From: Pseudomonadota bacterium
Lineage (GTDB): Bacteria; UBA10199; 2-02-FULL-44-16; JAAZCA01
Direction of reading: 5' to 3'
Length of the DNA stretch: 54,717 bases
Assembly: GCA_016927275.1 (NCBI GenBank)
Contig: JAFGMW010000064.1
Location: 1-54,717 of the forward strand
Below the pieces are notes generated by a model. The model was not told the origin of the DNA. It saw nothing but the letters and a program-made list of their open reading frames with translations, and ran no database searches. Both the position numbers and the translations under genes were made by a program. This document shows positions 1 to 54,717 of the stretch, in pieces (positions within the stretch are counted from its first letter, which is position 1; each line of letters begins with the position of its first letter).

Positions 1-1842
1 GCTGTTCTGAATGAGTTTGCCGGTAGCCGTGTCAAACCGGGTGATAGCATTGTCAGTAGCGCCCGCAGGTCCCACTACATCGCCTGTTCCTGCAGCTGCC
101 CACTGCGGATTTGCGCCGGCGCCCTGCGTCTGGAGAAACTGTCCGCTGGCTCCGGGCACGAGCCTCACGATGCTCGTGCCGTTGTCGTAGAGGATGTCGC
201 CCTGGTTCGAGGCGCCGAGCAAAAAGGTCGTCGCTACAAGGTCATCAAAAGTCCCGTCTCCCGCTGTCACAAGGCCTATATTAACGCCGTCCATCGTCCC
301 GCCGTTTATGTCTGCGGTGGTCACTGTGCCGAGATCGGCCACCGTTCTGCCGGCGTTGGTCCAGTTGCTGCCCATGCTGAACGAGCTGCCGTCGTCAGCC
401 GATATCGAGTCCAGGGCGATGTCGCCGACGTTGATGATATTGAAATCCCCGACGTTGAGGTCCCCCGTCATGGCAACGGTGCCGTCGGCCTTGAAATCCC
501 CCGAGCCCACGTCGGACCAGCCGAGCTGGCCGCCGGCGTTCGTAGTGAGCGCCTGGCCGGCAGTGCCGTCGGCGGCGGGCAGGATCAGAGACCAGCTCGC
601 CCCCACGTCTGCCGCGGACATGAGCGTGGTGGTGAAGGAGTCGCCCGCATCGGCGTCGTGCAGGACGACCCTGCCCGCATAGGCCACCGTGCCCTGGCCT
701 ATCGTCACGTCGCCTCCCTGGACGGCCGTGTCGTTCTGCGAGACGAGGTCGGTGAATGTACCTGTAGATGCGGTGGTTGCGCCTATCGCCGAGTTGTTCA
801 CCGTGCCGCCGCTGATCGTGAGTGCGTCCGCGATGTAGGCGTCGAGTATTGCGGTGCCGTTCCAGACGCCGCTGGCGACCGTGCCCAGGGCGGTGATGTT
901 GCCCTGGACCGCCGCAGGCAGCGCGCTTGCGATCGACGGCACGCCGGCGCCGCTGGTCGCGAGCACCCCGTTGGCCGCGGTCGAAAGCCCTGAGACGGTG
1001 CTTCCCGCCGCCGCATAGTAGGCGAGCTCGTTGATGAGCCCGGGGTTCACTCCGCCGCCGCCTCCGCCGCCGATGTCGTTCCACGTCGTTCCGTCGTTGG
1101 AGTACTGCCACTTGACGGTCGCGTCGTCGAAGCGAAGGCCCGGGTTGTTCGCCGCGCCCTGGTTCGCGTAGATGACGTTGGTTGCCGCAGCCCCGCTGCC
1201 GATGGTGAAGTTGTTGTTCGCGTTGGAGAAGGCGGTGATCTTGTCGGGGGTGACCGATCCCGCGGCGATCTGTGCGCCGCCCACCGCGCCTGTCGCTATG
1301 GCCGCGTTGTCCACGGCGCCGGGCGCGATCTGGCTGGAGATGATCTGGTCGGTCTGCAGGAAGAAGTCGATCGGCTCGTATCCCCTGAAATACTGCGTGT
1401 TCAACGAATAGACCGAGGCGGTTATGCGGATGGGCGGGGTGAGCTCGGCGAAGCCGGAGACGCCGTCGTTGAACCACGACTTGAGGGTGAGGACGCTCGT
1501 GGTGTTGAAGATCGCTGGGTCGATGACCTGCATGCCCGGTATGGATGCGCTGCCGAGCAGGACCTGGAATATCCCCTCGTCCACAGGCACCGCGACCGAG
1601 CCGGTCGGCTCGGCGCCGTCCAAGCTCGTGCCGTCGTTGCTCCAGAGAGAGGTCCCCGCGCCGTCGACGATGACGAGCTTGAACCTGCCCGTGCCCTCGA
1701 AGGGGCGGTCGTCGACGAAGACGCTGCCCTGGTAGGTGAGCACCGGATCCACCGGCGTGGGCGGGGCGGCCCACAGGGTCGCGCTCCAGGCGAGCGCTGC
1801 GGCGAGAATCGATGCGGCAACGGCCGATGTCGTCCTCTTCAT
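1..1842 (-). CDS. Secreted phage-tail-fibre-like adhesin (3' truncated by window edge, at least 614 aa)
   Basis: Hand-translated frame, absent from the ORF track. GGAGG SD, then MKRTTSAVAASILAAALAWSATLWA signal peptide and a LTYQGSV...GIFQVLLG N-terminal domain. Fibre-type motifs: IAPGAVDNAAIATGAVGGAQIAAGSVTPDKI, GGTVNNSAIGATTASTGTF, LPAADGTAGQALTTNAGGQLGW, GDVVGPAGATDNAITRFDTATGKLIQNS. Open through base 1. Confidence 0.8.
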   Translation of the reverse strand, partial: MKRTTSAVAASILAAALAWSATLWAAPPTPVDPVLTYQGSVFVDDRPFEGTGRFKLVIVDGAGTSLWSNDGTSLDGAEPTGSVAVPVDEGIFQVLLGSASIPGMQVIDPAIFNTTSVLTLKSWFNDGVSGFAELTPPIRITASVYSLNTQYFRGYEPIDFFLQTDQIISSQIAPGAVDNAAIATGAVGGAQIAAGSVTPDKITAFSNANNNFTIGSGAAATNVIYANQGAANNPGLRFDDATVKWQYSNDGTTWNDIGGGGGGGVNPGLINELAYYAAAGSTVSGLSTAANGVLATSGAGVPSIASALPAAVQGNITALGTVASGVWNGTAILDAYIADALTISGGTVNNSAIGATTASTGTFTDLVSQNDTAVQGGDVTIGQGTVAYAGRVVLHDADAGDSFTTTLMSAADVGASWSLILPAADGTAGQALTTNAGGQLGWSDVGSGDFKADGTVAMTGDLNVGDFNIINVGDIALDSISADDGSSFSMGSNWTNAGRTVADLGTVTTADINGGTMDGVNIGLVTAGDGTFDDLVATTFLLGASNQGDILYDNGTSIVRLVPGASGQFLQTQGAGANPQWAAAGTGDVVGPAGATDNAITRFDTATGKLIQNS

Positions 1843-1853
1843 GACCACCTCCC

Positions 1854-1870
1854 GGCCCCGCGCGGGGGCC
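1854..1870. other. GC-rich intergenic hairpin
   Basis: GGCCCC-gcgcg-GGGGCC perfect 6-bp stem between the lipoprotein stop and the fibre-gene SD. No U-tract. Confidence 0.4.
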
Positions 1871-1875
1871 AAGTA

Positions 1876-2148
1876 TCACTTCACCTCGTATCTCCCGTCG
1901 GCGCTCGACTGCAGGGTCTCAGCGGTCGGGCTGCCGAGCGTCTGTATAATCTTGTAACGCTCTCCGCCCCTGGAGTAGCTGAAGCCGGAGAGCACGCCAG
2001 CGGAGCGGGCGTCGGAGGGGGGCGGCTCGGGGATGACGATCTCATCGGTCACGGTGATGTCTCCGCCGCACGCGGTGATTGCGGCCAGCGCCGCCAGGGC
2101 TACGACTGCGAAGACGCCCCTCGCTGTTTTCGTGTCCATGCGCCGCAT
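1876..2148 (-). CDS. Small lipoprotein (90 aa), unknown function
   Basis: AGGGAGGG SD before MRRMDTK; hydrophobic stretch ending in lipobox-like ITA-C-GG. This is the 3' part of track ORF 1876..2538. Confidence 0.7.
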   Translation of the reverse strand: MRRMDTKTARGVFAVVALAALAAITACGGDITVTDEIVIPEPPPSDARSAGVLSGFSYSRGGERYKIIQTLGSPTAETLQSSADGRYEVK

Positions 2149-2162
2149 GATGCCCTCCCTCA

Positions 2163-3548
2163 TCAGAGGCCCCCGCCTGCCATCGTGAGCACCTCTGCCC
2201 TGCGCGCCTCGCTCGGCGCCGACACGCTGTCCTCGCCGACGGCGAGCTTGCGGAACTGCGCCTGGCCTCCGGTGCGGGCGAGCTCGCCCTCGATCGCGGC
2301 AGCGAGCGCCTCTGCGCGGCGGCCGGCCAGTCCCCTGTTGTACTGCTTCGTTCCCGTTGTATCGGTCCAGCCGCGGACCTCCACGGCGACCGTGCCTTTG
2401 CCCGCGGCTATGTGCTCCGCTATGGCCTCGACCACGCCGCGGTCCTCGGGGGAGATCGTAGCGTCGTCGAAGTCGAAGTAGACCTCGCAGAGGAACGTGT
2501 AGCGGCCGGGCTCGCCGTCGGCGGCGAGCCTCGTGCACGACGGCGCCTCGTCCAGCGGCCCGATCCTCGCGTGCTCCCTGGGAGCGGGCCTATGCGTGTA
2601 CGCAAGATTCACGAATCCGGCGTAGCGGGGCATGCCGCCGCCGTGGACGAGGCCGACGGAGCCGCCGCCGCCCACGGAGAGGCCGTTTTCGAACTTGTGC
2701 CTTGCGCCCAGCCGCGCCTCTGCGGGCGAGGTGGAGCGGGAGCCGTAGAAGTCGCCGGTCGCGGTCTGGGTCTCGATCTCGGCTATGATCGAGGTGGACT
2801 TTGCCACGCGCAGGTTCGCCGCAGCTGCGATCTTGAGCACGTCGCGGAACGAGAAGTCGCCGATCTGCACCTTCTCCCTGGTCTGGAAGGCCACGTTGGC
2901 CGCCATGGTGAGCCTGTCAGCGGGCTTTATCTCCACGATGAGGCGGGCCTCGCCGGTGACCCCGCTGTCGCCGAGGAAGTGCGACTCCCTGCCCGTGGGC
3001 GCGGTCACCGACGGCATGAAGGCGATGCCGACGGGGTACTCGTCGAGATCGAGGATCCTGAACTTGGCGAAGAGGTTCAAGTCCCCCGCGGAGCCGTACT
3101 CGCGGCCCGAGTAGCGGCCCGCAGCGTCCGACCAGGTGTATCTGTAGGTGTAGAAGAGGGGGATGTCGAAGCCCAGCGAAAACCAGTCCACGAATCCCAG
3201 CGCGCCGTAGAACCACTGGAAGAGGGGCCCGTCCACCCCGTCCTTCGTGGCGACGCTAGTGGTCCTGCCGGTGCGGCGGACGATCTCGGTCACCATGTCG
3301 ATGTTGAGCGGCTCGTCGTAGTAGAGGAGCGAGGTGCCCAGCGTGAAGCCGAGCTGCGGCAGGCTGCGAGACTCCTGCACGAAGAAGTAGTTTCCGAGGT
3401 CAGCGTTGGGACGGACCCTGAGGAAATTGAAGCGGTCGGCCGCCTGCGCCGGCTTCGCGGTGATAAGGCAGAGGGCGAGGATGCAAACGGACAAGGCAGG
3501 CAGGGCGCGCAGCGCCGAAGACCACGGCATCGCAACTGGGTTTTTCAT
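2163..3548 (-). CDS. OmpA-family outer membrane protein (predicted beta-rich N domain plus OmpA-like peptidoglycan-binding C domain)
   Basis: Signal peptide (…PAQA-ADRF), amphipathic beta strands, C-terminal VYFDFDDATI…VRGWTDTTG…YNRGLAGRRAEA. Start could be about 3530. Confidence 0.8.
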   Translation of the reverse strand: MKNPVAMPWSSALRALPALSVCILALCLITAKPAQAADRFNFLRVRPNADLGNYFFVQESRSLPQLGFTLGTSLLYYDEPLNIDMVTEIVRRTGRTTSVATKDGVDGPLFQWFYGALGFVDWFSLGFDIPLFYTYRYTWSDAAGRYSGREYGSAGDLNLFAKFRILDLDEYPVGIAFMPSVTAPTGRESHFLGDSGVTGEARLIVEIKPADRLTMAANVAFQTREKVQIGDFSFRDVLKIAAAANLRVAKSTSIIAEIETQTATGDFYGSRSTSPAEARLGARHKFENGLSVGGGGSVGLVHGGGMPRYAGFVNLAYTHRPAPREHARIGPLDEAPSCTRLAADGEPGRYTFLCEVYFDFDDATISPEDRGVVEAIAEHIAAGKGTVAVEVRGWTDTTGTKQYNRGLAGRRAEALAAAIEGELARTGGQAQFRKLAVGEDSVSAPSEARRAEVLTMAGGGL

Positions 3549-3589
3549 ATGAGCCCGCGCCCCCCTTCACGAACTCTAAGCTCCTACTT

Positions 3590-5233
3590 CTACTGCCTTG
3601 CGCGTATCTCGTCAATCGCCGAGTTCGCCTTTGCGACCACCTGTTCGCTCTTTCCCATGGAGGCCAGCTCGAGCAGCCTGCGGCCGCTATCGGGGCCCCC
3701 GTATCTCCTCAGTATGTCTATGCCCGCAATGACGATCGAGTCGTCCGCCTCGGACATTATGAGCTGCGAGGCCAGCGAGGCCGCCTCGGCGGGGGAGACC
3801 TCACCCATCCTTCTCAGCGCCTCGACCCGCGCCTGCCTGTCCTCGGAGGCGAGGGCCACGGTCTTGAGGAGCCGCAAGACCGGCTCCGCGAAGCGCTCGC
3901 CCTGGAAGCGGCCCACGACCGAGACGATCTCGCGCGCCAGCGCCGCGTCCGGCTCCCTCTGCATGAGTGAGAGCAGGGTGTCGAATGCGCGGTCGCCGCC
4001 CACGCGGCCGATCGAGCGGATCGCGTGGATCTTCTTCAGAGGCTTCATGACCCCGTAGCGCTGCGCGAGCAGGTCGACCGCCGCGTCGCCGCCGCGGGCG
4101 ATGAGCGGCTGCATCATCTGCGGCAGGTGCTCGGCCTGCGTGGACTCGAATACGCGCGCAAAGAGCGCTACCTCGGCGGCGTGGGCGTCGGCATAGCCCC
4201 TGGCGAGCTCGTCGACCGCTGCCTGGTGGACCGCGCGCGGATGGCTTGCGTCCCGAAGGACCGCTATGAGGATGTCGCGCGCCAGCCGCGAGTTGTCCGC
4301 GCCCAGCCCCGCCACGGCCGCGACCCTCATCTCAGGGGCGCTCTCCGGGGCCGAGAGGATGCGGCCGAACTCTAGGGCCGTCTCCTCGGTACCCTTTCTG
4401 CCGAGCGCGCGGGCGGCCTCAGTGCGCAGCTGCGGGTCGGACTCAAGCACGTCGTACAGCATGGGGATCGCGCCGTCGGCTTCGATGGCGCCGAGCGCGG
4501 CCACCGCCTCGCGCCTGGCCTCGGGGTCGCCGGAAGATCTCAGCACCGAGCCGATCTCGGAGAGCGCATCCTCGCCGCCGAGCGCGCCCAGCACCGAGAC
4601 GGCGCCCCTCTTGTAGCCCGCGCCTGCATCTGCGCCCCGCGCGTCCTGTGCGGCGCTTGCCCTCACCGCCTCGCGCGCTGCGCGGTCCTTGAGGGCCTCG
4701 CCCCTTGCGAGAGCGTCCCTGGCCTCGTCTGAGAGCTTCGCGTCGCCGCCCACCGCGTGCCGATAGAGCGCCTGCGCTGCCCTCTCGCCCTTGAACGAGG
4801 CGAGCGCGCGGACGAGCGCCTGCCGCTGCTGCGCGGGCCTCGCCTCATCCAGCATTCGAATTACGGTATCCAGCGCGATCGGCCCCATGCGGGAGAGGTC
4901 GGAGCCGAGATCCGCGATCTCATCGCGGTCCTTTGCGGGATCGAGCGACAGAATCACGCCGAGGGTCGTGTCAACGGCGCCGCGAACGACGCGCTCCTCA
5001 TCGTGGGCTTCCTGCGCCGCTTCCTCCTCGAGCGCCTCCTCTTCACGGGAGTCGAGCCTCGCCTCCAGGTCCGAGACGAAGCGGCGTGCCGCGGCGGAGT
5101 AGGATCTCCGGGCCTGCAAGGTCGATTCGGCGCCGGCCGGCGAGCCTGCCTCGGCCCCTGTCCCGGGCGCGCCTGTGCAGGATGTGAGGACGAGTGCGAG
5201 CGACGCAAACAGCGTGACCAACTGGGAGTTCAT
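3590..5233 (-). CDS. HEAT/PBS-lyase-repeat lipoprotein
   Basis: Lipobox LVLTS-C; repeated R.EAV.ALG.I / LR.EAARALG helical-hairpin units. Confidence 0.75.
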   Translation of the reverse strand: MNSQLVTLFASLALVLTSCTGAPGTGAEAGSPAGAESTLQARRSYSAAARRFVSDLEARLDSREEEALEEEAAQEAHDEERVVRGAVDTTLGVILSLDPAKDRDEIADLGSDLSRMGPIALDTVIRMLDEARPAQQRQALVRALASFKGERAAQALYRHAVGGDAKLSDEARDALARGEALKDRAAREAVRASAAQDARGADAGAGYKRGAVSVLGALGGEDALSEIGSVLRSSGDPEARREAVAALGAIEADGAIPMLYDVLESDPQLRTEAARALGRKGTEETALEFGRILSAPESAPEMRVAAVAGLGADNSRLARDILIAVLRDASHPRAVHQAAVDELARGYADAHAAEVALFARVFESTQAEHLPQMMQPLIARGGDAAVDLLAQRYGVMKPLKKIHAIRSIGRVGGDRAFDTLLSLMQREPDAALAREIVSVVGRFQGERFAEPVLRLLKTVALASEDRQARVEALRRMGEVSPAEAASLASQLIMSEADDSIVIAGIDILRRYGGPDSGRRLLELASMGKSEQVVAKANSAIDEIRARQ

Positions 5234-5428
5234 GACCGCCCCCTGGTGTTATATATATGAAATGAGCTTATCATCATCGCCCGGAACATGGAAGAACAGT
5301 CTGAAAAGATGCCACATGTTCAAGGCCTTCTCAATTGCTTTGATAACTATGTAAAAAAATAATGATAATAAATAGGGGCCGCAACGGACCCTGCGGCAGC
5401 AGGGGTATCAAAAGCGACACGTCCTTAT

Positions 5429-5902
5429 TCAGCGGTGGTGCGCGGTCGAATCGGGCTCGTCGTACAGCTGCTCGTAGGTGCGGCCCCTGCCGGCGGGGCG
5501 GCGTTCTTCCTTGGGCGGCCCCTCTCCGGGGCACCTTTTGCACAGAAGCCTCTTCCTCATGAGGCGGAGGAGGAAGGCGGCGAGCTTGAAGCCGATGTAG
5601 GCGGCGAGCAGGGCCAAAAAGACGTCCCTCGGGTCGGACTTTATGTTGGCCGAGGCCCTGTCTACGGCCGCCGCGACCCCGCCTTTCAGCCCCGCCACGA
5701 ACTCGTCGAAGGGGGCGTCGAGGGCGTAGGCCCTGCCGAAGGCGTAGATCACGCGGAAGTTGTAGAGCATGCCGCGCCACGCGCGCGCGCCTATCTCCCC
5801 GGCGAACATCATGGAGAAGATCGCGGCGAGCAGGGCGAACTCGGAGAATATCTTCTCCGCCGCGAACACGACGGACTTCACGGACAACCTCATCATCTTC
5901 AT
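5429..5902 (-). CDS. Hypothetical membrane protein
   Basis: AGGGAGGG SD before MKMMRLS; two hydrophobic segments; 10 nt downstream of the RND stop. Confidence 0.6.
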   Translation of the reverse strand: MKMMRLSVKSVVFAAEKIFSEFALLAAIFSMMFAGEIGARAWRGMLYNFRVIYAFGRAYALDAPFDEFVAGLKGGVAAAVDRASANIKSDPRDVFLALLAAYIGFKLAAFLLRLMRKRLLCKRCPGEGPPKEERRPAGRGRTYEQLYDEPDSTAHHR

Positions 5903-5912
5903 CGATCCCTCC

Positions 5913-8900
5913 CTAGTCCTCTGCCTGCAGTTCCCCTGTGCCCGCTGCGCGACGGGCACGGCGCGCCCTCACCCATGCGTAAGCGGCACAGGACCATCTC
6001 CAGCCGGCCCTGCCCCAGTCTCGCATCTGCCTTGCGGCGAGAGCGACGTCGGCCCCGGACAGTCCCCTCTCGGCGAGCCCCTGGACCACCACGTATATCA
6101 CCGGCACGATGCCGAGGGTGAGCACGGTCGAGGCGATCACCCCGCCGAACACCGCGGTGCCCAGCGAGTGGCGCGAGGCGGCGCCGGCGCCCGCGGCGAG
6201 CACCAGCGGTATGAAGCCGAAGATCGCGGAGAGCGCGGTCATGAGGATGGGCCTCAGCCTCACGCGTGCCGCCTCGACCGCCGCCTCCACGATCGTGGCG
6301 CCCGCATCGCGCTTGTCCTTGGCGAACTCGATGAGCAGGATCGAGTTCTTGCTGGCGAGCCCGACCAGCATCACCAGGCCTATCTGGCAGTATATGTCGT
6401 TGTACAGGCCGCGCCAGAACTGGGCCCCCAGCGCCCCGAGTATGGCCAGCGGCACCGCCATCATGATCACCAGCGGCAGGGCCCAGCTCTCGTACTGGGC
6501 CGCGAGGAAGAGGAAGACGAAGGCGATGGAGAGCGCGAAGATGAGAGGGGCCAGCCCCGCGGACTTTATCTCCTGCAGCGCCGTTCCTGTCCACTCGAAG
6601 CCGTAGCCGGCCGGGAGGATCCTCTTTGCCAGCCGCTCCATCGCCGCTATCGCCTCGCCGGAGCTGTGTCCGGGCGCCGGCGCCCCGTTGAGCTCGACGC
6701 TGCGGTAGAGGTTGTAGCGCGTGATCGTCTGCGGCCCGGTGATCCTCCTCACGCCGACCAGCGCCGACAGGGGCACGAGATCGCCCGAGGCGGAGCGGAC
6801 GTAGAGCCTGGAGATGTCGCCCACGTCGGCGCGGAAGCGGTCCTTGGCCTGGACGAAGACGCGGTAGACCCTGCCGAACTTGTTGAAGTCGTTCACGTAG
6901 AACGAGCCGAGGTAGGCCTGCAGGGTGTTGAATATGTCGGTGATCGCGATGCCCAGGGTTTTGGCCTTGGTGCGGTCGAGGTCGATGTAGAGCTGCGGGT
7001 AGTCGACCTTGAAGGTCTTGGAGAGGTGCGCGAGCGCCGGGTCATGCCTGGACGCTCCGATCATCTTCTTCGAAAGGTCGTCGAGGGCGCGGATGTCGCC
7101 GCCGCCCCTGTCCTGCAGCTCGAACTGGAAGCCGCCGGTGGTGGAGAGCCCCTCTATCGGGGGCGGGTTGAATGTGAAGGCGAGCATCTCCTCGAGGCCG
7201 AAGAGGTCCATCTGGACCCTCTCCATGACCGCCTCGACGCTCGATCCGGCGCCCCTGCGCTCAGACCACTCCTTGAGCGTCACGATGAAGGTCGTGGCGC
7301 TCGAGTCGAGGGCGCCGTTTATCATGTTGTAGCCCGCGATCGTGAGGACGTCCTCGACCTCTCCCCGGGACCTGACCATCCCCTCTATCCTGTCGCTCGT
7401 CGCCATGGAGCGCGAAAGGGACATGCCCTCCGGCCCCTGCGCTATGATGTAGAAGTAGCCCATGTCCTCGTCGGGCACGAAGGCGGTCGGCACATGCCCG
7501 GCAAGGAACCATGTGATGCCCATCAGCGCGAGGAAGAGGACCAGCACCGCCTTCCACCTGCCGACCAGGCGGCCGACCAGCGTCTGGTACAGGCCGCTGG
7601 AGAGGCCGAACCCCTTGTTGAAGCCGGTGAAGAGAGGGCCCTGCTTCGCGGGCTTGGGCCTGAGCACGATCGCGCAGAGGGCGGGCGCGATGGTGAGCGC
7701 GCAGACCGTGGAGATGCCGACCGCGAACGCGATGGTGAGCGCGAACTGCCTGTAGAGCTGCCCCGATATGCCGGGCATGAAGGCCACCGGCACGAAGACC
7801 GCGAAGAGCACGAGGGTCGTGGCGATGACCGGCCCCACCACCTCGGCCATGCCCTTCATGGCCGCGTCGAGCCCGCGGAGACCCTCCTGCTCGATGAGCC
7901 GCGAGGTGTTCTCCACGACGACGATCGCGTCGTCGACCACCGTGCCTATGGCGAGCACGAGCCCGAAGAGGGTGAGGGTGTTGATCGAGAAGCCGAACGC
8001 CATCATGACGCCGAAGGTGCCGATGAGCGAGACCGGTATGGTGATCGAGGGGATCAGCGTCGACCGCCAGTCCTGAAGGAACACGTAGATCACCGCGATC
8101 ACCAGCAGCACCGCGAGCACGAGCGTGATCACGACCTCCTTGATCGACTCCTTCACGAACATCGTGGTGTCGTAGGGGATCGAGTAGGCGAGCCCCTCGG
8201 GGAAGCGCGCGGAGAGCTCCTCCAGCGTCTGCCTCGCCTGGCGCGATATCGCCACGGCGTTGGCGCCGGCGAGCTGGAACACGCCTATGCCCGCGCAGCT
8301 CTTGCCGTTGAGCTCGAACGACCATTGGTAGTTCTCCGCACCGAGCTCGACGTCGGCCACGTCGCGGATCCTCACGACCGATCCGTCCGCTGCGGTCCGC
8401 ACGACGATGTCCCTGAACTCCTCCACATCCTCGAGGCGGCCCTTCGTGGTTATCGTGTACTGGAACGCGACGCTGTCGGAGCTGGGAGGCTGGCCCAGCC
8501 CGCCCGCGGCCACCTGCACGTTCTGGTCCTGGATCGCCCCCACCACGTCCTGCACCGCGAGGCCCATCCCGGTGAGCCGGTCCGGGTCGAGCCAGAAGCG
8601 CATGGAGTAGGCCCGCTCGCCGAATATGATCACGTCGCCCACGCCCGGGATTCGCTTGAGCACGTCCACCACGTTGATGGAGGCGTAGTTGGAGAGGAAC
8701 AGCTCGTCGTAGCGGTTGTCGGTCGCAAAGAGGGTGGCGATGAGGATGAAGTTGCTGGACTTCTTCTGCGTGGTGACGCCGTACTTGCGCACGTCCTCCG
8801 GGACGCGGGGGAGCGCGATGTTGACGCGGTTCTGCACGTCCACCGCGGCGATGTCCTGGTCGTAGCCCACCTCGAACGTGACCGTGATGTTCGAGGAGCC

Positions 8901-9158
8901 GTCGTTGCCGCTGATCGAGGACATGTAGAGCATGCCGGGGGTGCCGTTGATCTGCTGCTCCAGCGGCTGGGTCACGCTCTTCTCCACGACCTCGGCGCTG
9001 GCGCCCGTGTAGGTGGCCGAGACCTGCACGACCGGCGGCGTGATCTGGGGGAACTGGGCGACCGGCAGGAGCGGTATGCACACCACGCCGGCCAGCACGA
9101 TCACCAGCGAGATCACCGTGGAGAACTTGGGCCTCTTTATGAAAAAATCCACGAACAT
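5913..9158 (-). CDS. RND efflux permease subunit (HAE1/AcrB-like)
   Basis: Start reset to MFVDFFIKRPKFSTVIS. Motifs include LPVAQFPQITPP, GTVVDDAIVVVEN, KNSILLIEFA and RLRPILMT. Confidence 0.95.
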   Translation of the reverse strand: MFVDFFIKRPKFSTVISLVIVLAGVVCIPLLPVAQFPQITPPVVQVSATYTGASAEVVEKSVTQPLEQQINGTPGMLYMSSISGNDGSSNITVTFEVGYDQDIAAVDVQNRVNIALPRVPEDVRKYGVTTQKKSSNFILIATLFATDNRYDELFLSNYASINVVDVLKRIPGVGDVIIFGERAYSMRFWLDPDRLTGMGLAVQDVVGAIQDQNVQVAAGGLGQPPSSDSVAFQYTITTKGRLEDVEEFRDIVVRTAADGSVVRIRDVADVELGAENYQWSFELNGKSCAGIGVFQLAGANAVAISRQARQTLEELSARFPEGLAYSIPYDTTMFVKESIKEVVITLVLAVLLVIAVIYVFLQDWRSTLIPSITIPVSLIGTFGVMMAFGFSINTLTLFGLVLAIGTVVDDAIVVVENTSRLIEQEGLRGLDAAMKGMAEVVGPVIATTLVLFAVFVPVAFMPGISGQLYRQFALTIAFAVGISTVCALTIAPALCAIVLRPKPAKQGPLFTGFNKGFGLSSGLYQTLVGRLVGRWKAVLVLFLALMGITWFLAGHVPTAFVPDEDMGYFYIIAQGPEGMSLSRSMATSDRIEGMVRSRGEVEDVLTIAGYNMINGALDSSATTFIVTLKEWSERRGAGSSVEAVMERVQMDLFGLEEMLAFTFNPPPIEGLSTTGGFQFELQDRGGGDIRALDDLSKKMIGASRHDPALAHLSKTFKVDYPQLYIDLDRTKAKTLGIAITDIFNTLQAYLGSFYVNDFNKFGRVYRVFVQAKDRFRADVGDISRLYVRSASGDLVPLSALVGVRRITGPQTITRYNLYRSVELNGAPAPGHSSGEAIAAMERLAKRILPAGYGFEWTGTALQEIKSAGLAPLIFALSIAFVFLFLAAQYESWALPLVIMMAVPLAILGALGAQFWRGLYNDIYCQIGLVMLVGLASKNSILLIEFAKDKRDAGATIVEAAVEAARVRLRPILMTALSAIFGFIPLVLAAGAGAASRHSLGTAVFGGVIASTVLTLGIVPVIYVVVQGLAERGLSGADVALAARQMRDWGRAGWRWSCAAYAWVRARRARRAAGTGELQAED

Positions 9159-9214
9159 TCGATTCACCTGTCTGTCATTGCGAGGCCATGAAATGGCCGA
9201 TGACGCTCTCGGCG

Positions 9215-10399
9215 TCATCTCCCCAGTATCGCCCTGTGGACGATCGCCTGCATGGTCTCCCCTGCCGCGGCGCTCTTCGCGGTCACGGTGTCGCCCGGCT
9301 TCACCAGCTGCAGCCCCTCGATTATCACCTCTTCGCCGGGCGAGAGGGCGCCGGTCACCGCCCGCATGCCGTCGTATTTCGCGCCGCTTGAGACGTAGAC
9401 CCTCTTGGCCACGCTGCCCGCCTCGAGCGCCATGACGTACTGGCCGATCTGGTCGGCGGCGAGCGCCTTCTCGGGGATGAGCAGCGCCTCCTCGGATTCG
9501 CTCAGGAAGAGGCGGGCGTTCACGTACACGCCCGGCAGCAGCGTCTTCTCCGGGTTGGGGACCGTGGCGCGCATGGCCACGGTGCTCGTGCCCGCATCGA
9601 CCTGGTTGTCCACGAACTCGAGGGTCCCCATGTGGGGGCACTGCTCCCCGTCGGCGAACGATATGCCGACCGAAAGCTCCGAGCGCGCCATATGCTCGAC
9701 GATCCTGTGGGACTCCTCGTCGCTCGGGCTGAAGTAGACGTAGATGGGGTCGAGCAGCACGATGGTGGCGAGCTTCGTGGCCTCGCCCTTTCCCACGAGG
9801 TTGCCCACGTTCACGAGCGTGCGCCCCAACCTGCCGTCGAAGGGGGCGTAGACCCGGCAGTAGCCGAGGTTGAGGCTCGCCTGCTCGGCGGCGCCGGCGC
9901 TCGACTCGACGCGGGCCGCGGCCTCCTGCATGGAGGTGACCAGGTTGTCGAAGTTCTCCCTGGAGACGTAGTCCTTCTCAGAGAGGCCCCGGTACCGCTC
10001 GACCTGCTCCTTGGCGAAGGCGAGCTCCGCCTCGTCGCGGGCGAGCTGCCCCTTCGCCTCGGCCAGCGCCGCCTCGTAGGGCCTGGGGTCTATCACGTAG
10101 AGGAGGTCCCCCTCCTTCACGTCGTCGCCCTCCACGAAATTCCGCTCAACGAGAAACCCCTCGACCCTCGCTCTTATGTCCACGGTCATCTTCGCGGCGG
10201 TGGTGCCCACGTAGTCGATGTATATCGGCACGCTCTTTTTCACGACCGGCGCGACCGTGACCGTGGCCCGGCCCATGATCATGAGCTGCTCCTTATAGTG
10301 CATGTACGCGAGCAGTGCGAAGAGGAGGATCGCGCCGAAGATCAGCCTGCGCCTGGTGAGCCACCTCCCGCCGAGCTCGTACCTACCGATTCTCACCAT
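9215..10399 (-). CDS. RND periplasmic adaptor (membrane fusion protein)
   Basis: N-terminal TM; VDIRARVEGFL, LYVIDPRPYEA, APFDGRLG, GNLVGKG. Confidence 0.92.
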   Translation of the reverse strand: MVRIGRYELGGRWLTRRRLIFGAILLFALLAYMHYKEQLMIMGRATVTVAPVVKKSVPIYIDYVGTTAAKMTVDIRARVEGFLVERNFVEGDDVKEGDLLYVIDPRPYEAALAEAKGQLARDEAELAFAKEQVERYRGLSEKDYVSRENFDNLVTSMQEAAARVESSAGAAEQASLNLGYCRVYAPFDGRLGRTLVNVGNLVGKGEATKLATIVLLDPIYVYFSPSDEESHRIVEHMARSELSVGISFADGEQCPHMGTLEFVDNQVDAGTSTVAMRATVPNPEKTLLPGVYVNARLFLSESEEALLIPEKALAADQIGQYVMALEAGSVAKRVYVSSGAKYDGMRAVTGALSPGEEVIIEGLQLVKPGDTVTAKSAAAGETMQAIVHRAILGR

Positions 10400-11861
10400 A
10401 GGTCGTTTCCCTTTCCCCCTCCGCCGCGCCGGACGGCTCCGGGATCCTCTCGCCCACCGCGCGCACGAGGTCGGCGTAGGAGGTGTAGATCGCCGACTTC
10501 GAGTCGATGAGCTGCGCGCGCGCGTCGGCGAGAGTCGACTGCGCGTTGAGGAGCTCGACGATGTCCGCCGCGCCCTCCCTGTAGCGCGCCGACGATGCGT
10601 CGAACGACTCGCTCGCTGAGGCCATGAGGGCGCGGCTGGCCGAGAGGCTCTCGACCGCGGTCACATAGTTCTGGTACGCGTCCCAGACCTCCTTCACCAC
10701 CGTATCGTTTGCGAGCTTGAGCTGCGCCTTTGCCGCCTCCAGGTCGTAGCGGGCCTCGCGGAGCGCGTTCTCCATGTCGAAGCCGTGAAATATCGGGATC
10801 TCGAGCCTGAGCCCGCCGTAGGCGGTGGCCTCCTCCACGCTCCTGGACCTGAACCAGCCGAGGGTCCCTGTGCCCGTGAGCTTGGGGAAGGGCAGCGAGC
10901 GCGCCGCGCGCATCTCGGACTCCCTCTGCCTCACCAGCGCCTGGGCCGCGCCGATGTCCGGCCTCGCCTCGCCCGCATCCGCGATCAGCGAGTCCACGTT
11001 CGTGCCGAGCTTTCGCACCGGCGGGTCGCCGAGCTCCTCGCCCACCGAGAGGGGGACGTTTGCGGGCCAGCCCACGACCGTCGCGAGCGCGCCCCTGGAT
11101 ATCTCCTTCGCACCCTTCGCGGAGGCGAGATCGAGCTTCACACGGGCCTCGCGCGCGCGGGCCTGCAGCACGTCGGAGACGGTGCTCGCGCCCGCCCGCC
11201 TCCGCGCCTCGGTGGCCGCGAGCGTCGTGGCCGCCTCCCTGAGGTCCTGCTCCGCGGCCTTCACGCGCGCTGCGTCGGCCAGGTGAGTGTAGTATGCCTT
11301 GGGCACGTCGCGGAGCACGTCCTGTATCGCCTGGTTGTGGGACCAGTTCGCGGCGGCGAGCGCCTCGCGGGCGGCGGCCGCCTTTGCGCTGCGGCCCCCG
11401 AAGTCGAGCAGCAGGTACGAAAGCCCCACCCCCATCTGCACGTACGACCTGTCGCTGGTGCCGAGCTGCTGGATCTTGCCCGCGGTCGCCTCGACCCCCC
11501 CGTCGATCGTGGGGTAGTAGGGCGACCTGGCCCTGGCCCAGCCCGCTGCGCGCGCCTTTGCCTGCGCCCAGGCGATTCTCGTGGAGTCGTTGCTGAGAAG
11601 CGCTGCGTCTATGAGGTCGGCGAGGGTGAGCGCCTCTCCGCCCTGCGGCGCAGGCTCCAGCGGGGGCTGCATCTCCCTTTCGATCCTCCGCTCCATCGCC
11701 GAATCGATCGCCGGGGCCGATGCCACCTGAACTCCGGGCGCTTGCGATGCGTGCCTTGCGGGGTTGAGCTCAGGGACCGGCCTCGGACATCCGCAGAGGA
11801 GCGCTGCCGCGGCCGATGCGATGAGGGGTGCGGAATATTTTCCAGAAAGGGGTATGCGCAC
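10383..11861 (-). CDS. TolC-family outer membrane efflux lipoprotein
   Basis: GTG start, lipobox LLCG-C, two OEP-like helical repeats, RYREGAADIVELLNAQ C-terminal motif; first gene of the efflux operon. Confidence 0.88.
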   Translation of the reverse strand: MRIPLSGKYSAPLIASAAAALLCGCPRPVPELNPARHASQAPGVQVASAPAIDSAMERRIEREMQPPLEPAPQGGEALTLADLIDAALLSNDSTRIAWAQAKARAAGWARARSPYYPTIDGGVEATAGKIQQLGTSDRSYVQMGVGLSYLLLDFGGRSAKAAAAREALAAANWSHNQAIQDVLRDVPKAYYTHLADAARVKAAEQDLREAATTLAATEARRRAGASTVSDVLQARAREARVKLDLASAKGAKEISRGALATVVGWPANVPLSVGEELGDPPVRKLGTNVDSLIADAGEARPDIGAAQALVRQRESEMRAARSLPFPKLTGTGTLGWFRSRSVEEATAYGGLRLEIPIFHGFDMENALREARYDLEAAKAQLKLANDTVVKEVWDAYQNYVTAVESLSASRALMASASESFDASSARYREGAADIVELLNAQSTLADARAQLIDSKSAIYTSYADLVRAVGERIPEPSGAAEGERETTYGENR

Positions 11862-12032
11862 GCAGGTCCCGCTGCTGTGCGCCCAGTTTCCCTCAGGAAC
11901 TGGGCGGTAATTTCACAAGCGCGGTCAATATGTTATTTGCCCTGTGCTGTCAAACCGACAATGGATCTTTCCGGCGTCCGCATTGACCGTTGGATGGCGG
12001 TGTGCTCTCATGCGCGTCCGGAGGAGGTGGGG

Positions 12033-12788
12033 ATGGCAAGCCTGGGATCGGTGGTGAGGTTTCTGAACGGGGAGCTCAGGGTCAAGTCCTTCAGGGACAG
12101 CTCGCGCAACGGGCTGCAGGTGAGGGGGCGCGGCGAGATCTGCAAGGTGGGGTTCGCGGTGGACGCCTCCATCGAGGTCTTCGAGAAGGCGGCCCGCGCC
12201 GGGTGCGATCTGGTGGTGGTGCACCACGGCATCCTGTGGAAGGGCAAGAGGGACGTGACCCACAACCGCGGCCGCAGGATCGCCTTCCTGAAGGGGCGCC
12301 GCATGGGCCTCTACGCGTGCCACCTGCCGCTCGACGCGCACCCGATATACGGCAACAACATCGTGCTGGCAGAGATGCTCGGGCTCGGCCGCATCGAGAG
12401 ATTCGGCCGCTACGAGGGCGCATACATAGGATACATGGGGAGGTTTTCCCGCCCCATGCCGCTCCGCAGGCTCGCCTCGGTCCTGGGGAGGGGGATCGGC
12501 GCAAGGTGCCTTGCCCTGCCGTACGGAAAGGGGGCGGTCAGGACCGTGGGGATCGTCAGCGGCCGCGGCTCGAGCCTCTTTCCGGAAGCGGTGAGAAAGG
12601 GGCTCGACTGCTTCGTCACCGGCGAGATGCTGCACGAGGCGGTGGTCGAGGCCAGGGACGCGCGCGTGAGCCTCGTCATAGGGGGCCACTATGCCACCGA
12701 GACGGTGGGGGTGCGCGCCCTCATGCCCCTCATCGGGGAGCGCTTCGGGGTGGACACGGTCTTCATAGACGCGCCCGTCTCGATATGA
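12033..12788 (+). CDS. Nif3-like dinuclear metal centre protein (YbgI family)
   Basis: GGAGGAGG SD; VVHHG, CHLPLDAH, FVTGE and GHYATE motifs. Start reset from the long track ORF. Confidence 0.92.
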   Translation: MASLGSVVRFLNGELRVKSFRDSSRNGLQVRGRGEICKVGFAVDASIEVFEKAARAGCDLVVVHHGILWKGKRDVTHNRGRRIAFLKGRRMGLYACHLPLDAHPIYGNNIVLAEMLGLGRIERFGRYEGAYIGYMGRFSRPMPLRRLASVLGRGIGARCLALPYGKGAVRTVGIVSGRGSSLFPEAVRKGLDCFVTGEMLHEAVVEARDARVSLVIGGHYATETVGVRALMPLIGERFGVDTVFIDAPVSI

Positions 12789-12847
12789 ATCTGGACACAG
12801 AAGCGCAGGGATAGTAGTGTACACGGACTTTCAAAAGGGAGGGTGCC

Positions 12848-13348
12848 ATGGGGACGAAGGGACGCGAGATAGTGGGGCTTGACGTTGGGAAGCTCCTGGA
12901 GCTGCTCAACAAGGCGTACGCAGACGAGTGGCTCGCATACTACCAGTACTTCATCGGGGCCAAGCTGGTTAATGGGCCGATGCGCGAGGCCACGGTGGCG
13001 GAGCTCACGCAGCACGCGGCGGACGAGCTCAGGCATGCGGGGCTTCTGGTCGACCGGATCATCCAGCTGGGCGGAACTCCGCTCACCAAGCCCGAGGAGT
13101 GGTACAAGTGGACCAACTGCGGCTACGATGCGCCAAACGATCCGTACGTTGAGGCGATACTCGCGCAGAACATAAAGGGCGAGCAGTGCGCGATCGGGGT
13201 TTACCAGAAGCTGCTCGACCTCACGCGCGACAGGGACATAGTCACCTTCAACATGGTGAGCACGATCCTCACCGACGAGGTTGAGCACGAGGAGGACCTG
13301 CAGGCCATCGCCGAGGACATCGAGGTGATGAAGAAGCACAACAGGTAA
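12848..13348 (+). CDS. DPS-like (DPSL) ferritin-superfamily protein
   Basis: ADEWLAYYQY, ELRHA…RIIQLGG, GEQCAI, DEVEHEED diiron ligands; two Cys (TNCGY, EQCAI). Confidence 0.85.
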   Translation: MGTKGREIVGLDVGKLLELLNKAYADEWLAYYQYFIGAKLVNGPMREATVAELTQHAADELRHAGLLVDRIIQLGGTPLTKPEEWYKWTNCGYDAPNDPYVEAILAQNIKGEQCAIGVYQKLLDLTRDRDIVTFNMVSTILTDEVEHEEDLQAIAEDIEVMKKHNR

Positions 13349-13377
13349 GAGGGGACCTGCCCTCAGATAGTGATAAT

Positions 13378-13408
13378 AACGGCACTTCCGAGAGGGGGTG
13401 CCGTTTTT
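13378..13408 (+). terminator. Rho-independent terminator after the DPSL gene
   Basis: AACGGCACTTCC-GAGA-GGGGGTGCCGTT followed by TTT. Confidence 0.75.
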
Positions 13409-13508
13409 GTCGCTATTTACGCCAACTGTAGGATAATTTGACACTTTCGGTCAGATTTTACCTGCCTCAGCGGGTGTCCCCATCTATTCATTTCTAAATT
13501 CATTTATA

Positions 13509-13521
13509 TTTCAATTAGTTA
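13509..13521 (+). promoter_or_regulatory. IHF-like binding site
   Basis: TTTCAATTAGTTA matches WATCAANNNNTTR with one mismatch; AT-rich context, about 27 bp upstream of a sigma54 -24 element. Confidence 0.5.
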
Positions 13522-13546
13522 AGTATTTTGTTTATATTTCAGTTCT

Positions 13547-13562
13547 TGGCACGGATGTTGCT
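13547..13562 (+). promoter_or_regulatory. Sigma54 (-24/-12) promoter
   Basis: TGGCACGGATGTTGCT is an exact TGGCAC-N5-TTGCW match, 27 bp before the start codon. Confidence 0.75.
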
Positions 13563-13588
13563 TGAAATATAAGTTGGAAGGAGGAGGC

Positions 13589-13780
13589 ATGAAGTTTCAA
13601 GGAAGACACATGTCTGGGTTTGATTTCCTGTGGCTCGTGGCGTGCGTCGTCGCAGCTGTCCTGATTGCCTCGCTGTGCCTGTCGTCGTATATCCCCGACC
13701 GCTCGCTCGTGAACCTTTCCGCATCTGCGGACGATTCAAAGGGCGGCGAGGGCGATCACGAACCCACCGATTTCGCCTGA
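13589..13780 (+). CDS. Small single-TM hypothetical protein (63 aa)
   Basis: GGAGGAGG SD; FLWLVACVVAAVLIASLCL hydrophobic helix and acidic tail. Confidence 0.6.
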   Translation: MKFQGRHMSGFDFLWLVACVVAAVLIASLCLSSYIPDRSLVNLSASADDSKGGEGDHEPTDFA

Positions 13781-13839
13781 TCCCGCTTTGAAAGGCCACG
13801 ATTGAAAAGGGGGCTGTTTTTCTGTATGTAGTTCATGAG

Positions 13840-14625
13840 ATGATCCCGATCATATCGCTGCTGGTCATCGTATCCCTATCGGTCCTCGTCACGAGGATCG
13901 CCACGGTGGCGCTCACCTTCACCGGGATGAGCCGCGAGGTGGCGCGCTTCCAGGCCAGATCGGCCTTCGCGGGCGTGGGATTCACCACCCAGGAGTCGGA
14001 GCAGATAGTGAATCACCCGGTGCGCAGGCGCATAGTGATGATACTCATGCTCTTCGGCAACGCAGGCATCATCACCGTGGTCGCCTCGCTCGTGGTCGCC
14101 CTCCTCAACATCAGGGCGGCGGGCGATTCGGTCCTCCTCAAGCTCGTTGCCCTCTTCGCGGGGCTCGGCGCCATCTGGTTCGTGGCGACCAGCGGCTGGG
14201 TCGATCGTCGCCTCTCAGCGCTGATCGGGTGGGCGCTCAAGAGGTACACGAGCCTGGACGTGAAGGACTACTCGTCGCTTCTGCACATGGCCGGCGAGTA
14301 CAAGGTGGCGGAGCTCTTCGTGGAGCCTGAGGACTGGCTTGCCGGCCGCAGGCTCGCCGACGTGGACCTAGAGGAGGAGGGGGTGCTCGTTCTCGGCATC
14401 ACCAGGGCCGACGGGACGTTCATCGGCGCCCCCAACGGCGCAAGCCGCATACTCTCAGGCGACACGATAGTGGTCTACGGCCGCGAGTCGGCCTTCATGG
14501 AGCTCGACGAGCGCCGCAGCGGCGCGTCGGGGGACATAGAGCACGCCGAGGCGATCGAGGAGTACAAGGAGATCGTCGAGGAGGAGAGGCAGGAGGACCC
14601 GGCCGAGAGGACGCGATCGGAGTGA
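13840..14625 (+). CDS. Membrane protein with TrkA-C (RCK_C) domain
   Basis: SAFAGVGFTTQESE pore-like segment, three TM helices, and WLAGRRLADVDL…VLVLGITRADG…ILSGDTIVVYG RCK_C motif. Confidence 0.8.
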   Translation: MIPIISLLVIVSLSVLVTRIATVALTFTGMSREVARFQARSAFAGVGFTTQESEQIVNHPVRRRIVMILMLFGNAGIITVVASLVVALLNIRAAGDSVLLKLVALFAGLGAIWFVATSGWVDRRLSALIGWALKRYTSLDVKDYSSLLHMAGEYKVAELFVEPEDWLAGRRLADVDLEEEGVLVLGITRADGTFIGAPNGASRILSGDTIVVYGRESAFMELDERRSGASGDIEHAEAIEEYKEIVEEERQEDPAERTRSE

Positions 14626-14635
14626 GCGCCAGGAT

Positions 14636-15115
14636 ATGGACGAGAAAGAGCGAATAGAGCGCGAGGCGCTCACATTCTTCCTCAGGCTCTACAACCGCAA
14701 AAAGGGCACCAAGTACCGGTTCCTCAGGAAGCGGGAGCGGCCCGACTTCGAGATAGTGGAGCGGGCGTCGAGGAAGGTCGTGGGCGTCGAGGTGTCGCAC
14801 ATATTCCACGACAAGAAGGAGGCGATGATGTTCATGGGCCGCGACCCGAGCACGGTCCACGGCATCATCTCCGCCGAGGACAACGTGAAGGTCCTCGTGG
14901 ACATCCTGCGGAAGAAGGCGGAGAAGGTGAGGCACTACCCGTACCGCGGGCCGATAATACTCGTCATCAGGGACTACTCGCAGACCTTCGACCTGAGGAC
15001 CCTCTTCGGCTTCAAGATGGGGCTCAAGGTGCCGCGCTCCGACTACCGCGAGGTCTGGTACCTCTCGCGCTCGAGGCCCGTGAAGAGGTGGGACGAGCTG
15101 GTGCGGCTCAGGTAG
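14636..15115 (+). CDS. Hypothetical basic protein, possible PD-(D/E)XK nuclease fold
   Basis: Host-like codon usage; ERPDFEI…VVGVEVS motif. Confidence 0.55.
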   Translation: MDEKERIEREALTFFLRLYNRKKGTKYRFLRKRERPDFEIVERASRKVVGVEVSHIFHDKKEAMMFMGRDPSTVHGIISAEDNVKVLVDILRKKAEKVRHYPYRGPIILVIRDYSQTFDLRTLFGFKMGLKVPRSDYREVWYLSRSRPVKRWDELVRLR

Positions 15116-15172
15116 CGAGCCCACGGGTTCGTCGCTCGACACGCGCTCCCGGTTCGTGCATAATCACCGCCC

Positions 15173-15619
15173 ATGAAGACAATCGTGAATTTCGTGAGGG
15201 AGAAGGGCTGGCTGGTGCGCGGATCGTGCATCGGGGGTGCGATCGGCGCGCTCGCGATCCACTTCAACGAGGCGCTGCCCCACACCGGCGGGCTCTCGTT
15301 CGGCCTCCCCATGGGGCCGGCCCTTGCGGTGGCGCTGGGCATGATCGGCGGGATGATCGGCGGGGTGATCGGCAGCTTCATCGCCGGGATGTCCGCCCGG
15401 GAGGATGTCGCTCTCAACGTCGGCGAGTCGCTGGGCATCGGGCTCCTCAACGGCTTCGTCGTGGGCACGGCGGTCGGGATCGCCGTAGGCGTGATCGGCA
15501 AGTACCGGCAGGGCGCGGTCACCCCGACGCGCCTCTTCGTCGCGATGGCGGTGCTGGCCGTCGCCGCGTTCTTCCTCATGAGGCGAGGGCGCAGCGCTGG
15601 CCCGAGGGGTCAGTTGTAG
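15173..15619 (+). CDS. Glycine-rich multi-pass membrane protein
   Basis: GxxxG arrays (GGAIGA, LGMIGGMIGGVIGSFIAG) and about four hydrophobic segments. Confidence 0.6.
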   Translation: MKTIVNFVREKGWLVRGSCIGGAIGALAIHFNEALPHTGGLSFGLPMGPALAVALGMIGGMIGGVIGSFIAGMSAREDVALNVGESLGIGLLNGFVVGTAVGIAVGVIGKYRQGAVTPTRLFVAMAVLAVAAFFLMRRGRSAGPRGQL

Positions 15620-15711
15620 ACGAGCTGAATGAACATCCCGGCGGCGACGCTCGTCAGAAAGAGCAGCGCCTTCGCGCTGTCAATCAGGGCGTGTTCCAGA
15701 AAATGGGGCAT
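15610..15711 (-). CDS. Possible 33-aa small hydrophobic protein
   Basis: MPHFLEHALIDSAKALLFLTSVAAGMFIQLVYN*; mostly G/C-ending codons but no SD. Confidence 0.25.
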   Translation of the reverse strand: MPHFLEHALIDSAKALLFLTSVAAGMFIQLVYN

Positions 15712-15862
15712 CGCGGCCGTTTAGAACCCGCTCGGCCGGATGTCAACCCTTCTGCTCGCCCCGAGACATTCGAGGGGCTCGCCCCGAGCCGGTCAGCCGA
15801 TATTTCATTTGCACCGCGTCTTTTGTGAAACTATATTCCGGGCCTCTGCAAAGGGGGATCGG

Positions 15863-16609
15863 ATGCACAAGGCGGTGCTGCTCAGGCACGGGGAGAGCGT
15901 CTGGAACAGGGAGAACCGCTTCACCGGATGGACCGACGTCGACCTCTCGGAAAAGGGGATCGTGGAGGCTCACGAGGGTGCTGCGGAGCTCGCCAAGGGG
16001 GGGTACACGTTCGACGTGGCCTTCACCTCGGTGCTCAAGCGCGCGATACGGACGCTGTGGATCGTGCAGGACGACATGGACCTCATGTGGATACCGGTGC
16101 ACCGCTCCTGGCGCCTCAACGAGCGCCACTACGGCGCGCTGCAGGGGCTCAACAAATCGGAGATGGCCGCGGCCCACGGCGAGGAGCAGGTCAAGATCTG
16201 GCGGCGCAGCTACGACATCCCGCCGCCGGCGCTTGTGCCCGACGACGAGCGCTGGCCCGGCCGCGACCCGCGCTACAGTGAGCTCACGAAGGAGGAGCTG
16301 CCCGCCACCGAGTGCCTCAAGGACACGGTGGAGCGCTTCCTCCCGTACTGGCACAAGACCATCGCGCCGACCATCAGGGCGGGCAAGAGGGTCATCATCG
16401 CGGCCCACGGGAACTCGCTGCGCGCCCTGGTGAAGTATCTCGACGACATCTCCGACCGGGAGATCGTCAGCCTCAACATCCCCACCGGGATGCCGCTGGT
16501 CTACGAGCTGGACGACGACCTGAACGCCGTGAACCGCTACTATCTCGGCGACCCCGACAAGGTGCGGGCGGCCATGGAGGCGGTGGCGAGCCAGGGAAAG
16601 GCGAAGTGA
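15863..16609 (+). CDS. gpmA: 2,3-bisphosphoglycerate-dependent phosphoglycerate mutase
   Basis: [22 protein letters not shown] and AHGNSLRAL motifs. Confidence 0.97.
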
Positions 16610-16658
16610 GGGGAGCGGGCTTCGCAATTCGCCCGGCTGCGTCGCATAAGCGAGCGCC

Positions 16659-19106
16659 ATGATCAAGGCGGAAACAGAACGCAAATACAGGTCCGAATAC
16701 AGGAAGCTGCTTCTCATCTTCGTGGTCGCGGCCTTCTGCGTTGTCGCCGCCGGCACCGCCTATTATGTCTGGCAGCGCGCCAGGCTGTTCGAGATGGCCT
16801 CGGACACCATTGCCGCAGTGGCCGAGCTCAAGATCGGTCAGATCAACAGGTGGCGCGAGGGGCGGCTGCGCGACGCGAGGGTGCTCGGCCGGGACCCCTT
16901 CGTTGCCGAGGCGCTGGGAAAGATCCTGTCCGGCACCGATGCGAAAAGCGCGCGCGCACGCTTTGAAGGCTGGCTCACCGAAATCTGCAAGGGAACCGAG
17001 TACAGGGAGGGATACCTGCTCGACTCGGGCGGCCGCATCCTGGCGTCATCTTCCGGCGCGATACGGTCCATCGGCGATGACGCGCTGGCGATAGCGCTCA
17101 ATGCCATGCGTGAGTCGCGGCCGGACCTCGGCGATTTCCACAAGGGGATAATCGACGAGATCCACTTCGACGTCACGGCGCCGATAGGTTCCGGAGACGG
17201 CGGCGCCCCCTCGAGGGGTGCGTTCTTCCTGAGGGTCGATCCTGACTTCTACCTCTTCAGGATGCTCAGCGAATGGCCCACCCCGAGCGCAACGGCAGAG
17301 ACCCTGCTGGTGCGAAGGGATGGCGATAAAATCCTGTACCTGAACGAGCTGCGTCATCGGAAGGGGACCGCCCTTTTGCTCAGGCACCCCGTCTCCGCGC
17401 CCGATCTGCCGGCCGCGATGGGCGTGAGGGGCTCGCGCGGCGCCGTGAAGGGATATGACTATCGGGGCGTCGAGGTCCTCGCCTTCATCGATGAGGTGCC
17501 GGGCACGCAATGGGTGGTCGTGTCGAAGATCGACATGCGGGAGATCCTCTCCGCGCTGAGGTCTCGCTTCGCGATGATGCTGGCGGTCATGCTCGCGGCC
17601 ATCGCCGCCTCCGGCTTCATGATCTTCTGGATATGGCGCGCGCGGAGCGCCGAGTTCGCCGCGCGCGAGCTGTCGGAGCGAAGGCGGGCGGAGGAGCAAT
17701 ACAGGGTCGTCGTTCAGACGACCATCGACGGCTTCTGGGTGGCGGACATGGCGGGGCGATTCCTGGAGGTCAACGACGCCTATTGCCGGATGATCGGATA
17801 CGGCCGGGACGACCTGCTGAAGATGAGCATAACGGACGTCGAGGCGATAGAGAGCCGGGATGAGACGGCCGCCCGCATCAAGAAAATCGGAGAGCAGGGG
17901 CACGACCGCTTTGAGAGCCGCCACCGACGCAAGGACGGCACCATGATGGACGTTTCGGTCAGCGCCAACTACATGCCTGTGAACGGCAGGCGGATGGTCG
18001 TGTTCATTCGCGACATCACCGAGCGCAAGAAGACTGAGGAGGCTCTGCGGAGGAGCGAGACCAAATTCAGGACGCTGTTCGAGAACGCCAGCGACGCCAT
18101 ATTCCTGATGCAGGGGAACAGGTTCATCGACTGCAATGAGGGCACGCTCAGGATGTTCGGGTGCACGAGAGAGCAGATCGTCGGCCAGTACCCCTACGAC
18201 TTTTCCACCCCCCTTCAGCCGGACGGGCGGGACTCCAGGGAGAAGGCCATCGAGAACATCTCCGCGGCATATTCCGGGACGCCCCAGTTCTTCGAGTGGA
18301 GGCACACGAGGCTGGACGGGACTCCGTTCGACGCGGAGGTGAGCCTCAACAGAATGGAGCTGGGGGGCGAGCCCTATCTCCAGGCCATGGTCCGCGACAT
18401 CACCGGGCGAAAGAGGCTGGAGCGGATAAGGGCGAACCTCATCCGCGACGTCTCCCACAGCCTCAAGACCCCGATCGCCACCACGGCCATGGCGCTGGAG
18501 GTGCTCGCCAGGGCGGCGAAGATCGGAGACATGTCGGGCATCGACGGGGCCCACGGCATCATTGAGAGGAACCTACGCACGATGCAGGAGGACGTGGGCA
18601 AGATACTCAAGGTCTACGAGCTGGACGACATGATCGGTCAAAGGCGCGCGAGGCCTAAGGGGTCATGTTCGCTCAGGGGCACGGCTGAGGCGGTCCTGGA
18701 TAAGCTGCGCGACCAGGCCGGGGTAAAGGGGATCGATCTGTCGCTGGACCTGGACGTCGCCGCCGACGAAGTCGCCGTGGAGGCCGGGGACATGGAGACC
18801 ATCCTCAGAAACCTCGTCGAGAATGCGATAAAGTTCACCGACAGGGGCAGGGTCTCCGTGGCAGCGAGAAGGGCGGGCGGGATGGCCGAGATCTCCGTGT
18901 CCGACACCGGCAGGGGCATATCCTCCGGGGATATGGGCCTCATATTCGAGAAGTTCTTCCAGCGGAACCCCGCGACAGAGGGGGTGGGGCTAGGGCTTTC
19001 GATATGCAGGGAGACCGCGGAGCTCTACGGAGGCGCGGTGAGCGGCCGTTCCGATGGCGAGGGAAAGGGCGCGACATTCACCGTCCTTTTGCCCCTTGCA
19101 CGCTGA
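16659..19106 (+). CDS. Membrane sensor histidine kinase (periplasmic Cache-like domain, 2 PAS, HisKA, HATPase)
   Basis: Two TMs, two PAS/PAC repeats, SHSLKTP H-box, [16 protein letters not shown] and GVGLGLSIC. Confidence 0.92.
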
Positions 19107-19141
19107 GGATTTTTGATCGATATTTCGCAGGGAGGTGGACC

Positions 19142-19525
19142 GTGCCGGAGAATAAAGGGGCCAAGCGCATCCTCATAGTCGAGGACAGCAAGGACATGCG
19201 GGAGATCTACCGCACCTTTTTCAAGAACCACTCGGGCGAGTACGCGATAGAGATCGAGGGCGACGCCCAGGCCGCGCTCCAGCGGATAAAGAACACGTCG
19301 CCGGACCTCATCGTGCTCGACATCATAATGGAGCCGATGACCGGCGAGGCGTTCCTCGTCCACGCAAGGCATAACAAAACCACACAGGACACGCCGATAG
19401 TGATCGTCAGCGTGCTCAGCGAGAGCATCCTGAAGGGCATCTCCCGTCACAAGAACCTTGAGTTCCTGCAGAAGCCCATCACCGAGGTCCAGCTCATGGG
19501 CGCCATCAAAAAGAAAATCGGCTGA
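19142..19525 (+). CDS. Single-domain response regulator
   Basis: GGAGG SD and GTG start; ILIVED, PDLIVLDIIM, IVIVS, FLQKP. Confidence 0.9.
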   Translation: MPENKGAKRILIVEDSKDMREIYRTFFKNHSGEYAIEIEGDAQAALQRIKNTSPDLIVLDIIMEPMTGEAFLVHARHNKTTQDTPIVIVSVLSESILKGISRHKNLEFLQKPITEVQLMGAIKKKIG

Positions 19526-19552
19526 GGAGAGGCGGTCAGGCAGGGGGGAGGC

Positions 19553-20635
19553 TCATCGGAGCGCGGGCACGTCGCGCCCCTCGCCGTGATCCGGCATCCA
19601 GAAATCCCTTATCAGGTCCGGCGTCGAGACGAGGGCGTTCGCCAGCCTCTCGATCGCCTCGAACTGGCCGTCGTCGCCGAGCCTGAACGTGCCGTAGTGG
19701 ATCGGGATGCTCACGCGCGAGCCGAGTAGCCTGTGCGCCTCTATCGCCTGCCCGGGCGAGAGGTGCATGGGCTGCATGAACCATGCGGGCAGAAACGCGC
19801 CGATGGGGAGCGCCGCGAGCCTGGGCGGGCCGTAGCGGTCCCGGATATTTGCCAGGTGGCGCCCCCAGCCGGTGTCCGCGGCGAAATAGATGGGCCCCGC
19901 GGGAGCCGCTATCACGAAGCCGCCCCAGAGCGCGCGGTTGCGGTCGCAGAGCGAGCGGCTCGAGAAGTGGCGCGCAGGCACGTAGGCCAGCTTCACCCCC
20001 GGCGAGATCTCGGCCTCGTCCCACCAGTCCATCTCACTCGCGCCCCCGATCCCGGCGGCCTTCAGCGTGGCGGCGTTCCCCAGCCCAGTGAAGAAGCGCG
20101 GGGAGTGCTCGCGGGCCAGGCGCGCAAGCGTGGGCATGTCCATGTGATCGTAGTGGTTGTGGCTCACGAGAACGATGTCGATGCGCGGAAGCTCCTCGAA
20201 TCTGATCCCCGGCGTCCGGCGCCTCCTGATGCCGATCCATGAGGCAGGGCCGATCCTTTCCGACCACACGGGGTCCGTGAGTATGTTGAGCCCCTCCGTC
20301 TGGATGAGCAGCGTGGAGTGGCCCACGAACGTGACACGCAACCTGCCGCCTTCCACACTCTTCGGCGGGGGAGGGCCCGGCTCCGCGTCGAGCCGCTCGA
20401 GCCACGGGCCGGGCTTTCTGGTCCAGCTCCACCTGAGGAAGCGGGCGAAGCCGAGGCCCGGCGTCGCCGGCAGGTTGTGAAAACTCCTGCCGTCGAAGTG
20501 GTCTGTGACAGGGCCCCTGTATCGGGGCGTCCCTGTGACGAAGCACCCGTAGGACATGAGGATGAGGAGCGCGGCAAGGATCGCCGCCAGCATCATTGTA
20601 AGGGGCCTGATCCTGAAAAGGCGCGATCGCTGCAT
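19553..20635 (-). CDS. MBL-fold metallo-hydrolase (NAPE-PLD/RomA-like), exported
   Basis: TFVGHST, ILTDPVWS, SHNHYDH, PARHFS, YFAADTG and PIHYGTF motifs. Confidence 0.88.
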   Translation of the reverse strand: MQRSRLFRIRPLTMMLAAILAALLILMSYGCFVTGTPRYRGPVTDHFDGRSFHNLPATPGLGFARFLRWSWTRKPGPWLERLDAEPGPPPPKSVEGGRLRVTFVGHSTLLIQTEGLNILTDPVWSERIGPASWIGIRRRRTPGIRFEELPRIDIVLVSHNHYDHMDMPTLARLAREHSPRFFTGLGNAATLKAAGIGGASEMDWWDEAEISPGVKLAYVPARHFSSRSLCDRNRALWGGFVIAAPAGPIYFAADTGWGRHLANIRDRYGPPRLAALPIGAFLPAWFMQPMHLSPGQAIEAHRLLGSRVSIPIHYGTFRLGDDGQFEAIERLANALVSTPDLIRDFWMPDHGEGRDVPALR

Positions 20636-20750
20636 CACCGCGATTAGTGGACGGCGAGATGTGAAAAGTCAATTATTTCGCCGCGTCCTCTTCCTTTGAC
20701 AATCGCCCATGTTCAGGGTAATCGAAACTTCTCGGCAAAGGGGGAGAAGG

Positions 20751-21968
20751 ATGCACTCGGCGGTTCCCGTCACCGATTCGATCACCTGGATAGGCGCCAA
20801 CGACCGCGAGACCGACCTCTTCGAGGGGCTCTGGCCGCTGCCCCGCGGTGTCTCATACAACTCGTACCTCGTGAAGGCCGCGAAGACCGCCGTCATCGAC
20901 ACGGTCAAGCGCAACTCCTTCGACCGCTATCTTGACAACATCCGCCGCTGCGTCGGCTGCGACGGCATCGTCGACTATCTCGTCGTGAACCACATGGAGC
21001 CCGACCACTCCGGCTCGATCCGGCTCCTGCTCAATATCTTCCCCGAGATGAAGATCGTGGGCAACGCGAAGACCGCCGCATTTCTGGAGCAGTTCTACGG
21101 CATCAGGGATAACGTCGTCACGGTGGCCGAAGGCGGGGAGCTCGACCTCGGGGGCAGGGTCCTCGGATTCCACATGACGCCGATGGTCCACTGGCCGGAG
21201 ACGATGATGACCTATGACGCGGCCGAGGGGGTCCTCTTCTCCGGCGACGCATTCGGCGGCTTCGGGGCGCTGGAGGGCGGCATCTTCGACGACGAGGTGG
21301 ACATCGACTACTTCGAGGGCGAGATCCTGCGCTATTTCTCCAACATAGTCGGGAAATACTGCATTCCCGTGCAGGCGGCGCTCAAGAAGCTCGCGGGGCT
21401 CGGCGTGAAGACGATCTGCGCGACGCACGGCCCGATCTGGCGCAAGGACCCTTCATGGATCATCGAGCGCTACGACCGCTGGAGCAGGCACGAGGGCGAG
21501 GAGGGCGTGGTCGTCGTCTACGGCTCCATGTACGGCAACACGGAGAGGATGATGGAGGCCTGTGCCGTGGGTCTGGCGGACGAGGAGGTCTCGCGCGTGC
21601 GCATCCACGACGTCTCGCGCATGCACGTCTCATATCTCATACGCGATGCGTGGCGCTTCCGCGGTCTCATACTCGGCAGCCCGACCTACGACACGGGGCT
21701 CTACCCGCCGATGGACCACTTCATCCGGCTGCTCGCGCACAAGAGGCTCATGAACCGGGTGCTCGGCCTGTTCGGCACCTTCGGCTGGAGCGGAGGCGGG
21801 GTCTCCACGCTCACGGAATTCGCAAAGGGGGGCCGGGGGGCCTGGGATCTGGTCGAGCCGATTGTGGAGGCCAGGTGCGCGCCGAGCGCAGAGGACCTCA
21901 AGAGGTGCGAGGAGCTGGGGCGCAATGTGGTCAAGAGGCTGAGGGGGGAGCTAGAAGCTAGAAGCTAG
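20751..21968 (+). CDS. fprA: Flavodiiron protein (FprA, class A)
   Basis: NHMEPDHSG, MVHWPE, FSGDAFG and THGP diiron ligands; flavodoxin domain YGSMYGNT. Confidence 0.93.
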   Translation: MHSAVPVTDSITWIGANDRETDLFEGLWPLPRGVSYNSYLVKAAKTAVIDTVKRNSFDRYLDNIRRCVGCDGIVDYLVVNHMEPDHSGSIRLLLNIFPEMKIVGNAKTAAFLEQFYGIRDNVVTVAEGGELDLGGRVLGFHMTPMVHWPETMMTYDAAEGVLFSGDAFGGFGALEGGIFDDEVDIDYFEGEILRYFSNIVGKYCIPVQAALKKLAGLGVKTICATHGPIWRKDPSWIIERYDRWSRHEGEEGVVVVYGSMYGNTERMMEACAVGLADEEVSRVRIHDVSRMHVSYLIRDAWRFRGLILGSPTYDTGLYPPMDHFIRLLAHKRLMNRVLGLFGTFGWSGGGVSTLTEFAKGGRGAWDLVEPIVEARCAPSAEDLKRCEELGRNVVKRLRGELEARS

Positions 21969-21991
21969 AAGCTAGAAGCTAGAGGCTGGAG
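21950..21991 (+). repeat. Heptamer tandem array (GCTAGAA)x4 plus 2 degenerate units
   Basis: Read directly; spans the fprA stop codon at 21966-21968. Confidence 0.9.
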
Positions 21992-22086
21992 ACAATCGGT
22001 CGTTTTTCCGGCCCCTTATTTGATTGCAGACTGAATAGCTTATATATATACGGATTGAAAGACACACTCAGCGAAAGGAGATCGAG

Positions 22087-22659
22087 ATGGCACTGAAAGG
22101 CACCAAGACAGAGCGAAACCTTCTGCAGTCGTTCGCTGGCGAGTCGCAGGCGCGCAACCGCTACACCTACTTCGCCAGCCAGGCGAAGAAGGAGGGGTAT
22201 GTCCAGATCTCCCACATATTCGAGGAGACCGCGAACCAGGAGAAGGAGCACGCCAAGCGCTTCTTCAAGTTCCTCGAGGGGGGCATGGCGGAGATCGGCG
22301 GCATGTTTCCGGCCGGAAAGATAGGCACGACGCTCGAGAACCTCGCCGAGGCGGCAGCCGGCGAGCGCAACGAGTGGTCGGAAATGTATCCCGGCTTCGC
22401 CAGGATCGCGCGCGACGAGGGTTTCAAGGAGGTGGCCGAAGCGTTCGAGGCGGTGGCGGTCGCGGAGAAACAGCACATGCGGCGCTACGAGGCGCTCAAG
22501 GCCAACATCGAGAAGGGGATAGTGTTCACGCGGCAGGAGGAGACGACATGGCGGTGCCTCAACTGCGGCTACGTGCACACGGGCAAGGGCGCGCCTGACA
22601 AGTGCCCGGCCTGCCAGCACCCGAAGGCTTATTTCGAGATGCTGGGGGAGAACTGGTAG
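22087..22659 (+). CDS. rbr: Rubrerythrin
   Basis: FAGESQARNRY, ETANQEKEHA, EKQH; C-terminal CLNCG…CPAC. Confidence 0.96.
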   Translation: MALKGTKTERNLLQSFAGESQARNRYTYFASQAKKEGYVQISHIFEETANQEKEHAKRFFKFLEGGMAEIGGMFPAGKIGTTLENLAEAAAGERNEWSEMYPGFARIARDEGFKEVAEAFEAVAVAEKQHMRRYEALKANIEKGIVFTRQEETTWRCLNCGYVHTGKGAPDKCPACQHPKAYFEMLGENW

Positions 22660-22665
22660 TGAAAA

Positions 22666-22712
22666 CCGTGACTCGTAACTCGTAACTCGTGACTCGTGAC
22701 TCGTAACTCGTG
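22666..22712 (+). repeat. Heptamer tandem array (ACTCGTR)x6
   Basis: ccgtg actcgta actcgta actcgtg actcgtg actcgta actcgtg between rbr and dfx. Confidence 0.9.
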
Positions 22713-22737
22713 AATGGTTTGAGAAAAGGGGGGATAT

Positions 22738-23118
22738 ATGGCAACGAAGCTTCTTCAGATCTACAGGTGCGAGGTGTGCGGCAACATGGTGGAGATGGTG
22801 CACGCGGGCGCCGGCGAGCTCGTCTGCTGCGGACAGCCGATGAAGCTGCTTGCGGCGAACACCTCAGACGGGGCCAAGGAGAAGCACGTGCCCGTGATAG
22901 AGAGGACGGACTCCGGGTATCTGGTGAAGGTGGGCAGCGCGCCGCACCCCATGGAGGAGAAGCACTACATAGAGTGGATCGAGCTGATCGCTGACGGACT
23001 CGCGCACAGGCAGTTTTTGAAGCCCGGCGACAAGCCGGAGGCCGCGTTCTGCGTCTTGGCCAAAACCGTCACGGCCCGCGAATACTGCAATATCCACGGG
23101 CTGTGGAAAGGGGAATGA
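22738..23118 (+). CDS. dfx: Desulfoferrodoxin (class I superoxide reductase)
   Basis: CEVCGN…CCGQPM desulforedoxin domain; EKHVP, HPM, HYIEWI, CNIHG. Confidence 0.96.
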
Positions 23119-23150
23119 CCCCCTTTCGATCCCAAGCTCGGCGAGCGCGA

Positions 23151-24833
23151 ATGACTGATACGAGATCTCTAAATATCCTCATCGGCGGCGAGGCGGGCCA
23201 GGGGCTGGTCACGCTCGGCCACCTACTCTCGAAGATGCTCGTGCGCCGGGGGTTTCGCATCGTGGTGTCGCAGGACTACCAGTCCCGCATCCGCGGCGGC
23301 CACAACACCTTCCGGATAAGGGCCTCGTCATCCGAGATCTCGGCGCCTGAGGAGAGGATCGACCTGCTGGTCGCCCTGAACCCCGAGACATTCGAGTTGC
23401 ACCACGCCTCGCTGCGCGAGGGAGGCTACATCCTGGCGTCGGAGAAACACTCGATAGATCACGCGAGGTGTCTCGCGGTCCCCTACAAGGAGCTCGCAGG
23501 CAATCCGCGCTACGATAACACCGTGGCGCTGGGCATATCGTGCGCTTTGCTGGGGCTGCCGAAGGATGCGGCCGCCTCCGCGGTCGAGTCTGCATTCGGC
23601 AGGAAGGAGGCCTCCGTCGTTGAGGCCAACGAGGCGGCCCTCTCCCGTGCATACGAATGGGCGGGGGCGAGGAGGATAGACCGCCTTGGCGAGCCGGAGG
23701 GGGGCGCGGCCCGCATGATGCAGAACGGCAACGAGGCGATAGCGCTCGGCGCGCTCGCCGCGGGGCTCAAGTTCTATGCGTTCTATCCCATGACGCCGGC
23801 GACCTCGATCGCGCTGACCCTCGCCGCGCATTCCCGCAGGATGGGCGTGGTGGTGGAGCAGGTGGAGGACGAGATCGCGGCGATCAACATGGCGATAGGG
23901 GCCTCGTATGCGGGAGCGCCGAGCATGGTCGGCACCTCGGGCGGCGGATTCGCCCTCATGGTCGAGGGCGTGAGCCTCGCCGCCATGACCGAGACTCCTA
24001 TCGTGATAGTTGTCTCGCAGAGGCCGGGGCCGGCCACCGGGCTGCCCACGCGCACGGAGCAGGCGGACCTGGAGCTCGTCCTTCACGCGGGCCACGGCGA
24101 GTTCCCGCGCGCAATATTCGCTCCCGGCACGGTGGAGCAGTGTTTCTCTCTCGCGCACAAGGCCATGCACCTGGCAGAGAGGGTGCAGGGGCCGATATTC
24201 ATCCTCACCGATCAGTATCTTGCGGACTCCTACAGGTCCGTGGAGCCGTTCGATCTCTCTCGTCTCAAGCCGGTCTCGCCGGGCATGGATCCGAAGTCAG
24301 CGGGCGCCGATTACCTCCGCCACAGGATGATGCCGGACGGCATATCGCCGAGGCTCCTCCCGGGCGCCTGCGAGCGCCTTGTGGTGACCGACTCGGACGA
24401 GCACACCGAGGACGGCCACATCACCGAGGACCTCTCCGTCCGAAAGAGGATGGTGGAGAAGAGGCACGCGAAGATGGGGGCGATGATGTCGGAGCTGGTC
24501 TTGCCAACGTACGCGGGCGACGAGGCGGCCGAGCTGCTGATGGTATGCTGGGGCTCCACCAGGGGCATCGTCGACGAGGCGGCCGCATCGATGCGGGCGG
24601 AGGGGCGCAGCGTCGCTGTCATGCACTTCTCGCAGGTCTGGCCGCTGGACCCGGCGCAGTTCCTCGGGAGGCTTCAGGCCGCGAAGAGGGTGGCGGCTGT
24701 GGAGGGCAACTCGACCGCACAGTTCGCGCGGCTCGTCCGCCGCGAGAGCGGATTCGAGATCAAGGAGAGGGTGCTCCGATACGACGGCCTCCCTATCACT
24801 CCGGATTACATATTGAAGGCGCTGGAATCGTAG
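23151..24833 (+). CDS. 2-oxoacid:acceptor oxidoreductase alpha subunit (with N-terminal gamma-like domain)
   Basis: GGEAGQG, YQSRIRGGH, YPMTPAT, EDEIAA, TSGGGFALM, QRPGPATGLPT. Start could be 23115. Confidence 0.93.
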   Translation: MTDTRSLNILIGGEAGQGLVTLGHLLSKMLVRRGFRIVVSQDYQSRIRGGHNTFRIRASSSEISAPEERIDLLVALNPETFELHHASLREGGYILASEKHSIDHARCLAVPYKELAGNPRYDNTVALGISCALLGLPKDAAASAVESAFGRKEASVVEANEAALSRAYEWAGARRIDRLGEPEGGAARMMQNGNEAIALGALAAGLKFYAFYPMTPATSIALTLAAHSRRMGVVVEQVEDEIAAINMAIGASYAGAPSMVGTSGGGFALMVEGVSLAAMTETPIVIVVSQRPGPATGLPTRTEQADLELVLHAGHGEFPRAIFAPGTVEQCFSLAHKAMHLAERVQGPIFILTDQYLADSYRSVEPFDLSRLKPVSPGMDPKSAGADYLRHRMMPDGISPRLLPGACERLVVTDSDEHTEDGHITEDLSVRKRMVEKRHAKMGAMMSELVLPTYAGDEAAELLMVCWGSTRGIVDEAAASMRAEGRSVAVMHFSQVWPLDPAQFLGRLQAAKRVAAVEGNSTAQFARLVRRESGFEIKERVLRYDGLPITPDYILKALES

Positions 24834-24851
24834 GGGCCGATGGCGGCCCTT

Positions 24852-24875
24852 CGAGTAACGAGTAACGAGTCACGG
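24852..24875 (+). repeat. Heptamer tandem array (CGAGTAA)x2-CGAGTCA-CGG
   Basis: Between the alpha stop and the beta start. Confidence 0.8.
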
Positions 24876-24878
24876 ATC

Positions 24879-25730
24879 ATGGTAAATATATCGGATTACG
24901 GAAATCACGAGACCGCATGGTGCCCCGGGTGCGGGAACTTCCCTATCCTCGAGTGCGTGAAGCGGGCGCTCGTGGAGCTCGAGCTCGCCCCGCACCGGGT
25001 CCTCTTCGTGTCGGGCATCGGCCAGGCCGCGAAGGCGCCGCACTACCTCGACTGCAACCTCTTCGACGGCCTGCACGGCAGGGCGCTCCCTGCGGCCACG
25101 GGCGCAAAGCTCGCCAACCGCAGGCTCGCGGTGATCGTGGAGAGCGGGGACGGCTGCGCCTACGGCGAGGGCGGAAACCACTTCCTCGCCGCGATCAGGC
25201 GCAACGTCGACCTCACTTTGATCGTGCACAACAACCAGGTCTACGGCCTCACCAAGGGGCAGGCGAGCCCGACGTCGGAGGAGGGGTTCGTCACGAAGGC
25301 ACAGCCGGCGGGCGTCTTCTCCGAGCCGTTCCATCCGCTCGGGGTGGCGATCGCCATGCACGCGGGGTTCGTGGCGCGCAGCTTCAGCGGGATGAAGGAG
25401 CACGTCGTCGAGATGATCAAGCGGGCGGTCTCGCACCGCGGATTCTCGCTTGTCGACGTTCTGCAGCCGTGCGTCTCCTTCAACAAGGTCAACACCTTCG
25501 CTTGGTACAAGGACCGATGCCGGCCGCTGCCGGAGGGGTACGATCCGACGAACTGGGACGAGGCCATGAGGACCGCCATGCGCTGGGGAGAGGAGATCCC
25601 GATCGGCGTGATCTACGAGAACAGGAGGCGGACCTTCGAGGAGCACTTCGACTGGATAGACGATGGGGGGCTCGTGGACACGCCTTACTCAAGCGAGAGG
25701 CTGGCGGAACTGATCAAGGGCTATGCCTGA
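24879..25730 (+). CDS. 2-oxoacid:acceptor oxidoreductase beta subunit (TPP-binding)
   Basis: WCPGCGNF, SGIGQ, LHGRALP, GDG…GGNH…NN…YGLTKGQASPT. Confidence 0.93.
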   Translation: MVNISDYGNHETAWCPGCGNFPILECVKRALVELELAPHRVLFVSGIGQAAKAPHYLDCNLFDGLHGRALPAATGAKLANRRLAVIVESGDGCAYGEGGNHFLAAIRRNVDLTLIVHNNQVYGLTKGQASPTSEEGFVTKAQPAGVFSEPFHPLGVAIAMHAGFVARSFSGMKEHVVEMIKRAVSHRGFSLVDVLQPCVSFNKVNTFAWYKDRCRPLPEGYDPTNWDEAMRTAMRWGEEIPIGVIYENRRRTFEEHFDWIDDGGLVDTPYSSERLAELIKGYA

Positions 25731-25743
25731 GGCGGGGGGGGGG

Positions 25744-26256
25744 ATGGACTTCAATATCGCAAGGGACACAGCGGGCCTCAACCAGGCGCTCTTCTCGGTG
25801 ACGCACGGCCTCTACATCCTCACATCCAGGGCCGGCGACCGAATCAACGGCCAGTGCCTCGATTCGCTCATGCAGGTGACCAACATGCCGCCGCGCATCG
25901 CCATAGGGGTCGGCAAGCGCTCGCTCACGCACGAGATGATAACGGAGTCCGGGGTCTTCGTGGCCAACGTCATAGACAGGGGTTTTGCCGGGTGCTACGA
26001 CGACGTGAAGCGCTTCGGGTTCCAGAGCGGACGCAAGGTCGACAAGTTTGCGGACAGGGCGCAGGAGCCCGGGGAGATGGGCGCGCCGATCCTTCCGGAG
26101 GCGAAGGCGTTCTACGAGTGCAGGGTGATCAGCGACAAGACGCTGGACCTCGGCACCCACACGCTCTTCGTGGCGGATGTGATAAGGGCCGGCACCCGTG
26201 AATCGGGGGAGCCGCTGACGTATAATGAGTATCGCAGGGTGATGAAAAAGAAATAG
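25744..26256 (+). CDS. Flavin reductase-like protein resembling the N-terminal domain of high-molecular-weight rubredoxin (Hrb)
   Basis: THGLYILTS…INGQ…QVT..PP.IAI…[35 protein letters not shown]. Confidence 0.85.
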
Positions 26257-26282
26257 CACGAGTCACGAGTCACGAGTCACGA
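26257..26282 (+). repeat. Heptamer tandem array (CACGAGT)x3-CACGA
   Basis: Begins on the first base after the flavin reductase TAG. Confidence 0.9.
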
Positions 26283-26299
26283 AAACAGCGGGGGTTCAT

Positions 26300-26464
26300 A
26301 TGCAGAAATGGATATGTCAGGTCTGCGGCTACATCTACGATCCGGCGGCGGGCGACCCGGCCAACGGCGTGGACCCCGGCACCGCCTTCGAGGATCTGCC
26401 GGACGACTGGGTCTGCCCAGAGTGCGGGGTGGGCAAGGACCAGTTCGAGAAGATCCACAACTGA
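26300..26464 (+). CDS. Rubredoxin (54 aa; not in ORF track)
   Basis: [54 protein letters not shown] with two CxxC motifs. Confidence 0.97.
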
Positions 26465-26471
26465 GGCGGCG

Positions 26472-27149
26472 ATGCGCGAGGTCAGGCTCGGGGACGAATC
26501 GTTTCTTCCCACCAAGGTCGTGTGCGTGGGCAGGAACTTCCCTGACCACGCACGGGAGATGGGCGGTGAATCCCCCTTCAGCGAGCCGGTCATATTCATC
26601 AAGCCGAACTCCTCGATAGCGAGCTCCCCCGCCGAGCTCTTCATCCCGGAGGGTCTGGGGCTTCTGCACCACGAGGTCGAGCTGTGCGCGCTGGTTGGCC
26701 GAACGGTCTTCTCCGCCTCCGGGGAGGAGGCGGCCGATGCGGTCGCAGGCTGGGCGGTGGGCATAGACTTCACGCTCAGGGAGAGGCAGGCGGCCGCCAA
26801 GAGGTCGGGCGGGCCCTGGGCGCTCTCTAAGGGTTTCGACGGCGCCGCGGTCCTGGGCGAATTCAGGAGGGCGGGCCGTGATTTCGATCCCGGCTCCGCG
26901 GAGCTTTCGCTCCGTGTCGACGGAAAAGAGCGCCAGCGCGGCAACGCGCGCGACATGACGTTTTCGCCGCAGGAGATAATCGGCTTCGTCTCGGGCTTCA
27001 TGACCCTCGAGCGCGGCGACGTGGTCATGTGCGGCACCCCGGCGGGCGTGGGGCAGGTGAACGACGGGGAGAGGATCAGGGCCGAGGCGGAGGGGCTCGC
27101 GGTCCTTGAGTTCACCCTCAAAAGATCAAGGGGGGGATCATGCATGTGA
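26472..27149 (+). CDS. Fumarylacetoacetate hydrolase family protein (YcgM/FAHD-like)
   Basis: CVGRNFPDHAREM, FIKP, HHEVEL, GIDFTLR, SKGFDG, GTPAGVG. Confidence 0.9.
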   Translation: MREVRLGDESFLPTKVVCVGRNFPDHAREMGGESPFSEPVIFIKPNSSIASSPAELFIPEGLGLLHHEVELCALVGRTVFSASGEEAADAVAGWAVGIDFTLRERQAAAKRSGGPWALSKGFDGAAVLGEFRRAGRDFDPGSAELSLRVDGKERQRGNARDMTFSPQEIIGFVSGFMTLERGDVVMCGTPAGVGQVNDGERIRAEAEGLAVLEFTLKRSRGGSCM

Positions 27150-28240
27150 TAACAGGGGTTCTGTACGAATCCATGTCCCTGCTGTACCAGATGGCGCCCT
27201 ACCTGCTCTTCGGCTTTTTCTTCGCAGGGATACTGCACGCCTTCATATCGCTGGAGTGGATCGCGAGGCACCTGGGCAAAAGCGGCATAGGCTCGGTGGT
27301 CAAATCGGTGGTGCTCGGAATACCGCTCCCGCTGTGCTCCTGCGGCGTCATACCGGCCGCCATGATGCTGAACAAGAAGGGGGCGAGCCGCGGCTCCGTG
27401 GTGAGCTTTCTGATCGCCACGCCGATAACCGGCGTGGACTCGATACTCGCTACCTACTCGCTCATGGGCCTCTTCTTCACCGTCTTTCGGGTGATCTCCT
27501 CCGCGGTCACGGCGATCGTGGCCGGGATCATGGGGAACCTCTTTCTCGCCACCAGGCACGAGCCTCTGGCCCAGGGGCCCGACCTTTCGAAGGAGGGTGA
27601 GCGCTGCCGCGTGTGCGGGCACGAGGGGCATGAGATCAACGAGCGAGCGAGGTGCGAGAAGCCCCAGTGGTGGCGGATGGGCAGGATCTACGAGATGATC
27701 CGTTACGCCTTCGGCGAGCTGCTGGCCGACATATGGCGGTGGCTCGTCGTGGGCCTGCTCATCGGAGGGATCATCTCCTACGCCGTGCCCGACGAGCTTA
27801 TCACCCGCTACCTCGGCTCCCCGTTTCTCTCCATGATCGTGATGCTGCTGGTGGGAATCCCGATGTACGTCTGCTCCACGGGGTCCCTGCCCATCGCCGC
27901 GGCGCTCATGCTCAAGGGGATGAGCCCTGGCGCCGCCATGGTGTTTCTGCTCGCGGGGCCGGCCACGAACGCGGTCACCATCACGGTGGTGGCAAAGGAG
28001 CTGGGCAGGGGCGCGGCGTCGATCTACGTGGCCACCATCGCGGTGATGAGCGTCGCCTTCGGATTCGCGCTCAACTGGCTCTGGTACGGTGCCGGGATGT
28101 CGGCGCAAGTCGTCCACCATGTCGGGTTCGCGCTCCCGGCGTGGGCGGAGAAGGTCTCTGCGGTCCTTTTCCTCGCGCTCGTCCTCAACGTGGCGGTGCG
28201 GGGCATAATAAAGAGCTCAAAGGTGAAAGGTGAAAGGTGA
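27140..28240 (+). CDS. DUF318-family predicted permease with Cys/His loop
   Basis: PLPLCSCGVIP and PMYVCSTGSLP repeats, FLLAGPATN; central CRVCGHEGHE loop. Confidence 0.85.
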   Translation: MHVITGVLYESMSLLYQMAPYLLFGFFFAGILHAFISLEWIARHLGKSGIGSVVKSVVLGIPLPLCSCGVIPAAMMLNKKGASRGSVVSFLIATPITGVDSILATYSLMGLFFTVFRVISSAVTAIVAGIMGNLFLATRHEPLAQGPDLSKEGERCRVCGHEGHEINERARCEKPQWWRMGRIYEMIRYAFGELLADIWRWLVVGLLIGGIISYAVPDELITRYLGSPFLSMIVMLLVGIPMYVCSTGSLPIAAALMLKGMSPGAAMVFLLAGPATNAVTITVVAKELGRGAASIYVATIAVMSVAFGFALNWLWYGAGMSAQVVHHVGFALPAWAEKVSAVLFLALVLNVAVRGIIKSSKVKGER

Positions 28241-28251
28241 AAGGTGAAAGG
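28219..28251 (+). repeat. Heptamer tandem array (AAAGGTG)x4
   Basis: Spans the permease TGA (28238-28240) and abuts the tkt start. Confidence 0.9.
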
Positions 28252-28255
28252 GGTT

Positions 28256-30244
28256 ATGATGAAGGGGAAGATCGACGAGCTGTGCGTGAACGCGTTGAGG
28301 ATGCTGGCCATAGACGCGGTGGACCGCGCAAAGTCAGGGCACCCGGGCATGCCGCTCGGCGCCGCCCCCATGGCGTACGCCCTCTGGACCGGCTTCCTCA
28401 GGCACAATCCCGCAAATCCCGCCTGGTTCGGCCGCGACCGATTCATACTCTCGGCGGGCCACGGCTCCGCGCTCCTCTATGCGTTGCTTAATCTTTCAGG
28501 TCACGACCTCTCCATGGAGGAGATAAAGAACTTCAGGCAATACGGCAGCCGCACTCCCGGCCATCCTGAGCGCTGCGCCGGCTGCGGCATCGAGGTCACC
28601 ACGGGGCCCCTCGGCCAGGGGTTCGCGATGGGGGTCGGCATGGCCATGGCCGAGCGATTCATGGCGGCCCGCTACAACAGGCCCGGGCTCAATGTCATCG
28701 ATCATCACACATGCTCGATAATTTCGGACGGCGACCTCATGGAGGGGGTGTCCTCGGAGGCGGCCTCTATCGCGGGACACCTCAAGCTCGGAAAGCTGAT
28801 CTATCTCTACGACGACAACCACATCTCCATCGAGGGGAGCACCGATCTCGCGTTCTCCGAGGACGTGCTGCGCCGCTTCGACGCCTGCGGCTGGCACACG
28901 GAGCGGGTGAAGGACGGCAACGACCTGGCCGCGATCGCAAAGGCGATCGGGAGGGCGAGGGCGGAGGGCGAGCGGCCGTCGCTGATCGCGGTGCGCACCC
29001 ACATCGGATTCGGCAGCCCGAAGCATGACACCGCCTCTGCGCACGGCGAGCCGCTGGGCGCGGAGGCCAACCGGGCGACGCGGGAGTTCTTCGGCTGGCA
29101 GCGCGCGCCGTTCGAGGTGCCGGAGGAGGTGCGCGGGCGCTTCGCGAAGGCGGCAGAGGAGGGCGCCCGCCGCGAGGGGGAGTGGAACGGGCTGATGCAG
29201 CGCTACCGCGAGAAGCACCCCGAGGATGCGGCGAGGCTCGATGACGAGATCGCGGGGAGACTGCCTGCGGGATGGGAGGAGGTTCTGCCCGCCTTCGAGG
29301 CCGGGAAGGCCGTTGCCACGCGCGCGGCGTCCGGGAAGGCGATCAACGCACTGGCCAGGGCGCTGCCGAACCTCATCGGCGGGTCGGCCGATCTAGGCCC
29401 CTCCAACAAGAGCACGATCGACGGCGGCGGCGACTTCGAGGCGGCGAACCACGCGGGCCGCAACATCCACTTCGGCGTGCGCGAGCATGCCATGGGCGCG
29501 ATCGTGAACGGCCTTGCCGTGCACGGCGGCATCATCCCGTTCGGCGCGACGTTCCTCGTCTTCTCCGATTATATGCGGCCGTCGATCAGGATAGCGGCCC
29601 TGATGCAGTCGCGCTCCATCTTCGTCTTCACGCACGACTCGCTCGGCATCGGCGAGGACGGCCCCACCCACCAGCCGATAGAGCACCTTGCCTCGCTGCG
29701 CGCCATGCCCGGGATAGTCGTGATCCGCCCTGCGGACGCGAACGAGACCGCGGCCGCATGGCGATGGGCGATATCGAGCGGACGGCCTGTGGCGCTGGCG
29801 CTCTCGCGGCAGAACCTGCCGGTGCTCGACCGCGATGCGGTGGAGCGGGCAGGCGGGGTGGAGAGGGGCGCCTACGTCCTCTCCGAATGCGAGGGCGAGC
29901 CCGACGCCATAATCATCGCCACCGGCTCCGAGGTGCACCTGGCGCTGGAGGCGCAGTGCTGGCTCCTCTCCGAGCATATCCCCGTGCGCGTGGTCTCCAT
30001 GCCGTCGTGGGAGCTCTTCGAGGAGCAGCCGGAGGGGTATCGGGACTCGGTGCTCCCCCCCTCCGTGAAGGCCAGGGTCGCCGTGGAGGCGGGGGCCACC
30101 TTCGGCTGGAGCCGCTGGGTGGGGGAGTCGGGCCGCGTGGTCGGCGTCGACCGCTTCGGCGCCTCGGCGCCGGGAGAGGTGGCCATGGAGCGGCTGGGCA
30201 TCACCGCCGACGCTGTGATCAGGGCGGTGAAGGAGATCCTCTGA
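28256..30244 (+). CDS. tkt: Transketolase
   Basis: [28 protein letters not shown]…[24 protein letters not shown]. Confidence 0.97.
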
Positions 30245-30287
30245 TCAGAAAGGACGCAACTTTCGGGCGGCGGTCCCGATAAAGAGG

Positions 30288-31139
30288 GTGATGCGCTCAA
30301 TCTTCCCGTCATGGATGGGTCTTCAGCCGGCGCCCGCGTTTGCAGCGGCCGGCATGTCGGCACGGGCGCCGTTTCGTCCCTCCGGCGCGTCAGGTCTTTT
30401 GGACTCCTTCGTGAAAGGCGGCGATACGACTGCCGTCGGCAGAGATGGGCCTGGGCCTTTGCGCGCCTCCCTCTTCGCCGCCGCCCCGACCGAGGAGTTT
30501 TGTCAGGCCCCCACGGCGGCCGGTGTGTCAGCGGACGCAGCGATAGCTGCCGCGGCCGCAGCCGCCTCCGCGAAGGCGGTGAGCGCCTACTCGGTCTACA
30601 TGGCCTTCTACACCATGCGCACGCTCCAAAAGGTGATACTGGACGACGAGGAGCTTGTGAAGGTGATCTCATTCAGGTCGTGGATCAAGGAGGTGAGCCC
30701 CATGGAGCGCCAGGCCATGAAGGGGACCGTGGCCGGCCTGGAATCCAGGGAGGAGGAACTCGAGGCGCTCAGGGAGGCGCTCGGACAGAAGGGTCCGCTT
30801 ACAAAGAGGATCAGGGAGCTTTGCCGCACCCTCTTCGGCCTGAGAGGGGCCGAAGGGCCCAAGCCCTCCGCAATCTCATCCGCCTCGACGCTGGGGCTCT
30901 CGGGAAAGATAAAGACCCTGTGGGCGAGAAAGCGCGAGCTGGAAGCGGATGTGGCGCGGGCGAGGATCGCGAAGGAGTGGTTCGAGCGCACCGCATGGTC
31001 GCACTACGGCTACATAAGGTTCACCGATGCGGGCTGGAAGATCCTCGAGATCCTCGACCGGCACAGGGAGGACCCCAGGATGAACGACATGAACATAGAC
31101 GATTACCTGGCCCTGCTGGCCAAAGAATCCAAGCGCTGA
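30288..31139 (+). CDS. Hypothetical protein (Ala-rich N half, coiled-coil C half)
   Basis: Long ORF filling the gap between tkt and the convergent gene; host-like codons in the 3' half. Confidence 0.6.
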   Translation: MMRSIFPSWMGLQPAPAFAAAGMSARAPFRPSGASGLLDSFVKGGDTTAVGRDGPGPLRASLFAAAPTEEFCQAPTAAGVSADAAIAAAAAAASAKAVSAYSVYMAFYTMRTLQKVILDDEELVKVISFRSWIKEVSPMERQAMKGTVAGLESREEELEALREALGQKGPLTKRIRELCRTLFGLRGAEGPKPSAISSASTLGLSGKIKTLWARKRELEADVARARIAKEWFERTAWSHYGYIRFTDAGWKILEILDRHREDPRMNDMNIDDYLALLAKESKR

Positions 31140-32078
31140 TCACCCCTCCTCGTCGAGGCACCTCTCGCCGGCGCGGCGGCGGGGCCCCAGCGCATCCCTT
31201 TCGCCCCTCGGAAATATCACGAACTTCTTCACCATGTGGTCGGGGTGGTAGCTCTCCTTGGCCTTTCTCAGTCCCGGGATCCCCACGTCCTGCTCGCGGT
31301 TGACGAACTCAAACCGGGACAGCCCGTTCTTGCAGTACCAGTGATTGATCAGCTGGTACAGCCCCTTGAACTGGGGCATCGCCTTCTCGACGTGTATGAC
31401 CGCGGTGTTTTCGTTCAGGCGCTGGCCGACCGTGAAGGCCTCTATGCGGCCGTCGATGCGGATAGCGGCCCCGGTCACGCTGAGATTGTCGAACTCCTCC
31501 AGAACAGTCTTCACGGCCCGGTACTCGCTGCACAGCCCACGGTCGTCACGGCATCTGCGCCAGTCGCACCAGCGATCCATCATCGGCCGCAGCTCGTGAA
31601 GGTTTTTCGGGGATATCTCCTCGTATGTGCAGTCGTATTCGGCAAGGCACTGGGCGATGAGATTGCGCTTGCTGTGGTACCTCCTGCCGGCGAGCTCCGC
31701 CAGGTCTTCCCTTCGGTAGACATAGTCGTAGAGGTCCGCCTCCTCCTCGATCTGCCAGCCTTGGCCGGGAACCGAATGCGCCCGCGCCTCTCCGATCCGC
31801 TCGAAGCCCGCCACTTTTTTACCCGTCGCCCCCTCCACCTCTCTTGCAGCTTCGGCAAGGGGGATGGGCCCTATCGGCGAGCCGACGAGCACCACCCCGC
31901 GGTCGCGCTCATCGAACAGGACGAGGGAATCGTCCGCGTCCAGCGCCTGGAAAGGGTGGGAATCGCTCCACATGAACATGTTCGTGAAGGTCTGTTCGGA
32001 GAGCACAGTGGGGTAGCGGGCCAGCCTATCCTCATAGACGGCCCTCTGGTCGAGGGAAATCGGTCCCAGCATCTTCAT
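31140..32078 (-). CDS. DUF2156 / phosphatidylglycerol lysyltransferase C-terminal-like protein
   Basis: DYVY…LAELAGRRYHSKRN, IHVEKA, FVNREQDVGIPGLRKAKESYHP. Confidence 0.88.
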   Translation of the reverse strand: MKMLGPISLDQRAVYEDRLARYPTVLSEQTFTNMFMWSDSHPFQALDADDSLVLFDERDRGVVLVGSPIGPIPLAEAAREVEGATGKKVAGFERIGEARAHSVPGQGWQIEEEADLYDYVYRREDLAELAGRRYHSKRNLIAQCLAEYDCTYEEISPKNLHELRPMMDRWCDWRRCRDDRGLCSEYRAVKTVLEEFDNLSVTGAAIRIDGRIEAFTVGQRLNENTAVIHVEKAMPQFKGLYQLINHWYCKNGLSRFEFVNREQDVGIPGLRKAKESYHPDHMVKKFVIFPRGERDALGPRRRAGERCLDEEG

Positions 32079-32206
32079 CTCGGTGCCTCTCCGCTGCCGT
32101 TACGGGAGCCCCTGCTGTATCCCATTGATATCAGATGTCAAACTTGTAATCATCGCGCCCGGATGCTACATGGTGGCATCATTATAATAGACACGGAGGC
32201 GACCCG

Positions 32207-33109
32207 ATGCAGATAGGCATGATCGGACTTGGCCGCATGGGGATGAACATGGTCCGCCGCCTCGTCAAGGGCGGCCACGAGGTCGTGGTCTACAACCGCA
32301 CGCAGGACAAGGTGCGCGCGATGGAGGCGGAGGGGGCCGGGGGCGCCGCATCGATCGAGGACCTCGCGGCCAAGCTCGCGAAGCCACGCGTGGTCTGGCT
32401 CATGCTCCCGGCCGGCAAGGTGACCGAGGAGCACATCGCCGCGCTTGCCGGCAAGCTCTCCGAGGGGGACCTCGTCGTGGACGGCGGAAACTCGTGGTTC
32501 GAGCACGACAACGAGCGCGCGTACGCGCTCGGCGCCAGGGGCATACGCTACCTGGACGCCGGCGTCTCGGGCGGCGTGTGGGGGCTCAAGGTCGGATACT
32601 GCACGATGGTGGGGGGCGAGAGGTCCGACTTCGACACGATCGAGCCGGTGCTGAAATCGCTTGCCCCCGAGGGGGGCTATATGCACTGCGGCCCTGCGGG
32701 GGCCGGCCACTTCGTCAAGATGGTGCACAACGGCATCGAGTACGCCATGATGCAGGCCTACGGCGAGGGGTTCGAGATCATGAAGGCCTCGCGCTTCGGC
32801 GAGGGTCTGGACCTCTCCGCGGTGGCGCGCATCTGGAACCGGGGGAGCGTGGTGCGCTCGTGGCTTCTTGAGCTGCTCGAGTCGGCGCTGGCAAAGGACC
32901 CAGGGCTCGCGGGGATAAGTGGATATGTCGAGGACTCGGGCGAGGGACGCTGGACCGTGCAGCAGGCGATGGACTCCGGCGTGCCCGCCACGTCGATCGC
33001 GCACGCGCTCTTCGCCAGGTTCCGCTCCCGCGAGCGGGACTCGTTCTCGGACAAGGTTCTGGCCGCGCTGCGGGGCGAGTTCGGCGGGCACGAGGTGAAG
33101 AAGGCCTGA
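32207..33109 (+). CDS. gnd: 6-phosphogluconate dehydrogenase (decarboxylating, short YqeC type)
   Basis: GLGRMG, DGGNS, DAGVSGG, GHFVKMVHNGIEY, DSGEGRWT, FGGH. Confidence 0.96.
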   Translation: MQIGMIGLGRMGMNMVRRLVKGGHEVVVYNRTQDKVRAMEAEGAGGAASIEDLAAKLAKPRVVWLMLPAGKVTEEHIAALAGKLSEGDLVVDGGNSWFEHDNERAYALGARGIRYLDAGVSGGVWGLKVGYCTMVGGERSDFDTIEPVLKSLAPEGGYMHCGPAGAGHFVKMVHNGIEYAMMQAYGEGFEIMKASRFGEGLDLSAVARIWNRGSVVRSWLLELLESALAKDPGLAGISGYVEDSGEGRWTVQQAMDSGVPATSIAHALFARFRSRERDSFSDKVLAALRGEFGGHEVKKA

Positions 33110-33127
33110 TGGGATGACGGGGGGATC

Positions 33128-34636
33128 ATGGCCGAGTTTCGGACACAGCTCAGAGAGACCTCGAACCTCTGCGTGGAGGAGAGGCCGGGGCCCTGCACCA
33201 TGGTCATCTTCGGCGCCTCGGGCGATCTTGCCAGGAGAAAGCTCATCCCAGCCGTCTACAACCTCCACAGGCGCGAGCTGCTCCCTGAGAAGTTCGAGGT
33301 CGTGGGCTTCGCGCGCAGCGGGATCTCCGACGTCGATTTCAGGGCGCGCGTGGTCGATGCGGTGCGCGCCTGCTGCCTGGGCGTCTCCTCGAGAGAAGTT
33401 GAGCGGTTTTCAACGAACTTTCATTATCAGAGGGGAGAATACAACGACGCGGAGGCGTACCGATCGCTCGCCAGGACGCTCTCCGACTTTGGCGCGCGCA
33501 GGGCTGCGGGCGGCTGCCACGTATTCTACCTCGCCACCCCGCCGAGGCTCGCCCCCGAGATAGTTGCGCATCTGGCCGGCGCCGGCCTTCTCGCGGAGTG
33601 CACCGAGGGGCCGGCCTGCTCGCGCGTGGTGGTGGAGAAGCCGTTCGGCTTCGACCTTGCGAGCGCGCGGGAGCTCGACCAAAGGCTCGCCGAGCACCTG
33701 GACGAGCGCCAGATCTACCGCATAGACCACTACGTGGGCAAGGAGACGGTCCAGAACATGCTCATGTTCCGGTTCGCCAACGCGATCTTCGAGCCGGTGT
33801 GGGACGCGCACTACATCGACCAGGTGCAGATAACCACCGCCGAGTCGGAGGGTGTGGAGGGGAGGGCCGGCTACTTCGACGAGGCCGGCGCGCTCCGCGA
33901 CGTGTTCCAGAACCACATGCTCCAGATGATGGCCACCGTGGCCATGGAGCCGCCGTCCTCCTTCGACGCGAAGAGCGTGCGCGACGAGAAGACGAGGATC
34001 CTCAGGGCGATCAGGCACATCGACCCTTCGAAACCGTGCGCAGGCGTTGTGCGCGGGCAGTACGAGGGCTATCCCGCGGAGGAGGGCGTGGCCCCCGGCT
34101 CGCAGACCGAGACATACGTAGCGGCCGAGCTCCGCGTGGAGAACACGAGGTGGCAGGGGGTGCCGTTCTACCTGCGCACCGGAAAGCGCCTTTGCCGCCG
34201 CGCCAGCGAGATCGCCATATTCTTCAGGCGGGTCCACGACTCGATGTTCGCTCCGTTTCTCCCCGACGACATCTGCCCGAACGTGCTCGTGTTCAACGTC
34301 CAGCCCGACGAGGGGGTCTCGCTGTCGATACAGGCCAAGGGCCCGGGCCCCAAGCTCTGCATGGGCACCCTCTCGATGGAGTTCAGGTACAGGGCGGCGG
34401 GGCTCGACCTGCCCGACGCCTACGAGCGGCTCCTGCTCGACTGCATGCAGGGGGACCAGACGCTGTTCATCCGCAGCGACGCGCTCGAGGCGGCATGGTC
34501 GATCGTGGACCCGATACGAAGGGGCTGGGACGCCGGCCTCGGGTGCCCGTTGATCCGCTATCCGGCCGGTTCAGAGGGGCCGGCTGAGGCCGCATCCATC
34601 CCGGCGAGGATCGGCCGCGCCTGGAGGCCGATCTGA
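33128..34636 (+). CDS. zwf: Glucose-6-phosphate 1-dehydrogenase
   Basis: GASGDLARRK, EKPFG, RIDHYVGKE, DVFQNH, RWQGVPF, DAYERL. Confidence 0.96.
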   Translation: MAEFRTQLRETSNLCVEERPGPCTMVIFGASGDLARRKLIPAVYNLHRRELLPEKFEVVGFARSGISDVDFRARVVDAVRACCLGVSSREVERFSTNFHYQRGEYNDAEAYRSLARTLSDFGARRAAGGCHVFYLATPPRLAPEIVAHLAGAGLLAECTEGPACSRVVVEKPFGFDLASARELDQRLAEHLDERQIYRIDHYVGKETVQNMLMFRFANAIFEPVWDAHYIDQVQITTAESEGVEGRAGYFDEAGALRDVFQNHMLQMMATVAMEPPSSFDAKSVRDEKTRILRAIRHIDPSKPCAGVVRGQYEGYPAEEGVAPGSQTETYVAAELRVENTRWQGVPFYLRTGKRLCRRASEIAIFFRRVHDSMFAPFLPDDICPNVLVFNVQPDEGVSLSIQAKGPGPKLCMGTLSMEFRYRAAGLDLPDAYERLLLDCMQGDQTLFIRSDALEAAWSIVDPIRRGWDAGLGCPLIRYPAGSEGPAEAASIPARIGRAWRPI

Positions 34637-34691
34637 AGCAAGGCAGCTCGGCTAGGCTCTGCGGTTTGTCGTTGCATTATAGTAAGTGATG

Positions 34692-34707
34692 GACTTGTAT
34701 ACAACTC
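34692..34707. promoter_or_regulatory. Palindromic operator candidate upstream of hcp
   Basis: GACTTGTATACAACTC with a perfect 10-bp core TTGTATACAA, about 30 bp before the hcp ATG. Confidence 0.45.
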
Positions 34708-34737
34708 GCAGTCAAACCGTCGATTCGGGAGGGGACC

Positions 34738-36387
34738 ATGGAAATGTTCTGCTATCAGTGCGAACAGAGGGCAAAGGACACCGGCTGCACGGTCCAGGGG
34801 GTGTGCGGCAAGTCGCCTGAGGTCTCCTCGCTCATCGACCTCGCCGTGCACGGGGTGAAGGGCGTGGCGCAGTACGCGCATCGCGCTCGCGCGCTCGGCG
34901 CGCGCGACCGGGAGGTCGATCTCGCGGTCACGGAGGCGCTGTTCTCCACGGTCACCAACGTCAACTTCGACCCCGAACGCTACGTGAAACTCCTTGCCCG
35001 CGTGGCAGCTGCGCGCGACCGGGCGAAGGCGATCTACGAAGATGCGTGCGGAAAGGCAGGCAGGGCGCCCGAAAATGTCACGGGCCCTGCGGAGTGGAGG
35101 CCGGCTGCAGACCTCGCGGGCCTCGAGAAGCAGGGGCTCGAGGTGGGGATCAAGAAGAGGATGGCGAAGCACGGCGAGGACGTGGCGGGCCTCATGGAGC
35201 TGGTCACCTACGGGCTCAAGGGCATGGCGGCCTACGCGGACCACGCGCAGATACTCGGCCGCGAGGACGAGTGCGTCTACGCCTTCTTCCACGAGGCGCT
35301 GTGCTACCTCGCCGAGGGGAAGGAGGACGCGAACGAGCTCACGGCCATGGCGCTGCGCACCGGCGAGACGAACCTGCGCGTGATGGAGCTGCTCGACGCG
35401 GCAAACACCGGCGCGTACGGGAATCCCGCTCCGACGAAGGTCCGCATCGAGCCCGTGAAGGGCAAGGCCATCCTCGTCTCCGGCCACGACCTCCGCGACC
35501 TCGAGGAACTGCTCAAGCAGACCGAGGGCAAGGGTATAAACGTCTACACGCACGGCGAGATGCTGCCCTGCCACGGATACCCTGGGCTCAGGAAATTCAA
35601 ACACCTGGCAGGCAACTACGGCGGGGCGTGGCAGGACCAGCAGAGGGAGTTCGACAGGTTCCCCGGCGCGATCCTCATGACCACCAACTGCATCCAGAGG
35701 CCGCAGGGCTCCTACAAGGCGCGCATATTCACCTCGGGGCTTGTCGCCTGGCCGGGGGTCAGGCACATCTCCGACCGCAACTTTGGCCCGGTGATCGAGG
35801 CTGCGCAGATGGCGGAGGGGTTTCCCGAGGACGGCCCCGAGAGATACATCACGGTCGGATTCGGCCACAACGCGGTGATGGGGGTCGCGGACACGGTGGT
35901 GGATGCTGTGAAGGCTGGGAAGATAAAGCACTTCTTCCTGATCGGCGGGTGCGACGGCGCAAAGAGCGGCCGCAACTACTACACGGAGTTTGCGGAGAAG
36001 GTGCCGAAGGATTGCGTGATACTGACGCTGGCTTGCGGCAAGTACCGCTTCAACAAGCTCGATTTTGGCGACATAGGCGGGATACCGCGCCTCATCGACT
36101 GCGGACAGTGCAACGACGCATACTCGGCGATACAGATCGCGGTCGCGCTCTCAAAGGCCTTCAATTGCGGCGTGAACGACCTGCCGCTCTCGCTCGTGCT
36201 CTCGTGGTACGAGCAGAAGGCGGTGGCTATCCTGCTCACGCTGCTCCACCTCGGCATAAGGGACATGCGCCTGGGGCCCACGCTGCCCGCGTTCGTGACT
36301 CCCGCGGTCTTCAAGGTCCTGGTCGAAAAATTCAACATCATGCCGATCACCACGCCAGATGAGGATTTGAGGAAGATACTCGGGTAG
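34738..36387 (+). CDS. hcp: Hybrid cluster protein (hydroxylamine reductase), class I spacing
   Basis: CYQCEQRAKDTGCTVQGVCGK (C-x2-C-x8-C-x5-C), YTHGEMLP, TTNC, GGCDG, GQCND. Confidence 0.96.
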   Translation: MEMFCYQCEQRAKDTGCTVQGVCGKSPEVSSLIDLAVHGVKGVAQYAHRARALGARDREVDLAVTEALFSTVTNVNFDPERYVKLLARVAAARDRAKAIYEDACGKAGRAPENVTGPAEWRPAADLAGLEKQGLEVGIKKRMAKHGEDVAGLMELVTYGLKGMAAYADHAQILGREDECVYAFFHEALCYLAEGKEDANELTAMALRTGETNLRVMELLDAANTGAYGNPAPTKVRIEPVKGKAILVSGHDLRDLEELLKQTEGKGINVYTHGEMLPCHGYPGLRKFKHLAGNYGGAWQDQQREFDRFPGAILMTTNCIQRPQGSYKARIFTSGLVAWPGVRHISDRNFGPVIEAAQMAEGFPEDGPERYITVGFGHNAVMGVADTVVDAVKAGKIKHFFLIGGCDGAKSGRNYYTEFAEKVPKDCVILTLACGKYRFNKLDFGDIGGIPRLIDCGQCNDAYSAIQIAVALSKAFNCGVNDLPLSLVLSWYEQKAVAILLTLLHLGIRDMRLGPTLPAFVTPAVFKVLVEKFNIMPITTPDEDLRKILG

Positions 36388-36397
36388 GGATCGGTGA

Positions 36398-37309
36398 TCA
36401 GCTCATGAATTTCTCATAGAACAGCCCCCACTTCACCCCCCGGTCGGAGACCGTCACGTCCGCGTAACCCAAATGGCTCATGGCCTCGTGCAGGACGAGC
36501 GATCCGGCCAGTATAACGTCGGCCCTCTCCGGGTTCAGCCCCCTGATCGAGCGGCGCTCCGAGAGGCTCTTTCCCCGCAGCATATCCATGATGTCGCGCA
36601 GATCCGTGATCCTCAGGACCTTTCCGTGCACGGCGGGGGGCGAGTACCGCTCGAGCGAGAGGTGAATGGACATGAGCGTCGTGGCGGTGCCCGCCGTGGC
36701 CACGAGCCTCGCCTCGTGCGGCCTCGCGAACGTGTGGGGATCCGCGCCGGCGGCGAGCTCGTGCCTCACGGCGCCCCTCAGCGCATCGATCTCGCGGTCG
36801 TCCGGCGGATCGGAGCGCGCGTATCGCTCGGTGAGATTCACGCACCCGACGGGCAGGCTCGCGATCCTGAGCGACGAGTCGTGCATGGTGACGAGCTCCG
36901 TCGAGCCGCCGCCGACATCCGCGACCACGATCGAATCGCCGAAGTCGTGCGCCGAGGCCTTGTATGTGAGGCCCGCCTCCCGTTCCTCGGAGATCACCTC
37001 GATGGAGAGGCCAAGCGCCCTCTTGACCATGAGCAGGAAGTCGGACGCGTTCGAGGCGCTGCGCAGCGCGGCGGTGCCCACCGCCGCGATCCCGTCCACG
37101 CGGAGGGAGTCGCAGATCTCCATGTACTCCTTGAGGGCGGCGAGCGTCCCCTCCGCGGCCTCGGGCGAGATCTCGCCCGAGGAGGACAGCCCCCGGCCGA
37201 GCCTGGTGACGCGCGCCTCGTCCGCATGGGGACGCACCGATCCGTCCGGCGCCGGCTCCCCGGCGAGGAGGAGCACGGAGTTCGTGCCGATGTCTATCGC
37301 GGCCTTCAT
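36398..37309 (-). CDS. Ppx/GppA family phosphatase (short form)
   Basis: Start reset to MKAAIDIGTNSVLL; GTAALR, EREA, DVGGGSTE, RADVILAG, GVKWG. Confidence 0.9.
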   Translation of the reverse strand: MKAAIDIGTNSVLLLAGEPAPDGSVRPHADEARVTRLGRGLSSSGEISPEAAEGTLAALKEYMEICDSLRVDGIAAVGTAALRSASNASDFLLMVKRALGLSIEVISEEREAGLTYKASAHDFGDSIVVADVGGGSTELVTMHDSSLRIASLPVGCVNLTERYARSDPPDDREIDALRGAVRHELAAGADPHTFARPHEARLVATAGTATTLMSIHLSLERYSPPAVHGKVLRITDLRDIMDMLRGKSLSERRSIRGLNPERADVILAGSLVLHEAMSHLGYADVTVSDRGVKWGLFYEKFMS

Positions 37310-37317
37310 GGTTTGGC

Positions 37318-38607
37318 CTATTCGGGCCTCTTCTGCGGGCCCCACACGGGCAGCATGCCGTTGCCCTTGGAGACGCGTGTCTGGTTGGAGCCGTCGGCGC
37401 GCATGATGTAGATGGCGGCTCCTCCCTCGCGGCTGGAGGAGAAGGTGATCATCCTGCCGTCGGGAGAGAACGAGGGGTGCTCGTTGCTGCCGGTCCCGAT
37501 GGTGAGCCTCTGGATGTTCGAGCCGTCGGCGTTCATGATGAATATGTCGAAGGTCCCCATGTCGCGGCCCGCGAACGCTATCTTGTCGCCGATCGGCGAC
37601 CAGCTCGGCATGTCGTTCTGGTAGCCCACGAAGGTGAGCCGCTGCACGCCGCCGCCCGAGGCGGAGGTGCGGAATATGTGCAGCCCTCCCGCGCGCTCTG
37701 AGGCGAAGACGATGGAGCCGCCGTCGGGCGAGTAGTCGGGCGATATGTCGATGCTGCTGCCCGCGGTGAGCCTTCGCGCCGCGCCGCCGCCCGGGCTTAT
37801 CGTGTAGAGGTTGGCGGTCCCGGCCGCCGAGGAGGAGAATGCGATGATGCCGCCGTCGGGGGACCATGCGGGCGTTATGTTCGATCCGCCGATCGAGATC
37901 CTGTGAAGGTTGCCGCCGTTGAGGCTCGAGACGTACACGTCCGGGTTGTTTTTGAGGTACGAGGTAAAGGCGAGCCTTCCGCCGTCGGGGCTCCAGGCGG
38001 AGCCCATGTTGATGCTCTTGTTCTTGGTCACCGCGAACGGCCCGTGGCCGTCCATGTCCATCACGTAGATCTCCTTGCTCTTCTTGCCGGACACCGCTGT
38101 GTAGGAGATCCTGGTGTCGAAGACGCCCCAGATGCCGGTGAGGGCCAGCATGATCTCGTTGGAGAAGCGGTGGGCGATCTCGCGCATGCTCTTCTTGTCC
38201 GCCCGGTACTGCTTGCCCACCAGCATCTGCTTGAGGAACGGGTCGAAGAGCCGAAGCGTCACGGTCATCTTGCCGCCTTCGCTCGACACCTCGCCCTTGA
38301 CCAGGGCCCCCGCTTCGATGGCGGTCCAGAAGTCGAAGCGGATGGTGTCTATCGAGATCCCCTCCTTGCGCGCCACGTCCTTGAACGAGTCCTCGGACAG
38401 GACCCTGAAGTACCCGGAGAGCTCCATGTCGTTGCGGATTATCCCGGCCATGTCGCGGCCGCCGGACCCGCGCAGGTCCGCGACGGCGATGGGGAACTTC
38501 TGGTCGGACGGCTGATCGATGGGCACGTAGATGCGCGCCCACGCCCCCATTGGCAGGAGCATCGCCGCCATCAGCGCCACCGTGAAAAAGATCTTTCTGT
38601 TTTTCAT
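37318..38607 (-). CDS. tolB: Tol-Pal beta-propeller protein TolB
   Basis: Signal peptide, FPIAV…DMELSGYF N domain, repeated P.WSPDG (PD40) blades. Confidence 0.93.
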   Translation of the reverse strand: MKNRKIFFTVALMAAMLLPMGAWARIYVPIDQPSDQKFPIAVADLRGSGGRDMAGIIRNDMELSGYFRVLSEDSFKDVARKEGISIDTIRFDFWTAIEAGALVKGEVSSEGGKMTVTLRLFDPFLKQMLVGKQYRADKKSMREIAHRFSNEIMLALTGIWGVFDTRISYTAVSGKKSKEIYVMDMDGHGPFAVTKNKSINMGSAWSPDGGRLAFTSYLKNNPDVYVSSLNGGNLHRISIGGSNITPAWSPDGGIIAFSSSAAGTANLYTISPGGGAARRLTAGSSIDISPDYSPDGGSIVFASERAGGLHIFRTSASGGGVQRLTFVGYQNDMPSWSPIGDKIAFAGRDMGTFDIFIMNADGSNIQRLTIGTGSNEHPSFSPDGRMITFSSSREGGAAIYIMRADGSNQTRVSKGNGMLPVWGPQKRPE

Positions 38608-38628
38608 AGTCTCCCCGTTTTTTCCGCC

Positions 38629-38657
38629 AGTCACGAGTCACGAGTCACGAGTCACGG
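38629..38657 (+). repeat. Heptamer tandem array (CACGAGT)x3-CACGG
   Basis: Between the tolA stop and the tolB start. Confidence 0.9.
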
Positions 38658-38660
38658 TAT

Positions 38661-39509
38661 TTAATACTTTGCCTTCAACCTCGGGTCAAACTCTATGAGG
38701 AATCCCTCGTTGTACGCCTCCCACGCCAGCCGGTCCGGAGGCTTTGGGAACGGCGACGCCTTCTTGATGGCGCGGACCGCGGACTGGTCGAAGGCCGCGT
38801 TGCCCGACTGCGACTGCCAGCGGATGGATGTCACGTCGCCGTCGAGGTTGATCATGACCTCCACCCGCGCGTTGTACGAAGCGCTCTCGTCCTCCGCGAA
38901 TATCATCGGGATGATCCACTCCTTCATCACCTTGTAGCGGATCATCGACTGGTACTTGAGGTATTCGGGGTCCGAGGGCATCACGCGCAGGGGCTCCTTG
39001 CCGGTGCCGTACTTGAACCCCTGGCCCTCCTTCTCTATCTGCGCCGCCTCGGGGACCACGGTCCGGTCCCTGAGCTGCTTGTCGATCTTGGCGAGCGCAT
39101 CCTGTATCTTGCGGTCGGCCCTCATCTTCGGCCTCGGCGCCTCGGCCTTGCGGACCTTCTTGTCCTCGAACTCCATCTTCGGCCTGGGCGGGAGCTCGGT
39201 CTTTATGTCCAGCTTCGCCTCCTTGGCATCCTTGGGCTTGAGGGCGGGCAGCGTCTCCTGGCTGGGCTCGAGCCTCTTCTGCTCCTCTATGGTGCTCCTC
39301 GGGAGCCCCTCGGTCTTCTTGACCGACAGCTCGATCTCCTCGCTCGTGCCCTTGGGGAGCTCGACCCAGACGATCTTCGTGGGCCTCTCGTCGAAGCGGA
39401 ACCCGAGGGCGGGGACCATCGCGAAGAAGAGTATCATCGCGGCGTGCAGCGCTGCGGAGACCAGGACCGGCGTGCGTAGGACCGACAATGTGGGGTGGGA
39501 GTATCTCAC
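38661..39509 (-). CDS. tolA: TolA/TonB-type energy transducer
   Basis: N-terminal TM with SAALH, charged linker, C domain WIIP…SGNAAFDQSAVRAIKKASPFPKPP; located between tolR and tolB. Confidence 0.8.
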   Translation of the reverse strand: MRYSHPTLSVLRTPVLVSAALHAAMILFFAMVPALGFRFDERPTKIVWVELPKGTSEEIELSVKKTEGLPRSTIEEQKRLEPSQETLPALKPKDAKEAKLDIKTELPPRPKMEFEDKKVRKAEAPRPKMRADRKIQDALAKIDKQLRDRTVVPEAAQIEKEGQGFKYGTGKEPLRVMPSDPEYLKYQSMIRYKVMKEWIIPMIFAEDESASYNARVEVMINLDGDVTSIRWQSQSGNAAFDQSAVRAIKKASPFPKPPDRLAWEAYNEGFLIEFDPRLKAKY

Positions 39510-39515
39510 GGCCCG

Positions 39516-39983
39516 TCAGGACTTCTCCCTGTCTTCGCTCTCTTGGGCCTCGAACTCGGGGTGCGTGATCATGCCGATGCGGTCCACTCCGGCCCTCTTG
39601 GCCATGGACATCACCCGAACCACCCAGCCGTACTTCACGTCCGTGTCGGCCTTTATGAAGAGATCGCGCTGCTGCTTGGCCTCATAGATGGCGATGAGCC
39701 TGCCCTGTATCTCGTCGAACGGTATGGCGGGGCCCTCGTCGCCGATGTAGATGCTGCCGTCCTTCTGTATGGTGAGGATCACGTCGGTCTTGGCGCGCTT
39801 GAGCGCAGGGGCCTGCGCCTGCGGCAGGTTCACCGGCAGCCCCTGCTGCAGAAGGGGGGCGGTGATCATGAAGGCGATCAGCAGCATGAGCGCCACGTCC
39901 ACCAGTGGCGTGATGTTGATCTCGGAGAGCAGACGGTTGTGGGTCTTGCCCTTCCTGAGAAGCTCCTGTTTGGTTCCAAGCAT
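39516..39983 (-). CDS. tolR: TolR (ExbD/TolR family)
   Basis: EINITPLVDVALMLLIAFMITAP, VNLPQA, IKADTDVKYG. Confidence 0.9.
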   Translation of the reverse strand: MLGTKQELLRKGKTHNRLLSEINITPLVDVALMLLIAFMITAPLLQQGLPVNLPQAQAPALKRAKTDVILTIQKDGSIYIGDEGPAIPFDEIQGRLIAIYEAKQQRDLFIKADTDVKYGWVVRVMSMAKRAGVDRIGMITHPEFEAQESEDREKS

Positions 39984-40000
39984 CGTCTGGCGTCCTTATC

Positions 40001-40720
40001 CTATTCCTGGTTGTAGTACTCGTGCGAGATCCGGAGATTGAGATCGTCGCTGAAGTCGTCCAGGTCCTTGGCTATGATCCTTATGCGGTTCACGAAGAAG
40101 TTGTAGAAGATCGTGGCCGGCACCGCGGCGATGAGGCCCACCGCGGTGGTGATGAGCGCCTCGGAGATGTAGGGCCCAACGACCGCGAGGCTCGAGGAGC
40201 CGGTCTTTCCGATCTTCCAGAAGGCGTGCAGTATCCCCCACACCGTGCCGAAGAGGCCGAGGAACGGGGCGGCGCTGCTGGTCGTCGCCAGAAACGGCAC
40301 GCTGTACTCCATGGACTCGATCTCCTCGTCGGCCGCCCGCTTGATCTCGCGCTGCACCATCCTCGAGGCCTGCGGCGACTGGTTCTCGCGCAGGCTGTCC
40401 ACCGCCGCCTTGAAGACGTTGAAGGCAGGGCTCTTGCGGAACGTGCCCTTGGAGAGGATGGCGTCTATGGACTTGGACTGGTTGAAGAGGCGGTAGAAGC
40501 GCTCCGAGAGCTGCTTGGCCCTCTTGAGCTGGCGGTGCTTCGAGCCGATGATCGCCCACGAGACGATCGAGAAGACGAACAGCATCACCATGACGATCTG
40601 CACGATCAGGTCGGCCCCGAATATAAGCTGGATCATGCTCTGGTTGCCGAGGGCGAGGTCGGTGGCCTCTACGATCTCCTGTGTCTGGGCCATGACGCCC
40701 AGCAGCGCGATGGGATTCAT
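40001..40720 (-). CDS. tolQ: TolQ (MotA/TolQ/ExbB family)
   Basis: PFLGLFGTVWGI, ISEALITTAVGLIAAVPA.IFYN. Confidence 0.92.
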   Translation of the reverse strand: MNPIALLGVMAQTQEIVEATDLALGNQSMIQLIFGADLIVQIVMVMLFVFSIVSWAIIGSKHRQLKRAKQLSERFYRLFNQSKSIDAILSKGTFRKSPAFNVFKAAVDSLRENQSPQASRMVQREIKRAADEEIESMEYSVPFLATTSSAAPFLGLFGTVWGILHAFWKIGKTGSSSLAVVGPYISEALITTAVGLIAAVPATIFYNFFVNRIRIIAKDLDDFSDDLNLRISHEYYNQE

Positions 40721-40754
40721 ACGGTGTTGTTCTCCTTTGTGAGATTGATGCGGG

Positions 40755-40784
40755 AATATACGTATTGAGCATGAGTCCTGTCAA
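40755..40784 (-). promoter_or_regulatory. Sigma70-like promoter for tolQRAB
   Basis: Minus strand TTGACA-N18-TATATT about 35 bp upstream of tolQ, followed by an AAGGAG SD. Confidence 0.55.
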
Positions 40785-41020
40785 CTCAACTCGGCATCGA
40801 CGCCGCTCGCGCAGGATGAGGACCGAAGAGAGGCGGCGTGCGATCTCTTCCCGCGCGGGGAGTCTCGCACCGAGGGCAGCCGGTCGCGGCAAAAGGGCCC
40901 GGTGAAGCGGCAAAGACCCTCAAATACCGACAAATTCCATACGTCATCCGATTGACAGCTTTTTCCAATAATCGTCAAAATCATGACACATGTCTCAAAT
41001 TTGCAATCCACCCTGAACTG

Positions 41021-41033
41021 CAAGTAATTGAAA
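41021..41033 (-). promoter_or_regulatory. IHF-like binding site
   Basis: CAAGTAATTGAAA is the reverse complement of WATCAANNNNTTR with one mismatch; about 30 bp upstream of a GG-N10-GC element. Confidence 0.45.
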
Positions 41034-41061
41034 ATAAAAGGTTTAATCTCTCAGTCATCGC

Positions 41062-41077
41062 AGGTGCGATTCTTGCT
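41062..41077 (+). promoter_or_regulatory. Probable sigma54 promoter
   Basis: AGGTGCGATTCTTGCT: GG-N10-GC with exact TTGCT at -12; the -24 box deviates from TGGCAC. Confidence 0.5.
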
Positions 41078-41129
41078 TATATTAGCCTGTGCAGCTGTTT
41101 CGCATCCGGGCGCACAGCGGAGTTTTGTC

Positions 41130-41855
41130 ATGAAGAGAGCTGTATCGGCAATGGCAGCCGGCCTCATGCTCGTGGCGATCTGCGGTCCTGCGCACGCGGT
41201 CTCCGCCGGGGCGGTCGATTACGCGGCCGCGTTTCTGGGCGGGAAAATTGTTCTGTTCGGCAGGCTGGGCGCGGGGCAGAGCTGGAGCGCCTTAAAGCCC
41301 GAGGCCAAATCTCACGAATATGGCTATCGCTGCTACGACTCGCACAACCAGCTCTGGAAGACAGTGGGCAGCAGGGTCCAGGCGGGAGCAAGGATCCTGG
41401 TTTTCGTCGAGATGAATTGTGCCCCTGAGGCGGGGTATTGCGCCGACCCGGGCAAGGCGCCGGAAAAGGCGGCGCGCGTCCGCATGCGGGTATTTGCCCA
41501 GTGCAGGCCGGTGGCGCCCGCATCGGCGGAGTTCGTCTGCACCCTCGACGGCAAGGACATACCGGTGCTGTGCGACCTCAATTCCGCCATGCCCGAGAGA
41601 AAGATCGAGAAGCTCTTCGACGATGGGAGCTATGGAATGAAGATCGTGTTCAGGGAGGCGGCGTCGGGCCTCGAGAGCCCCGCCCTCGGATTAGATGCGC
41701 TCTTCGGGGCCGAGAACGCGGACGCGGACAACGACGGCGTGCCCGACGCCTGGGACAACTGCCCGTCGGCGCCGAACGAGGACCAGGCGGACGCGGACGG
41801 CGACGGCGCCGGGGACGCATGCCCCGGAGCGCCCGCAGCGCCGCCTGCCCGGTGA
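41130..41855 (+). CDS. Secreted protein with C-terminal thrombospondin type-3 Ca-binding repeats
   Basis: Signal peptide (…PAHA-VSA); DADNDGVPDAWDNCPSAPNEDQADADGDGAGDAC. Confidence 0.75.
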   Translation: MKRAVSAMAAGLMLVAICGPAHAVSAGAVDYAAAFLGGKIVLFGRLGAGQSWSALKPEAKSHEYGYRCYDSHNQLWKTVGSRVQAGARILVFVEMNCAPEAGYCADPGKAPEKAARVRMRVFAQCRPVAPASAEFVCTLDGKDIPVLCDLNSAMPERKIEKLFDDGSYGMKIVFREAASGLESPALGLDALFGAENADADNDGVPDAWDNCPSAPNEDQADADGDGAGDACPGAPAAPPAR

Positions 41856-41876
41856 ATGATTTGAGAGGAGGACGTC

Positions 41877-42077
41877 ATGGGAAGGCTATGGAGCGAGGAG
41901 ATGGACAGGCGGTGGGAGCTCTACCGCGAGGAGACGACCGCCTGGGAGCTGATGCACGAGGAGGAGGGGTTCGAGGACCTGGGGCTCATGGCCGACGGGG
42001 AGATCTCGGATCTTGACGGCCAGGAGACGCACCTCCATTTCCACCACGCGAACGCGTTCAAGGAGCAGAAACACTGA
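41877..42077 (+). CDS. Small acidic hypothetical protein (66 aa)
   Basis: Strong GAGGAGG SD, G/C-ending codons; Glu/Asp-rich with an HLHFHH tail. Confidence 0.6.
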   Translation: MGRLWSEEMDRRWELYREETTAWELMHEEEGFEDLGLMADGEISDLDGQETHLHFHHANAFKEQKH

Positions 42078-42137
42078 GGTCGGAGTGCGGATTTTTTCCC
42101 TAGGAACAGAGGGCCCTTTGCGGTATAGGCCGGGCCC

Positions 42138-42938
42138 ATGTCGAGCCAATCGCCCATAGGAATCTTCGACTCGGGAATAGGCGGCCTCACCGTGCTGGCC
42201 GCGGTCAAGAGGCGCCTGCCAGGCGAGTCGGTCCTCTATCTCGGGGACACCGCCAGGGTACCCTACGGCACCAAGTCCGCCGAGACTGTCGTTCGCTACT
42301 CGAGCCAGTGCGCGGCTTTCCTCGTGGAGAGGGGGGTCAAGGCGCTGGTGGTCGCGTGCAACACCGCGTCCGCCTACGCGCTGCCCGAGCTCGCGAAGAA
42401 CTTCGACGTCCCGGTGCTGGGGGTCGTGGAGCCGGGCTGCAGGGCGGCCCTCGAAATCTCCAGGGGGGGCGGCATCGGCGTGATCGGCACGGCCGGGACC
42501 GTGGCGAGCAACGCCTACGGCTCGCTGCTCAAGGCCATGGACCCCTCCGTGCGGGTCGTCAGCCGCGCCTGCCCGCTGTTCGTGCCGCTGGTGGAGGAGG
42601 GGTGGACCGACAACGATGTGGCCGAGGCGGCGGCTGCCAGATATCTGGCCGGGCTTTCCTCCGAGGGGATAGACACCCTGATCCTCGGGTGCACGCACTA
42701 TCCGCTGCTCAAGGGGGTGATAGCCCGGAACGTGGGGGTGGGCGTGAGGCTGATCGATTCCGCCGAGGCCACTGCGGCAGCACTCGAGGCCCTGCTCGCC
42801 GGGAAGATGATCGCGGCGGCGGAGAAGGCGGGCGCAAGGGACCATCTCTATGTCACAGACCTGCCGGCGAGGTTCGAGGGGATCGCACACCGGTTCCTCG
42901 GCGGTGAGCCGCCGGAGGTCACGAGGGTCGACCTCTGA
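42138..42938 (+). CDS. murI: Glutamate racemase
   Basis: FDSGIGGLTV, GDTARVPYG, ACNTAS, LGCTHYP. Confidence 0.97.
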   Translation: MSSQSPIGIFDSGIGGLTVLAAVKRRLPGESVLYLGDTARVPYGTKSAETVVRYSSQCAAFLVERGVKALVVACNTASAYALPELAKNFDVPVLGVVEPGCRAALEISRGGGIGVIGTAGTVASNAYGSLLKAMDPSVRVVSRACPLFVPLVEEGWTDNDVAEAAAARYLAGLSSEGIDTLILGCTHYPLLKGVIARNVGVGVRLIDSAEATAAALEALLAGKMIAAAEKAGARDHLYVTDLPARFEGIAHRFLGGEPPEVTRVDL

Positions 42939-43062
42939 GGGCCAATGCCCTTGCATTTTCCCGTGCCCATGCTAGATGATTGACCCCCAAAGGGGGAGGG
43001 GGGCGCATTCCGTCGCAGCTGACCCGCCTTGTTTTCGCGTCAATTAAAAAACGGAGAAGGCC

Positions 43063-44322
43063 TTGCCGAAATCGAAACGCATCGCAGTGTGCATAGCGGC
43101 GCTGTCGCTTGTGGCCGCATCTCTCGGAGCGCGGGAAGCCCGGGCGCTCACCGACCGGGGCTACAAGTCGCTCCACAACTTCTCCAAGGTCCTGCACTAC
43201 ATCGAGGACAACTACGTGACCGAGGTTGACGAGCAGAAGCTCATCCGCGGCGCGGTCGAGGGCATGGTGTCGACCCTGGACCCGCACAGCGTCTACATGA
43301 GCCCCGAGGTGAACCGCGAGCTCAAGGTTGACACCTCAGGCCGCTTCGACGGCGTCGGGCTCGAGGTCGCGGTCAGAGAGGGCGTGCTCGTGGTGGTCGC
43401 GCCCATCAAGGGCTCGCCCGCGGACAGGGCAGGCGTGAGGGCCGGCGACAAGATACTTCGAATAAACGGGGTCTCCACCAAGAACATGAACCTCGGGGAG
43501 GCGGTGCTCAAGATGCGCGGCAGGCGCGGGAGCCGCATCACCCTCACGCTCACGCGCGAGGGGGCGCCCAAGGCGTTCGACGTCTCGCTCACCCGCCAGA
43601 TCATCAGCGTGCCCAGCGTGAAGGCGGAGTTGCTCGACGGGGGCATAGCCTACGCCTCGATCTCGAGCTTCCAGCAGGGCACGACCCGATCGCTCGAGAG
43701 GGCGCTCGCCGATCTCTCGAAGAGGGGCGAGGTCAGTGGGCTCATCCTCGATCTCAGGCACAACCCCGGGGGGCTCCTGGAGCAGGCGATCGAGGTGTCG
43801 GACCTGTTCCTCAAGGGCGGCGTCATAGTCTCGACCGACAACAGGGGAAAGGAGGTCGACCGCAGGGAGGCGGTCGATCAGGGCAACGAGCCCTCCTATC
43901 CGATCGCGGTCCTGGTGGACGAGGGCTCCGCCTCCGCCTCCGAGATCGTCGCGGGCGCGCTCAGGGACAACGACAGGGCAACGCTGATCGGCAAGAAGAC
44001 ATTCGGCAAGGGCTCGGTGCAGACGGTGATAGACCTCGACGACGGATCGGGCCTGAAGATCACCGTGGCGTACTACCGCACGCCCAGCGGCAGGATCATA
44101 CACGACCAGGGGATCGTGCCCGACATCTCCATCGAGGCCAGGCCGAAGCCGGCGGGCGAGCTGCCGGGAAAGCCGGCCGCGCCCGAGGTCGCCGAGGAGG
44201 AGGGCGAGGGCGAGGAGGCGGCCGCGAAGGCGGAGCCTGAATCTGCGGTGAAGGCGCCCGAAGTCGACAACCAGAGGGAGAGGGCGATCAAGTTCATGAG
44301 GGAGAGGATCGAAAAACAGTAA
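43063..44322 (+). CDS. S41 family C-terminal processing protease (CtpA-like, PDZ)
   Basis: TTG start and signal peptide; LDPHS, DLRHNPGGLL, SASASEI, TFGKGSVQ. Confidence 0.93.
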   Translation: MPKSKRIAVCIAALSLVAASLGAREARALTDRGYKSLHNFSKVLHYIEDNYVTEVDEQKLIRGAVEGMVSTLDPHSVYMSPEVNRELKVDTSGRFDGVGLEVAVREGVLVVVAPIKGSPADRAGVRAGDKILRINGVSTKNMNLGEAVLKMRGRRGSRITLTLTREGAPKAFDVSLTRQIISVPSVKAELLDGGIAYASISSFQQGTTRSLERALADLSKRGEVSGLILDLRHNPGGLLEQAIEVSDLFLKGGVIVSTDNRGKEVDRREAVDQGNEPSYPIAVLVDEGSASASEIVAGALRDNDRATLIGKKTFGKGSVQTVIDLDDGSGLKITVAYYRTPSGRIIHDQGIVPDISIEARPKPAGELPGKPAAPEVAEEEGEGEEAAAKAEPESAVKAPEVDNQRERAIKFMRERIEKQ

Positions 44323-44339
44323 AGACAAGGAGGAAGGCG

Positions 44340-45377
44340 ATGATTTCGAGAGTGGGCGTTCTCACGGGCGGAGGCGATTGCCCCGGGCTCAACGCGGTGA
44401 TCAGGGGCGTGGTGCGGCGTTCGCTCATGCACGGCGGCTACGAGATCGTGGGGATCAAATACGGCTGGCGGGGGCTCCTGGAGAAGCAAACCATGCCGCT
44501 CGCGAGGGCGGACGTGCGCGGCATCCTCCACCGCGGCGGCACGATACTCGGCACCAGCCGCACCAACATATTCAAGAACGAGGATCTCACGAAGAAGGCG
44601 ATCGAGAACTTCAAGGCCATGAAGCTCGACGCGCTCATCGCCATAGGGGGCGAGGACACGCTCGGCGCGGCCAAGAAGCTGGGCGACCGCGGCATCAAGG
44701 TCGTCGGCTGCCCCAAGACCATCGACAACGACCTGAACGGCACGGACCTCACGTTCGGGTTCGACACGGCGGTGATGATAGCCACCGAGGCGATCGACAG
44801 GCTGCACACCACCGCCGAGTCGCACGACAGGGTGCTCGTCTGCGAGGTGATGGGCCGCCACGCCGGGTGGATAGCGACCTACGCCGGGCTCGCCGGAGGG
44901 GCGGACGCGATCCTCGTCCCCGAGAAGCCGATAAACGTGGACGAGGTCTGCGAGAGCGTGATCCGGCGCTCGAGGATGGGCGTCAACTTCAGCATCATAG
45001 TCGTCGCCGAGGGGGCGAAGATCGCGGGGCAGGACGAGGTGCTCGCCTCCAAGAAGGTCGACGAGTTCGGCCACGTGCAGCTCGGCGGGATCGGAGCGAT
45101 GCTCACCAAGCAGATCGAGCAGAAGACCGGCTTCGACACGAGGGTGACGGTGCTCGGCCACGTGCAGCGCGGCGGCACGCCGACCGCCTTCGACAGGATA
45201 CTCGCCACTCGCTACGGGGTGGCGGCGATGGACGCGGTCCACTCGGGGCACTTCGGGGTGCTCGTGGCCCTCAGGGGCAACGACATCGTGGAGGTGCCGC
45301 TCTCCGAGGTCTCCGAGGGGATCCGCACCGTGGACGAGAATTTCTACCAGATGACCAAGACATTCTGGGGTTTCTAG
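44340..45377 (+). CDS. pfkA: 6-phosphofructokinase (short clade; PPi-type signature residues)
   Basis: TGGGDCPGLN, GGTILGTSR, GGEDT, PKTIDND, EVMGRHAG, LGHVQRGG. Confidence 0.93.
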   Translation: MISRVGVLTGGGDCPGLNAVIRGVVRRSLMHGGYEIVGIKYGWRGLLEKQTMPLARADVRGILHRGGTILGTSRTNIFKNEDLTKKAIENFKAMKLDALIAIGGEDTLGAAKKLGDRGIKVVGCPKTIDNDLNGTDLTFGFDTAVMIATEAIDRLHTTAESHDRVLVCEVMGRHAGWIATYAGLAGGADAILVPEKPINVDEVCESVIRRSRMGVNFSIIVVAEGAKIAGQDEVLASKKVDEFGHVQLGGIGAMLTKQIEQKTGFDTRVTVLGHVQRGGTPTAFDRILATRYGVAAMDAVHSGHFGVLVALRGNDIVEVPLSEVSEGIRTVDENFYQMTKTFWGF

Positions 45378-45468
45378 GCCCCCTGTATCGGCGTCGCTTC
45401 CGTGCCCGAACGGGGAGCTCCGATCGCAAAAAACAGGCCCATGCCGCAGTGAAAACAGGAGGATGCGA

Positions 45469-47382
45469 ATGAAGGAGTTCACGCCCTATGTCGGCGCCGA
45501 TTCGGGCCTCAAGGACTTCTCCATAAAGGCCGTGATCGTGGGCGCCGTCTTCGGCATCGTGTTCGGGACCGCCAACGCCTACCTGGGCCTCAGGGTCGGG
45601 CTCACCATATCGACCTCGATACCGCTCGCGGTCATCGCGGTCGCCTTCTTCCGGGTGACGAAGGGGCTCTGGGGCAAGACCGGGATACTCGAGACCAACA
45701 TCGCCCAGACCACAGGCTCCGCAGCGTCGTCTCTCGCATCGGGCGTCATCTTCACGATCCCGGCCCTGTTCCTGTGGGGATTCTCGCCCTCCATCGCGCA
45801 GATCGGCACGCTGGCCCTGCTCGGCGGCGTGCTGGGCGTTCTCTTCATGATACCGCTCCGCCGCTTCCTCATAGTCAAGGAGCACGGCCACCTGCCTTAC
45901 CCGGAGGGGACCGCATCGGCGCAGGTGCTCATCGCCGCCGACGCGGGGGGCACCAGGGCCAGAAACGTGTTCCTGGGCATGGGGATCGGCGCCGCGTACA
46001 AGGCGGTGCTCGGGTTCCTCAAGGCCCTGCCGGCGCACGTCTCCGTCGGCCTTCCGCTTCTCCCCAAGGCGGAGATCGGCCTTGAGACGTCGCCCGCACT
46101 CATGGGGGTGGGGTTCATACTCAACTACAGGATAGCGGCGATCATGGTGGCCGGGGGGTTGCTCTCCTGGCTCGTGCTCATCCCGCTGATCGCCATGTTC
46201 GGCCAGGGGCTGGCGCAGCCTTTCTTCCCCGAGGCGATAAAGCCGATCGCCGATATGAGCGCCGACGAGATCTGGACCCGCTACATAAGATACATCGGGG
46301 CCGGGGCCGTGGCGTTCGCGGGCATACTCACGGTCATCAAGTCCGTCCCCACGATGTACGGCTCCCTCAAGGTGGGGCTCCACGAGCTCACCAGGCGCGC
46401 CTCGGGCGCCGGCGATCGGGCCCGCACCGACCGCGACCTCCCGATGGCCGTGGTCTTCGGCGGCGCCCTGCTCATCATAGCCATGATCGCGATCCTTCCG
46501 CACGCGATAGGCGAGGGCGGATCGATCGAGATGCGCGTGCTGGGCGCCCTGTGCATCGGCGCCTTCGCGTTCCTCTTCGTCACCGTGAGCTCGAGGATCG
46601 TCGGCATGGTGGGGGTCACCTCCAACCCCACCTCCGGGATGACCATAGTCGCGCTGCTGGGCACGTCGTTTCTCTTCTACCTGCTCGGATGGACCGACGA
46701 CTTCGGCAAGGCGGCTGCGCTCACGGTGGGGACTGTGGTGGCGGTCGCCGCGTCCATGGCGGGCGACATATCGCAGGACTTGAAGACCGGCTACCTCATA
46801 GGCGCGACGCCGGCGCGCCAGCAGGGGGCGGAGATCGTGGGCGCGATCGTCCCGGCGTTCTTCATCGCCGCGGCGGTCTGGCTGCTCGGCGAGGCATTCA
46901 CGTTCGGCTCAGCTGAGCTGCCCGCCCCGCAGGCCACCCTCATGAAGACCGTGATCGAGGGGGTGCTCAGGGCCGACCTGCCCTGGGGGCTCGTCTTCGT
47001 GGGCGCGGCGATCTCGCTCGTCGCGCAGCTGATGGGGCTGAGGCCCCTGGCGTTCGCGGTCGGGATATACCTGCCGCTTTCGACCATGACCCCCGTGTTC
47101 GTGGGCGGCGTGCTGCGATGGCTGCTGGAGAACACCTTCTGCCGCAGCGAGCAGGAGACCGAGAAGCGCCGCGACCAGGGGATACTCTTCGGCTCGGGCC
47201 TCATCGCGGGCGAGGGTATCACCGGCGTGCTGATCGCATTCTACGCCTTCTTCCTCGGAAAGCCCGCCGGCATCGGCTTTGCGTGGCCGGGGCACTGGGG
47301 CGAGGTCGCATCGTTCGCCCTCTTCGCTGCGCTGGGATTTTATATGCTGCGCGTCGCCCACAGGAAGGGGCGCGTTATCTGA
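45469..47382 (+). CDS. OPT family oligopeptide transporter
   Basis: ANAYLGLRVG, ETNIAQT, LPYPEG.A.A.VL, SNPTSGMTI, DLKTG…GATP..QQ, APQA.LM. Confidence 0.93.
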   Translation: MKEFTPYVGADSGLKDFSIKAVIVGAVFGIVFGTANAYLGLRVGLTISTSIPLAVIAVAFFRVTKGLWGKTGILETNIAQTTGSAASSLASGVIFTIPALFLWGFSPSIAQIGTLALLGGVLGVLFMIPLRRFLIVKEHGHLPYPEGTASAQVLIAADAGGTRARNVFLGMGIGAAYKAVLGFLKALPAHVSVGLPLLPKAEIGLETSPALMGVGFILNYRIAAIMVAGGLLSWLVLIPLIAMFGQGLAQPFFPEAIKPIADMSADEIWTRYIRYIGAGAVAFAGILTVIKSVPTMYGSLKVGLHELTRRASGAGDRARTDRDLPMAVVFGGALLIIAMIAILPHAIGEGGSIEMRVLGALCIGAFAFLFVTVSSRIVGMVGVTSNPTSGMTIVALLGTSFLFYLLGWTDDFGKAAALTVGTVVAVAASMAGDISQDLKTGYLIGATPARQQGAEIVGAIVPAFFIAAAVWLLGEAFTFGSAELPAPQATLMKTVIEGVLRADLPWGLVFVGAAISLVAQLMGLRPLAFAVGIYLPLSTMTPVFVGGVLRWLLENTFCRSEQETEKRRDQGILFGSGLIAGEGITGVLIAFYAFFLGKPAGIGFAWPGHWGEVASFALFAALGFYMLRVAHRKGRVI

Positions 47383-47399
47383 AAACAGGAGGTGTGAGG

Positions 47400-47831
47400 A
47401 TGAAGATATCTGCAGTGGTGGCCGTTATTGCGGTGCTGGCCGCGGCGTCGGTCGCGGCGGTCTCTTTCGCAAAGGAGGATGTCGTGAGGATGAAGAGCGG
47501 ACTGGTGTACAAGGACGTGAAGGTGGGCACGGGGGCCGAGGCGAAGGCCATGCAGAAGGTCACGGTGGACTACACCGGCTGGATCGACGAGGGGGACAAG
47601 AAGGGCAAGAAGTTCGACAGCTCCCTCGACCGCGGCGAGGCGTTCACGTTCACGTTGGGAGCGGGCGAGGTGATCAGGGGATGGGACGAGGGGGTCGCCG
47701 GCATGAGGGTGGGCGGCAAGCGCACGCTCATGATCCCGGCCGAGCTCGGCTACGGGGCGCGAGGGGCCGGCTCTGCGATCCCGCCGAACTCCGACCTCAT
47801 CTTCGACGTGGAGCTGCACGGCGTGAAGTGA
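47400..47831 (+). CDS. Exported FKBP-type peptidyl-prolyl isomerase
   Basis: Signal peptide; VDYTGW, KFDSS.DRG, VIRGWDEG, LGYG.RG, IPPNS.L.FDVEL. Confidence 0.95.
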   Translation: MKISAVVAVIAVLAAASVAAVSFAKEDVVRMKSGLVYKDVKVGTGAEAKAMQKVTVDYTGWIDEGDKKGKKFDSSLDRGEAFTFTLGAGEVIRGWDEGVAGMRVGGKRTLMIPAELGYGARGAGSAIPPNSDLIFDVELHGVK

Positions 47832-47853
47832 GGGCTGAGAGTCCTGCGCAAAT

Positions 47854-47884
47854 AAAAAGCCCGGGGTCGCCCCCGGGCTTTTTT
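47854..47884. terminator. Bidirectional Rho-independent terminator
   Basis: AAAAAGCCCGGGG-TCGC-CCCCGGGCTTTTT between convergent genes. Confidence 0.9.
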
Positions 47885-47900
47885 CAAGCCTGTCCCGTCG

Positions 47901-48542
47901 TCACTTCACGAATCTGGCCGAGGCGATGCTGGCGTCGCAGAACGGCTTCAGCTCCCGGTTGAATTCGGTCATGGACTCCCCTTTGTCCTTGCTCTTGGAG
48001 CGCATGGTGCAGTCGAAGGTGTAGGTGTAGTTCTTGCCGCCGCGGTTGCGCAGCATGGTCAGCGTGGTGTTGTAGCGCCACCTCTTCTTCTCCTCGCAGC
48101 GGGTCGTCGTGTAGGGCACGCTCGCACCGGCCCACTTCTTGTTGCCGCGGGCGATCACCTCGCAGTTCGTCTCCTTGTCCCTCGATGCCTTCTCGGCCTT
48201 CGCCTTCGGCCTGTCCGCCGGGGCCTTGCCCTTCTTGACCTTGGGCACCTCCATCATCATGAGGTGCATCTGCGGGTCGGGGCCCATGTCGCCGGGGCTG
48301 CACCTCTTGCTGCCGAAGCAGGCCGAGGCCATAAGCGGCATCTCGACGCCCATGCCCCTCATCATGGCAGCCTCGGCGGAGTTGAGCTCCGCCTTGGCCG
48401 ACTCCTCCTTCGCCTTCCAGTTATCGGGGTAGGTGCAGGAGTACTTGAACTGCCCGTTGGTGTAACTCTGGCCTGCAAAGGCCGGTGCGGCGAGTGCTGC
48501 GACGAGCGCTGCTGCGAAGATCGATGCGACGATTGCCTTCAT
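47901..48542 (-). CDS. Secreted Cys-containing hypothetical protein
   Basis: AAGGAGG SD, signal peptide (…APAFA-GQ), YSCTYPDNW motif. Confidence 0.75.
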   Translation of the reverse strand: MKAIVASIFAAALVAALAAPAFAGQSYTNGQFKYSCTYPDNWKAKEESAKAELNSAEAAMMRGMGVEMPLMASACFGSKRCSPGDMGPDPQMHLMMMEVPKVKKGKAPADRPKAKAEKASRDKETNCEVIARGNKKWAGASVPYTTTRCEEKKRWRYNTTLTMLRNRGGKNYTYTFDCTMRSKSKDKGESMTEFNRELKPFCDASIASARFVK

Positions 48543-48706
48543 GGACCCTCCTTTTCTGTTGTGCAGCCCTTTTCGTCTGTAATCGCGGATTTGTCAACGC
48601 CCTGCGCCGATTTTCCGGCGCGGGGCAGGGGAGGCCGGGGCATGCGCGGAAATGGACTTTTGAGTGGAGATGTGGGCATAAAGGCAGTCGATCCATGGCA
48701 AACCCG

Positions 48707-49882
48707 ATGGAAAAGGAACGATATAAGCTGTTGATCCTGGTCGCGGCCTTTCTCGCCTGCTGGTTTCTGCCGGTGGGGTGGGCGCGCTTCGATGCCTCGA
48801 TCATAGAGGCCCTGGCGCTGGTGAAATGGTATGCGCGCGAGCATGTCATCCTGTGTCTCATCCCCGCATTCTTCATAGCCGGCGCCATCTCCGCCTTTGT
48901 GAGCCGCGCATCGGTGGTGAAATACCTCGGCGCAAAGGCGAACAAGCTTCTGGCCTACTCCGTCGCCTCGGTTTCCGGCACCATCCTCGCCGTCTGCTCC
49001 TGCACCGTGCTGCCGCTGTTCATGGGCATCTACAGGCGCGGAGCTGGGCTGGGGCCCGCGGTCGCCTTCCTCTACTCGGGACCTGCGATCAATGTGCTCG
49101 CGATCATCCTCACGGCGCGCGTGTTGGGACTCGAGCTCGGCGTTGCGAGGGCGATCGGCGCGGTCCTCTTCGGCGTGGTCATCGGCATCCTCATGCACCT
49201 TATCTTCCTGAAGGAGGAGCGCTCACGCCACGAGGAGGGGGGACTCCCCGTCGGCCTCGAGGGGGGCCTCAGGCCGCTGTGGCAGGAGGGCCTGTTCTTT
49301 GCATCGATGGTCGCTTTTCTCGTCTTCGCGAACTGGGGGAGGCCGCAGGGCGAGGGCGCGGGAGCGTGGCAGGCGATCTTTGCGCTGAAGTGGTATCTGG
49401 CTGCGGCCTCGCTGGTCGCGCTCGCGCTTTCGCTGGCAAGCTGGTTTCGGCGGGAGGAGCTGGTCGGATGGGCGATGCTCTCGTGGAACTTCGCGAAGCA
49501 GATACTCCCGCTCTTGCTCGTGGGCGTGGCGGTCTCCGGCCTCCTGCTCGGAAGGCCCGGCCACGAGGGGCTGATACCTTCGCGTTTCATAGAGGGGCTC
49601 CTCGGGGGGAACTCGCTGCGCGCCAATGCCATCGCATCGGTCGCCGGCGCGTTCATGTACTTCGCAACGCTCACCGAGGTGCCGATCCTGCAGGGGCTCA
49701 TCGGCAGCGGCATGGGCAAGGGGCCGGCGCTTGCGCTGCTCCTCGCCGGACCGGCGCTGTCGCTGCCGAGCATGCTCGTGATACGCAGCGTAATGGGAAC
49801 GAAGAGGACCGCGGTCTACGTCCTGCTCGTGGTCCTCATGGCTACCGGGAGCGGCATGCTCTACGGGCATCTCTTCGGATGA
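48707..49882 (+). CDS. DUF318-family permease (ArsP-like)
   Basis: LAVCSCTVLP, FLYSGPAINV, MYFATLTEVP, GPALSLPSM; overlaps arsC by 4 nt. Start could be 48695. Confidence 0.88.
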   Translation: MEKERYKLLILVAAFLACWFLPVGWARFDASIIEALALVKWYAREHVILCLIPAFFIAGAISAFVSRASVVKYLGAKANKLLAYSVASVSGTILAVCSCTVLPLFMGIYRRGAGLGPAVAFLYSGPAINVLAIILTARVLGLELGVARAIGAVLFGVVIGILMHLIFLKEERSRHEEGGLPVGLEGGLRPLWQEGLFFASMVAFLVFANWGRPQGEGAGAWQAIFALKWYLAAASLVALALSLASWFRREELVGWAMLSWNFAKQILPLLLVGVAVSGLLLGRPGHEGLIPSRFIEGLLGGNSLRANAIASVAGAFMYFATLTEVPILQGLIGSGMGKGPALALLLAGPALSLPSMLVIRSVMGTKRTAVYVLLVVLMATGSGMLYGHLFG

Positions 49883-50301
49883 AGAATATCAAAAGAATAC
49901 TGTTTCTCTGCACCGGGAACGCCTGCCGCAGCCAGATGGCCGAGGGCTGGGCGCGGCGCCTCTTCGGCGATTCGGTCGAGCCGTATTCGGCGGGGATAGT
50001 TGCTGCAGGGCTCGACCCGCGCGCCGTCAAGGTCATGGCCGAGGCGGGCATGGACATCTCGGGACATCGTTCGAAGACGCTCGATGAGCTCGGAGATATT
50101 TCGTTTGACCTCGTCGTCACTCTCTGCGACCGGGCGCGCGAGTCCTGTCCGGTCTTTCCTGGAGGCGTAAAAAAAATACACCGCTCTTTCGACGATCCCC
50201 CGACGTTTGCCCAAGGCGCGCAGGGCGAGGAGGAGGCGTTGTCGCATTACCGCCGGGTGCGGGACGAGATCAGGGCGTTCTTACAGGGGTTCAAAGTTTG
50301 A
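49879..50301 (+). CDS. arsC: Arsenate reductase (thioredoxin-coupled, LMW-PTP fold)
   Basis: LFLCTGNACRSQMAEG, VTLCD…CPVFP, FDDP, RRVRDEI. Confidence 0.9.
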   Translation: MKNIKRILFLCTGNACRSQMAEGWARRLFGDSVEPYSAGIVAAGLDPRAVKVMAEAGMDISGHRSKTLDELGDISFDLVVTLCDRARESCPVFPGGVKKIHRSFDDPPTFAQGAQGEEEALSHYRRVRDEIRAFLQGFKV

Positions 50302-50410
50302 TCTCCCCGCGCTGTGAGGCGGCAGGATTTGCATTTCCCTTATTTATCTTGTTGATATTTCTTTTCGCGCAATTAATATCCCCGGCAACGATCGGACAAA
50401 GGGGGTTCAA

Positions 50411-50932
50411 ATGAACATCTCCGCCAGGCATGCATTCGTTGCATTGATCGGATCGGTATTCGTGTTTGCGCTTACCGGATGTTTCTCCAGCAGCGGCGGC
50501 GGCGGGGTTGTATACGATCCCACCTGGATCAACGCCTCGTGGTCAGGCGGCGCCAAGGGCGATCCCACCGACCGCACGGACATAGAGGCGGAGAATTGGA
50601 AGGGGGACATATGCCCCGCGTCTTCGCTCGCCATAACTAACCACAGCGGCGGATTTGCAGGGCTCTGCTTTGTGAACAACTGCACCATCATGATGAACCT
50701 CAATATCTGCCGGACAAAAGGGACGCCCGCTCAGCCCGATTTGGGGCTGCAGAACTACGAATGCGCCACCGATCCCCTGGAGACCCCTTCTTCGAGGCTG
50801 TACATCGTGCCCCTGAACCCCGGCGCGGACGGCTTCTGCATAAACGCCACCGAAGACATCTCCATCAACGTCTTCTATTGCAGCGACGAGCAGATGCTCG
50901 ATCTGCTCTCCTCTCCCTTAAGCTGCATCTGA
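50411..50932 (+). CDS. Cys-rich lipoprotein, unknown function
   Basis: Lipobox ALTG-C; eight further Cys. Confidence 0.7.
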   Translation: MNISARHAFVALIGSVFVFALTGCFSSSGGGGVVYDPTWINASWSGGAKGDPTDRTDIEAENWKGDICPASSLAITNHSGGFAGLCFVNNCTIMMNLNICRTKGTPAQPDLGLQNYECATDPLETPSSRLYIVPLNPGADGFCINATEDISINVFYCSDEQMLDLLSSPLSCI

Positions 50933-51114
50933 TGTCAGCGGCCCTTCGGCGCTGAAGGCGCCCAGCAAAGACTCCGCGCGCCGCTTTCAGCGCAAAAGAG
51001 GTGTCGTCGTCCGGTCCGGAGCCCGGACGTTTGTCTGGTGCCGGAATTCGTTTGAGTTATATCCGGCGATGCACTATCGGGTGCCGGTGGCATGACCGCA
51101 AGGATCGAAAGGAT

Positions 51115-52734
51115 ATGGAAGAGACCCGGACCATAAGGGAGATAGAGCGCCGAAAGACCTTCGCCATCATCTCCCACCCCGACGCCGGCAAGACCACGGT
51201 GACCGAGAAGCTCCTGCTCTTCGGCAACGCCATCCAGATGGCCGGGACCGTCAAGGCGAGGAGGGCGGAGCAGTTCGCCACGTCCGACTGGATGGAGATC
51301 GAGAAGCAGCGCGGCATCTCGGTCACCTCCTCGGTCATGCAGTTCTCCTACGCGGGCCGCGAGATCAACCTGCTGGACACGCCGGGGCACGCCGACTTCA
51401 GCGAGGACACCTACCGCGTGCTGACCGCGGTCGACAGCGCGCTCATGGTCATAGACTCGGCGAAGGGCATCGAGAGCCAGACCAGGAAGCTCTTTCAGGT
51501 CTGCCGCGACCGCCGCATGCCGATCATGACCCTCATGAACAAGATGGACCGCGAGGGGCGCGATCCGTTCGAGCTCATCGACGAGCTGGAAAGCCTCCTC
51601 CACCTCAGGTGCGCGGTGATGACCTGGCCCATCGGCCAGGGGCGCGATTTCAAGGGGGTCTACGATCTCGTCCACGGCCGCATAAGGCTCTTCATGCCCG
51701 GCATGAAGCTGCGCGTCGACGACGAGGCGATCGAGTGCATAGACGAGCTGGAGAGCCCGAGGCTGGCGGAGGCCGTGGGGGAGGGGCACATCGCGAAGCT
51801 CAGGGAGGATCTGGAGCTGATCGAAGGGGCCGGCCACGGATTCGACCGCGAGGGCTACATGTCCGGGAGGCTCTCGCCCGTATTCTTCGGCTCGGCGATA
51901 AATAACTTCGGCATCCGGGAGCTCCTCGACGCATTTACAGAGTTCGCGCCATCCCCCCTGCCGCGCCCGGCCGAGGAGAGGACGGTCGATCCGCACGAGA
52001 CCGCCTTCACCGGGCTCGTGTTCAAGATACAGGCCAACATGGATCCCAGGCACCGCGACCGCGTGGCGTTCCTCAGGATATGCTCGGGCGAATTCGTGCA
52101 GGGGATGAGCGCCTATCACGTCCGCTCGGCGAGGGAGTTCCGGATAAAGAACGCGCTCCAGTTCATGTCGCAGAGGCGCAGCAACGTCGACCGCGCCTAC
52201 GCCGGGGACATCATAGGCATCCACGACCGCGGGACCCTGATGATAGGCGACTCGATAACGGCCGGCGAGAGGCTCACCTTCACCGGCATACCGCGTTTCT
52301 CCCCCGACCGCTTCAGCCTCGTCACGCTCAAGAATCCGATCAAGGTCAAGCAGCTCAACAAGGGGCTCGAGCAGCTCGCCGAGGAGGGGAGCTCCCAGCT
52401 CTTCCGTCGCAGGCACAACTCCGACACGATCATCGGGGTGGTGGGGCAGCTCCAGTTCGAGGTGGTGAAGTTCAGGCTGCTCCACGAGTACGGCGCCGAG
52501 GCCCTCTTTCACCCGATGCCCTACACCTACTCGCGCTGGTACCGGTCCGCAAACAGGAAGAAGCAGGAGGAGTTCGAGAGCTACTACCGCGCGCACATCG
52601 TCCACGACGTTAGGGACTATCCGATGATGCTCTTCAAGAACGAGTGGGAGCTGGGCTACATACAGGAAAAACACCCCGACATATCTTTCCACTCGAGCCT
52701 CATGAACTACGAGCAGGACGCGGCGGAGGCGTGA
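51115..52734 (+). CDS. prfC: Peptide chain release factor 3
   Basis: RKTFAIISHPDAGKTT, SDWMEIEKQRGISVTSS, LLDTPGH.DFSEDTYR, FKIQANMDP.HRDR. Confidence 0.97.
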   Translation: MEETRTIREIERRKTFAIISHPDAGKTTVTEKLLLFGNAIQMAGTVKARRAEQFATSDWMEIEKQRGISVTSSVMQFSYAGREINLLDTPGHADFSEDTYRVLTAVDSALMVIDSAKGIESQTRKLFQVCRDRRMPIMTLMNKMDREGRDPFELIDELESLLHLRCAVMTWPIGQGRDFKGVYDLVHGRIRLFMPGMKLRVDDEAIECIDELESPRLAEAVGEGHIAKLREDLELIEGAGHGFDREGYMSGRLSPVFFGSAINNFGIRELLDAFTEFAPSPLPRPAEERTVDPHETAFTGLVFKIQANMDPRHRDRVAFLRICSGEFVQGMSAYHVRSAREFRIKNALQFMSQRRSNVDRAYAGDIIGIHDRGTLMIGDSITAGERLTFTGIPRFSPDRFSLVTLKNPIKVKQLNKGLEQLAEEGSSQLFRRRHNSDTIIGVVGQLQFEVVKFRLLHEYGAEALFHPMPYTYSRWYRSANRKKQEEFESYYRAHIVHDVRDYPMMLFKNEWELGYIQEKHPDISFHSSLMNYEQDAAEA

Positions 52735-52864
52735 CGAGGGGCTTCGCAGTGGCCCGTGCGCTGCAACATCCCTTGCTCCGTCTGATGGTATTTTTGACCC
52801 GAGCTTGCCCGCCGGAGCTTCTTGTCGCGCCGGGGCCTTTGCGGAGGAGGATAGCGAAGGCGGG

Positions 52865-52891
52865 TGGGCCCAAAATTGGGCCCAAGATTGG
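52865..52891 (+). repeat. 12-bp tandem direct repeat containing the TGGGCCCA palindrome
   Basis: TGGGCCCAAAAT-TGGGCCCAAGAT-TGG at the boundary of the AT-richer insert. Confidence 0.7.
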
Positions 52892-52906
52892 CATCACGCT
52901 GGGAAA

Positions 52907-53374
52907 CTATAAATCGCCTGTGCGTATCAGGACGGAGCCGTCAGGTTCCAACCGATCCGTGAGATACTTGCGGCGAGCCTCGTGCTCTATGCTCTCGCGA
53001 TTAGCTCTGAATATCTTGAGCGGGTCCTTGTCGCCGCCGCCGAAATGATCTTCAATCGCCTCCTGGCTGACGGCGCACTGTACGATCTTTTCCCCGTCCT
53101 TGCCCCAAAACGCCACGACATCGCGATCGAAATCATATCTCTCCTTCGGCTCGGGGAATATGAGATGTCGATCGTCTATCATGCCCAGCACGGTGAGGAT
53201 GTTTATGACGGACGAGAGCTGCAAGTCCCTCTCGCCGCCCTCAAATCGGGAGACGGTCGGGGTGCTCACTCCGGCCAGGTCTGCCAGCCTTTTCTGGGTC
53301 AGCTTTTGCGCCTTGCGCCTCTGCCTCGCCTCTTCGACCAAAGCTCCCCAGTTAATTTGAAACTGCCGTTCCAT
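52907..53374 (-). CDS. XRE/HipB-like HTH protein fused to a DUF1488-like domain (putative antitoxin)
   Basis: RRKAQKLTQKRLADLAGVSTPTVSRFEGG HTH; C half VAFWGKDGEKIVQCAVSQEAIEDHF…FRANRESIE..A resembles DUF1488; GGAG SD inside hipA. Confidence 0.75.
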   Translation of the reverse strand: MERQFQINWGALVEEARQRRKAQKLTQKRLADLAGVSTPTVSRFEGGERDLQLSSVINILTVLGMIDDRHLIFPEPKERYDFDRDVVAFWGKDGEKIVQCAVSQEAIEDHFGGGDKDPLKIFRANRESIEHEARRKYLTDRLEPDGSVLIRTGDL

Positions 53375-54534
53375 CTCTTCTCCATTCTGTTTATCAATTC
53401 ATCGCGCAAACGTTTGGGGCCGACGTCCGATTTTGATACCTCCTCCTGTGCGGCGGGCAGGCGTTCACCGATCGTCTCCACCGCGGCGACGATGGCATCG
53501 ATCCTGACTCCAAAACCCCTGCCCATCTCCAGCAGGTGTTTCGATTTGAGCTTGCCGATGGCCAGGTTTTCGATGCCGGCCACGGAAAGGGCGATGGACT
53601 GGTACTCCTTGTAGAGCGCCGAGGCGACCAGGTCGTAGGATGGCGTCAGGCGAAGCCCGTCTCGCGTATGGAACATCGCGAAGTTTTTGAAGTGCGCATC
53701 CGTATTTCCCACGAGCAGCGCTGCCAGTATGCGCCGCAACAGGCGATCCGCCTCGGCGGGGATGCAGCCGGGTGTGTCCAGTATGAACCTTCCCATGTCT
53801 TCGTAGGCGCCCTCGTATTTTTCATCTCCCGAATGTCTGCCCAGCAGTTGATTGAACTCCTCGAAATGAATCCGCTTGGCCGTAGGAGTTCGATCGAAGC
53901 GCGGGATGATAATAGCCTGCTCCTTTATGGATGGGATGGTGACGATCTCCATGTCCACGACATCATCCCCCGGCAGGAGCTTGCGGACGGCCCGGGTGGT
54001 CAGATATTCGAGTTCGATTATATCGGCCAGATTGCCGGAGGGAAGTTTTGCGATATGCGTGCTCAGCTCTCCGGGCCCGACCGGGCGATAGTTTCTTCCA
54101 TCGGGGACTACAAGGAGCTTTCGCTGTATGCCGGAGAGGGACGCCCTTCCGAGCAGGGCCGCCAGTGTGGCCTCGTCGGTATGATCGAGGGTCTTATGTT
54201 CCTGCGCTTCAGGGTCGATGATGGAGACGGCGCCCGCGAGATCGAATCCGAAACCGAGGAGAAGCGCGAAGCGGTTGTTCGGGTTTACGCCTAGCGCCCT
54301 TGCCTGGGCACTCCTCAGCCACCCTTCGGCGACCAGGTTGTCGAAGAAGGGGGGCAGTCCGCTCTCAGAGACGTGCGGCTCGGGCCCAAGCGGAAGGGTA
54401 TGAGCGATCGCCGGCTGATCACCCTCGAGATAGGAGGCGTCGTAGGTGAACGCCACCCTGCCGCCGGGCTCCTCCTGAAGCCTTCCGGCGTAGATATCCC
54501 TGAAGTAGATCTTGCCCCATAGCGTCTTTGCCAT
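53299..54534 (-). CDS. hipA: HipA-family Ser/Thr kinase toxin with fused N-terminal (couple_hipA/HipS-like) domain
   Basis: N-terminal AGRL…FTYDASYL…LPPFFDNLVAEGW; Gly-loop SLSGIQRK; GNTDAHFKNF; LTPSYDL. Confidence 0.9.
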   Translation of the reverse strand: MAKTLWGKIYFRDIYAGRLQEEPGGRVAFTYDASYLEGDQPAIAHTLPLGPEPHVSESGLPPFFDNLVAEGWLRSAQARALGVNPNNRFALLLGFGFDLAGAVSIIDPEAQEHKTLDHTDEATLAALLGRASLSGIQRKLLVVPDGRNYRPVGPGELSTHIAKLPSGNLADIIELEYLTTRAVRKLLPGDDVVDMEIVTIPSIKEQAIIIPRFDRTPTAKRIHFEEFNQLLGRHSGDEKYEGAYEDMGRFILDTPGCIPAEADRLLRRILAALLVGNTDAHFKNFAMFHTRDGLRLTPSYDLVASALYKEYQSIALSVAGIENLAIGKLKSKHLLEMGRGFGVRIDAIVAAVETIGERLPAAQEEVSKSDVGPKRLRDELINRMEKRWNGSFKLTGELWSKRRGRGARRKS

Positions 54535-54541
54535 AAAACAT

Positions 54542-54570
54542 ACTTTATATTAGTCCAGTAATAAAGTCTA
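54542..54570 (-). promoter_or_regulatory. Sigma70-like promoter with overlapping inverted repeat (putative leaderless hipA transcript)
   Basis: Minus strand TAGACT-N17-TAAAGT with the ATG 7 nt after the -10 and no SD; ACTTTAT-N12-ATAAAGT (54542-54567) overlaps both boxes. Confidence 0.55.
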
Positions 54571-54717
54571 CATATAAAATATATTTAATGTTCAATAAAT
54601 AATAGATACGAATATAAAGAATATTTACTGACCTTCCCCCTGGAAATCGGTCCAGTTGAAACCTGAAAGAGTCTGGGCTAGAAGCTCCCGAGCAGGGGGG
54701 GGGGGGGGGGGGGCAAA

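What the first reader, a model, noticed from the sequence alone, without database searches (positions are those of the whole stretch)
1..5233. Candidate fibre-display operon: HEAT lipoprotein, OmpA-type barrel, small lipoprotein, fibre
Seen: four co-oriented genes with 14-41 bp gaps, all with export signals (lipobox, SpI signal, lipobox, SpI signal), preceded by an AT-rich intergenic region at about 5240-5380. The fibre N-terminus has no autotransporter barrel. Inference: the OmpA-family protein could be the outer-membrane channel or peptidoglycan-tethered anchor, with the lipoproteins as scaffold and adaptor. That would be a dedicated export/anchoring route for a phage-like fibre that I cannot match to a named secretion system. 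The missing C-terminus could still carry a trimeric-autotransporter or T9SS signal.
Basis: inference. Interest (0 to 1): 0.7.

Follow-up and report, generated by a model that had tools for sequence, protein, structure and literature searches.

The report
Four-gene surface fibre display cassette
A rare but strictly conserved four-gene operon in uncultured sediment bacteria pairs a long adhesin-like fibre, distantly related to the prey-grabbing fibres of Bdellovibrio, with a tiny lipoprotein, a wall-tethered outer-membrane barrel and a HEAT-repeat lipoprotein that probably mount the fibre on the cell surface.

Summary
Four co-oriented minus-strand genes with 41, 14 and 33 bp gaps each carry an export signal. 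They follow a 39% GC intergenic region and a terminator-like hairpin.

The set is conserved. Every visible orthologue of the OmpA-type gene (11 contig lineages, different flanks) sits in the order HEAT lipoprotein, barrel-OmpA, ~85-aa lipoprotein, fibre.

The tightest pair is the small lipoprotein plus the fibre, adjacent in all 15 subfamily loci. Three loci lack the barrel gene next to them.

The fibre is not a phage gene. Its N-domain belongs to a large cellular family (189 GTDB hits, none in IMG/VR). Of 33 family members scanned, 28 weakly match NCBIfam Bdello_MAT_N. Orthologue tips vary (C1q/TNF-like, gp53-like), and none has a YadA anchor or T9SS CTD.

The barrel belongs to a large TraB-like barrel-OmpA superfamily. 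Its only solved relative is FapF, an amyloid secretion pore. Some members are fused to adhesin-type N-terminal domains.

Best reading: a dedicated module that mounts a MAT-like fibre on the outer membrane. The lipoprotein acts as adaptor, the barrel-OmpA protein as peptidoglycan-tethered base or conduit, and the HEAT protein as scaffold. The roles are inferred. No interaction, expression or localisation data could be obtained.

The parts
3590..5233 (-). Gene A: HEAT-repeat lipoprotein, 547 aa. Lipobox LTS|C at residues 16-19, an acidic low-complexity linker to about residue 100, then HEAT/PBS-lyase-type repeats to the C-terminus.
   Evidence: Pfam HEAT_2 E 8e-23 and HEAT_PBS. Orthologues at 34-47% identity lie directly upstream of B in L002, L006, L007/8, L009/L169, L010 and L171, and directly upstream of C in L011.
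2163..3548 (-). Gene B: outer-membrane barrel plus OmpA-type peptidoglycan-binding protein, 461 aa, with an SPI signal at residues 1-36.
   Evidence: NCBIfam TraB model E 8.8e-21 over residues 23-314 (73.5 bits, cutoff 700). Pfam OmpA E 3e-9. Only about 10 orthologous clusters exist among 5.8 billion proteins.
2574..3440 (-). B barrel domain (residues ~37-325), with a strongly conserved mature N-terminal segment and an invariant P184-T185-G186 motif.
   Evidence: Alignment A1 invariants. phmmer finds 1526 representative clusters. The family profile hits FapF (5o68) at E 4.2e-5 across the PTG region. Relatives hit PF13557. AF2 gives about 14-15 strands but at pLDDT below 50.
2184..2486 (-). B OmpA_C domain (residues ~355-455), preceded by a linker with two invariant Cys (C338, C354). 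Invariant D396 and R411 lie 15 residues apart, the positions of the peptidoglycan-contacting Asp/Arg of OmpA-like domains (my own knowledge of the family).
   Evidence: Profile hits to many solved OmpA_C/Pal/YfiB domains, best E 1.8e-12. pLDDT 75-91 in the AF2 model. Invariant columns.
1876..2148 (-). Gene C: small lipoprotein, 90 aa (mature ~64 aa). Lipobox ITA|C, then the conserved C-terminal motif PPSD..SAGVLSG.GYATGGEHYK.VQSLG.P....Q.S..G.Y.VK.
   Evidence: No Pfam, NCBIfam or PHROG family. 35 clusters in 5.8 billion proteins. Directly upstream of the fibre in all 15 subfamily loci. The mature part is modelled as disordered.
1..1842 (-). Gene D: secreted fibre, N-terminal 614 aa; the C-terminus lies beyond the window. 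Signal peptide at residues 1-25.
   Evidence: Orthologues P0002 (874 aa, 68% identity), P0003 (1027 aa), P0004 (891 aa) and the L169 fibre (1397 aa). Window bases 1-87 coincide with a 203x-depth repeat contig, which explains the assembly break.
1393..1767 (-). Fibre base domain (residues ~26-150; YQG...FKLVIVD...WSNDGTS...WF.DG), a distant homologue of the Bdellovibrio MAT N-domain.
   Evidence: 189 relatives in GTDB species genomes and 119 in metagenome contigs. 28 of 33 aligned family members hit NCBIfam NF053851 Bdello_MAT_N, best E 4.5e-9, all below the 60-bit cutoff. The window copy itself has no hit at E<=0.1.
1057..1392 (-). Subfamily-specific 'neck' (residues ~151-262; DQITSSQIAPGAV repeats, NNFTIGSG, NPGLRFD..KWQYSNDGTTWNDIG, Gly run).
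   Evidence: A neck HMM finds it only in loci that also carry an upstream small lipoprotein (L089-L091, L011, L095, L076), and in none of about 150 other N-domain loci.
1..1056 (-). Fibre shaft (residues 263-614) made of mosaic repeat motifs (AYYAAAG..GL.TA.NGVL, GQ.LTT...G.L.W, NWTNAGRT.ADLG.VTTADINGGT.DG, GPAGATDNAITRFD..TGKLIQNS).
   Evidence: Internal duplication is seen as secondary HSPs. Distant hits share these motifs and often end in Peptidase_S74. Only residues 536-589 match a few pelagiphage proteins.
5234..5428 (-). AT-rich upstream intergenic region. A terminator-like hairpin of the preceding gene lies at 5378-5397, then about 140 bp at 38.6% GC that presumably holds the cassette promoter.
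   Evidence: No sigma-70 consensus match was found on the minus strand.

Best explanation
The four genes form one dedicated envelope module that mounts a long, probably trimeric, adhesin-type fibre on the outer membrane.

The fibre (D) is a cellular relative of the Bdellovibrio 'mosaic adhesive trimer' (MAT) fibres. It has a Sec signal, a conserved beta-rich base domain, a mosaic shaft and, in its orthologues, an exchangeable binding tip.

After Sec export, the proposed steps (all inferred) are:
- The fibre base and its subfamily-specific neck are held by the tiny lipoprotein C. C is lipid-anchored and seems unstructured alone, so it probably folds onto its partner.
- The C-fibre complex docks on B. 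B is a TraB/FapF-class barrel, about 12-stranded by homology, whose OmpA domain ties the assembly to peptidoglycan.
- The HEAT-repeat lipoprotein A acts as a periplasmic scaffold or holdase during assembly.

B is chiefly the wall-tethered base, as TraB is for TraA. It may in addition let the unfolded chains cross the outer membrane.

Shown: gene order, export signals, conservation of the cassette, domain homologies, tip variability.
Inferred: every physical contact, surface exposure, trimerisation and the direction of transport.
For: (1) Synteny. All orthologues of B with visible neighbours sit as A-B-C-fibre or B-C-fibre. There are 11 contig lineages including the window, at 42-65% identity, with unrelated flanks. 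Gaps are mostly 6-41 bp, and there is no internal terminator.

(2) C and the fibre are adjacent in 15 of 15 subfamily loci. Two more distant fibres (L095, L076) that carry the neck region also have an upstream small lipoprotein.

(3) All four products carry Sec or lipoprotein signals.

(4) The fibre base domain is homologous to the MAT N-domain (28 of 33 family members hit NF053851). [quoted passage not shown]

(5) Orthologue tips differ, as in MATs. L169 has a C1q/TNF-like tip (PF00386, E 9e-4) and P0004 a gp53-like C tip (E 9.5e-4); the tips of P0002 and P0003 are unrelated to these.

(6) The best curated match for the B barrel is TraB. TraB is a barrel plus OmpA partner that forms 1:1 complexes with the polymorphic surface receptor TraA and anchors it to peptidoglycan (PMC12045341).

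(7) Members of the same barrel-OmpA superfamily are fused in cis to N-terminal FG-GAP, PKD, Ig and 'choice-of-anchor' domains typical of surface proteins.

(8) The OmpA domain keeps the conserved Asp/Arg pair.
Against: - No interaction, localisation or expression data.
- B is absent next to C-fibre in L011 (A-C-fibre), L096 and the L004/L172 lineage.
- None of about 150 loci of the wider MAT_N fibre family has A, B or C nearby. Such fibres clearly can exist without this cassette.
- The window's own N-domain does not reach any threshold against the MAT_N model.
- AF2 models of B's barrel and of C are of low confidence.
- All carriers are uncultured MAGs.
Confidence: 0.55

Rival explanations
1. 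B is primarily a FapF-like secretion pore. A trimer of plugged 12-stranded barrels passes the three unfolded fibre chains across the outer membrane. The chains trimerise outside and stay attached through C. The OmpA domain and the HEAT lipoprotein only position and gate the pore.
For: - The only significant solved relative of the barrel family is FapF (E 4.2e-5). The alignment includes the PTG motif, which is invariant in B.
- FapF secretes unfolded amyloid subunits and is trimeric. COG4313-type 12-stranded barrels resemble post-cleavage autotransporter barrels (PMC5557850 and PMC4493636).
- The fibres have only a Sec signal and no recognisable outer-membrane translocation tag.
- Passenger-barrel-OmpA fusions exist in the superfamily.
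Against: - The FapF match is short (~85 residues, 26 bits).
- TraB, the closer relative, is not needed for TraA to reach the outer membrane.
- L011 and the whole wider fibre family lack B.
- No coiled-coil or plug region was identified.
- No barrel model is good enough to inspect the lumen.
Confidence: 0.2
2. Two functionally separate pairs are merely co-inherited. A and B are a general envelope-integrity or peptidoglycan-tethering pair. C and the fibre are the real unit, exported and anchored by other means.
For: - C-fibre occurs without B in three loci and with A alone in L011.
- Barrel-OmpA proteins are very common, with 1526 representative clusters.
- HEAT-repeat lipoproteins are generic.
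Against: - The B orthologue group is very rare (about 10 clusters) and was never seen away from C.
- The A orthologues were likewise found only in the cassette.
- Gene order and tight spacing are kept while the flanks change.
Confidence: 0.12
3. The fibre is not surface-displayed. The module builds a periplasmic or intra-envelope structure, for example a tether between outer membrane and wall, or a stored fibre deployed only on contact, like the Bdellovibrio vesicle cargo.
For: - There is no outer-membrane translocation signal.
- B's OmpA domain and both lipoproteins face the periplasm.
- Bdellovibrio MATs were found in a vesicular compartment (PMC10769870).
Against: - MATs were shown to be surface-localised.
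- Variable C1q/TNF-like and gp53-like tips are typical of externally facing binding domains.
- Fibres of 870-1400 aa would be far longer than a periplasm is wide (inference).
Confidence: 0.08
4. The fibre is a remnant of a prophage or tailocin, and its neighbours are irrelevant.
For: - Shaft motifs and some relatives' C-termini (Peptidase_S74, gp53-like C) are shared with phage tail fibres.
- A ~40-aa motif matches pelagiphage proteins.
Against: - It has a Sec signal peptide.
- The N-domain is absent from IMG/VR, and there is no PHROG hit.
- There are no phage genes nearby. The window context is chromosomal: RND efflux, G6PD, Ppx, OPT.
- The cassette is conserved in different chromosomal sites.
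Confidence: 0.02

Closest known systems
Bdellovibrio bacteriovorus MAT (mosaic adhesive trimer) fibres (Caulton et al. 2024, PMC10769870)
   Same: A signal peptide, then a conserved ~130-aa beta-rich N-domain, then a long mosaic shaft and an exchangeable tip. The tips include TNF/C1q-like folds, and S74 in relatives. The N-domain family is detectably homologous (28 of 33 members hit NCBIfam Bdello_MAT_N). Multiple and tandem paralogues occur in the wider family.
   Different: - The hits are far below the curated cutoff, and the window copy gives none.
- The carriers are unclassified Pseudomonadota MAGs and, for the wider family, mostly Verrucomicrobiota. They are not known predators.
- This subfamily has an extra neck region and a dedicated three-gene partner set. 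No such set has been reported for MATs, whose surface receptor is unknown.
TraA/TraB outer-membrane exchange system of Myxococcus (PMC12045341, PMC3325183)
   Same: An operon pairs a polymorphic surface protein with a signal peptide + barrel + OmpA protein. TraB is the best curated match for B's whole barrel (E 8.8e-21). TraB anchors its partner to peptidoglycan in a 1:1 complex. A lipid anchor is part of the system (MYXO-CTERM on TraA; lipoprotein C here).
   Different: - The score is 73 bits against a cutoff of 700.
- B has no TSP3 repeats.
- The partner is a MAT-like fibre, not a PA14/Cys-rich TraA.
- The lipid anchor sits on a separate small protein.
- There is an additional HEAT lipoprotein.
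FapF and the Fap functional-amyloid secretion system of Pseudomonas (PMC5557850)
   Same: A dedicated outer-membrane barrel encoded with the fibre it serves. The barrel family profile hits FapF as its only significant PDB relative, and the PTG motif is shared. A trimeric pore would match a trimeric cargo.
   Different: - The homology is weak and partial.
- FapF has an N-terminal coiled coil and no OmpA domain.
- The cargo is amyloid subunits.
- No FapA-E counterparts are present.
Curli CsgG-CsgF-CsgB
   Same: A functional analogy only: a small accessory protein (CsgF) couples a surface fibre to its outer-membrane channel. This is the role proposed for C.
   Different: There is no sequence relationship. 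CsgG is itself the lipoprotein channel (a 36-stranded nonamer).
Acinetobacter AtaA-TpgA (trimeric autotransporter plus OmpA-type partner)
   Same: A long trimeric fibre is co-encoded with a peptidoglycan-binding OmpA_C protein that stabilises its anchoring. B's OmpA_C domain weakly hits the TpgA model (27 bits).
   Different: AtaA carries its own YadA-type barrel. The orthologous fibres here have none. TpgA has no barrel.

Membership tests
MAT (mosaic adhesive trimer) fibre family | N-terminal Sec signal peptide followed directly by the conserved ~130-aa beta-rich N-domain (NCBIfam NF053851 Bdello_MAT_N, cutoff 60 bits) | tested here: inconclusive
   The signal peptide is present. The window N-domain gives no hit at E<=0.1. 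However, 28 of 33 members of the same aligned domain family hit NF053851 (best E 4.5e-9), including subfamily members P0004 (E 0.002) and P0005 (E 0.017). All are below the cutoff. This indicates distant homology, not membership of the curated Bdellovibrio subfamily.
MAT (mosaic adhesive trimer) fibre family | Variable C-terminal tip (S74 chaperone-protease or non-S74 adhesive fold) on a conserved base | tested here: met
   Orthologues share residues 1-~600 at 52-68% identity but end in unrelated tips. L169 has a C1q/TNF-like tip and P0004 a gp53-like C tip; P0002, P0003 and P0005 have other tips. The window's own tip is missing.
MAT (mosaic adhesive trimer) fibre family | Trimeric fibre exposed on the cell surface | not testable with these tools
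   No multimer prediction or localisation data are available.
TraB (outer membrane exchange protein) | Full-length match to NF033763 at >=700 bits; barrel + TSP3 repeats + OmpA | tested here: not met
   The score is 73.5 bits, and only the barrel (residues 23-314) aligns. No TSP3 hit was found in Pfam. Ten other superfamily members also score only 76-202 bits.
TraB (outer membrane exchange protein) | Encoded with traA (PA14-like variable domain, Cys-rich stalk, MYXO-CTERM) | tested here: not met
   The neighbours are a HEAT lipoprotein, a small lipoprotein and a MAT-like fibre.
FapF / COG4313-type 12-stranded barrels | Sequence relationship to the barrel, including the PTG motif | tested here: met
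   The profile of 26 barrel-family members hits FapF chains 5o68/5o65/5o67 at E 4.2e-5 to 3.5e-4 across the PTGKE region. P184-T185-G186 is invariant in B orthologues. Relatives hit PF13557 at E 1e-7 to 5e-5.
FapF / COG4313-type 12-stranded barrels | 12 strands with an N-terminal plug; Fap operon partners (FapA-E) | tested here: inconclusive
   The AF2 barrel model is unreliable (pLDDT below 50, about 14-15 strand segments). No Fap partner families were found in the cassette.
Trimeric autotransporter adhesin | C-terminal YadA-type membrane anchor | tested here: not met
   No such Pfam or NCBIfam hit appears in the complete orthologues P0002, P0003, P0004 and the L169 fibre at E<=0.05-0.1. The window's own C-terminus is unavailable.
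T9SS cargo | C-terminal T9SS sorting domain | tested here: not met
   Same scans as for the YadA anchor: no CTD hit in the four complete orthologues.
Phage tail fibre | Membership of a phage protein family, or occurrence in phage genomes | tested here: not met
   No PHROG hit for four fibres. The N-domain is absent from IMG/VR. Only residues 536-589 match 7 of 50,697 phage records.
OmpA_C peptidoglycan-binding domain (PF00691) | Pfam match above the gathering score, with conserved Asp/Arg | tested here: met
   37.5 bits against a cutoff of 27.2. PDB profile hits reach E 1.8e-12. D396 and R411 are invariant.

The most novel reading that the evidence does not exclude
MAT-type trimeric fibres may be mounted by a so far unrecognised pathway. 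A small adaptor protein encoded next to the fibre captures the fibre's base. The adaptor would be a lipoprotein in this clade, and possibly the ~95-aa YLP-box proteins of Chloroflexi and the PamT-like secreted proteins of Verrucomicrobiota. In this clade, a trimeric TraB/FapF-class barrel with an OmpA tail would both thread the three unfolded chains through the outer membrane and tie the finished fibre to the wall. That would amount to a new 'trans-autotransporter' type of secretion and anchoring system. It would also name candidates for the unknown surface receptor of the Bdellovibrio MAT N-domain.
Probability: 0.15. Interest if true: 0.85.

Novelty: new variant of a known kind. Interest (0 to 1): 0.6.

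Why it matters
Long mosaic fibres with swappable tips let Bdellovibrio recognise prey. The paper that described them left two things open: how the invariant base domain is held on the cell, and how such fibres cross the outer membrane.

This work shows that the base domain is widespread well beyond predators. It has hundreds of relatives, mostly in Verrucomicrobiota. In one rare clade it is locked into an operon with three envelope proteins, which gives concrete, testable candidates for the anchor and the conduit.

The work also links the large, barely studied TraB-like barrel-OmpA superfamily to surface-protein anchoring in general. That superfamily includes fusions to FG-GAP, PKD and choice-of-anchor domains, and has a distant tie to FapF.

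If the module works as proposed, it is a compact four-gene kit for displaying exchangeable binding tips on a Gram-negative surface.

Tried and rejected
- **Recovering the missing fibre C-terminus.** The exact-protein contig look-up gave only a 7.7-kb Logan contig that also ends inside the fibre. Laying contigs showed that window bases 1-87 are a 203x repeat contig.
- **RNA evidence.** The one metatranscriptome from the same study gave only short fragments of 18-34 bases, which say nothing about co-transcription.
- **AF2 of B with 8 sequences.** The barrel came out at pLDDT below 50 and only the OmpA_C domain is reliable. No fold search was run on it.
- **AF2 of C with 35 sequences.** The mature part came out at pLDDT 45-55 with no fold. 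No fold search was run.
- **Sequence searches of five fibres and the N-domain profile against the PDB.** Nothing significant was found.
- **PHROGs for the fibres and C.** No hits.
- **GTDB scan for B orthologues.** None found.
- **IMG/VR scan for the N-domain.** None found.
- **Homology of C to the neighbour proteins of the wider fibre family.** hhalign against the Chloroflexi ~95-aa proteins gave 68% probability (E 4.8e-5), which is suggestive only. Against the Verrucomicrobial ~300-aa proteins there was no signal.
- **Direct comparison with Bdellovibrio MAT sequences.** This was not possible: the paper's supplements hold no sequences, so the link rests on the NCBIfam model.
- **Rejected ideas.** Prophage or tailocin origin; a trimeric autotransporter or T9SS explanation of export; B as a true TraB orthologue.
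- **Taxonomy.** It could not be fixed beyond 'unclassified Pseudomonadota MAG' labels on related proteins.

Full report
**Observation.**

The minus strand of window 1-5233 holds four consecutive ORFs.
- A, 5233..3590 (547 aa).
- B, 3548..2163 (461 aa).
- C, 2148..1876 (90 aa).
- D, 1842..1 (614 aa, open at the window end).

The gaps are 41, 14 and 33 bp, and each start is preceded by a G-rich Shine-Dalgarno-like motif. A and C start with lipoboxes (LTS|C and ITA|C). B and D start with classical signal peptides (AQA|AD and LWA|AP).

Region 5234-5378 is 38.6% GC against 67.7% for the cassette. It begins with a terminator-like hairpin (5397..5378) that closes the preceding 157-aa ORF. No terminator-like site lies inside the cassette.

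**Domain content.**

A is a HEAT-repeat protein (Pfam HEAT_2, E 8e-23). B has an OmpA domain at residues 357-419. C and D match no Pfam family.

In NCBIfam, residues 23-314 of B align with the whole barrel of the Myxococcus outer-membrane-exchange protein TraB. The E-value is 8.8e-21, but the score is 73.5 bits against a cutoff of 700.

**Is the cassette conserved?**

A search of 5.8 billion proteins found only about 10 orthologous clusters of B, at 42-65% identity. For every one whose neighbours could be fetched, the order is HEAT lipoprotein, B, an 80-104-aa lipoprotein, then a fibre.
- The fetched loci are L002, L006, L007/L008, L009/L169/L170, L010 and L171.
- A metagenome scan with the fibre N-domain added L094 (B-C-fibre), and L089, L092 and L093 (end of B, then C, then fibre).
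- The flanks differ each time: RND efflux here, aminotransferase and transketolase in L002 and L171, DUF481 in L006, a LysR regulator in L007, DNA polymerase III alpha in L009 and L169.

The four genes therefore travel as a unit. The gaps are short in most loci.

The C family has 35 clusters. C lies directly upstream of the fibre in all 15 subfamily loci seen. B is not always there.
- L011, a Pseudomonadota MAG, has A-C-fibre.
- L096 has no B in the 730 bases upstream.
- The L004/L172 lineage has fibre1, a 238-aa gene, C, then fibre2.

The core is thus C plus the fibre. A and B are usual but not universal companions.

**What is the fibre?**

Its orthologues are 874-1397 aa long. They share the first ~600 residues at 52-68% identity and then end in unrelated tips.
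- The L169 fibre has a C1q/TNF-like tip (PF00386, E 9e-4).
- P0004 has a gp53-like C tip (E 9.5e-4).
- P0002, P0003 and P0005 have other tips.
- None has a YadA anchor, a T9SS CTD or any other sorting domain.

Residues ~26-150 form a domain that is widespread in cellular genomes.
- It has 189 tblastn-confirmed relatives in GTDB species genomes. Most are in Verrucomicrobiota; others are in Sumerlaeota, Anaerolineae, Haliangiales and Hydrogenedentes. They are often tandem paralogues.
- It has 119 relatives in the metagenome collection.
- It has none in 2.9 million viral contigs.
- There are no PHROG hits.
- Only a ~40-residue shaft motif is shared with seven pelagiphage records.

When the 33 aligned N-domains were scanned one by one, 28 hit NCBIfam NF053851, the 'Bdello_MAT_N, mosaic adhesive trimer family' model. 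The best E-value was 4.5e-9, and all hits were below the 60-bit cutoff. The window copy itself is among the five without a hit.

The fibre is therefore a divergent cellular relative of the Bdellovibrio MAT fibres, not a phage gene. The MAT paper describes the same anatomy: a signal peptide, an invariant ~130-aa beta-rich domain, a trimeric shaft, and S74 or non-S74 tips that include TNF-like folds. [quoted passage not shown]

The cassette-linked subfamily has an extra 'neck' (residues ~151-262). A neck HMM finds it only in loci that also have an upstream small lipoprotein. These include the distant L095 and L076, whose lipoproteins are divergent.

**What is the barrel?**

An exhaustive phmmer search with residues 1-330 of B found 1526 representative clusters at E<=1e-3. 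Typical members are barrel + OmpA proteins of 410-640 aa, and several reach PF13557, Phenol_MetA_deg.

A set of 900-1190-aa proteins places FG-GAP, PKD, Ig-like or 'choice-of-anchor' domains in front of the same barrel-OmpA module. All ten members tested have TraB as their best NCBIfam hit, at 76-202 bits. TraB is thus simply the only curated representative of this superfamily, and B is not a TraB orthologue.

A profile of 26 barrels hits one solved protein significantly. This is FapF, the functional-amyloid secretion pore (E 4.2e-5). The alignment runs through the PTG motif, which is invariant in B (P184-T185-G186).

Published work gives three relevant facts.
- FapF is a trimer of plugged 12-stranded barrels that exports unfolded subunits.
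- Its nearest structure is the COG4313 channel Pput2725, a 12-stranded barrel that resembles post-cleavage autotransporter barrels (PMC5557850, PMC4493636).
- TraB forms 1:1 complexes with the lipid-anchored polymorphic receptor TraA and ties them to peptidoglycan, but it is not needed for TraA to reach the outer membrane (PMC12045341).

B's OmpA domain is well modelled (pLDDT 75-91). It keeps the invariant Asp/Arg pair (D396, R411).

**Mechanism.**

The best-supported reading is a dedicated mounting module for a MAT-like fibre. C is the lipid-anchored adaptor for the fibre base and neck. B is the wall-tethered outer-membrane base. A is a periplasmic scaffold or holdase.

Whether B also conducts the unfolded chains (FapF-like, or autotransporter-like in trans) cannot be decided. 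The cis fusions and the FapF link argue for a conduit. The TraB precedent, the loci without B, and the roughly 150 wider-family loci with none of A, B or C nearby argue that B is an accessory anchor.

C's mature part is modelled as disordered. That fits a peptide that folds on its partner, but it is weak evidence.

**Limits.**
- No multimer prediction, expression data or localisation data were available.
- The barrel model is unreliable.
- The window's own fibre tip is missing, because assemblies break in the fibre repeats.
- The homology to Bdellovibrio MATs rests on sub-threshold hits of relatives to a curated model.

**Novelty.**

I found no paper that describes this gene set. All of its parts belong to known kinds, so it is a new variant, not a new category. 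It bears directly on a question stated as open: what holds MAT-type fibres on the cell.

Noticed in passing
L012-L082 (22 Verrucomicrobiota loci, e.g. L060:11918-12892; L014:12577-13710): MAT_N-type fibres are often followed or preceded by a ~300-aa secreted protein. Its N-terminus carries repeated 'S.NY....D.GG...S..Y...S.GG' motifs, and its C-terminal part carries 'DNFGSYAGDG..D.WQVQYFG'. The N-terminal ~90 residues weakly hit the CPR pilus tip-pilin model PamT (E 1.5e-5, cutoff not met). CPR pam operons are reported to co-localise with a tail-fibre-like protein (bioRxiv 10.64898/2026.03.03.709456).
   Followed up: partly
L056:7601-7909 and 10194-10508; L073:11933-12238; L080:6775-7134; L084:4435-4779: In Anaerolineae and Thermoflexia, the fibres are flanked by ~95-aa secreted proteins ('..SGGg..a.a.g.sl..TLGQPvvG...GFW.G') that end in a YLPL(V/I)LR tail. 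The tail matches the NCBIfam YLP-box sorting motif at E 0.071. hhalign against the mature small lipoprotein C gives 68% probability, so these may be a lineage-specific version of the same adaptor.
   Followed up: partly
proteins P0181, P0193, P0197, P0198, P0208, P0216, P0273, P0276, P0297: Large proteins (900-3145 aa) fuse FG-GAP, PKD, Ig-like, TSP3 or choice-of-anchor domains to the N-terminal side of the same TraB-like barrel plus OmpA module. This is an autotransporter-like order with an added peptidoglycan anchor. It appears undescribed as a class.
   Followed up: partly
window 5913-11861 (minus strand): A complete RND efflux operon lies directly upstream on the same strand: OEP 11861..10383, HlyD-type adaptor 10399..9215, and an AcrB-type pump within 9641..5913. 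L011 also has an RND pump and an OEP gene next to its A-C-fibre set, but divergently oriented.
   Followed up: partly
window 5429-5902 (minus strand): A 157-aa ORF with hydrophobic segments and no Pfam family lies between the efflux pump and the cassette. It is followed by the terminator-like hairpin, and it is not conserved in other cassette loci.
   Followed up: partly
window 1-87; also the contig ends of L001, L006, L009, L010, L091 and L171: Assemblies repeatedly break inside the fibre gene. Window bases 1-87, which encode GPAGATDNAITRFDTATGKLIQNS, match a 271-base contig at 203x depth. This motif is shared by many fibre genes in the community. Fibre tips will be systematically under-assembled in short-read metagenomes.
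   Followed up: partly
L003:3-2301 (same sample as the window) and L172:895-3606: Tandem fibre genes exist. P0005 is a short (445 aa) paralogue with the same base domain but a different C-terminal half, lying directly after another fibre gene. L172 has fibre1, a 238-aa secreted protein, C, then fibre2.
   Followed up: no
L012:9938-12811: A Verrucomicrobial member joins the MAT_N-like base to a large Kelch beta-propeller region (Pfam Kelch families, E 1.5e-111). The base domain is therefore used to mount non-fibrous heads as well.
   Followed up: no
window 2487-2573 (B residues 326-354): The linker between the barrel and the OmpA domain has two invariant cysteines (C338, C354) and no TSP3 repeat. 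It is probably a periplasmic disulfide in place of the calcium-binding linker of TraB.
   Followed up: no

Follow-up and report, generated by a model that had tools for sequence, protein, structure and literature searches.

Six short tandem arrays of heptanucleotides stand at gene junctions of the 54,717-nt stretch of DNA analysed here (the window), which belongs to an uncultured bacterium of sediment, and the locus raises the question of what these arrays are and how they came to lie between genes. Heptamer repeats between genes were recognised decades ago, the STRR of cyanobacteria being an example. Tandem Repeats Finder and an exact scan of the window located six period-7 arrays (A1 to A6) of 3.3 to 6.4 copies each, at the junctions where the original prediction had put them. 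They are built of three mutually unrelated units, AGCTAGA, NACGAGT and AAAGGTG. Arrays with at least three perfect copies were found four times at period 7 and never at periods 5, 6 or 8 to 15, and 200 first-order Markov simulations of the window produced no such period-7 array, which bears out the expected enrichment of this period. As shown by Pfam searches, co-oriented genes flank every array (6/6), and the surrounding genes belong to housekeeping redox, pentose-phosphate and Tol functions. A conserved 13-gene operon includes five of the arrays, and A1 to A5 fall within 6.3 kb; random choice among 45 junctions gave P = 0.0026 for this clustering, confirming that five arrays are crowded there. 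The array ends 0 to 24 nt upstream of the next start codon in each case except A1 (about 100 nt), and the downstream ribosome-binding site is intact behind A2, A4 and A6. All period-7 repeats fall in intergenic DNA, which makes up 6.8% of the window. The claim that the arrays avoid genes held in this sense, but A1 and A5 overlap the end of the upstream ORF and A3, which is in frame, may be translated. The arrays are non-random, specific to period 7 and confined to junctions.

Breaks of Logan contigs within the longer arrays A2 and A6, together with a poly-G run at the end of the window, could point to artefacts of assembly or sequencing. However, contigs of two independent metagenomes cross A1 (X2, 154 nt), A3 (X1, 1390 nt) and A4 (X1, 3009 nt) without differences, and the arrays are placed precisely between conserved flanks, so that an artefact is hardly credible. 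One Logan joint at A2, which 'goes back 35', is ambiguous as a sign of copy-number variation.

A1 (21949..21987, + strand, AGCTAGA x 5.6) lies between the genes for a flavodiiron protein and rubrerythrin. It overlaps the final codons of the flavodiiron-protein gene, whose stop TAG (21966-21968) comes from the array, and it is flanked by duplicated copies of AGAGGCTG at 21934-21941 and 21981-21988. A5 (28219..28251, + strand, AAAGGTG x 4.7), located between permease and transketolase genes, likewise takes in the end of the upstream gene and provides the permease stop TGA (28238-28240), with Shine-Dalgarno-like AGGTGA/AAAGGGG just 5' of the transketolase ATG (28258). The overlap covers the last 5 to 7 codons of the upstream ORF, and both arrays replace C-terminal codons. 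The other four arrays belong to the NACGAGT family. A2 (22666..22719, + strand; CGTGACT/CGTAACT x 6.4 at 22667-22713) can be written as CCG(TGACTCG/TAACTCG)x6 with the tail TGAATGG. Its start is 7 nt downstream of the rubrerythrin stop and its end 24 nt 5' of the desulfoferrodoxin ATG, and it is part of a gain of about 57 nt bordered by GAAAA (22661-22665 and 22723-22727). A3 (24844..24875, - strand; CGAGTAA x 3.3 at 24852-24874), reading CCG TGACTCG TTACTCG TTACTCG on the - strand, separates the alpha and beta genes of a 2-oxoacid:ferredoxin oxidoreductase. It lies inside a 30-nt in-frame gain with ATGG duplicated at 24840-24843 and 24870-24873, and a GGGCCG/CGGCCC hairpin is found at 24834-24849. 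Because A3 stands between two in-frame ATGs (24840 and 24870), it is possibly translated, and it is the sole array whose length could matter for switching of the phase-variation type. A4 (26257..26282, - strand, CACGAGT x 3.7), with TCG(TGACTCG)x3 TG on the - strand, begins right behind the flavin-reductase stop, with 17 nt left between its end and the rubredoxin ATG, and is part of a 31-nt gain. A6 (38629..38657, - strand; AGTCACG x 4.0 at 38629-38656, counted as 3.7 units in the comparison with the sister species), with CCG(TGACTCG)x3 TGACT GG on the - strand, is bounded by the tolA stop (38661) and the tolB ATG (38607).

Three of the four NACGAGT-family arrays end in CACGG and one in CACGA on the NACGAGT strand, and the family runs both with and against transcription (A3 and A4 sense, A2 and A6 antisense), as had been described from the sequence. 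Read from the opposite strand, A2, A3, A4 and A6 have in common a fixed head, (C/T)CG TGACTCG, and differ in their tails. The fact that the head is fixed and the tail variable indicates that the proposed polar design is real in this genome. It was not general: end phases were nearly uniform among 126 arrays of the family in other metagenomes, and the CACG(G/A) phase was seen in 15 of them. A mild enrichment, limited to the CACGAGT subfamily, was found for ends in CACG or CACGA (10 of 21 arrays). The exact 10-mer CCGTGACTCG occurred in the window at the heads of A2, A3 and A6 only, and in relatives at the orthologous tolA-tolB site only. The tail TGACTGG of A6 was also present in both arrays of an unrelated contig, L111.

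The window was compared with sister genomes that have the same operon order and 75-81% nucleotide identity; protein relatives carry the label Deltaproteobacteria or unclassified bacterium. No perfect period-7 run of 18 nt or longer was detected in about 190 kb of relatives with the same gene order. Junction alignments revealed clean empty sites in sister genomes at five junctions, with gains of 30-67 nt in the window. In L003 a junction that bears an array in the window holds another heptamer, CGTCGTT. Since the sister junctions are cleanly empty, the arrays are recent gains in this lineage, and on these alignments they would have arisen after its split from the sister species. The gains are flanked by duplications of 3, 4, 5 and 8 nt (including those of AGAGGCTG, GAAAA and ATGG), plus some non-repeat linker. 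At the tolA-tolB junction the sister species L429 has TAA-AGA-CCGTGACTCG once, where the window has CCG(TGACTCG)3TGACT. The terminus of A6 is thus the ancestral flank of a single-copy seed already present in the sister species, which argues for amplification in place and not for addition of a ready-made array. The locus is a compact natural experiment, with a 13-gene operon holding five arrays, sisters with none, and one orthologous site with a single-copy seed. Seed and empty sites pin the events to one lineage, and they show a newborn array as a head that stays fixed, a tail that varies and short flanking duplications.

We consider it probable, with moderate confidence, that the arrays are heptanucleotide simple repeats that start from a seed, are amplified by slippage and persist only in the gap that separates a stop codon from the following ribosome-binding site. 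A short seed would be present at a gene junction or be copied into one; for the main family it would be the 10-mer CCGTGACTCG, whose two CG dinucleotides, 7 nt apart, may serve as microhomology. Replication slippage would then multiply the unit of 7 nt to 3-6 copies, with growth directed away from the fixed head, and selection would purge frame-breaking repeats from coding DNA. Under such selection, survival in a tight operon should be limited to three situations, namely the gap between stop and ribosome-binding site, a unit with a sense stop that overwrites the last codons (A1, A5), and an in-frame 30-nt insertion at the start codon (A3). The locus itself displays array-tolerant positions of all these kinds: from stop codon to ribosome-binding site, in place of C-terminal codons, and in frame at a start codon. 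The transcribed arrays are unstructured spacers; if they influence expression, it would be through altered spacing or translational coupling and not as a specific signal. We infer slippage as the engine, the way in which new junctions are seeded, and near-neutrality; slippage is the simplest engine for growth in copy number.

Slippage alone leaves part of the pattern aside. Three of the four main-family arrays occupy junctions that have no array in relatives and lack a convincing local seed. As they share a unit family with the fourth, slippage alone is unlikely to have produced each of them independently, and some copying from locus to locus is required. The cluster of five arrays in 6.3 kb is not explained by slippage and counts against it, and the gains with 3-8 nt duplicated flanks and non-repeat linker resemble insertions. 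The original prediction had preferred templated addition or insertion to slippage. The duplicated flanks agree with it, but the tolA-tolB seed points to amplification in place; a templated insertion step may nevertheless have seeded new junctions. A stronger version takes the main-family arrays to be copies of a tiny polar element, with the head CCG / CCGTGACTCG, the body (TNACTCG)n and the tail TGA(C/A)TGG, which templated or enzyme-driven pasting would place by stop codons in either orientation, slippage only adjusting copy number afterwards. The head 10-mer common to A2, A3 and A6, the TGACTGG tail of A6 and the L111 arrays with its TGAATGG counterpart in A2, the 3-8 nt duplications bordering gains at junctions empty in relatives, and the occurrence of both orientations are all consistent with such an element. 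In addition, 78-160 contigs of the source metagenome match the arrays, and several at the depth of this genome end in CACGG or CACGGT. Template switching during repair or replication might seed the copies and leave the 3-8 nt duplicated microhomologies, and slippage would lengthen each copy on the side opposite its head. Against a pasted element, the duplications do not have one length, as transposase cuts would give, but measure 3, 4, 5 and 8 nt, and Pfam scans of the window found no gene for a reverse transcriptase, a transposase (including Y1) or RAYT. The single seed at the tolA-tolB site of the sister fits growth in place, A1 and A5 have unrelated units at the same kind of site, and the family in other metagenomes has the nearly uniform end phases given above. 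We regard a pasted element as unlikely; if it were true, it would offer a concrete, testable mechanism for the long-unexplained spread of genome-specific heptamer families.

Two further explanations assign a function to the transcribed arrays. The arrays may be cis-regulatory sites at which an RNA- or DNA-binding protein (S1, a Csp or CsrA-like protein, or a DNA-binding regulator) tunes translation of the downstream cistron. Such a role has been proposed for the heptamers of Beggiatoaceae (TAACTGA) and Nostoc, with a reporter effect in Nostoc (PMC4679880; bioRxiv 10.1101/2022.06.06.494920), and the closeness of the array ends to the next start codon, 0-24 nt with A1 excepted, would suit it, as would the Shine-Dalgarno-like AGGTGA units of A5. 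Five of the six array stretches gave RNA fold z-scores between +0.4 and +2.4, i.e. these are less structured than shuffles, as standby or enhancer sites would be; the value of -0.26 for A3 is due to the GC hairpin upstream of the array. However, the six arrays comprise three unrelated units, the main family is present in both mRNA orientations so that the RNA sequence differs, the spacing from array to start codon is variable, and the identical operon works without arrays in sister genomes. No Rfam family matched the arrays at the gathering score. A regulatory role of this kind is quite unlikely. For the same reasons, namely unrelated units, two orientations, unstructured RNA, the Rfam result and the array-free operon of the sisters, the suggestion that the arrays are marks that segment operons was not upheld. 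Terminator-like sites were not above shuffles, the only nearby ones being those after A1 (21984-22013), and a known structured RNA or an intrinsic terminator was rejected. Segmentation might also follow if oppositely oriented arrays (A2 with A3 or A4) paired over 2-3.5 kb of transcript and an RNase III-like enzyme cut the polycistronic mRNA. The predicted energies, -46.7 kcal/mol for A2:A4 and -33.6 kcal/mol for A2:A3, stand out from the operon background (mean -12.5, sd 4.2), and L003 (z-score -3.5), L111 and contigs of the source metagenome contain heptamer arrays in inverted pairs that form hairpins. One unit family present in two orientations is, however, bound to give such complementarity, A1, A5 and A6 have no partner and relatives have no arrays, which makes cleavage of such a duplex very improbable.

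REP sequences are imperfect palindromes of 20-40 nt that are mobilised by RAYT transposases. The arrays resemble REP/BIME in being short, dispersed, intercistronic, lineage-specific and present in both orientations, but they are direct repeats without a palindrome. REP/BIME was rejected on the fold z-scores and on the result of the Pfam scans for RAYT and Y1 genes in the window. The cyanobacterial STRR units of Calothrix, Nostoc and other heterocystous cyanobacteria are CCCCAGT (STRR1), TTGGTCA (STRR2) and CAACAGT (STRR3). They too are intergenic heptamer tandems, often within operons (e.g. pecE-pecF, PMC4692102). The arrays here are shorter (3-6 copies), the units differ and the host is not a cyanobacterium, its relatives being those named above, so STRR1-3 were also rejected; AGTCACG and AGTCAAC (rotated STRR3) are alike at 5 of 7 positions. 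The TAACTGA repeats of marine Beggiatoaceae (MacGregor 2015, PMC4679880) have 2-6 copies, are intergenic near the next start codon, contain stop codons in the unit and form occasional inverted pairs, but one orientation dominates among them and they extend over the ribosome-binding site, whereas three unit families in two orientations are found here. They were rejected because Tandem Repeats Finder reported no TAACTGA array in the window and the main family is in both orientations. The repeats treated by Rehm et al. 2015 (PMC4692102), GGGAATC in Xanthomonas and GGGGA(T/C)T in Nostoc, are likewise heptamers of intergenic DNA whose length differs among related species, with some inverted pairs; their units are G-rich and form quadruplexes, whereas the units here lack G-tracts and fold poorly.

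The arrays belong to a described class, the intergenic heptanucleotide simple repeats (LSSR 5-11, STRR-like). They are 7-nt head-to-tail tandems beyond chance expectation in non-coding positions, with an excess of period 7 over neighbouring periods in the window and in 718 kb of other contigs, and their presence varies among relatives. As related in PMC4679880 and PMC4692102, a 2007 survey (Mrazek, Guo and Shah 2007) found that heptamers outnumbered every other kind of long simple repeat in most genomes. The LSSR 5-11 (Mrazek 2007), as described in the same two papers, share with our arrays the 7-nt tandems of few to tens of copies, the intergenic location, abundance in certain genomes only, several unit families per genome, variation between close relatives and polymerase slippage as the proposed engine. 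Added here are a new lineage (an uncultured MAG labelled Deltaproteobacteria), new units, empty-site comparisons and the single-copy seed in a sister. The locus is not a new kind of system, and its value is that of a test case for slippage versus templated seeding.

The 718 kb of contigs, which had been found through one NACGAGT array, contained 62 further period-7 arrays of at least three copies with unrelated units, and the counts for periods 5, 6, 8 and 9 were 6, 20, 7 and 2. This excess indicates that array-bearing genomes are prone to heptamers, a tendency that Mrazek et al. 2007 reported according to PMC4679880 and PMC4692102. NACGAGT was found in 42 viral contigs, and composition-matched shuffled heptamers in 23, 37 and at least 120; the fact that shuffled heptamers are as common indicates that the unit itself is not special.

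Tandem Repeats Finder listed all six period-7 arrays at the places where they had been noted: A1 (AGCTAGA, 5.6 copies, 21949-21987), A2 (CGTGACT/CGTAACT, 6.4 copies, 22667-22713), A3 (CGAGTAA, 3.3 copies, 24852-24874), A4 (CACGAGT, 3.7 copies, 26257-26282), A5 (AAAGGTG, 4.7 copies, 28219-28251) and A6 (AGTCACG, 4.0 copies, 38629-38656). A2, A3, A4 and A6 consist of NACGAGT units, which read ACTCGTN on the other strand, and are referred to here as the main family. In an exact scan of the 54.7 kb, period 7 alone among periods 5-15 gave three or more perfect copies, and arrays with period 7 and at least three perfect copies were found in none of 200 Markov simulations of the window. According to the curated gene map, every period-7 repeat falls in the intergenic 6.8% of the window; repeats of periods 4 and 6 were mostly genic. 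Five of the six arrays lie inside 6.3 kb, a clustering with P = 0.0026 if junctions are picked at random from 45.

Gene pairs around all six arrays are co-oriented. Pfam assigned the plus-strand genes, in order, to a flavodiiron protein (20709-21968), followed by A1; rubrerythrin (22087-22659), followed by A2; desulfoferrodoxin and the alpha subunit of a 2-oxoacid:ferredoxin oxidoreductase (23103-24833), followed by A3; the beta subunit of the same enzyme (24870-25730) and a flavin reductase, followed by A4; rubredoxin, FAA hydrolase and an ArsP-type permease (27140-28240), followed by A5; and then a stretch running from transketolase to 6PGDH, G6PDH and a hybrid-cluster protein. A6 was located on the minus strand in the order tolQ-tolR-tolA-A6-tolB-ppx. 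The arrays thus occupy gene junctions as described, but a position at or just after the stop codon does not hold for A1 and A5, which extend over the final 5-7 codons of the preceding ORF and supply its stop codon. Pfam scans detected no reverse transcriptase, transposase or RAYT genes within the window. A HipA-like kinase toxin gene with HipA_C and Couple_hipA domains was found near the window end (53299-54534, minus strand), and a terminal run of 19 G (54695-54713) resembles the poly-G artefact of two-colour Illumina sequencing at contig ends.

The window derives from a metagenome-assembled genome, and 98% of its sampled words were present in the sediment metagenome X1 and 34% in the hot-spring metagenome X2. 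Independent Logan contigs spanned A1 (154 nt, X2), A3 (1390 nt, X1) and A4 (3009 nt, X1) with 0 differences, which speaks against the arrays being assembly artefacts. Logan contigs break within the longer arrays A2 and A6, on which 160 and 78 X1 contigs piled up, respectively. Several of these contigs, whose depth matches that of this genome (32-48x), joined the same unit to other flanks, indicating that the family is multicopy in this genome or its community. Three X1 contigs at the same depth, aligned to 22687-26257 of the window, carried an ACTCGTN array joined to an inverted NACGAGT array about 14-23 nt apart, which shows that hairpin-forming heptamer pairs of the main family exist elsewhere in this genome or community.

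The rubrerythrin of the window had no exact protein match on record, and a scan of GTDB representative genomes matched one distant locus (L001, 54% identity). The nearest relatives, with an oxidoreductase beta subunit 83% identical, were loci L002 and L125-L128, which share the gene order of the window at 75-81% nucleotide identity. No period-7 arrays were found in about 20 kb of each of them. Alignment of the orthologous junctions, suggested earlier as a way of finding empty sites, showed clean gains in the window. The A1 junction gained 50-67 nt with AGAGGCTG on both sides; the A2 junction gained about 57 nt, flanked by GAAAA at either end, between TGGTAG-TGAAAA and AAGGGGGG; the A3 junction gained 30 nt after ATGG, which is repeated; and the A4 junction gained 31 nt between the stop codon and GCGGGGG. 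At the A5 junction the C-terminus and the ribosome-binding region were rewritten. The gain at A3 leaves two in-frame ATGs (24840 and 24870), the second of which is the start of the beta subunit in the database protein and in its orthologues (MVNISDY). The first is enclosed by a GC-rich hairpin at 24834-24849 (GGGCCG, loop ATGG, CGGCCC), which is missing from the sister genomes and therefore belongs to the gain. In a more distant locus (L003, 72%) the alpha-beta junction is occupied by another heptamer, CGTCGTT in 3.4 copies, together with its inverted copy (9904-9990); the pair folds as a long hairpin with -40.9 kcal/mol and a z-score of -3.5. Upstream of rubrerythrin, the AT-rich block TGATTGCAGACTGAATAGCTTATATATATAC (22021-22051) is near-identical in L002 and L125 within an otherwise diverged spacer; it probably serves the oxidative-stress operon as an operator plus promoter. 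Directly upstream of this block are A1 and a small hairpin (21984-22013).

The tolA-tolB junction pointed to a seed for the main family. Locus L429, found via TolB relatives, shares its sample with L125 and shows 83% identity. At its junction TAA-AGA-CCGTGACTCG precedes a CCTG/CAGG palindrome, and that of the window, at A6, reads TAA-ATA-CCG(TGACTCG)3TGACTGG. At the orthologous position the sister species thus carries just one unit, next to an identical flank. Within the window, the exact 10-mer CCGTGACTCG is confined to the heads of A2, A3 and A6, the head of A4 being TCGTGACTCG instead, and in about 190 kb of relatives only at this site of L429. In the ACTCGTN orientation all four main-family arrays follow (C/T)CG + TGACTCG + (TNACTCG)n, and their tails differ (TGAATGG, AAGGGCC, TGCTATT and TGACTGG). 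On sequence comparison, the CACG(G/A) terminus of the original prediction is this fixed head seen from the other strand, and it is ancestral at A6. At 5859-5905 of L429, CCGTGACTCG runs directly into a palindrome of tetranucleotide repeats (CCTGCCTGCC/GGCAGGCAGGCAGG), and the tolA-tolB junction gathers different short repeats in different lineages. Small GC hairpins adjoin both A1 and the L429 seed.

The observation itself was confirmed, and the interpretation first given to it was supported in part only. The best explanation, which we regard as fairly probable, is that a seed would be amplified in a polar fashion by slippage and that the resulting arrays would persist only at sites that tolerate a repeat which breaks the frame. 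The main rival, in which a templated process pastes a small element with defined ends into junctions, would account for the shared head and tail and for the 3-8 nt duplicated flanks; we consider it unlikely, because the flank duplications vary in length, the seed is ancestral and the units of A1 and A5 are unrelated to the main family. The locus offers a clean test case for the birth of heptamer repeats.

The arrays belong to an already known class. Among long simple repeats, heptanucleotides were the commonest in the majority of the prokaryotic genomes surveyed, according to Mrazek 2007 as cited in PMC4679880 and PMC4692102. Such repeats are intergenic, genome-specific, variable in length between relatives and sometimes inverted; polymerase slippage is their proposed engine and their function is unknown (MacGregor 2015, PMC4679880; Rehm et al. 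2015, PMC4692102; Nostoc preprint, 10.1101/2022.06.06.494920). The window arrays share every testable defining feature of intergenic heptanucleotide simple repeats. They differ from STRR1-3 and from TAACTGA repeats in sequence and taxon, and from REP elements in palindrome and RAYT.

Array RNA was less structured than shuffles in five of the six stretches (z-scores +0.4 to +2.4); the A3 stretch gave -0.26 because the GC hairpin immediately precedes this array. Rfam had no match for the arrays, and promoter-like and terminator-like sites were no more numerous than in shuffles. The organism was present in none of the transcriptome runs, the best of which matched no more than 8% of the sampled words, all in conserved parts of rubrerythrin; coverage by metatranscriptome contigs from the same study was essentially zero. 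Sense-strand stop codons occur in five arrays and not in A4. An all-frame stop cassette was rejected in favour of a simpler explanation, survival of repeats starting at or after the stop codon. HutP/TRAP-like NAG-N4 RNA-binding was rejected as well, because the sense RNA of A2 and A6 has no AG. The A5 units include AGGTGA, known as a complement of the conserved 3' tail of 16S rRNA. The predicted pairing of A2 with A4 (-46.7 kcal/mol) and A3 (-33.6 kcal/mol), compared with a mean of -12.5 (sd 4.2) for the operon background, is an automatic consequence of having one unit family in both orientations.

Scanning metagenomes for three NACGAGT units matched at least 120 contigs, with GC of 0.34-0.74 and mostly GACGAGT among the matches listed; these loci had no homology to the window apart from the arrays themselves. 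Over 126 arrays among the matches listed the 3' phase was nearly uniform, 15 ending in ACG, with a mild excess in the CACGAGT subfamily (10 of 21 listed end in CACG or CACGA). The CCG head recurs in two unrelated contigs, L108 and L111, the latter also having the tail TGACTGG. The polar design therefore holds for a sub-lineage of arrays but does not extend to the entire family. At 1032-1186 of L111 two convergent genes have C-termini reading PERP*, and CCG-TGA-CTCG contains the stop codon of each, which thus comes from the first unit of the respective array; about 90 nt separate these arrays, which are inverted relative to each other.

In 718 kb of contigs among the matches listed, 62 more arrays of unrelated units had period 7 and at least three perfect copies; periods 5, 6, 8 and 9 gave 6, 20, 7 and 2. 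Among viral contigs, three NACGAGT units occurred in 42, compared with 23, 37 and at least 120 for shuffled units, so NACGAGT is not a special cosmopolitan unit. The same hexamer at periods 6, 7 and 8 occurred in 34, 42 and 43 viral contigs, showing no sign of a universal period-7 preference; this preference is thus a property of certain bacterial genomes. Genic or intergenic sorting of 164 metagenome arrays by crude ORFs was discarded, as the greedy caller mislabels the window's own genes in high-GC DNA. The 3.7-kb contig L043 has eight arrays in all and looks like a heptamer-array hotspot: about 1.4 kb without a convincing ORF (1333-2731) holds four arrays of at least four copies and, at its edge, a short one; in three of the four the unit is not related to the main family.

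What the first reader, a model, noticed from the sequence alone, without database searches (positions are those of the whole stretch)
52907..54534. Toxin-first HipA module whose partner is an HTH-DUF1488-like fusion
Seen: hipA with intact kinase motifs (SLSGIQRK, DAHFKN, PSYD) precedes its partner, the reverse of hipBA, and overlaps it by 76 nt. The 155-aa partner has an XRE HTH plus an extra about 85-aa domain. Established: HipB is an HTH-only antitoxin encoded upstream of hipA, and variant hip gene orders exist. Inference: the extra domain may be the neutralising module or a sensor (e.g. of phage proteins), making this a candidate uncharacterised TA or defence system. I cannot confirm from sequence alone that it is undescribed.
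Basis: partly seen in the sequence, partly recalled or inferred. Interest (0 to 1): 0.7.

Follow-up and report, generated by a model that had tools for sequence, protein, structure and literature searches.

The report
Toxin-first HipA kinase with HipB-DUF1488 partner
This is a real, widespread but uncharacterised variant of the HipA/HipB toxin-antitoxin pair in which the kinase gene comes first and its DNA-binding partner carries an extra domain of unknown function (DUF1488); the gene order is already known, the extra domain on a HipA partner appears not to have been described.

Summary
On the minus strand, a 411-aa HipA kinase gene (53299-54534; Couple_hipA and HipA_C domains, all catalytic motifs intact) overlaps by 76 nt a 155-aa partner gene (52907-53374). 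The partner is an XRE/HipB-like HTH fused to a full-length DUF1488 domain (Pfam E 9e-18; model matches PDB 2GPI, TM 0.80).

The pair is a conserved, self-contained cassette:
- Seventy species-representative genomes carry the same toxin-first order, with a 70-91 nt overlap in the same frame.
- In a HipA-based metagenome scan, 75 of 75 full-length HipA genes had the overlapping HTH partner, 71 with DUF1488.
- No third gene is conserved and the flanks are unrelated.
- Three 20-bp palindromes (ATATAAAATATATTTTATAT), 40-41 bp apart, precede hipA; the last overlaps its ATG.
- hipA lacks a Shine-Dalgarno sequence, while the partner has GGAG inside hipA.

Most likely this is a type II toxin-antitoxin operon, with the HTH acting as autorepressor and antitoxin. 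HTH-only partners paired with intact HipA argue that DUF1488 is an accessory domain, not the sole neutraliser.

A defence role is unsupported: no real PADLOC hit, no phage copies, mostly housekeeping neighbours. Reversed hip order is published (Gerdes 2021). No paper found links DUF1488 to HipA. Verdict: new variant of a known kind.

The parts
53299..54534 (-). hipA-family Ser/Thr kinase gene, the putative toxin (411 aa). Couple_hipA domain at residues 8-105 (54220-54513); HipA_C at residues 132-326 (53557-54141). Gly-rich loop S132-LSGIQRK139, K163, D279-AHFKN284, D301.
   Evidence: aligns to S. oneidensis HipA 4PU3/4PU5 over residues 2-366, E 1.7e-18. Searches show the motifs invariant across orthologues.
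52907..53374 (-). Partner gene (155 aa): HipB-like XRE HTH fused to DUF1488; the putative antitoxin and autorepressor.
   Evidence: AF2 model with pLDDT 90.9; fold matches.
53183..53326 (-). HTH_3 domain of the partner (residues 17-64). The whole N-terminal module is residues 1-68 (53171-53374).
   Evidence: TIGR03070 couple_hipB at 53.7 bits, below its cut-off; Foldseek to S. oneidensis HipB 4PU7, 39% identity, rmsd 1.7.
52928..53164 (-). DUF1488 domain of the partner (residues 71-149).
   Evidence: Pfam PF07369 E 8.6e-18; profile hit to 2GPI; Foldseek 2GPI with TM (target) 0.80, rmsd 1.5 A over 83 columns.
53299..53374 (-). 76-nt dual-coding overlap: the HipA C-terminal tail (residues 387-411) in one frame and partner residues 1-25 in another.
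   Evidence: The overlap is conserved at 70, 76 or 91 nt with the same frame offset in 71 of 71 loci and in the metagenome loci.
53380..53383 (-). GGAG Shine-Dalgarno sequence for the partner, 5 nt before its ATG, embedded in the conserved HipA codons M-E-K-R-W.
   Evidence: an SD core is present in 65 of 70 loci for the partner; absent in 64 of 70 for hipA.
54533..54552 (-). Operator-like palindrome O3 (TAATATAAAGTATGTTTTAT), overlapping the hipA start codon.
   Evidence: PWM score 18.9; the position at -18 is shared by 56 loci.
54572..54591 (-). Operator-like palindrome O2 (ACATTAAATATATTTTATAT), 40 bp upstream of O3. In many loci its left half coincides with the best -10-like hexamer.
   Evidence: PWM score 23.7.
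54612..54631 (-). Operator-like palindrome O1 (TCAGTAAATATTCTTTATAT); the weakest copy in the window.
   Evidence: PWM score 12.2; positions -96 to -101 are shared by 57 sites.
52902..54631 (-). Extent of the mobile cassette: operators, hipA and partner.
   Evidence: Nucleotide homology to L001 (89%) covers only 52902-54595, and to L003 52913-54626. A variant contig in run X2 diverges at 52902.

Best explanation
This is a self-contained, horizontally mobile type II toxin-antitoxin-like operon of the HipA/HipB kind, in toxin-first order.

Inferred steps:
1. One promoter, embedded in an array of three 20-bp palindromic operators, drives hipA and then its partner.
2. The partner's HipB-like HTH, presumably as a dimer, binds the operators and represses the operon. 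O2 overlaps the likely -10 and O3 covers the hipA start codon.
3. The same HTH module, with the segment just after it, binds and inactivates HipA, as canonical HipB does.
4. Antitoxin excess despite the reversed order comes from translation. hipA has no Shine-Dalgarno sequence and its ATG sits inside an operator, whereas the partner has a GGAG inside the end of hipA and starts 76 nt before the hipA stop.
5. Free HipA would arrest growth by phosphorylating a translation factor, by analogy an aminoacyl-tRNA synthetase, and would be limited by autophosphorylation at S132.
6. The DUF1488 domain is an accessory module on the antitoxin. It may set its stability, oligomeric state or response to a signal, or add a second contact to HipA. 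It is not the sole neutralising element.

Shown here: the gene anatomy, the domains, the motif integrity, the operator array, the Shine-Dalgarno asymmetry, the strict co-occurrence of the two genes, and the cassette boundaries.

Not shown: toxicity, neutralisation, DNA binding, the kinase target and the role of DUF1488.
For: Domains and motifs:
- Pfam and NCBIfam domain hits.
- The catalytic residues are invariant in the 24-sequence HipA alignment (71-orthologue profile).
- The nearest solved structures are S. oneidensis HipA and HipB.

Co-occurrence:
- In a partner-based scan, 70 species-representative loci have a full HipA immediately upstream, overlapping by 70, 76 or 91 nt in a fixed frame.
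- In a HipA-based scan, 75 of 75 full-length HipA genes have the HTH partner and none lacks it.

Autonomy and mobility:
- No conserved third gene; at most 6 of 71 loci share any neighbour.
- Homology to the closest locus ends at the cassette edges.
- HipA, HTH and DUF1488 co-diverge (r about 0.8).

Regulation:
- Three operator-like palindromes at -18, -58 and -99, spaced 40-41 bp, in nearly all loci. Background is 0.08 sites per 203 nt.
- For comparison, the S. oneidensis hip operon has four evenly spaced operators (PMC4150777).
- Shine-Dalgarno asymmetry.

Decay pattern:
- hipA is broken beside an intact partner in L013, L040, L041 and L070.

DUF1488 as accessory:
- HTH-only partners of 72-81 aa occur with an intact HipA in L076-L080, L136 and L156. 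L076 sits inside the DUF1488 clade: its HipA is 75% identical to that of L015.
- The conserved DUF1488 residues are shared with a stand-alone 85-aa DUF1488 protein from Ralstonia, 48% identical.
Against: - There is no experimental evidence of toxicity, neutralisation or DNA binding for any member.
- No RNA evidence was found: a metatranscriptome from the same study gave no contigs on the module.
- No consensus sigma-70 promoter was found in the window itself. The family-wide promoter placement is only a plurality call in AT-rich sequence.
- The argument from broken hipA beside intact partners comes from loci retrieved through the partner's HTH, so it is ascertainment-biased. Some frameshifts may be MAG assembly errors.
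- HTH-only variants show that DUF1488 is dispensable for keeping hipA intact. They do not show that it is uninvolved in neutralisation where it is present.
- The partner scores below the curated cut-offs of both NCBIfam HipB-type models.
Confidence: 0.7

Rival explanations
1. DUF1488 is the principal HipA-binding, neutralising domain, like the C-terminal toxin-binding domains of most type II antitoxins, and the HTH serves only for operator binding and dimerisation.
For: - Most type II antitoxins separate DNA binding from toxin binding (general knowledge).
- In S. oneidensis the segment C-terminal to the HipB HTH is captured in a HipA pocket (PMC4150777).
- DUF1488 is under purifying selection and co-diverges with HipA (r 0.79).
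- It is retained in 71 of 75 HipA-ascertained loci.
Against: - HTH-only partners coexist with an intact HipA in at least seven loci in at least two lineages, with no DUF1488 remnant.
- Canonical HipB neutralises HipA through the HTH dimer itself.
- The most conserved DUF1488 residues (CxxSxEALxDHF, IExxARxK) are also present in a stand-alone DUF1488 protein that has no HipA neighbour.
- DUF1488 diverges faster than the HTH: 48% against 67% mean pairwise identity.
Confidence: 0.2
2. The module is an abortive-infection anti-phage system. DUF1488 senses a phage product or an infection cue and releases HipA, which shuts down translation. This is compatible with the toxin-antitoxin reading and adds a biological role to it.
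For: - A HipA-family kinase pair (DS-6) was validated as a defence system, with kinase activity required (bioRxiv 10.1101/2025.01.08.631726).
- Some nearest neighbours hit defence models, including MADS, JetD, AbiEii, PbeA, type IV restriction enzymes and several PDC candidates.
- The C-terminal part of partners with this HTH type is variable: absent, DUF1488, or unknown domains of about 110-280 aa. This resembles sensor swapping.
Against: - Neither protein has a meaningful PADLOC hit; the best is 2e-4 over about 40 residues.
- Most nearest-neighbour ORFs are housekeeping genes, such as an adenylosuccinate synthetase, a gyrase/topoisomerase IV subunit, a penicillin-binding transpeptidase and ABC transporters. 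In the window the neighbour is prfC.
- No copy was found in phage records or viral contigs.
- No DUF1488-like fold was found among viral predicted structures.
- There is no experimental evidence.
Confidence: 0.15
3. It is not a toxin-antitoxin pair but a signalling pair. The HipA-like kinase phosphorylates or otherwise controls the HTH-DUF1488 regulator, which governs genes beyond its own operon.
For: - Not all HipA homologues are proven toxins; monocistronic YjjJ/HipH exists (PMC8262856).
- The target and toxicity of this kinase are unknown.
Against: - Operator-like sites are concentrated at the module's own promoter, with a low background elsewhere in the loci.
- The cassette moves between unrelated genomic contexts with no conserved neighbours.
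- The broken-hipA and intact-partner pattern and the strict toxin-to-partner linkage are typical of addiction modules.
Confidence: 0.08

Closest known systems
Canonical hipBA (E. coli K-12; Shewanella oneidensis MR-1, PDB 4PU3/4PU4/4PU7)
   Same: - HipA kinase with the Couple_hipA N-subdomain, HipA_C, the Gly-rich loop serine, and the DxHxKN and YD motifs.
- An XRE-type HTH partner.
- Several evenly spaced palindromic operators upstream of the operon.
- S. oneidensis HipA and HipB are the best solved-structure matches.
   Different: - Gene order is reversed.
- The overlap is 76 nt, against 1 bp (E. coli) or a 3-bp gap (S. oneidensis).
- The partner carries a folded DUF1488 domain where HipB has a short flexible tail.
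- The operator sequence is ATATAAA-N6-TTTATAT rather than TATCC-N8-GGATA or GTGTA-N6-TACAC.
- HipA is only distantly related (phmmer E 1.7e-18 to the nearest solved structure, S. oneidensis HipA; E 1e-9 to 2e-8 for E. coli HipA entries).
Reversed-order hipAB subclades and the hipEB family (Gerdes, Baerentsen and Brodersen 2021, mBio, PMC8262856)
   Same: - The toxin gene is first, followed by an HTH 'HipB'.
- Reversal is reported to have arisen several times.
- These cases are rare in that data set: 8 hipAB and 12 hipEB among 1,239 kinases.
   Different: - The main text describes these partners only as HTH proteins and does not mention DUF1488.
- Whether this family lies among those 20 modules could not be checked, because the stored Table S1 is cut before those rows.
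- The family here is far larger: at least 438 partner clusters and more than 537 metagenome HipA loci.
HipB or HipR partners with extra domains (HTH+PAS; Stl-like HipR of hipRF/hipRG) in PMC8262856
   Same: An HTH antitoxin or regulator carries an additional C-terminal domain that may receive signals.
   Different: The domain is different (DUF1488), and so are the kinase clade and gene order. HipR is encoded upstream of kinases that lack or vary the N-subdomain.
hipBST tripartite systems (E. coli O127, Legionella pneumophila)
   Same: A HipA-family kinase with an HTH HipB. The Couple_hipA-like element is important for control. Structural matches include HipB(Lp) 8EZT and HipS/HipT chains.
   Different: Here the N-subdomain is still part of HipA and there is no separate HipS gene. 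The system has two genes, not three.
DS-6 defence system (HipA-like kinase plus DUF3037/DUF1829 protein; DefensePredictor preprint)
   Same: A HipA-family kinase is paired with a non-canonical partner, and the kinase activity is needed for its function.
   Different: That partner has no HTH or HipB similarity and carries different DUF domains. An anti-phage function has not been shown for the present family.
Stand-alone DUF1488 proteins (Shew_3726, PDB 2GPI; E. coli YrdB; B. cenocepacia BCAM0277)
   Same: The fold and family signature are the same. A Ralstonia stand-alone protein is 48% identical to the C-domain.
   Different: These are proteins of about 85 aa with no HTH and no HipA neighbour. 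Their function is unknown (PMC2954204, PMC4006907, PMC6127331).
Other toxin-first type II systems (higBA, mqsRA, hicAB); named from general knowledge, not tested here
   Same: The toxin gene precedes an HTH antitoxin, and extra mechanisms are needed to keep the antitoxin in excess.
   Different: The toxin families are unrelated (RNases, not kinases). Here the proposed solution is the Shine-Dalgarno asymmetry plus an operator over the toxin start codon.

Membership tests
HipA Ser/Thr kinase toxin family | HipA_C catalytic domain above the Pfam gathering score | tested here: met
   128.4 bits against a cut-off of 30.5, E 3.9e-37.
HipA Ser/Thr kinase toxin family | N-terminal Couple_hipA subdomain (full-length HipA, not HipT-like) | tested here: met
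   PF13657 at 77.2 bits and TIGR03071 at 68 bits, both above their cut-offs.
HipA Ser/Thr kinase toxin family | Core motifs: Gly-rich loop with the autophosphorylation serine, ATP lysine, catalytic DxHxKN, Mg-binding D | tested here: met
   S132, G135, Q137, K139, K163, D279, H281, K283, N284 and D301 are invariant in the 24-sequence alignment (71-orthologue profile). They align to the S. oneidensis HipA motifs.
HipA Ser/Thr kinase toxin family | Kinase activity, growth arrest, phosphorylation of an aminoacyl-tRNA synthetase | not testable with these tools
   Requires expression, phosphoproteomics and in vitro kinase assays.
HipB antitoxin / autorepressor | XRE-type HTH domain resembling HipB | tested here: met
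   HTH_3 E 7.8e-10; Foldseek to S. oneidensis HipB 4PU7 at 39% identity, rmsd 1.7 A.
HipB antitoxin / autorepressor | Reaches the curated score of the NCBIfam HipB-type models (TIGR03070 y4mF family; NF007271 HipB) | tested here: not met
   53.7 bits against 71.65, and 18.7 bits against 79. It is a relative, not a member of those curated families.
HipB antitoxin / autorepressor | Encoded immediately upstream of hipA | tested here: not met
   It is encoded downstream, starting 76 nt inside hipA; this is conserved.
HipB antitoxin / autorepressor | Array of palindromic operators in the operon promoter | tested here: met
   Three sites (four in Vampirovibrio) at 40-41 bp spacing; sequence-level evidence only.
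HipB antitoxin / autorepressor | Binds and neutralises HipA; binds the operators | not testable with these tools
   Requires rescue assays, pull-down or ITC, and EMSA.
DUF1488 (PF07369) | Full-length match above the gathering score | tested here: met
   64.6 bits against 22, profile positions 1-81 of 82.
DUF1488 (PF07369) | 2GPI-type alpha+beta fold | tested here: met
   AF2 model with pLDDT 90.9. 2GPI is the top Foldseek hit: TM (target) 0.80, rmsd 1.5 A.
Type II toxin-antitoxin module | Two adjacent co-oriented genes forming an autonomous unit in variable genomic contexts | tested here: met
   No conserved third gene. Homology stops at the cassette edges. Nearest neighbours are heterogeneous.
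Type II toxin-antitoxin module | The toxin gene is never found without its antitoxin gene | tested here: met
   75 of 75 full-length HipA genes in a HipA-ascertained sample have the HTH partner.
Type II toxin-antitoxin module | Toxicity of the toxin alone, rescued by the antitoxin | not testable with these tools
   This is the decisive experiment; not done.
Reversed-order hipAB / hipEB of Gerdes et al. 2021 | Toxin-first order with an HTH partner | tested here: met
Reversed-order hipAB / hipEB of Gerdes et al. 2021 | Kinase falls in clade V/VI, VII (hipAB) or IX (HipE) of the published Hip Tree | not testable with these tools
   The copy of Table S1 available here is truncated and holds no hipAB or hipEB rows.
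Known anti-phage defence systems (PADLOC-DB 2.0) | Significant match to a defence-system protein model | tested here: not met
   Only weak local hits: PDC-M03A at E 2e-4 over about 40 residues, and generic HTH models.
Known anti-phage defence systems (PADLOC-DB 2.0) | Enrichment in defence islands | tested here: inconclusive
   A minority of 123 nearest-neighbour ORFs hit defence models, while most are housekeeping. There was no proper background model, and ORF picking was crude.

The most novel reading that the evidence does not exclude
The toxin-first HipA clade may use a constant HipB-type HTH chassis with interchangeable C-terminal domains: none, DUF1488, an unannotated domain of about 270 aa on Ensifer and Sinorhizobium megaplasmids, and possibly others. 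On this reading the C-terminal domains act as signal- or trigger-sensing modules that decide when HipA is released. DUF1488 would then be a ligand- or protein-sensing switch. That would give the first function to a family that includes E. coli YrdB, and would make this a programmable kinase-based stress or immunity switch.
Probability: 0.25. Interest if true: 0.7.

Novelty: new variant of a known kind. Interest (0 to 1): 0.5.

Why it matters
- It defines a large, coherent and so far unstudied branch of the HipA toxin-antitoxin superfamily. The partner falls into at least 438 clusters, HipA relatives occur at more than 537 metagenome loci, and about 80 species representatives carry it across Gamma-, Alpha- and Deltaproteobacteria, Legionellales, Rickettsiales, Elusimicrobia, Opitutales and Melainabacteria.
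- It gives the first functional context for DUF1488, a structurally unique domain of unknown function that is also present in E. coli as YrdB.
- It offers a sequence-level answer to how a toxin-first kinase operon can keep its antitoxin in excess: no Shine-Dalgarno sequence and an operator over the toxin's ATG, against a strong Shine-Dalgarno sequence for the partner inside the toxin gene.
- Natural HTH-only variants provide a ready-made comparison for dissecting what the extra domain does.
- Automatic annotation names the partner 'DUF1488 family protein' or truncates it because of the 76-nt overlap, so these modules are probably missed by toxin-antitoxin surveys.

Tried and rejected
- **Published Hip Tree.** I looked for this family in the tables of Gerdes et al. 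2021. The stored Table S1 is cut within the hipBA rows and holds no hipAB or hipEB rows, none of the family motifs SGIQRK, DAHFKN or MERQF, and no 'DUF' term. The bioRxiv version has no stored supplements.
- **PADLOC.** No real hit for either protein.
- **Phage and virus searches.** Phage records, IMG/VR viral contigs and viral predicted structures contain no copy of the module and no DUF1488-like fold.
- **Plasmids.** No full HTH-DUF1488 fusion. This search did turn up the Ensifer/Sinorhizobium sister architecture.
- **Third gene.** A search for a conserved third gene, such as a HipS-like one, found none.
- **Promoter and terminator scans.** Nothing was found in the window. A family-wide best-promoter scan gave only a plurality position.
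- **RNA evidence.** The one metatranscriptome from the same study has no contigs on the module.
- **Literature.** Searches for a DUF1488, 2GPI or YrdB function, and for a HipA-DUF1488 link, found none.
- **Complex prediction.** A HipA-partner complex model was considered and not run. The tool folds single chains, returns no coordinates or inter-chain confidence, and refuses sequences that are not from the window or the homologue search, so no interface could have been read.
- **Third homologue search.** A search with HipA was not run, because family membership was already unambiguous.
- **Passive-overlap idea.** I considered whether the long overlap is only a passive result of a lost hipA stop codon. 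This is partly plausible: the HipA tail after residue 395 is poorly conserved and its stop position varies between 70, 76 and 91 nt. The start of the overlap, with the Shine-Dalgarno sequence and ATG inside the conserved M-E-K-R-W codons, is nonetheless strictly conserved.
Full report
**Observation**

The two minus-strand ORFs are exactly as described: 53299-54534 (411 aa) and 52907-53374 (155 aa), sharing 76 nt.

- The first ORF matches Couple_hipA (residues 8-105, E 1.4e-21) and HipA_C (residues 132-326, E 3.9e-37).
- It carries SLSGIQRK at 132-139, DAHFKN at 279-284 and PSYD at 298-301.
- It aligns over residues 2-366 to Shewanella oneidensis HipA (4PU3/4PU5, E 1.7e-18), with the Gly-rich loop serine, the catalytic DxHxKN and the Mg-binding YD motif in register.
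- The second ORF matches HTH_3 (residues 17-64, E 7.8e-10) and DUF1488 over the whole profile (residues 71-149, 64.6 bits against a cut-off of 22, E 8.6e-18).
- An AlphaFold2 model built on 112 homologues is confident (pLDDT 90.9).
- Its C-domain superposes on the only solved DUF1488 structure, 2GPI (TM 0.80, rmsd 1.5 A). Its N-domain superposes on S. oneidensis HipB (39% identity, rmsd 1.7 A).
- The 155-aa start, and with it the 76-nt overlap, is the real one. The listed homologues are mostly 153-157 aa, and the aligned ones begin with MERQFxINW. A GGAG sits 5 nt before the ATG.

**How common and how fixed is the arrangement?**

The partner has at least 438 homologous clusters at 90% identity. 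Those listed are nearly all 153-157 aa HTH+DUF1488 proteins, named by their sources 'DUF1488 family protein' or 'XRE transcriptional regulator'.

Partner-based scan of one genome per species:
- It gave 80 loci, mostly MAGs of Gamma-, Alpha- and Deltaproteobacteria, Legionellales, Rickettsiales, Elusimicrobia, Opitutales and Melainabacteria, plus one cultured isolate, Vineibacter terrae.
- In 70 of them a full HipA (52-89% identical) lies directly upstream on the same strand.
- The overlap with the partner is 70, 76 or 91 nt in almost all cases, always with the same frame offset.
- The exceptions are contig ends or decayed copies.

HipA-based scan of metagenome contigs, run because the first scan was ascertained through the partner:
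- More than 537 relatives were found.
- Among the best 80, 75 have a full-length HipA and all 75 have the overlapping HTH partner.
- Of those, 71 partners carry DUF1488, 2 run off the contig and 2 are HTH-only. None lacks a partner.

**An autonomous cassette**

- No third gene is conserved within 3.5 kb; the best-shared neighbour occurs in 6 of 71 loci.
- Nearest-neighbour ORFs are heterogeneous and mostly housekeeping. In the window the neighbour is prfC.
- Nucleotide similarity to the closest locus (89%) spans only 52902-54595, from 5 nt past the partner's stop codon to the upstream operators. The flanks are unrelated.
- A variant contig from another sediment sample diverges at the same position, 52902.
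- HipA, HTH and DUF1488 co-diverge (pairwise-identity correlations 0.69-0.82). Mean pairwise identities are 60%, 67% and 48% respectively.

**Regulatory anatomy**

- The AT-rich 100 bp before hipA holds three copies of a 20-bp palindrome with family consensus ATATAAAATATATTTTATAT.
- In the window they lie at 54612-54631, 54572-54591 and 54533-54552.
- Across 69 loci the sites sit at about -99, -58 and -18 from the hipA ATG, spaced 40-41 bp. The background is 0.08 sites per 203 nt elsewhere in the loci.
- The proximal site includes the first two bases of the start codon.
- In a plurality of loci a TTGAC/TTGC hexamer follows O1 and the best -10 falls in the left half of O2. No consensus promoter is found in the window itself, so promoter placement is tentative.
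- hipA has no Shine-Dalgarno core in 64 of 70 loci. The partner has one (mostly GGAG) in 65 of 70, encoded by the conserved HipA residues M-E-K-R-W.
- Multiple evenly spaced operators are also a feature of the S. oneidensis hip operon (PMC4150777).

**Most likely mechanism**

Taken together this is a type II toxin-antitoxin-like operon of the HipA/HipB kind in reversed order. The following steps are inferred:
1. The HTH partner represses the operon through O1-O3.
2. It neutralises HipA as HipB does.
3. It is kept in excess by translational asymmetry rather than by gene order.
4. Free HipA would arrest growth by phosphorylating a translation factor, by analogy with GltX, TrpS or LysS for characterised HipA and HipT kinases (PMC8262856).

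Two observations are consistent with addiction logic:
- Several genomes keep an intact partner beside a broken hipA: L013 and L041 are frameshifted, L040 retains only residues 300-411, and L070 has an internal deletion.
- No full-length HipA lacks a partner.

The second is not biased in that way.

**What does DUF1488 do?**

Two observations argue against it being the sole neutralising module.
- *HTH-only partners exist.* Partners of 72-81 aa with the same MERQF...STPT(V/L)SRFE N-terminal region occur with an intact, motif-complete HipA and no DUF1488 remnant.
  - They are found in four Vampirovibrio/Melainabacteria records, in one gammaproteobacterial MAG whose HipA is 75% identical to that of L015, a locus with the DUF1488-type partner, and in two metagenome contigs.
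  - The Vampirovibrio loci keep the same operator motif and spacing.
- *The signature is not HipA-specific.* The most conserved DUF1488 residues (CxxSxEALxDHF and IExxARxK) are shared with a stand-alone 85-aa DUF1488 protein from a Ralstonia megaplasmid, 48% identical and with no HipA nearby. They are therefore probably family-wide.

Stand-alone DUF1488 proteins, including E. coli YrdB and B. cenocepacia BCAM0277, have no known function.

I conclude, by inference, that DUF1488 is an accessory module. It might tune antitoxin stability, oligomerisation or signal response, or add a second contact with HipA where canonical HipB has a flexible C-terminal tail. The alternative, that it is the main HipA-binding domain, remains possible at about 0.2.

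**Defence**

Neither protein has a meaningful PADLOC hit. The module is absent from phage records and viral contigs, and no viral predicted structure shows the DUF1488 fold. A minority of nearest neighbours hit defence models (MADS, JetD, AbiEii, PbeA, type IV restriction enzymes and PDC candidates), but most do not. A validated HipA-like defence pair exists (DS-6) with an unrelated partner. A defence role is therefore possible but unsupported.

**Relation to what is known**

- Reversed hip gene orders (hipAB subclades and hipEB) were reported by Gerdes et al. 2021 as 20 of 1,239 modules, with partners described as HTH proteins.
- HipB proteins with extra domains (PAS, Stl-like) are also listed there.
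- No paper in the searched library connects DUF1488 with HipA.
- That paper's Table S1 is only partly stored, so I cannot exclude that some of its 20 reversed modules belong to this family.
- The partner falls below the curated cut-offs of NCBIfam's HipB-type models. It is a relative of HipB, not a member of those curated families.

Verdict: a new variant of a known kind, real, widespread and uncharacterised.

**Wider pattern, partly followed up**

- On Ensifer and Sinorhizobium megaplasmids a HipA 35% identical to the window's is overlapped by 34 nt by a 337-aa partner. That partner has a homologous HTH plus about 270 residues with no Pfam match.
- A search of 1.84 billion representative proteins with the HTH part alone found N-terminally aligned hits in several length classes: 67-89 aa, 150-166 aa, 174-290 aa, 316-351 aa and over 1,000 aa.
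- Of ten of these hits tested against Pfam, only one (174 aa, DUF1488) had a Pfam match outside the HTH.
- This suggests a constant HTH chassis with swappable C-terminal domains. HipA linkage was verified only for the Ensifer type.

Noticed in passing
window 52907-53374; database proteins P0001, P0121 and others: Gene callers often truncate the partner because of the long overlap with hipA. Calls of 144, 131-135 or 91 aa start at internal codons such as Met65, so many database 'DUF1488-only' proteins are really this HTH fusion. Full-length copies are named just 'DUF1488 family protein'.
   Followed up: partly
L081 1856-3984 (Ensifer adhaerens plasmid NZ_CP083351.1); also Sinorhizobium meliloti pSymA-type plasmids: A sister toxin-first module. 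Its HipA (382 aa, 35% identical to the window's) is overlapped by 34 nt by a 337-aa 'transcriptional regulator'. That protein has a homologous N-terminal HTH and about 270 residues with no Pfam match. IS30 and ISNCY transposases lie next door.
   Followed up: partly
L076; L077-L080 (Vampirovibrio / Melainabacteria); L136; L156: HTH-only partners (72-81 aa) in the same toxin-first, overlapping arrangement with an intact HipA. The Vampirovibrio loci have four operator copies instead of three.
   Followed up: yes
L041 (Vineibacter terrae CC-CFT640, NZ_VDUZ01000089.1) about 4809-6042: In the only cultured isolate recovered, hipA appears frameshifted near residues 72-83 while the partner is intact. 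This is either a decayed toxin or a sequencing error.
   Followed up: partly
window 54690-54717: The window ends in a run of about 20 G followed by CAAA. The independent Logan contig of the same sample stops at 54703. This is probably a sequencing or assembly artefact at a contig end, so nothing is known upstream of O1.
   Followed up: partly
window 52866-52883: A GC-rich hairpin, GGGCCCAAAATTGGGCCC, lies between the convergent prfC and the partner gene, just outside the cassette boundary at 52902. The 116-nt region folds at -42.2 kcal/mol (z -2.2). There is no T-run, so it is not a classical intrinsic terminator.
   Followed up: partly
window 51001-52734 (+), 50411-50932 (+), about 49900-50301 (+): The neighbours of the module are ordinary genes: peptide chain release factor 3 (prfC), a small ORF with a lipoprotein-like signal sequence, and a low-molecular-weight phosphatase / ArsC-like ORF. 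These were assigned from their translations, not by HMM. The module's GC content (about 55-61%) is slightly below that of prfC just downstream (about 63-66%).
   Followed up: no
L082 2971-3228 (Ralstonia solanacearum MolK2 megaplasmid): A stand-alone 85-aa DUF1488 protein, 48% identical to the partner's C-domain, lies next to IS-like genes. It shows that the fused domain has close free-standing relatives.
   Followed up: partly
L083 11876-13691: In one metagenome locus the module lies within 4 kb of an AAA_15/AAA_21 ATPase plus DUF4276 gene pair and an IS200-type (Y1) transposase. This is a possible defence or mobile neighbourhood in that genome only.
   Followed up: no
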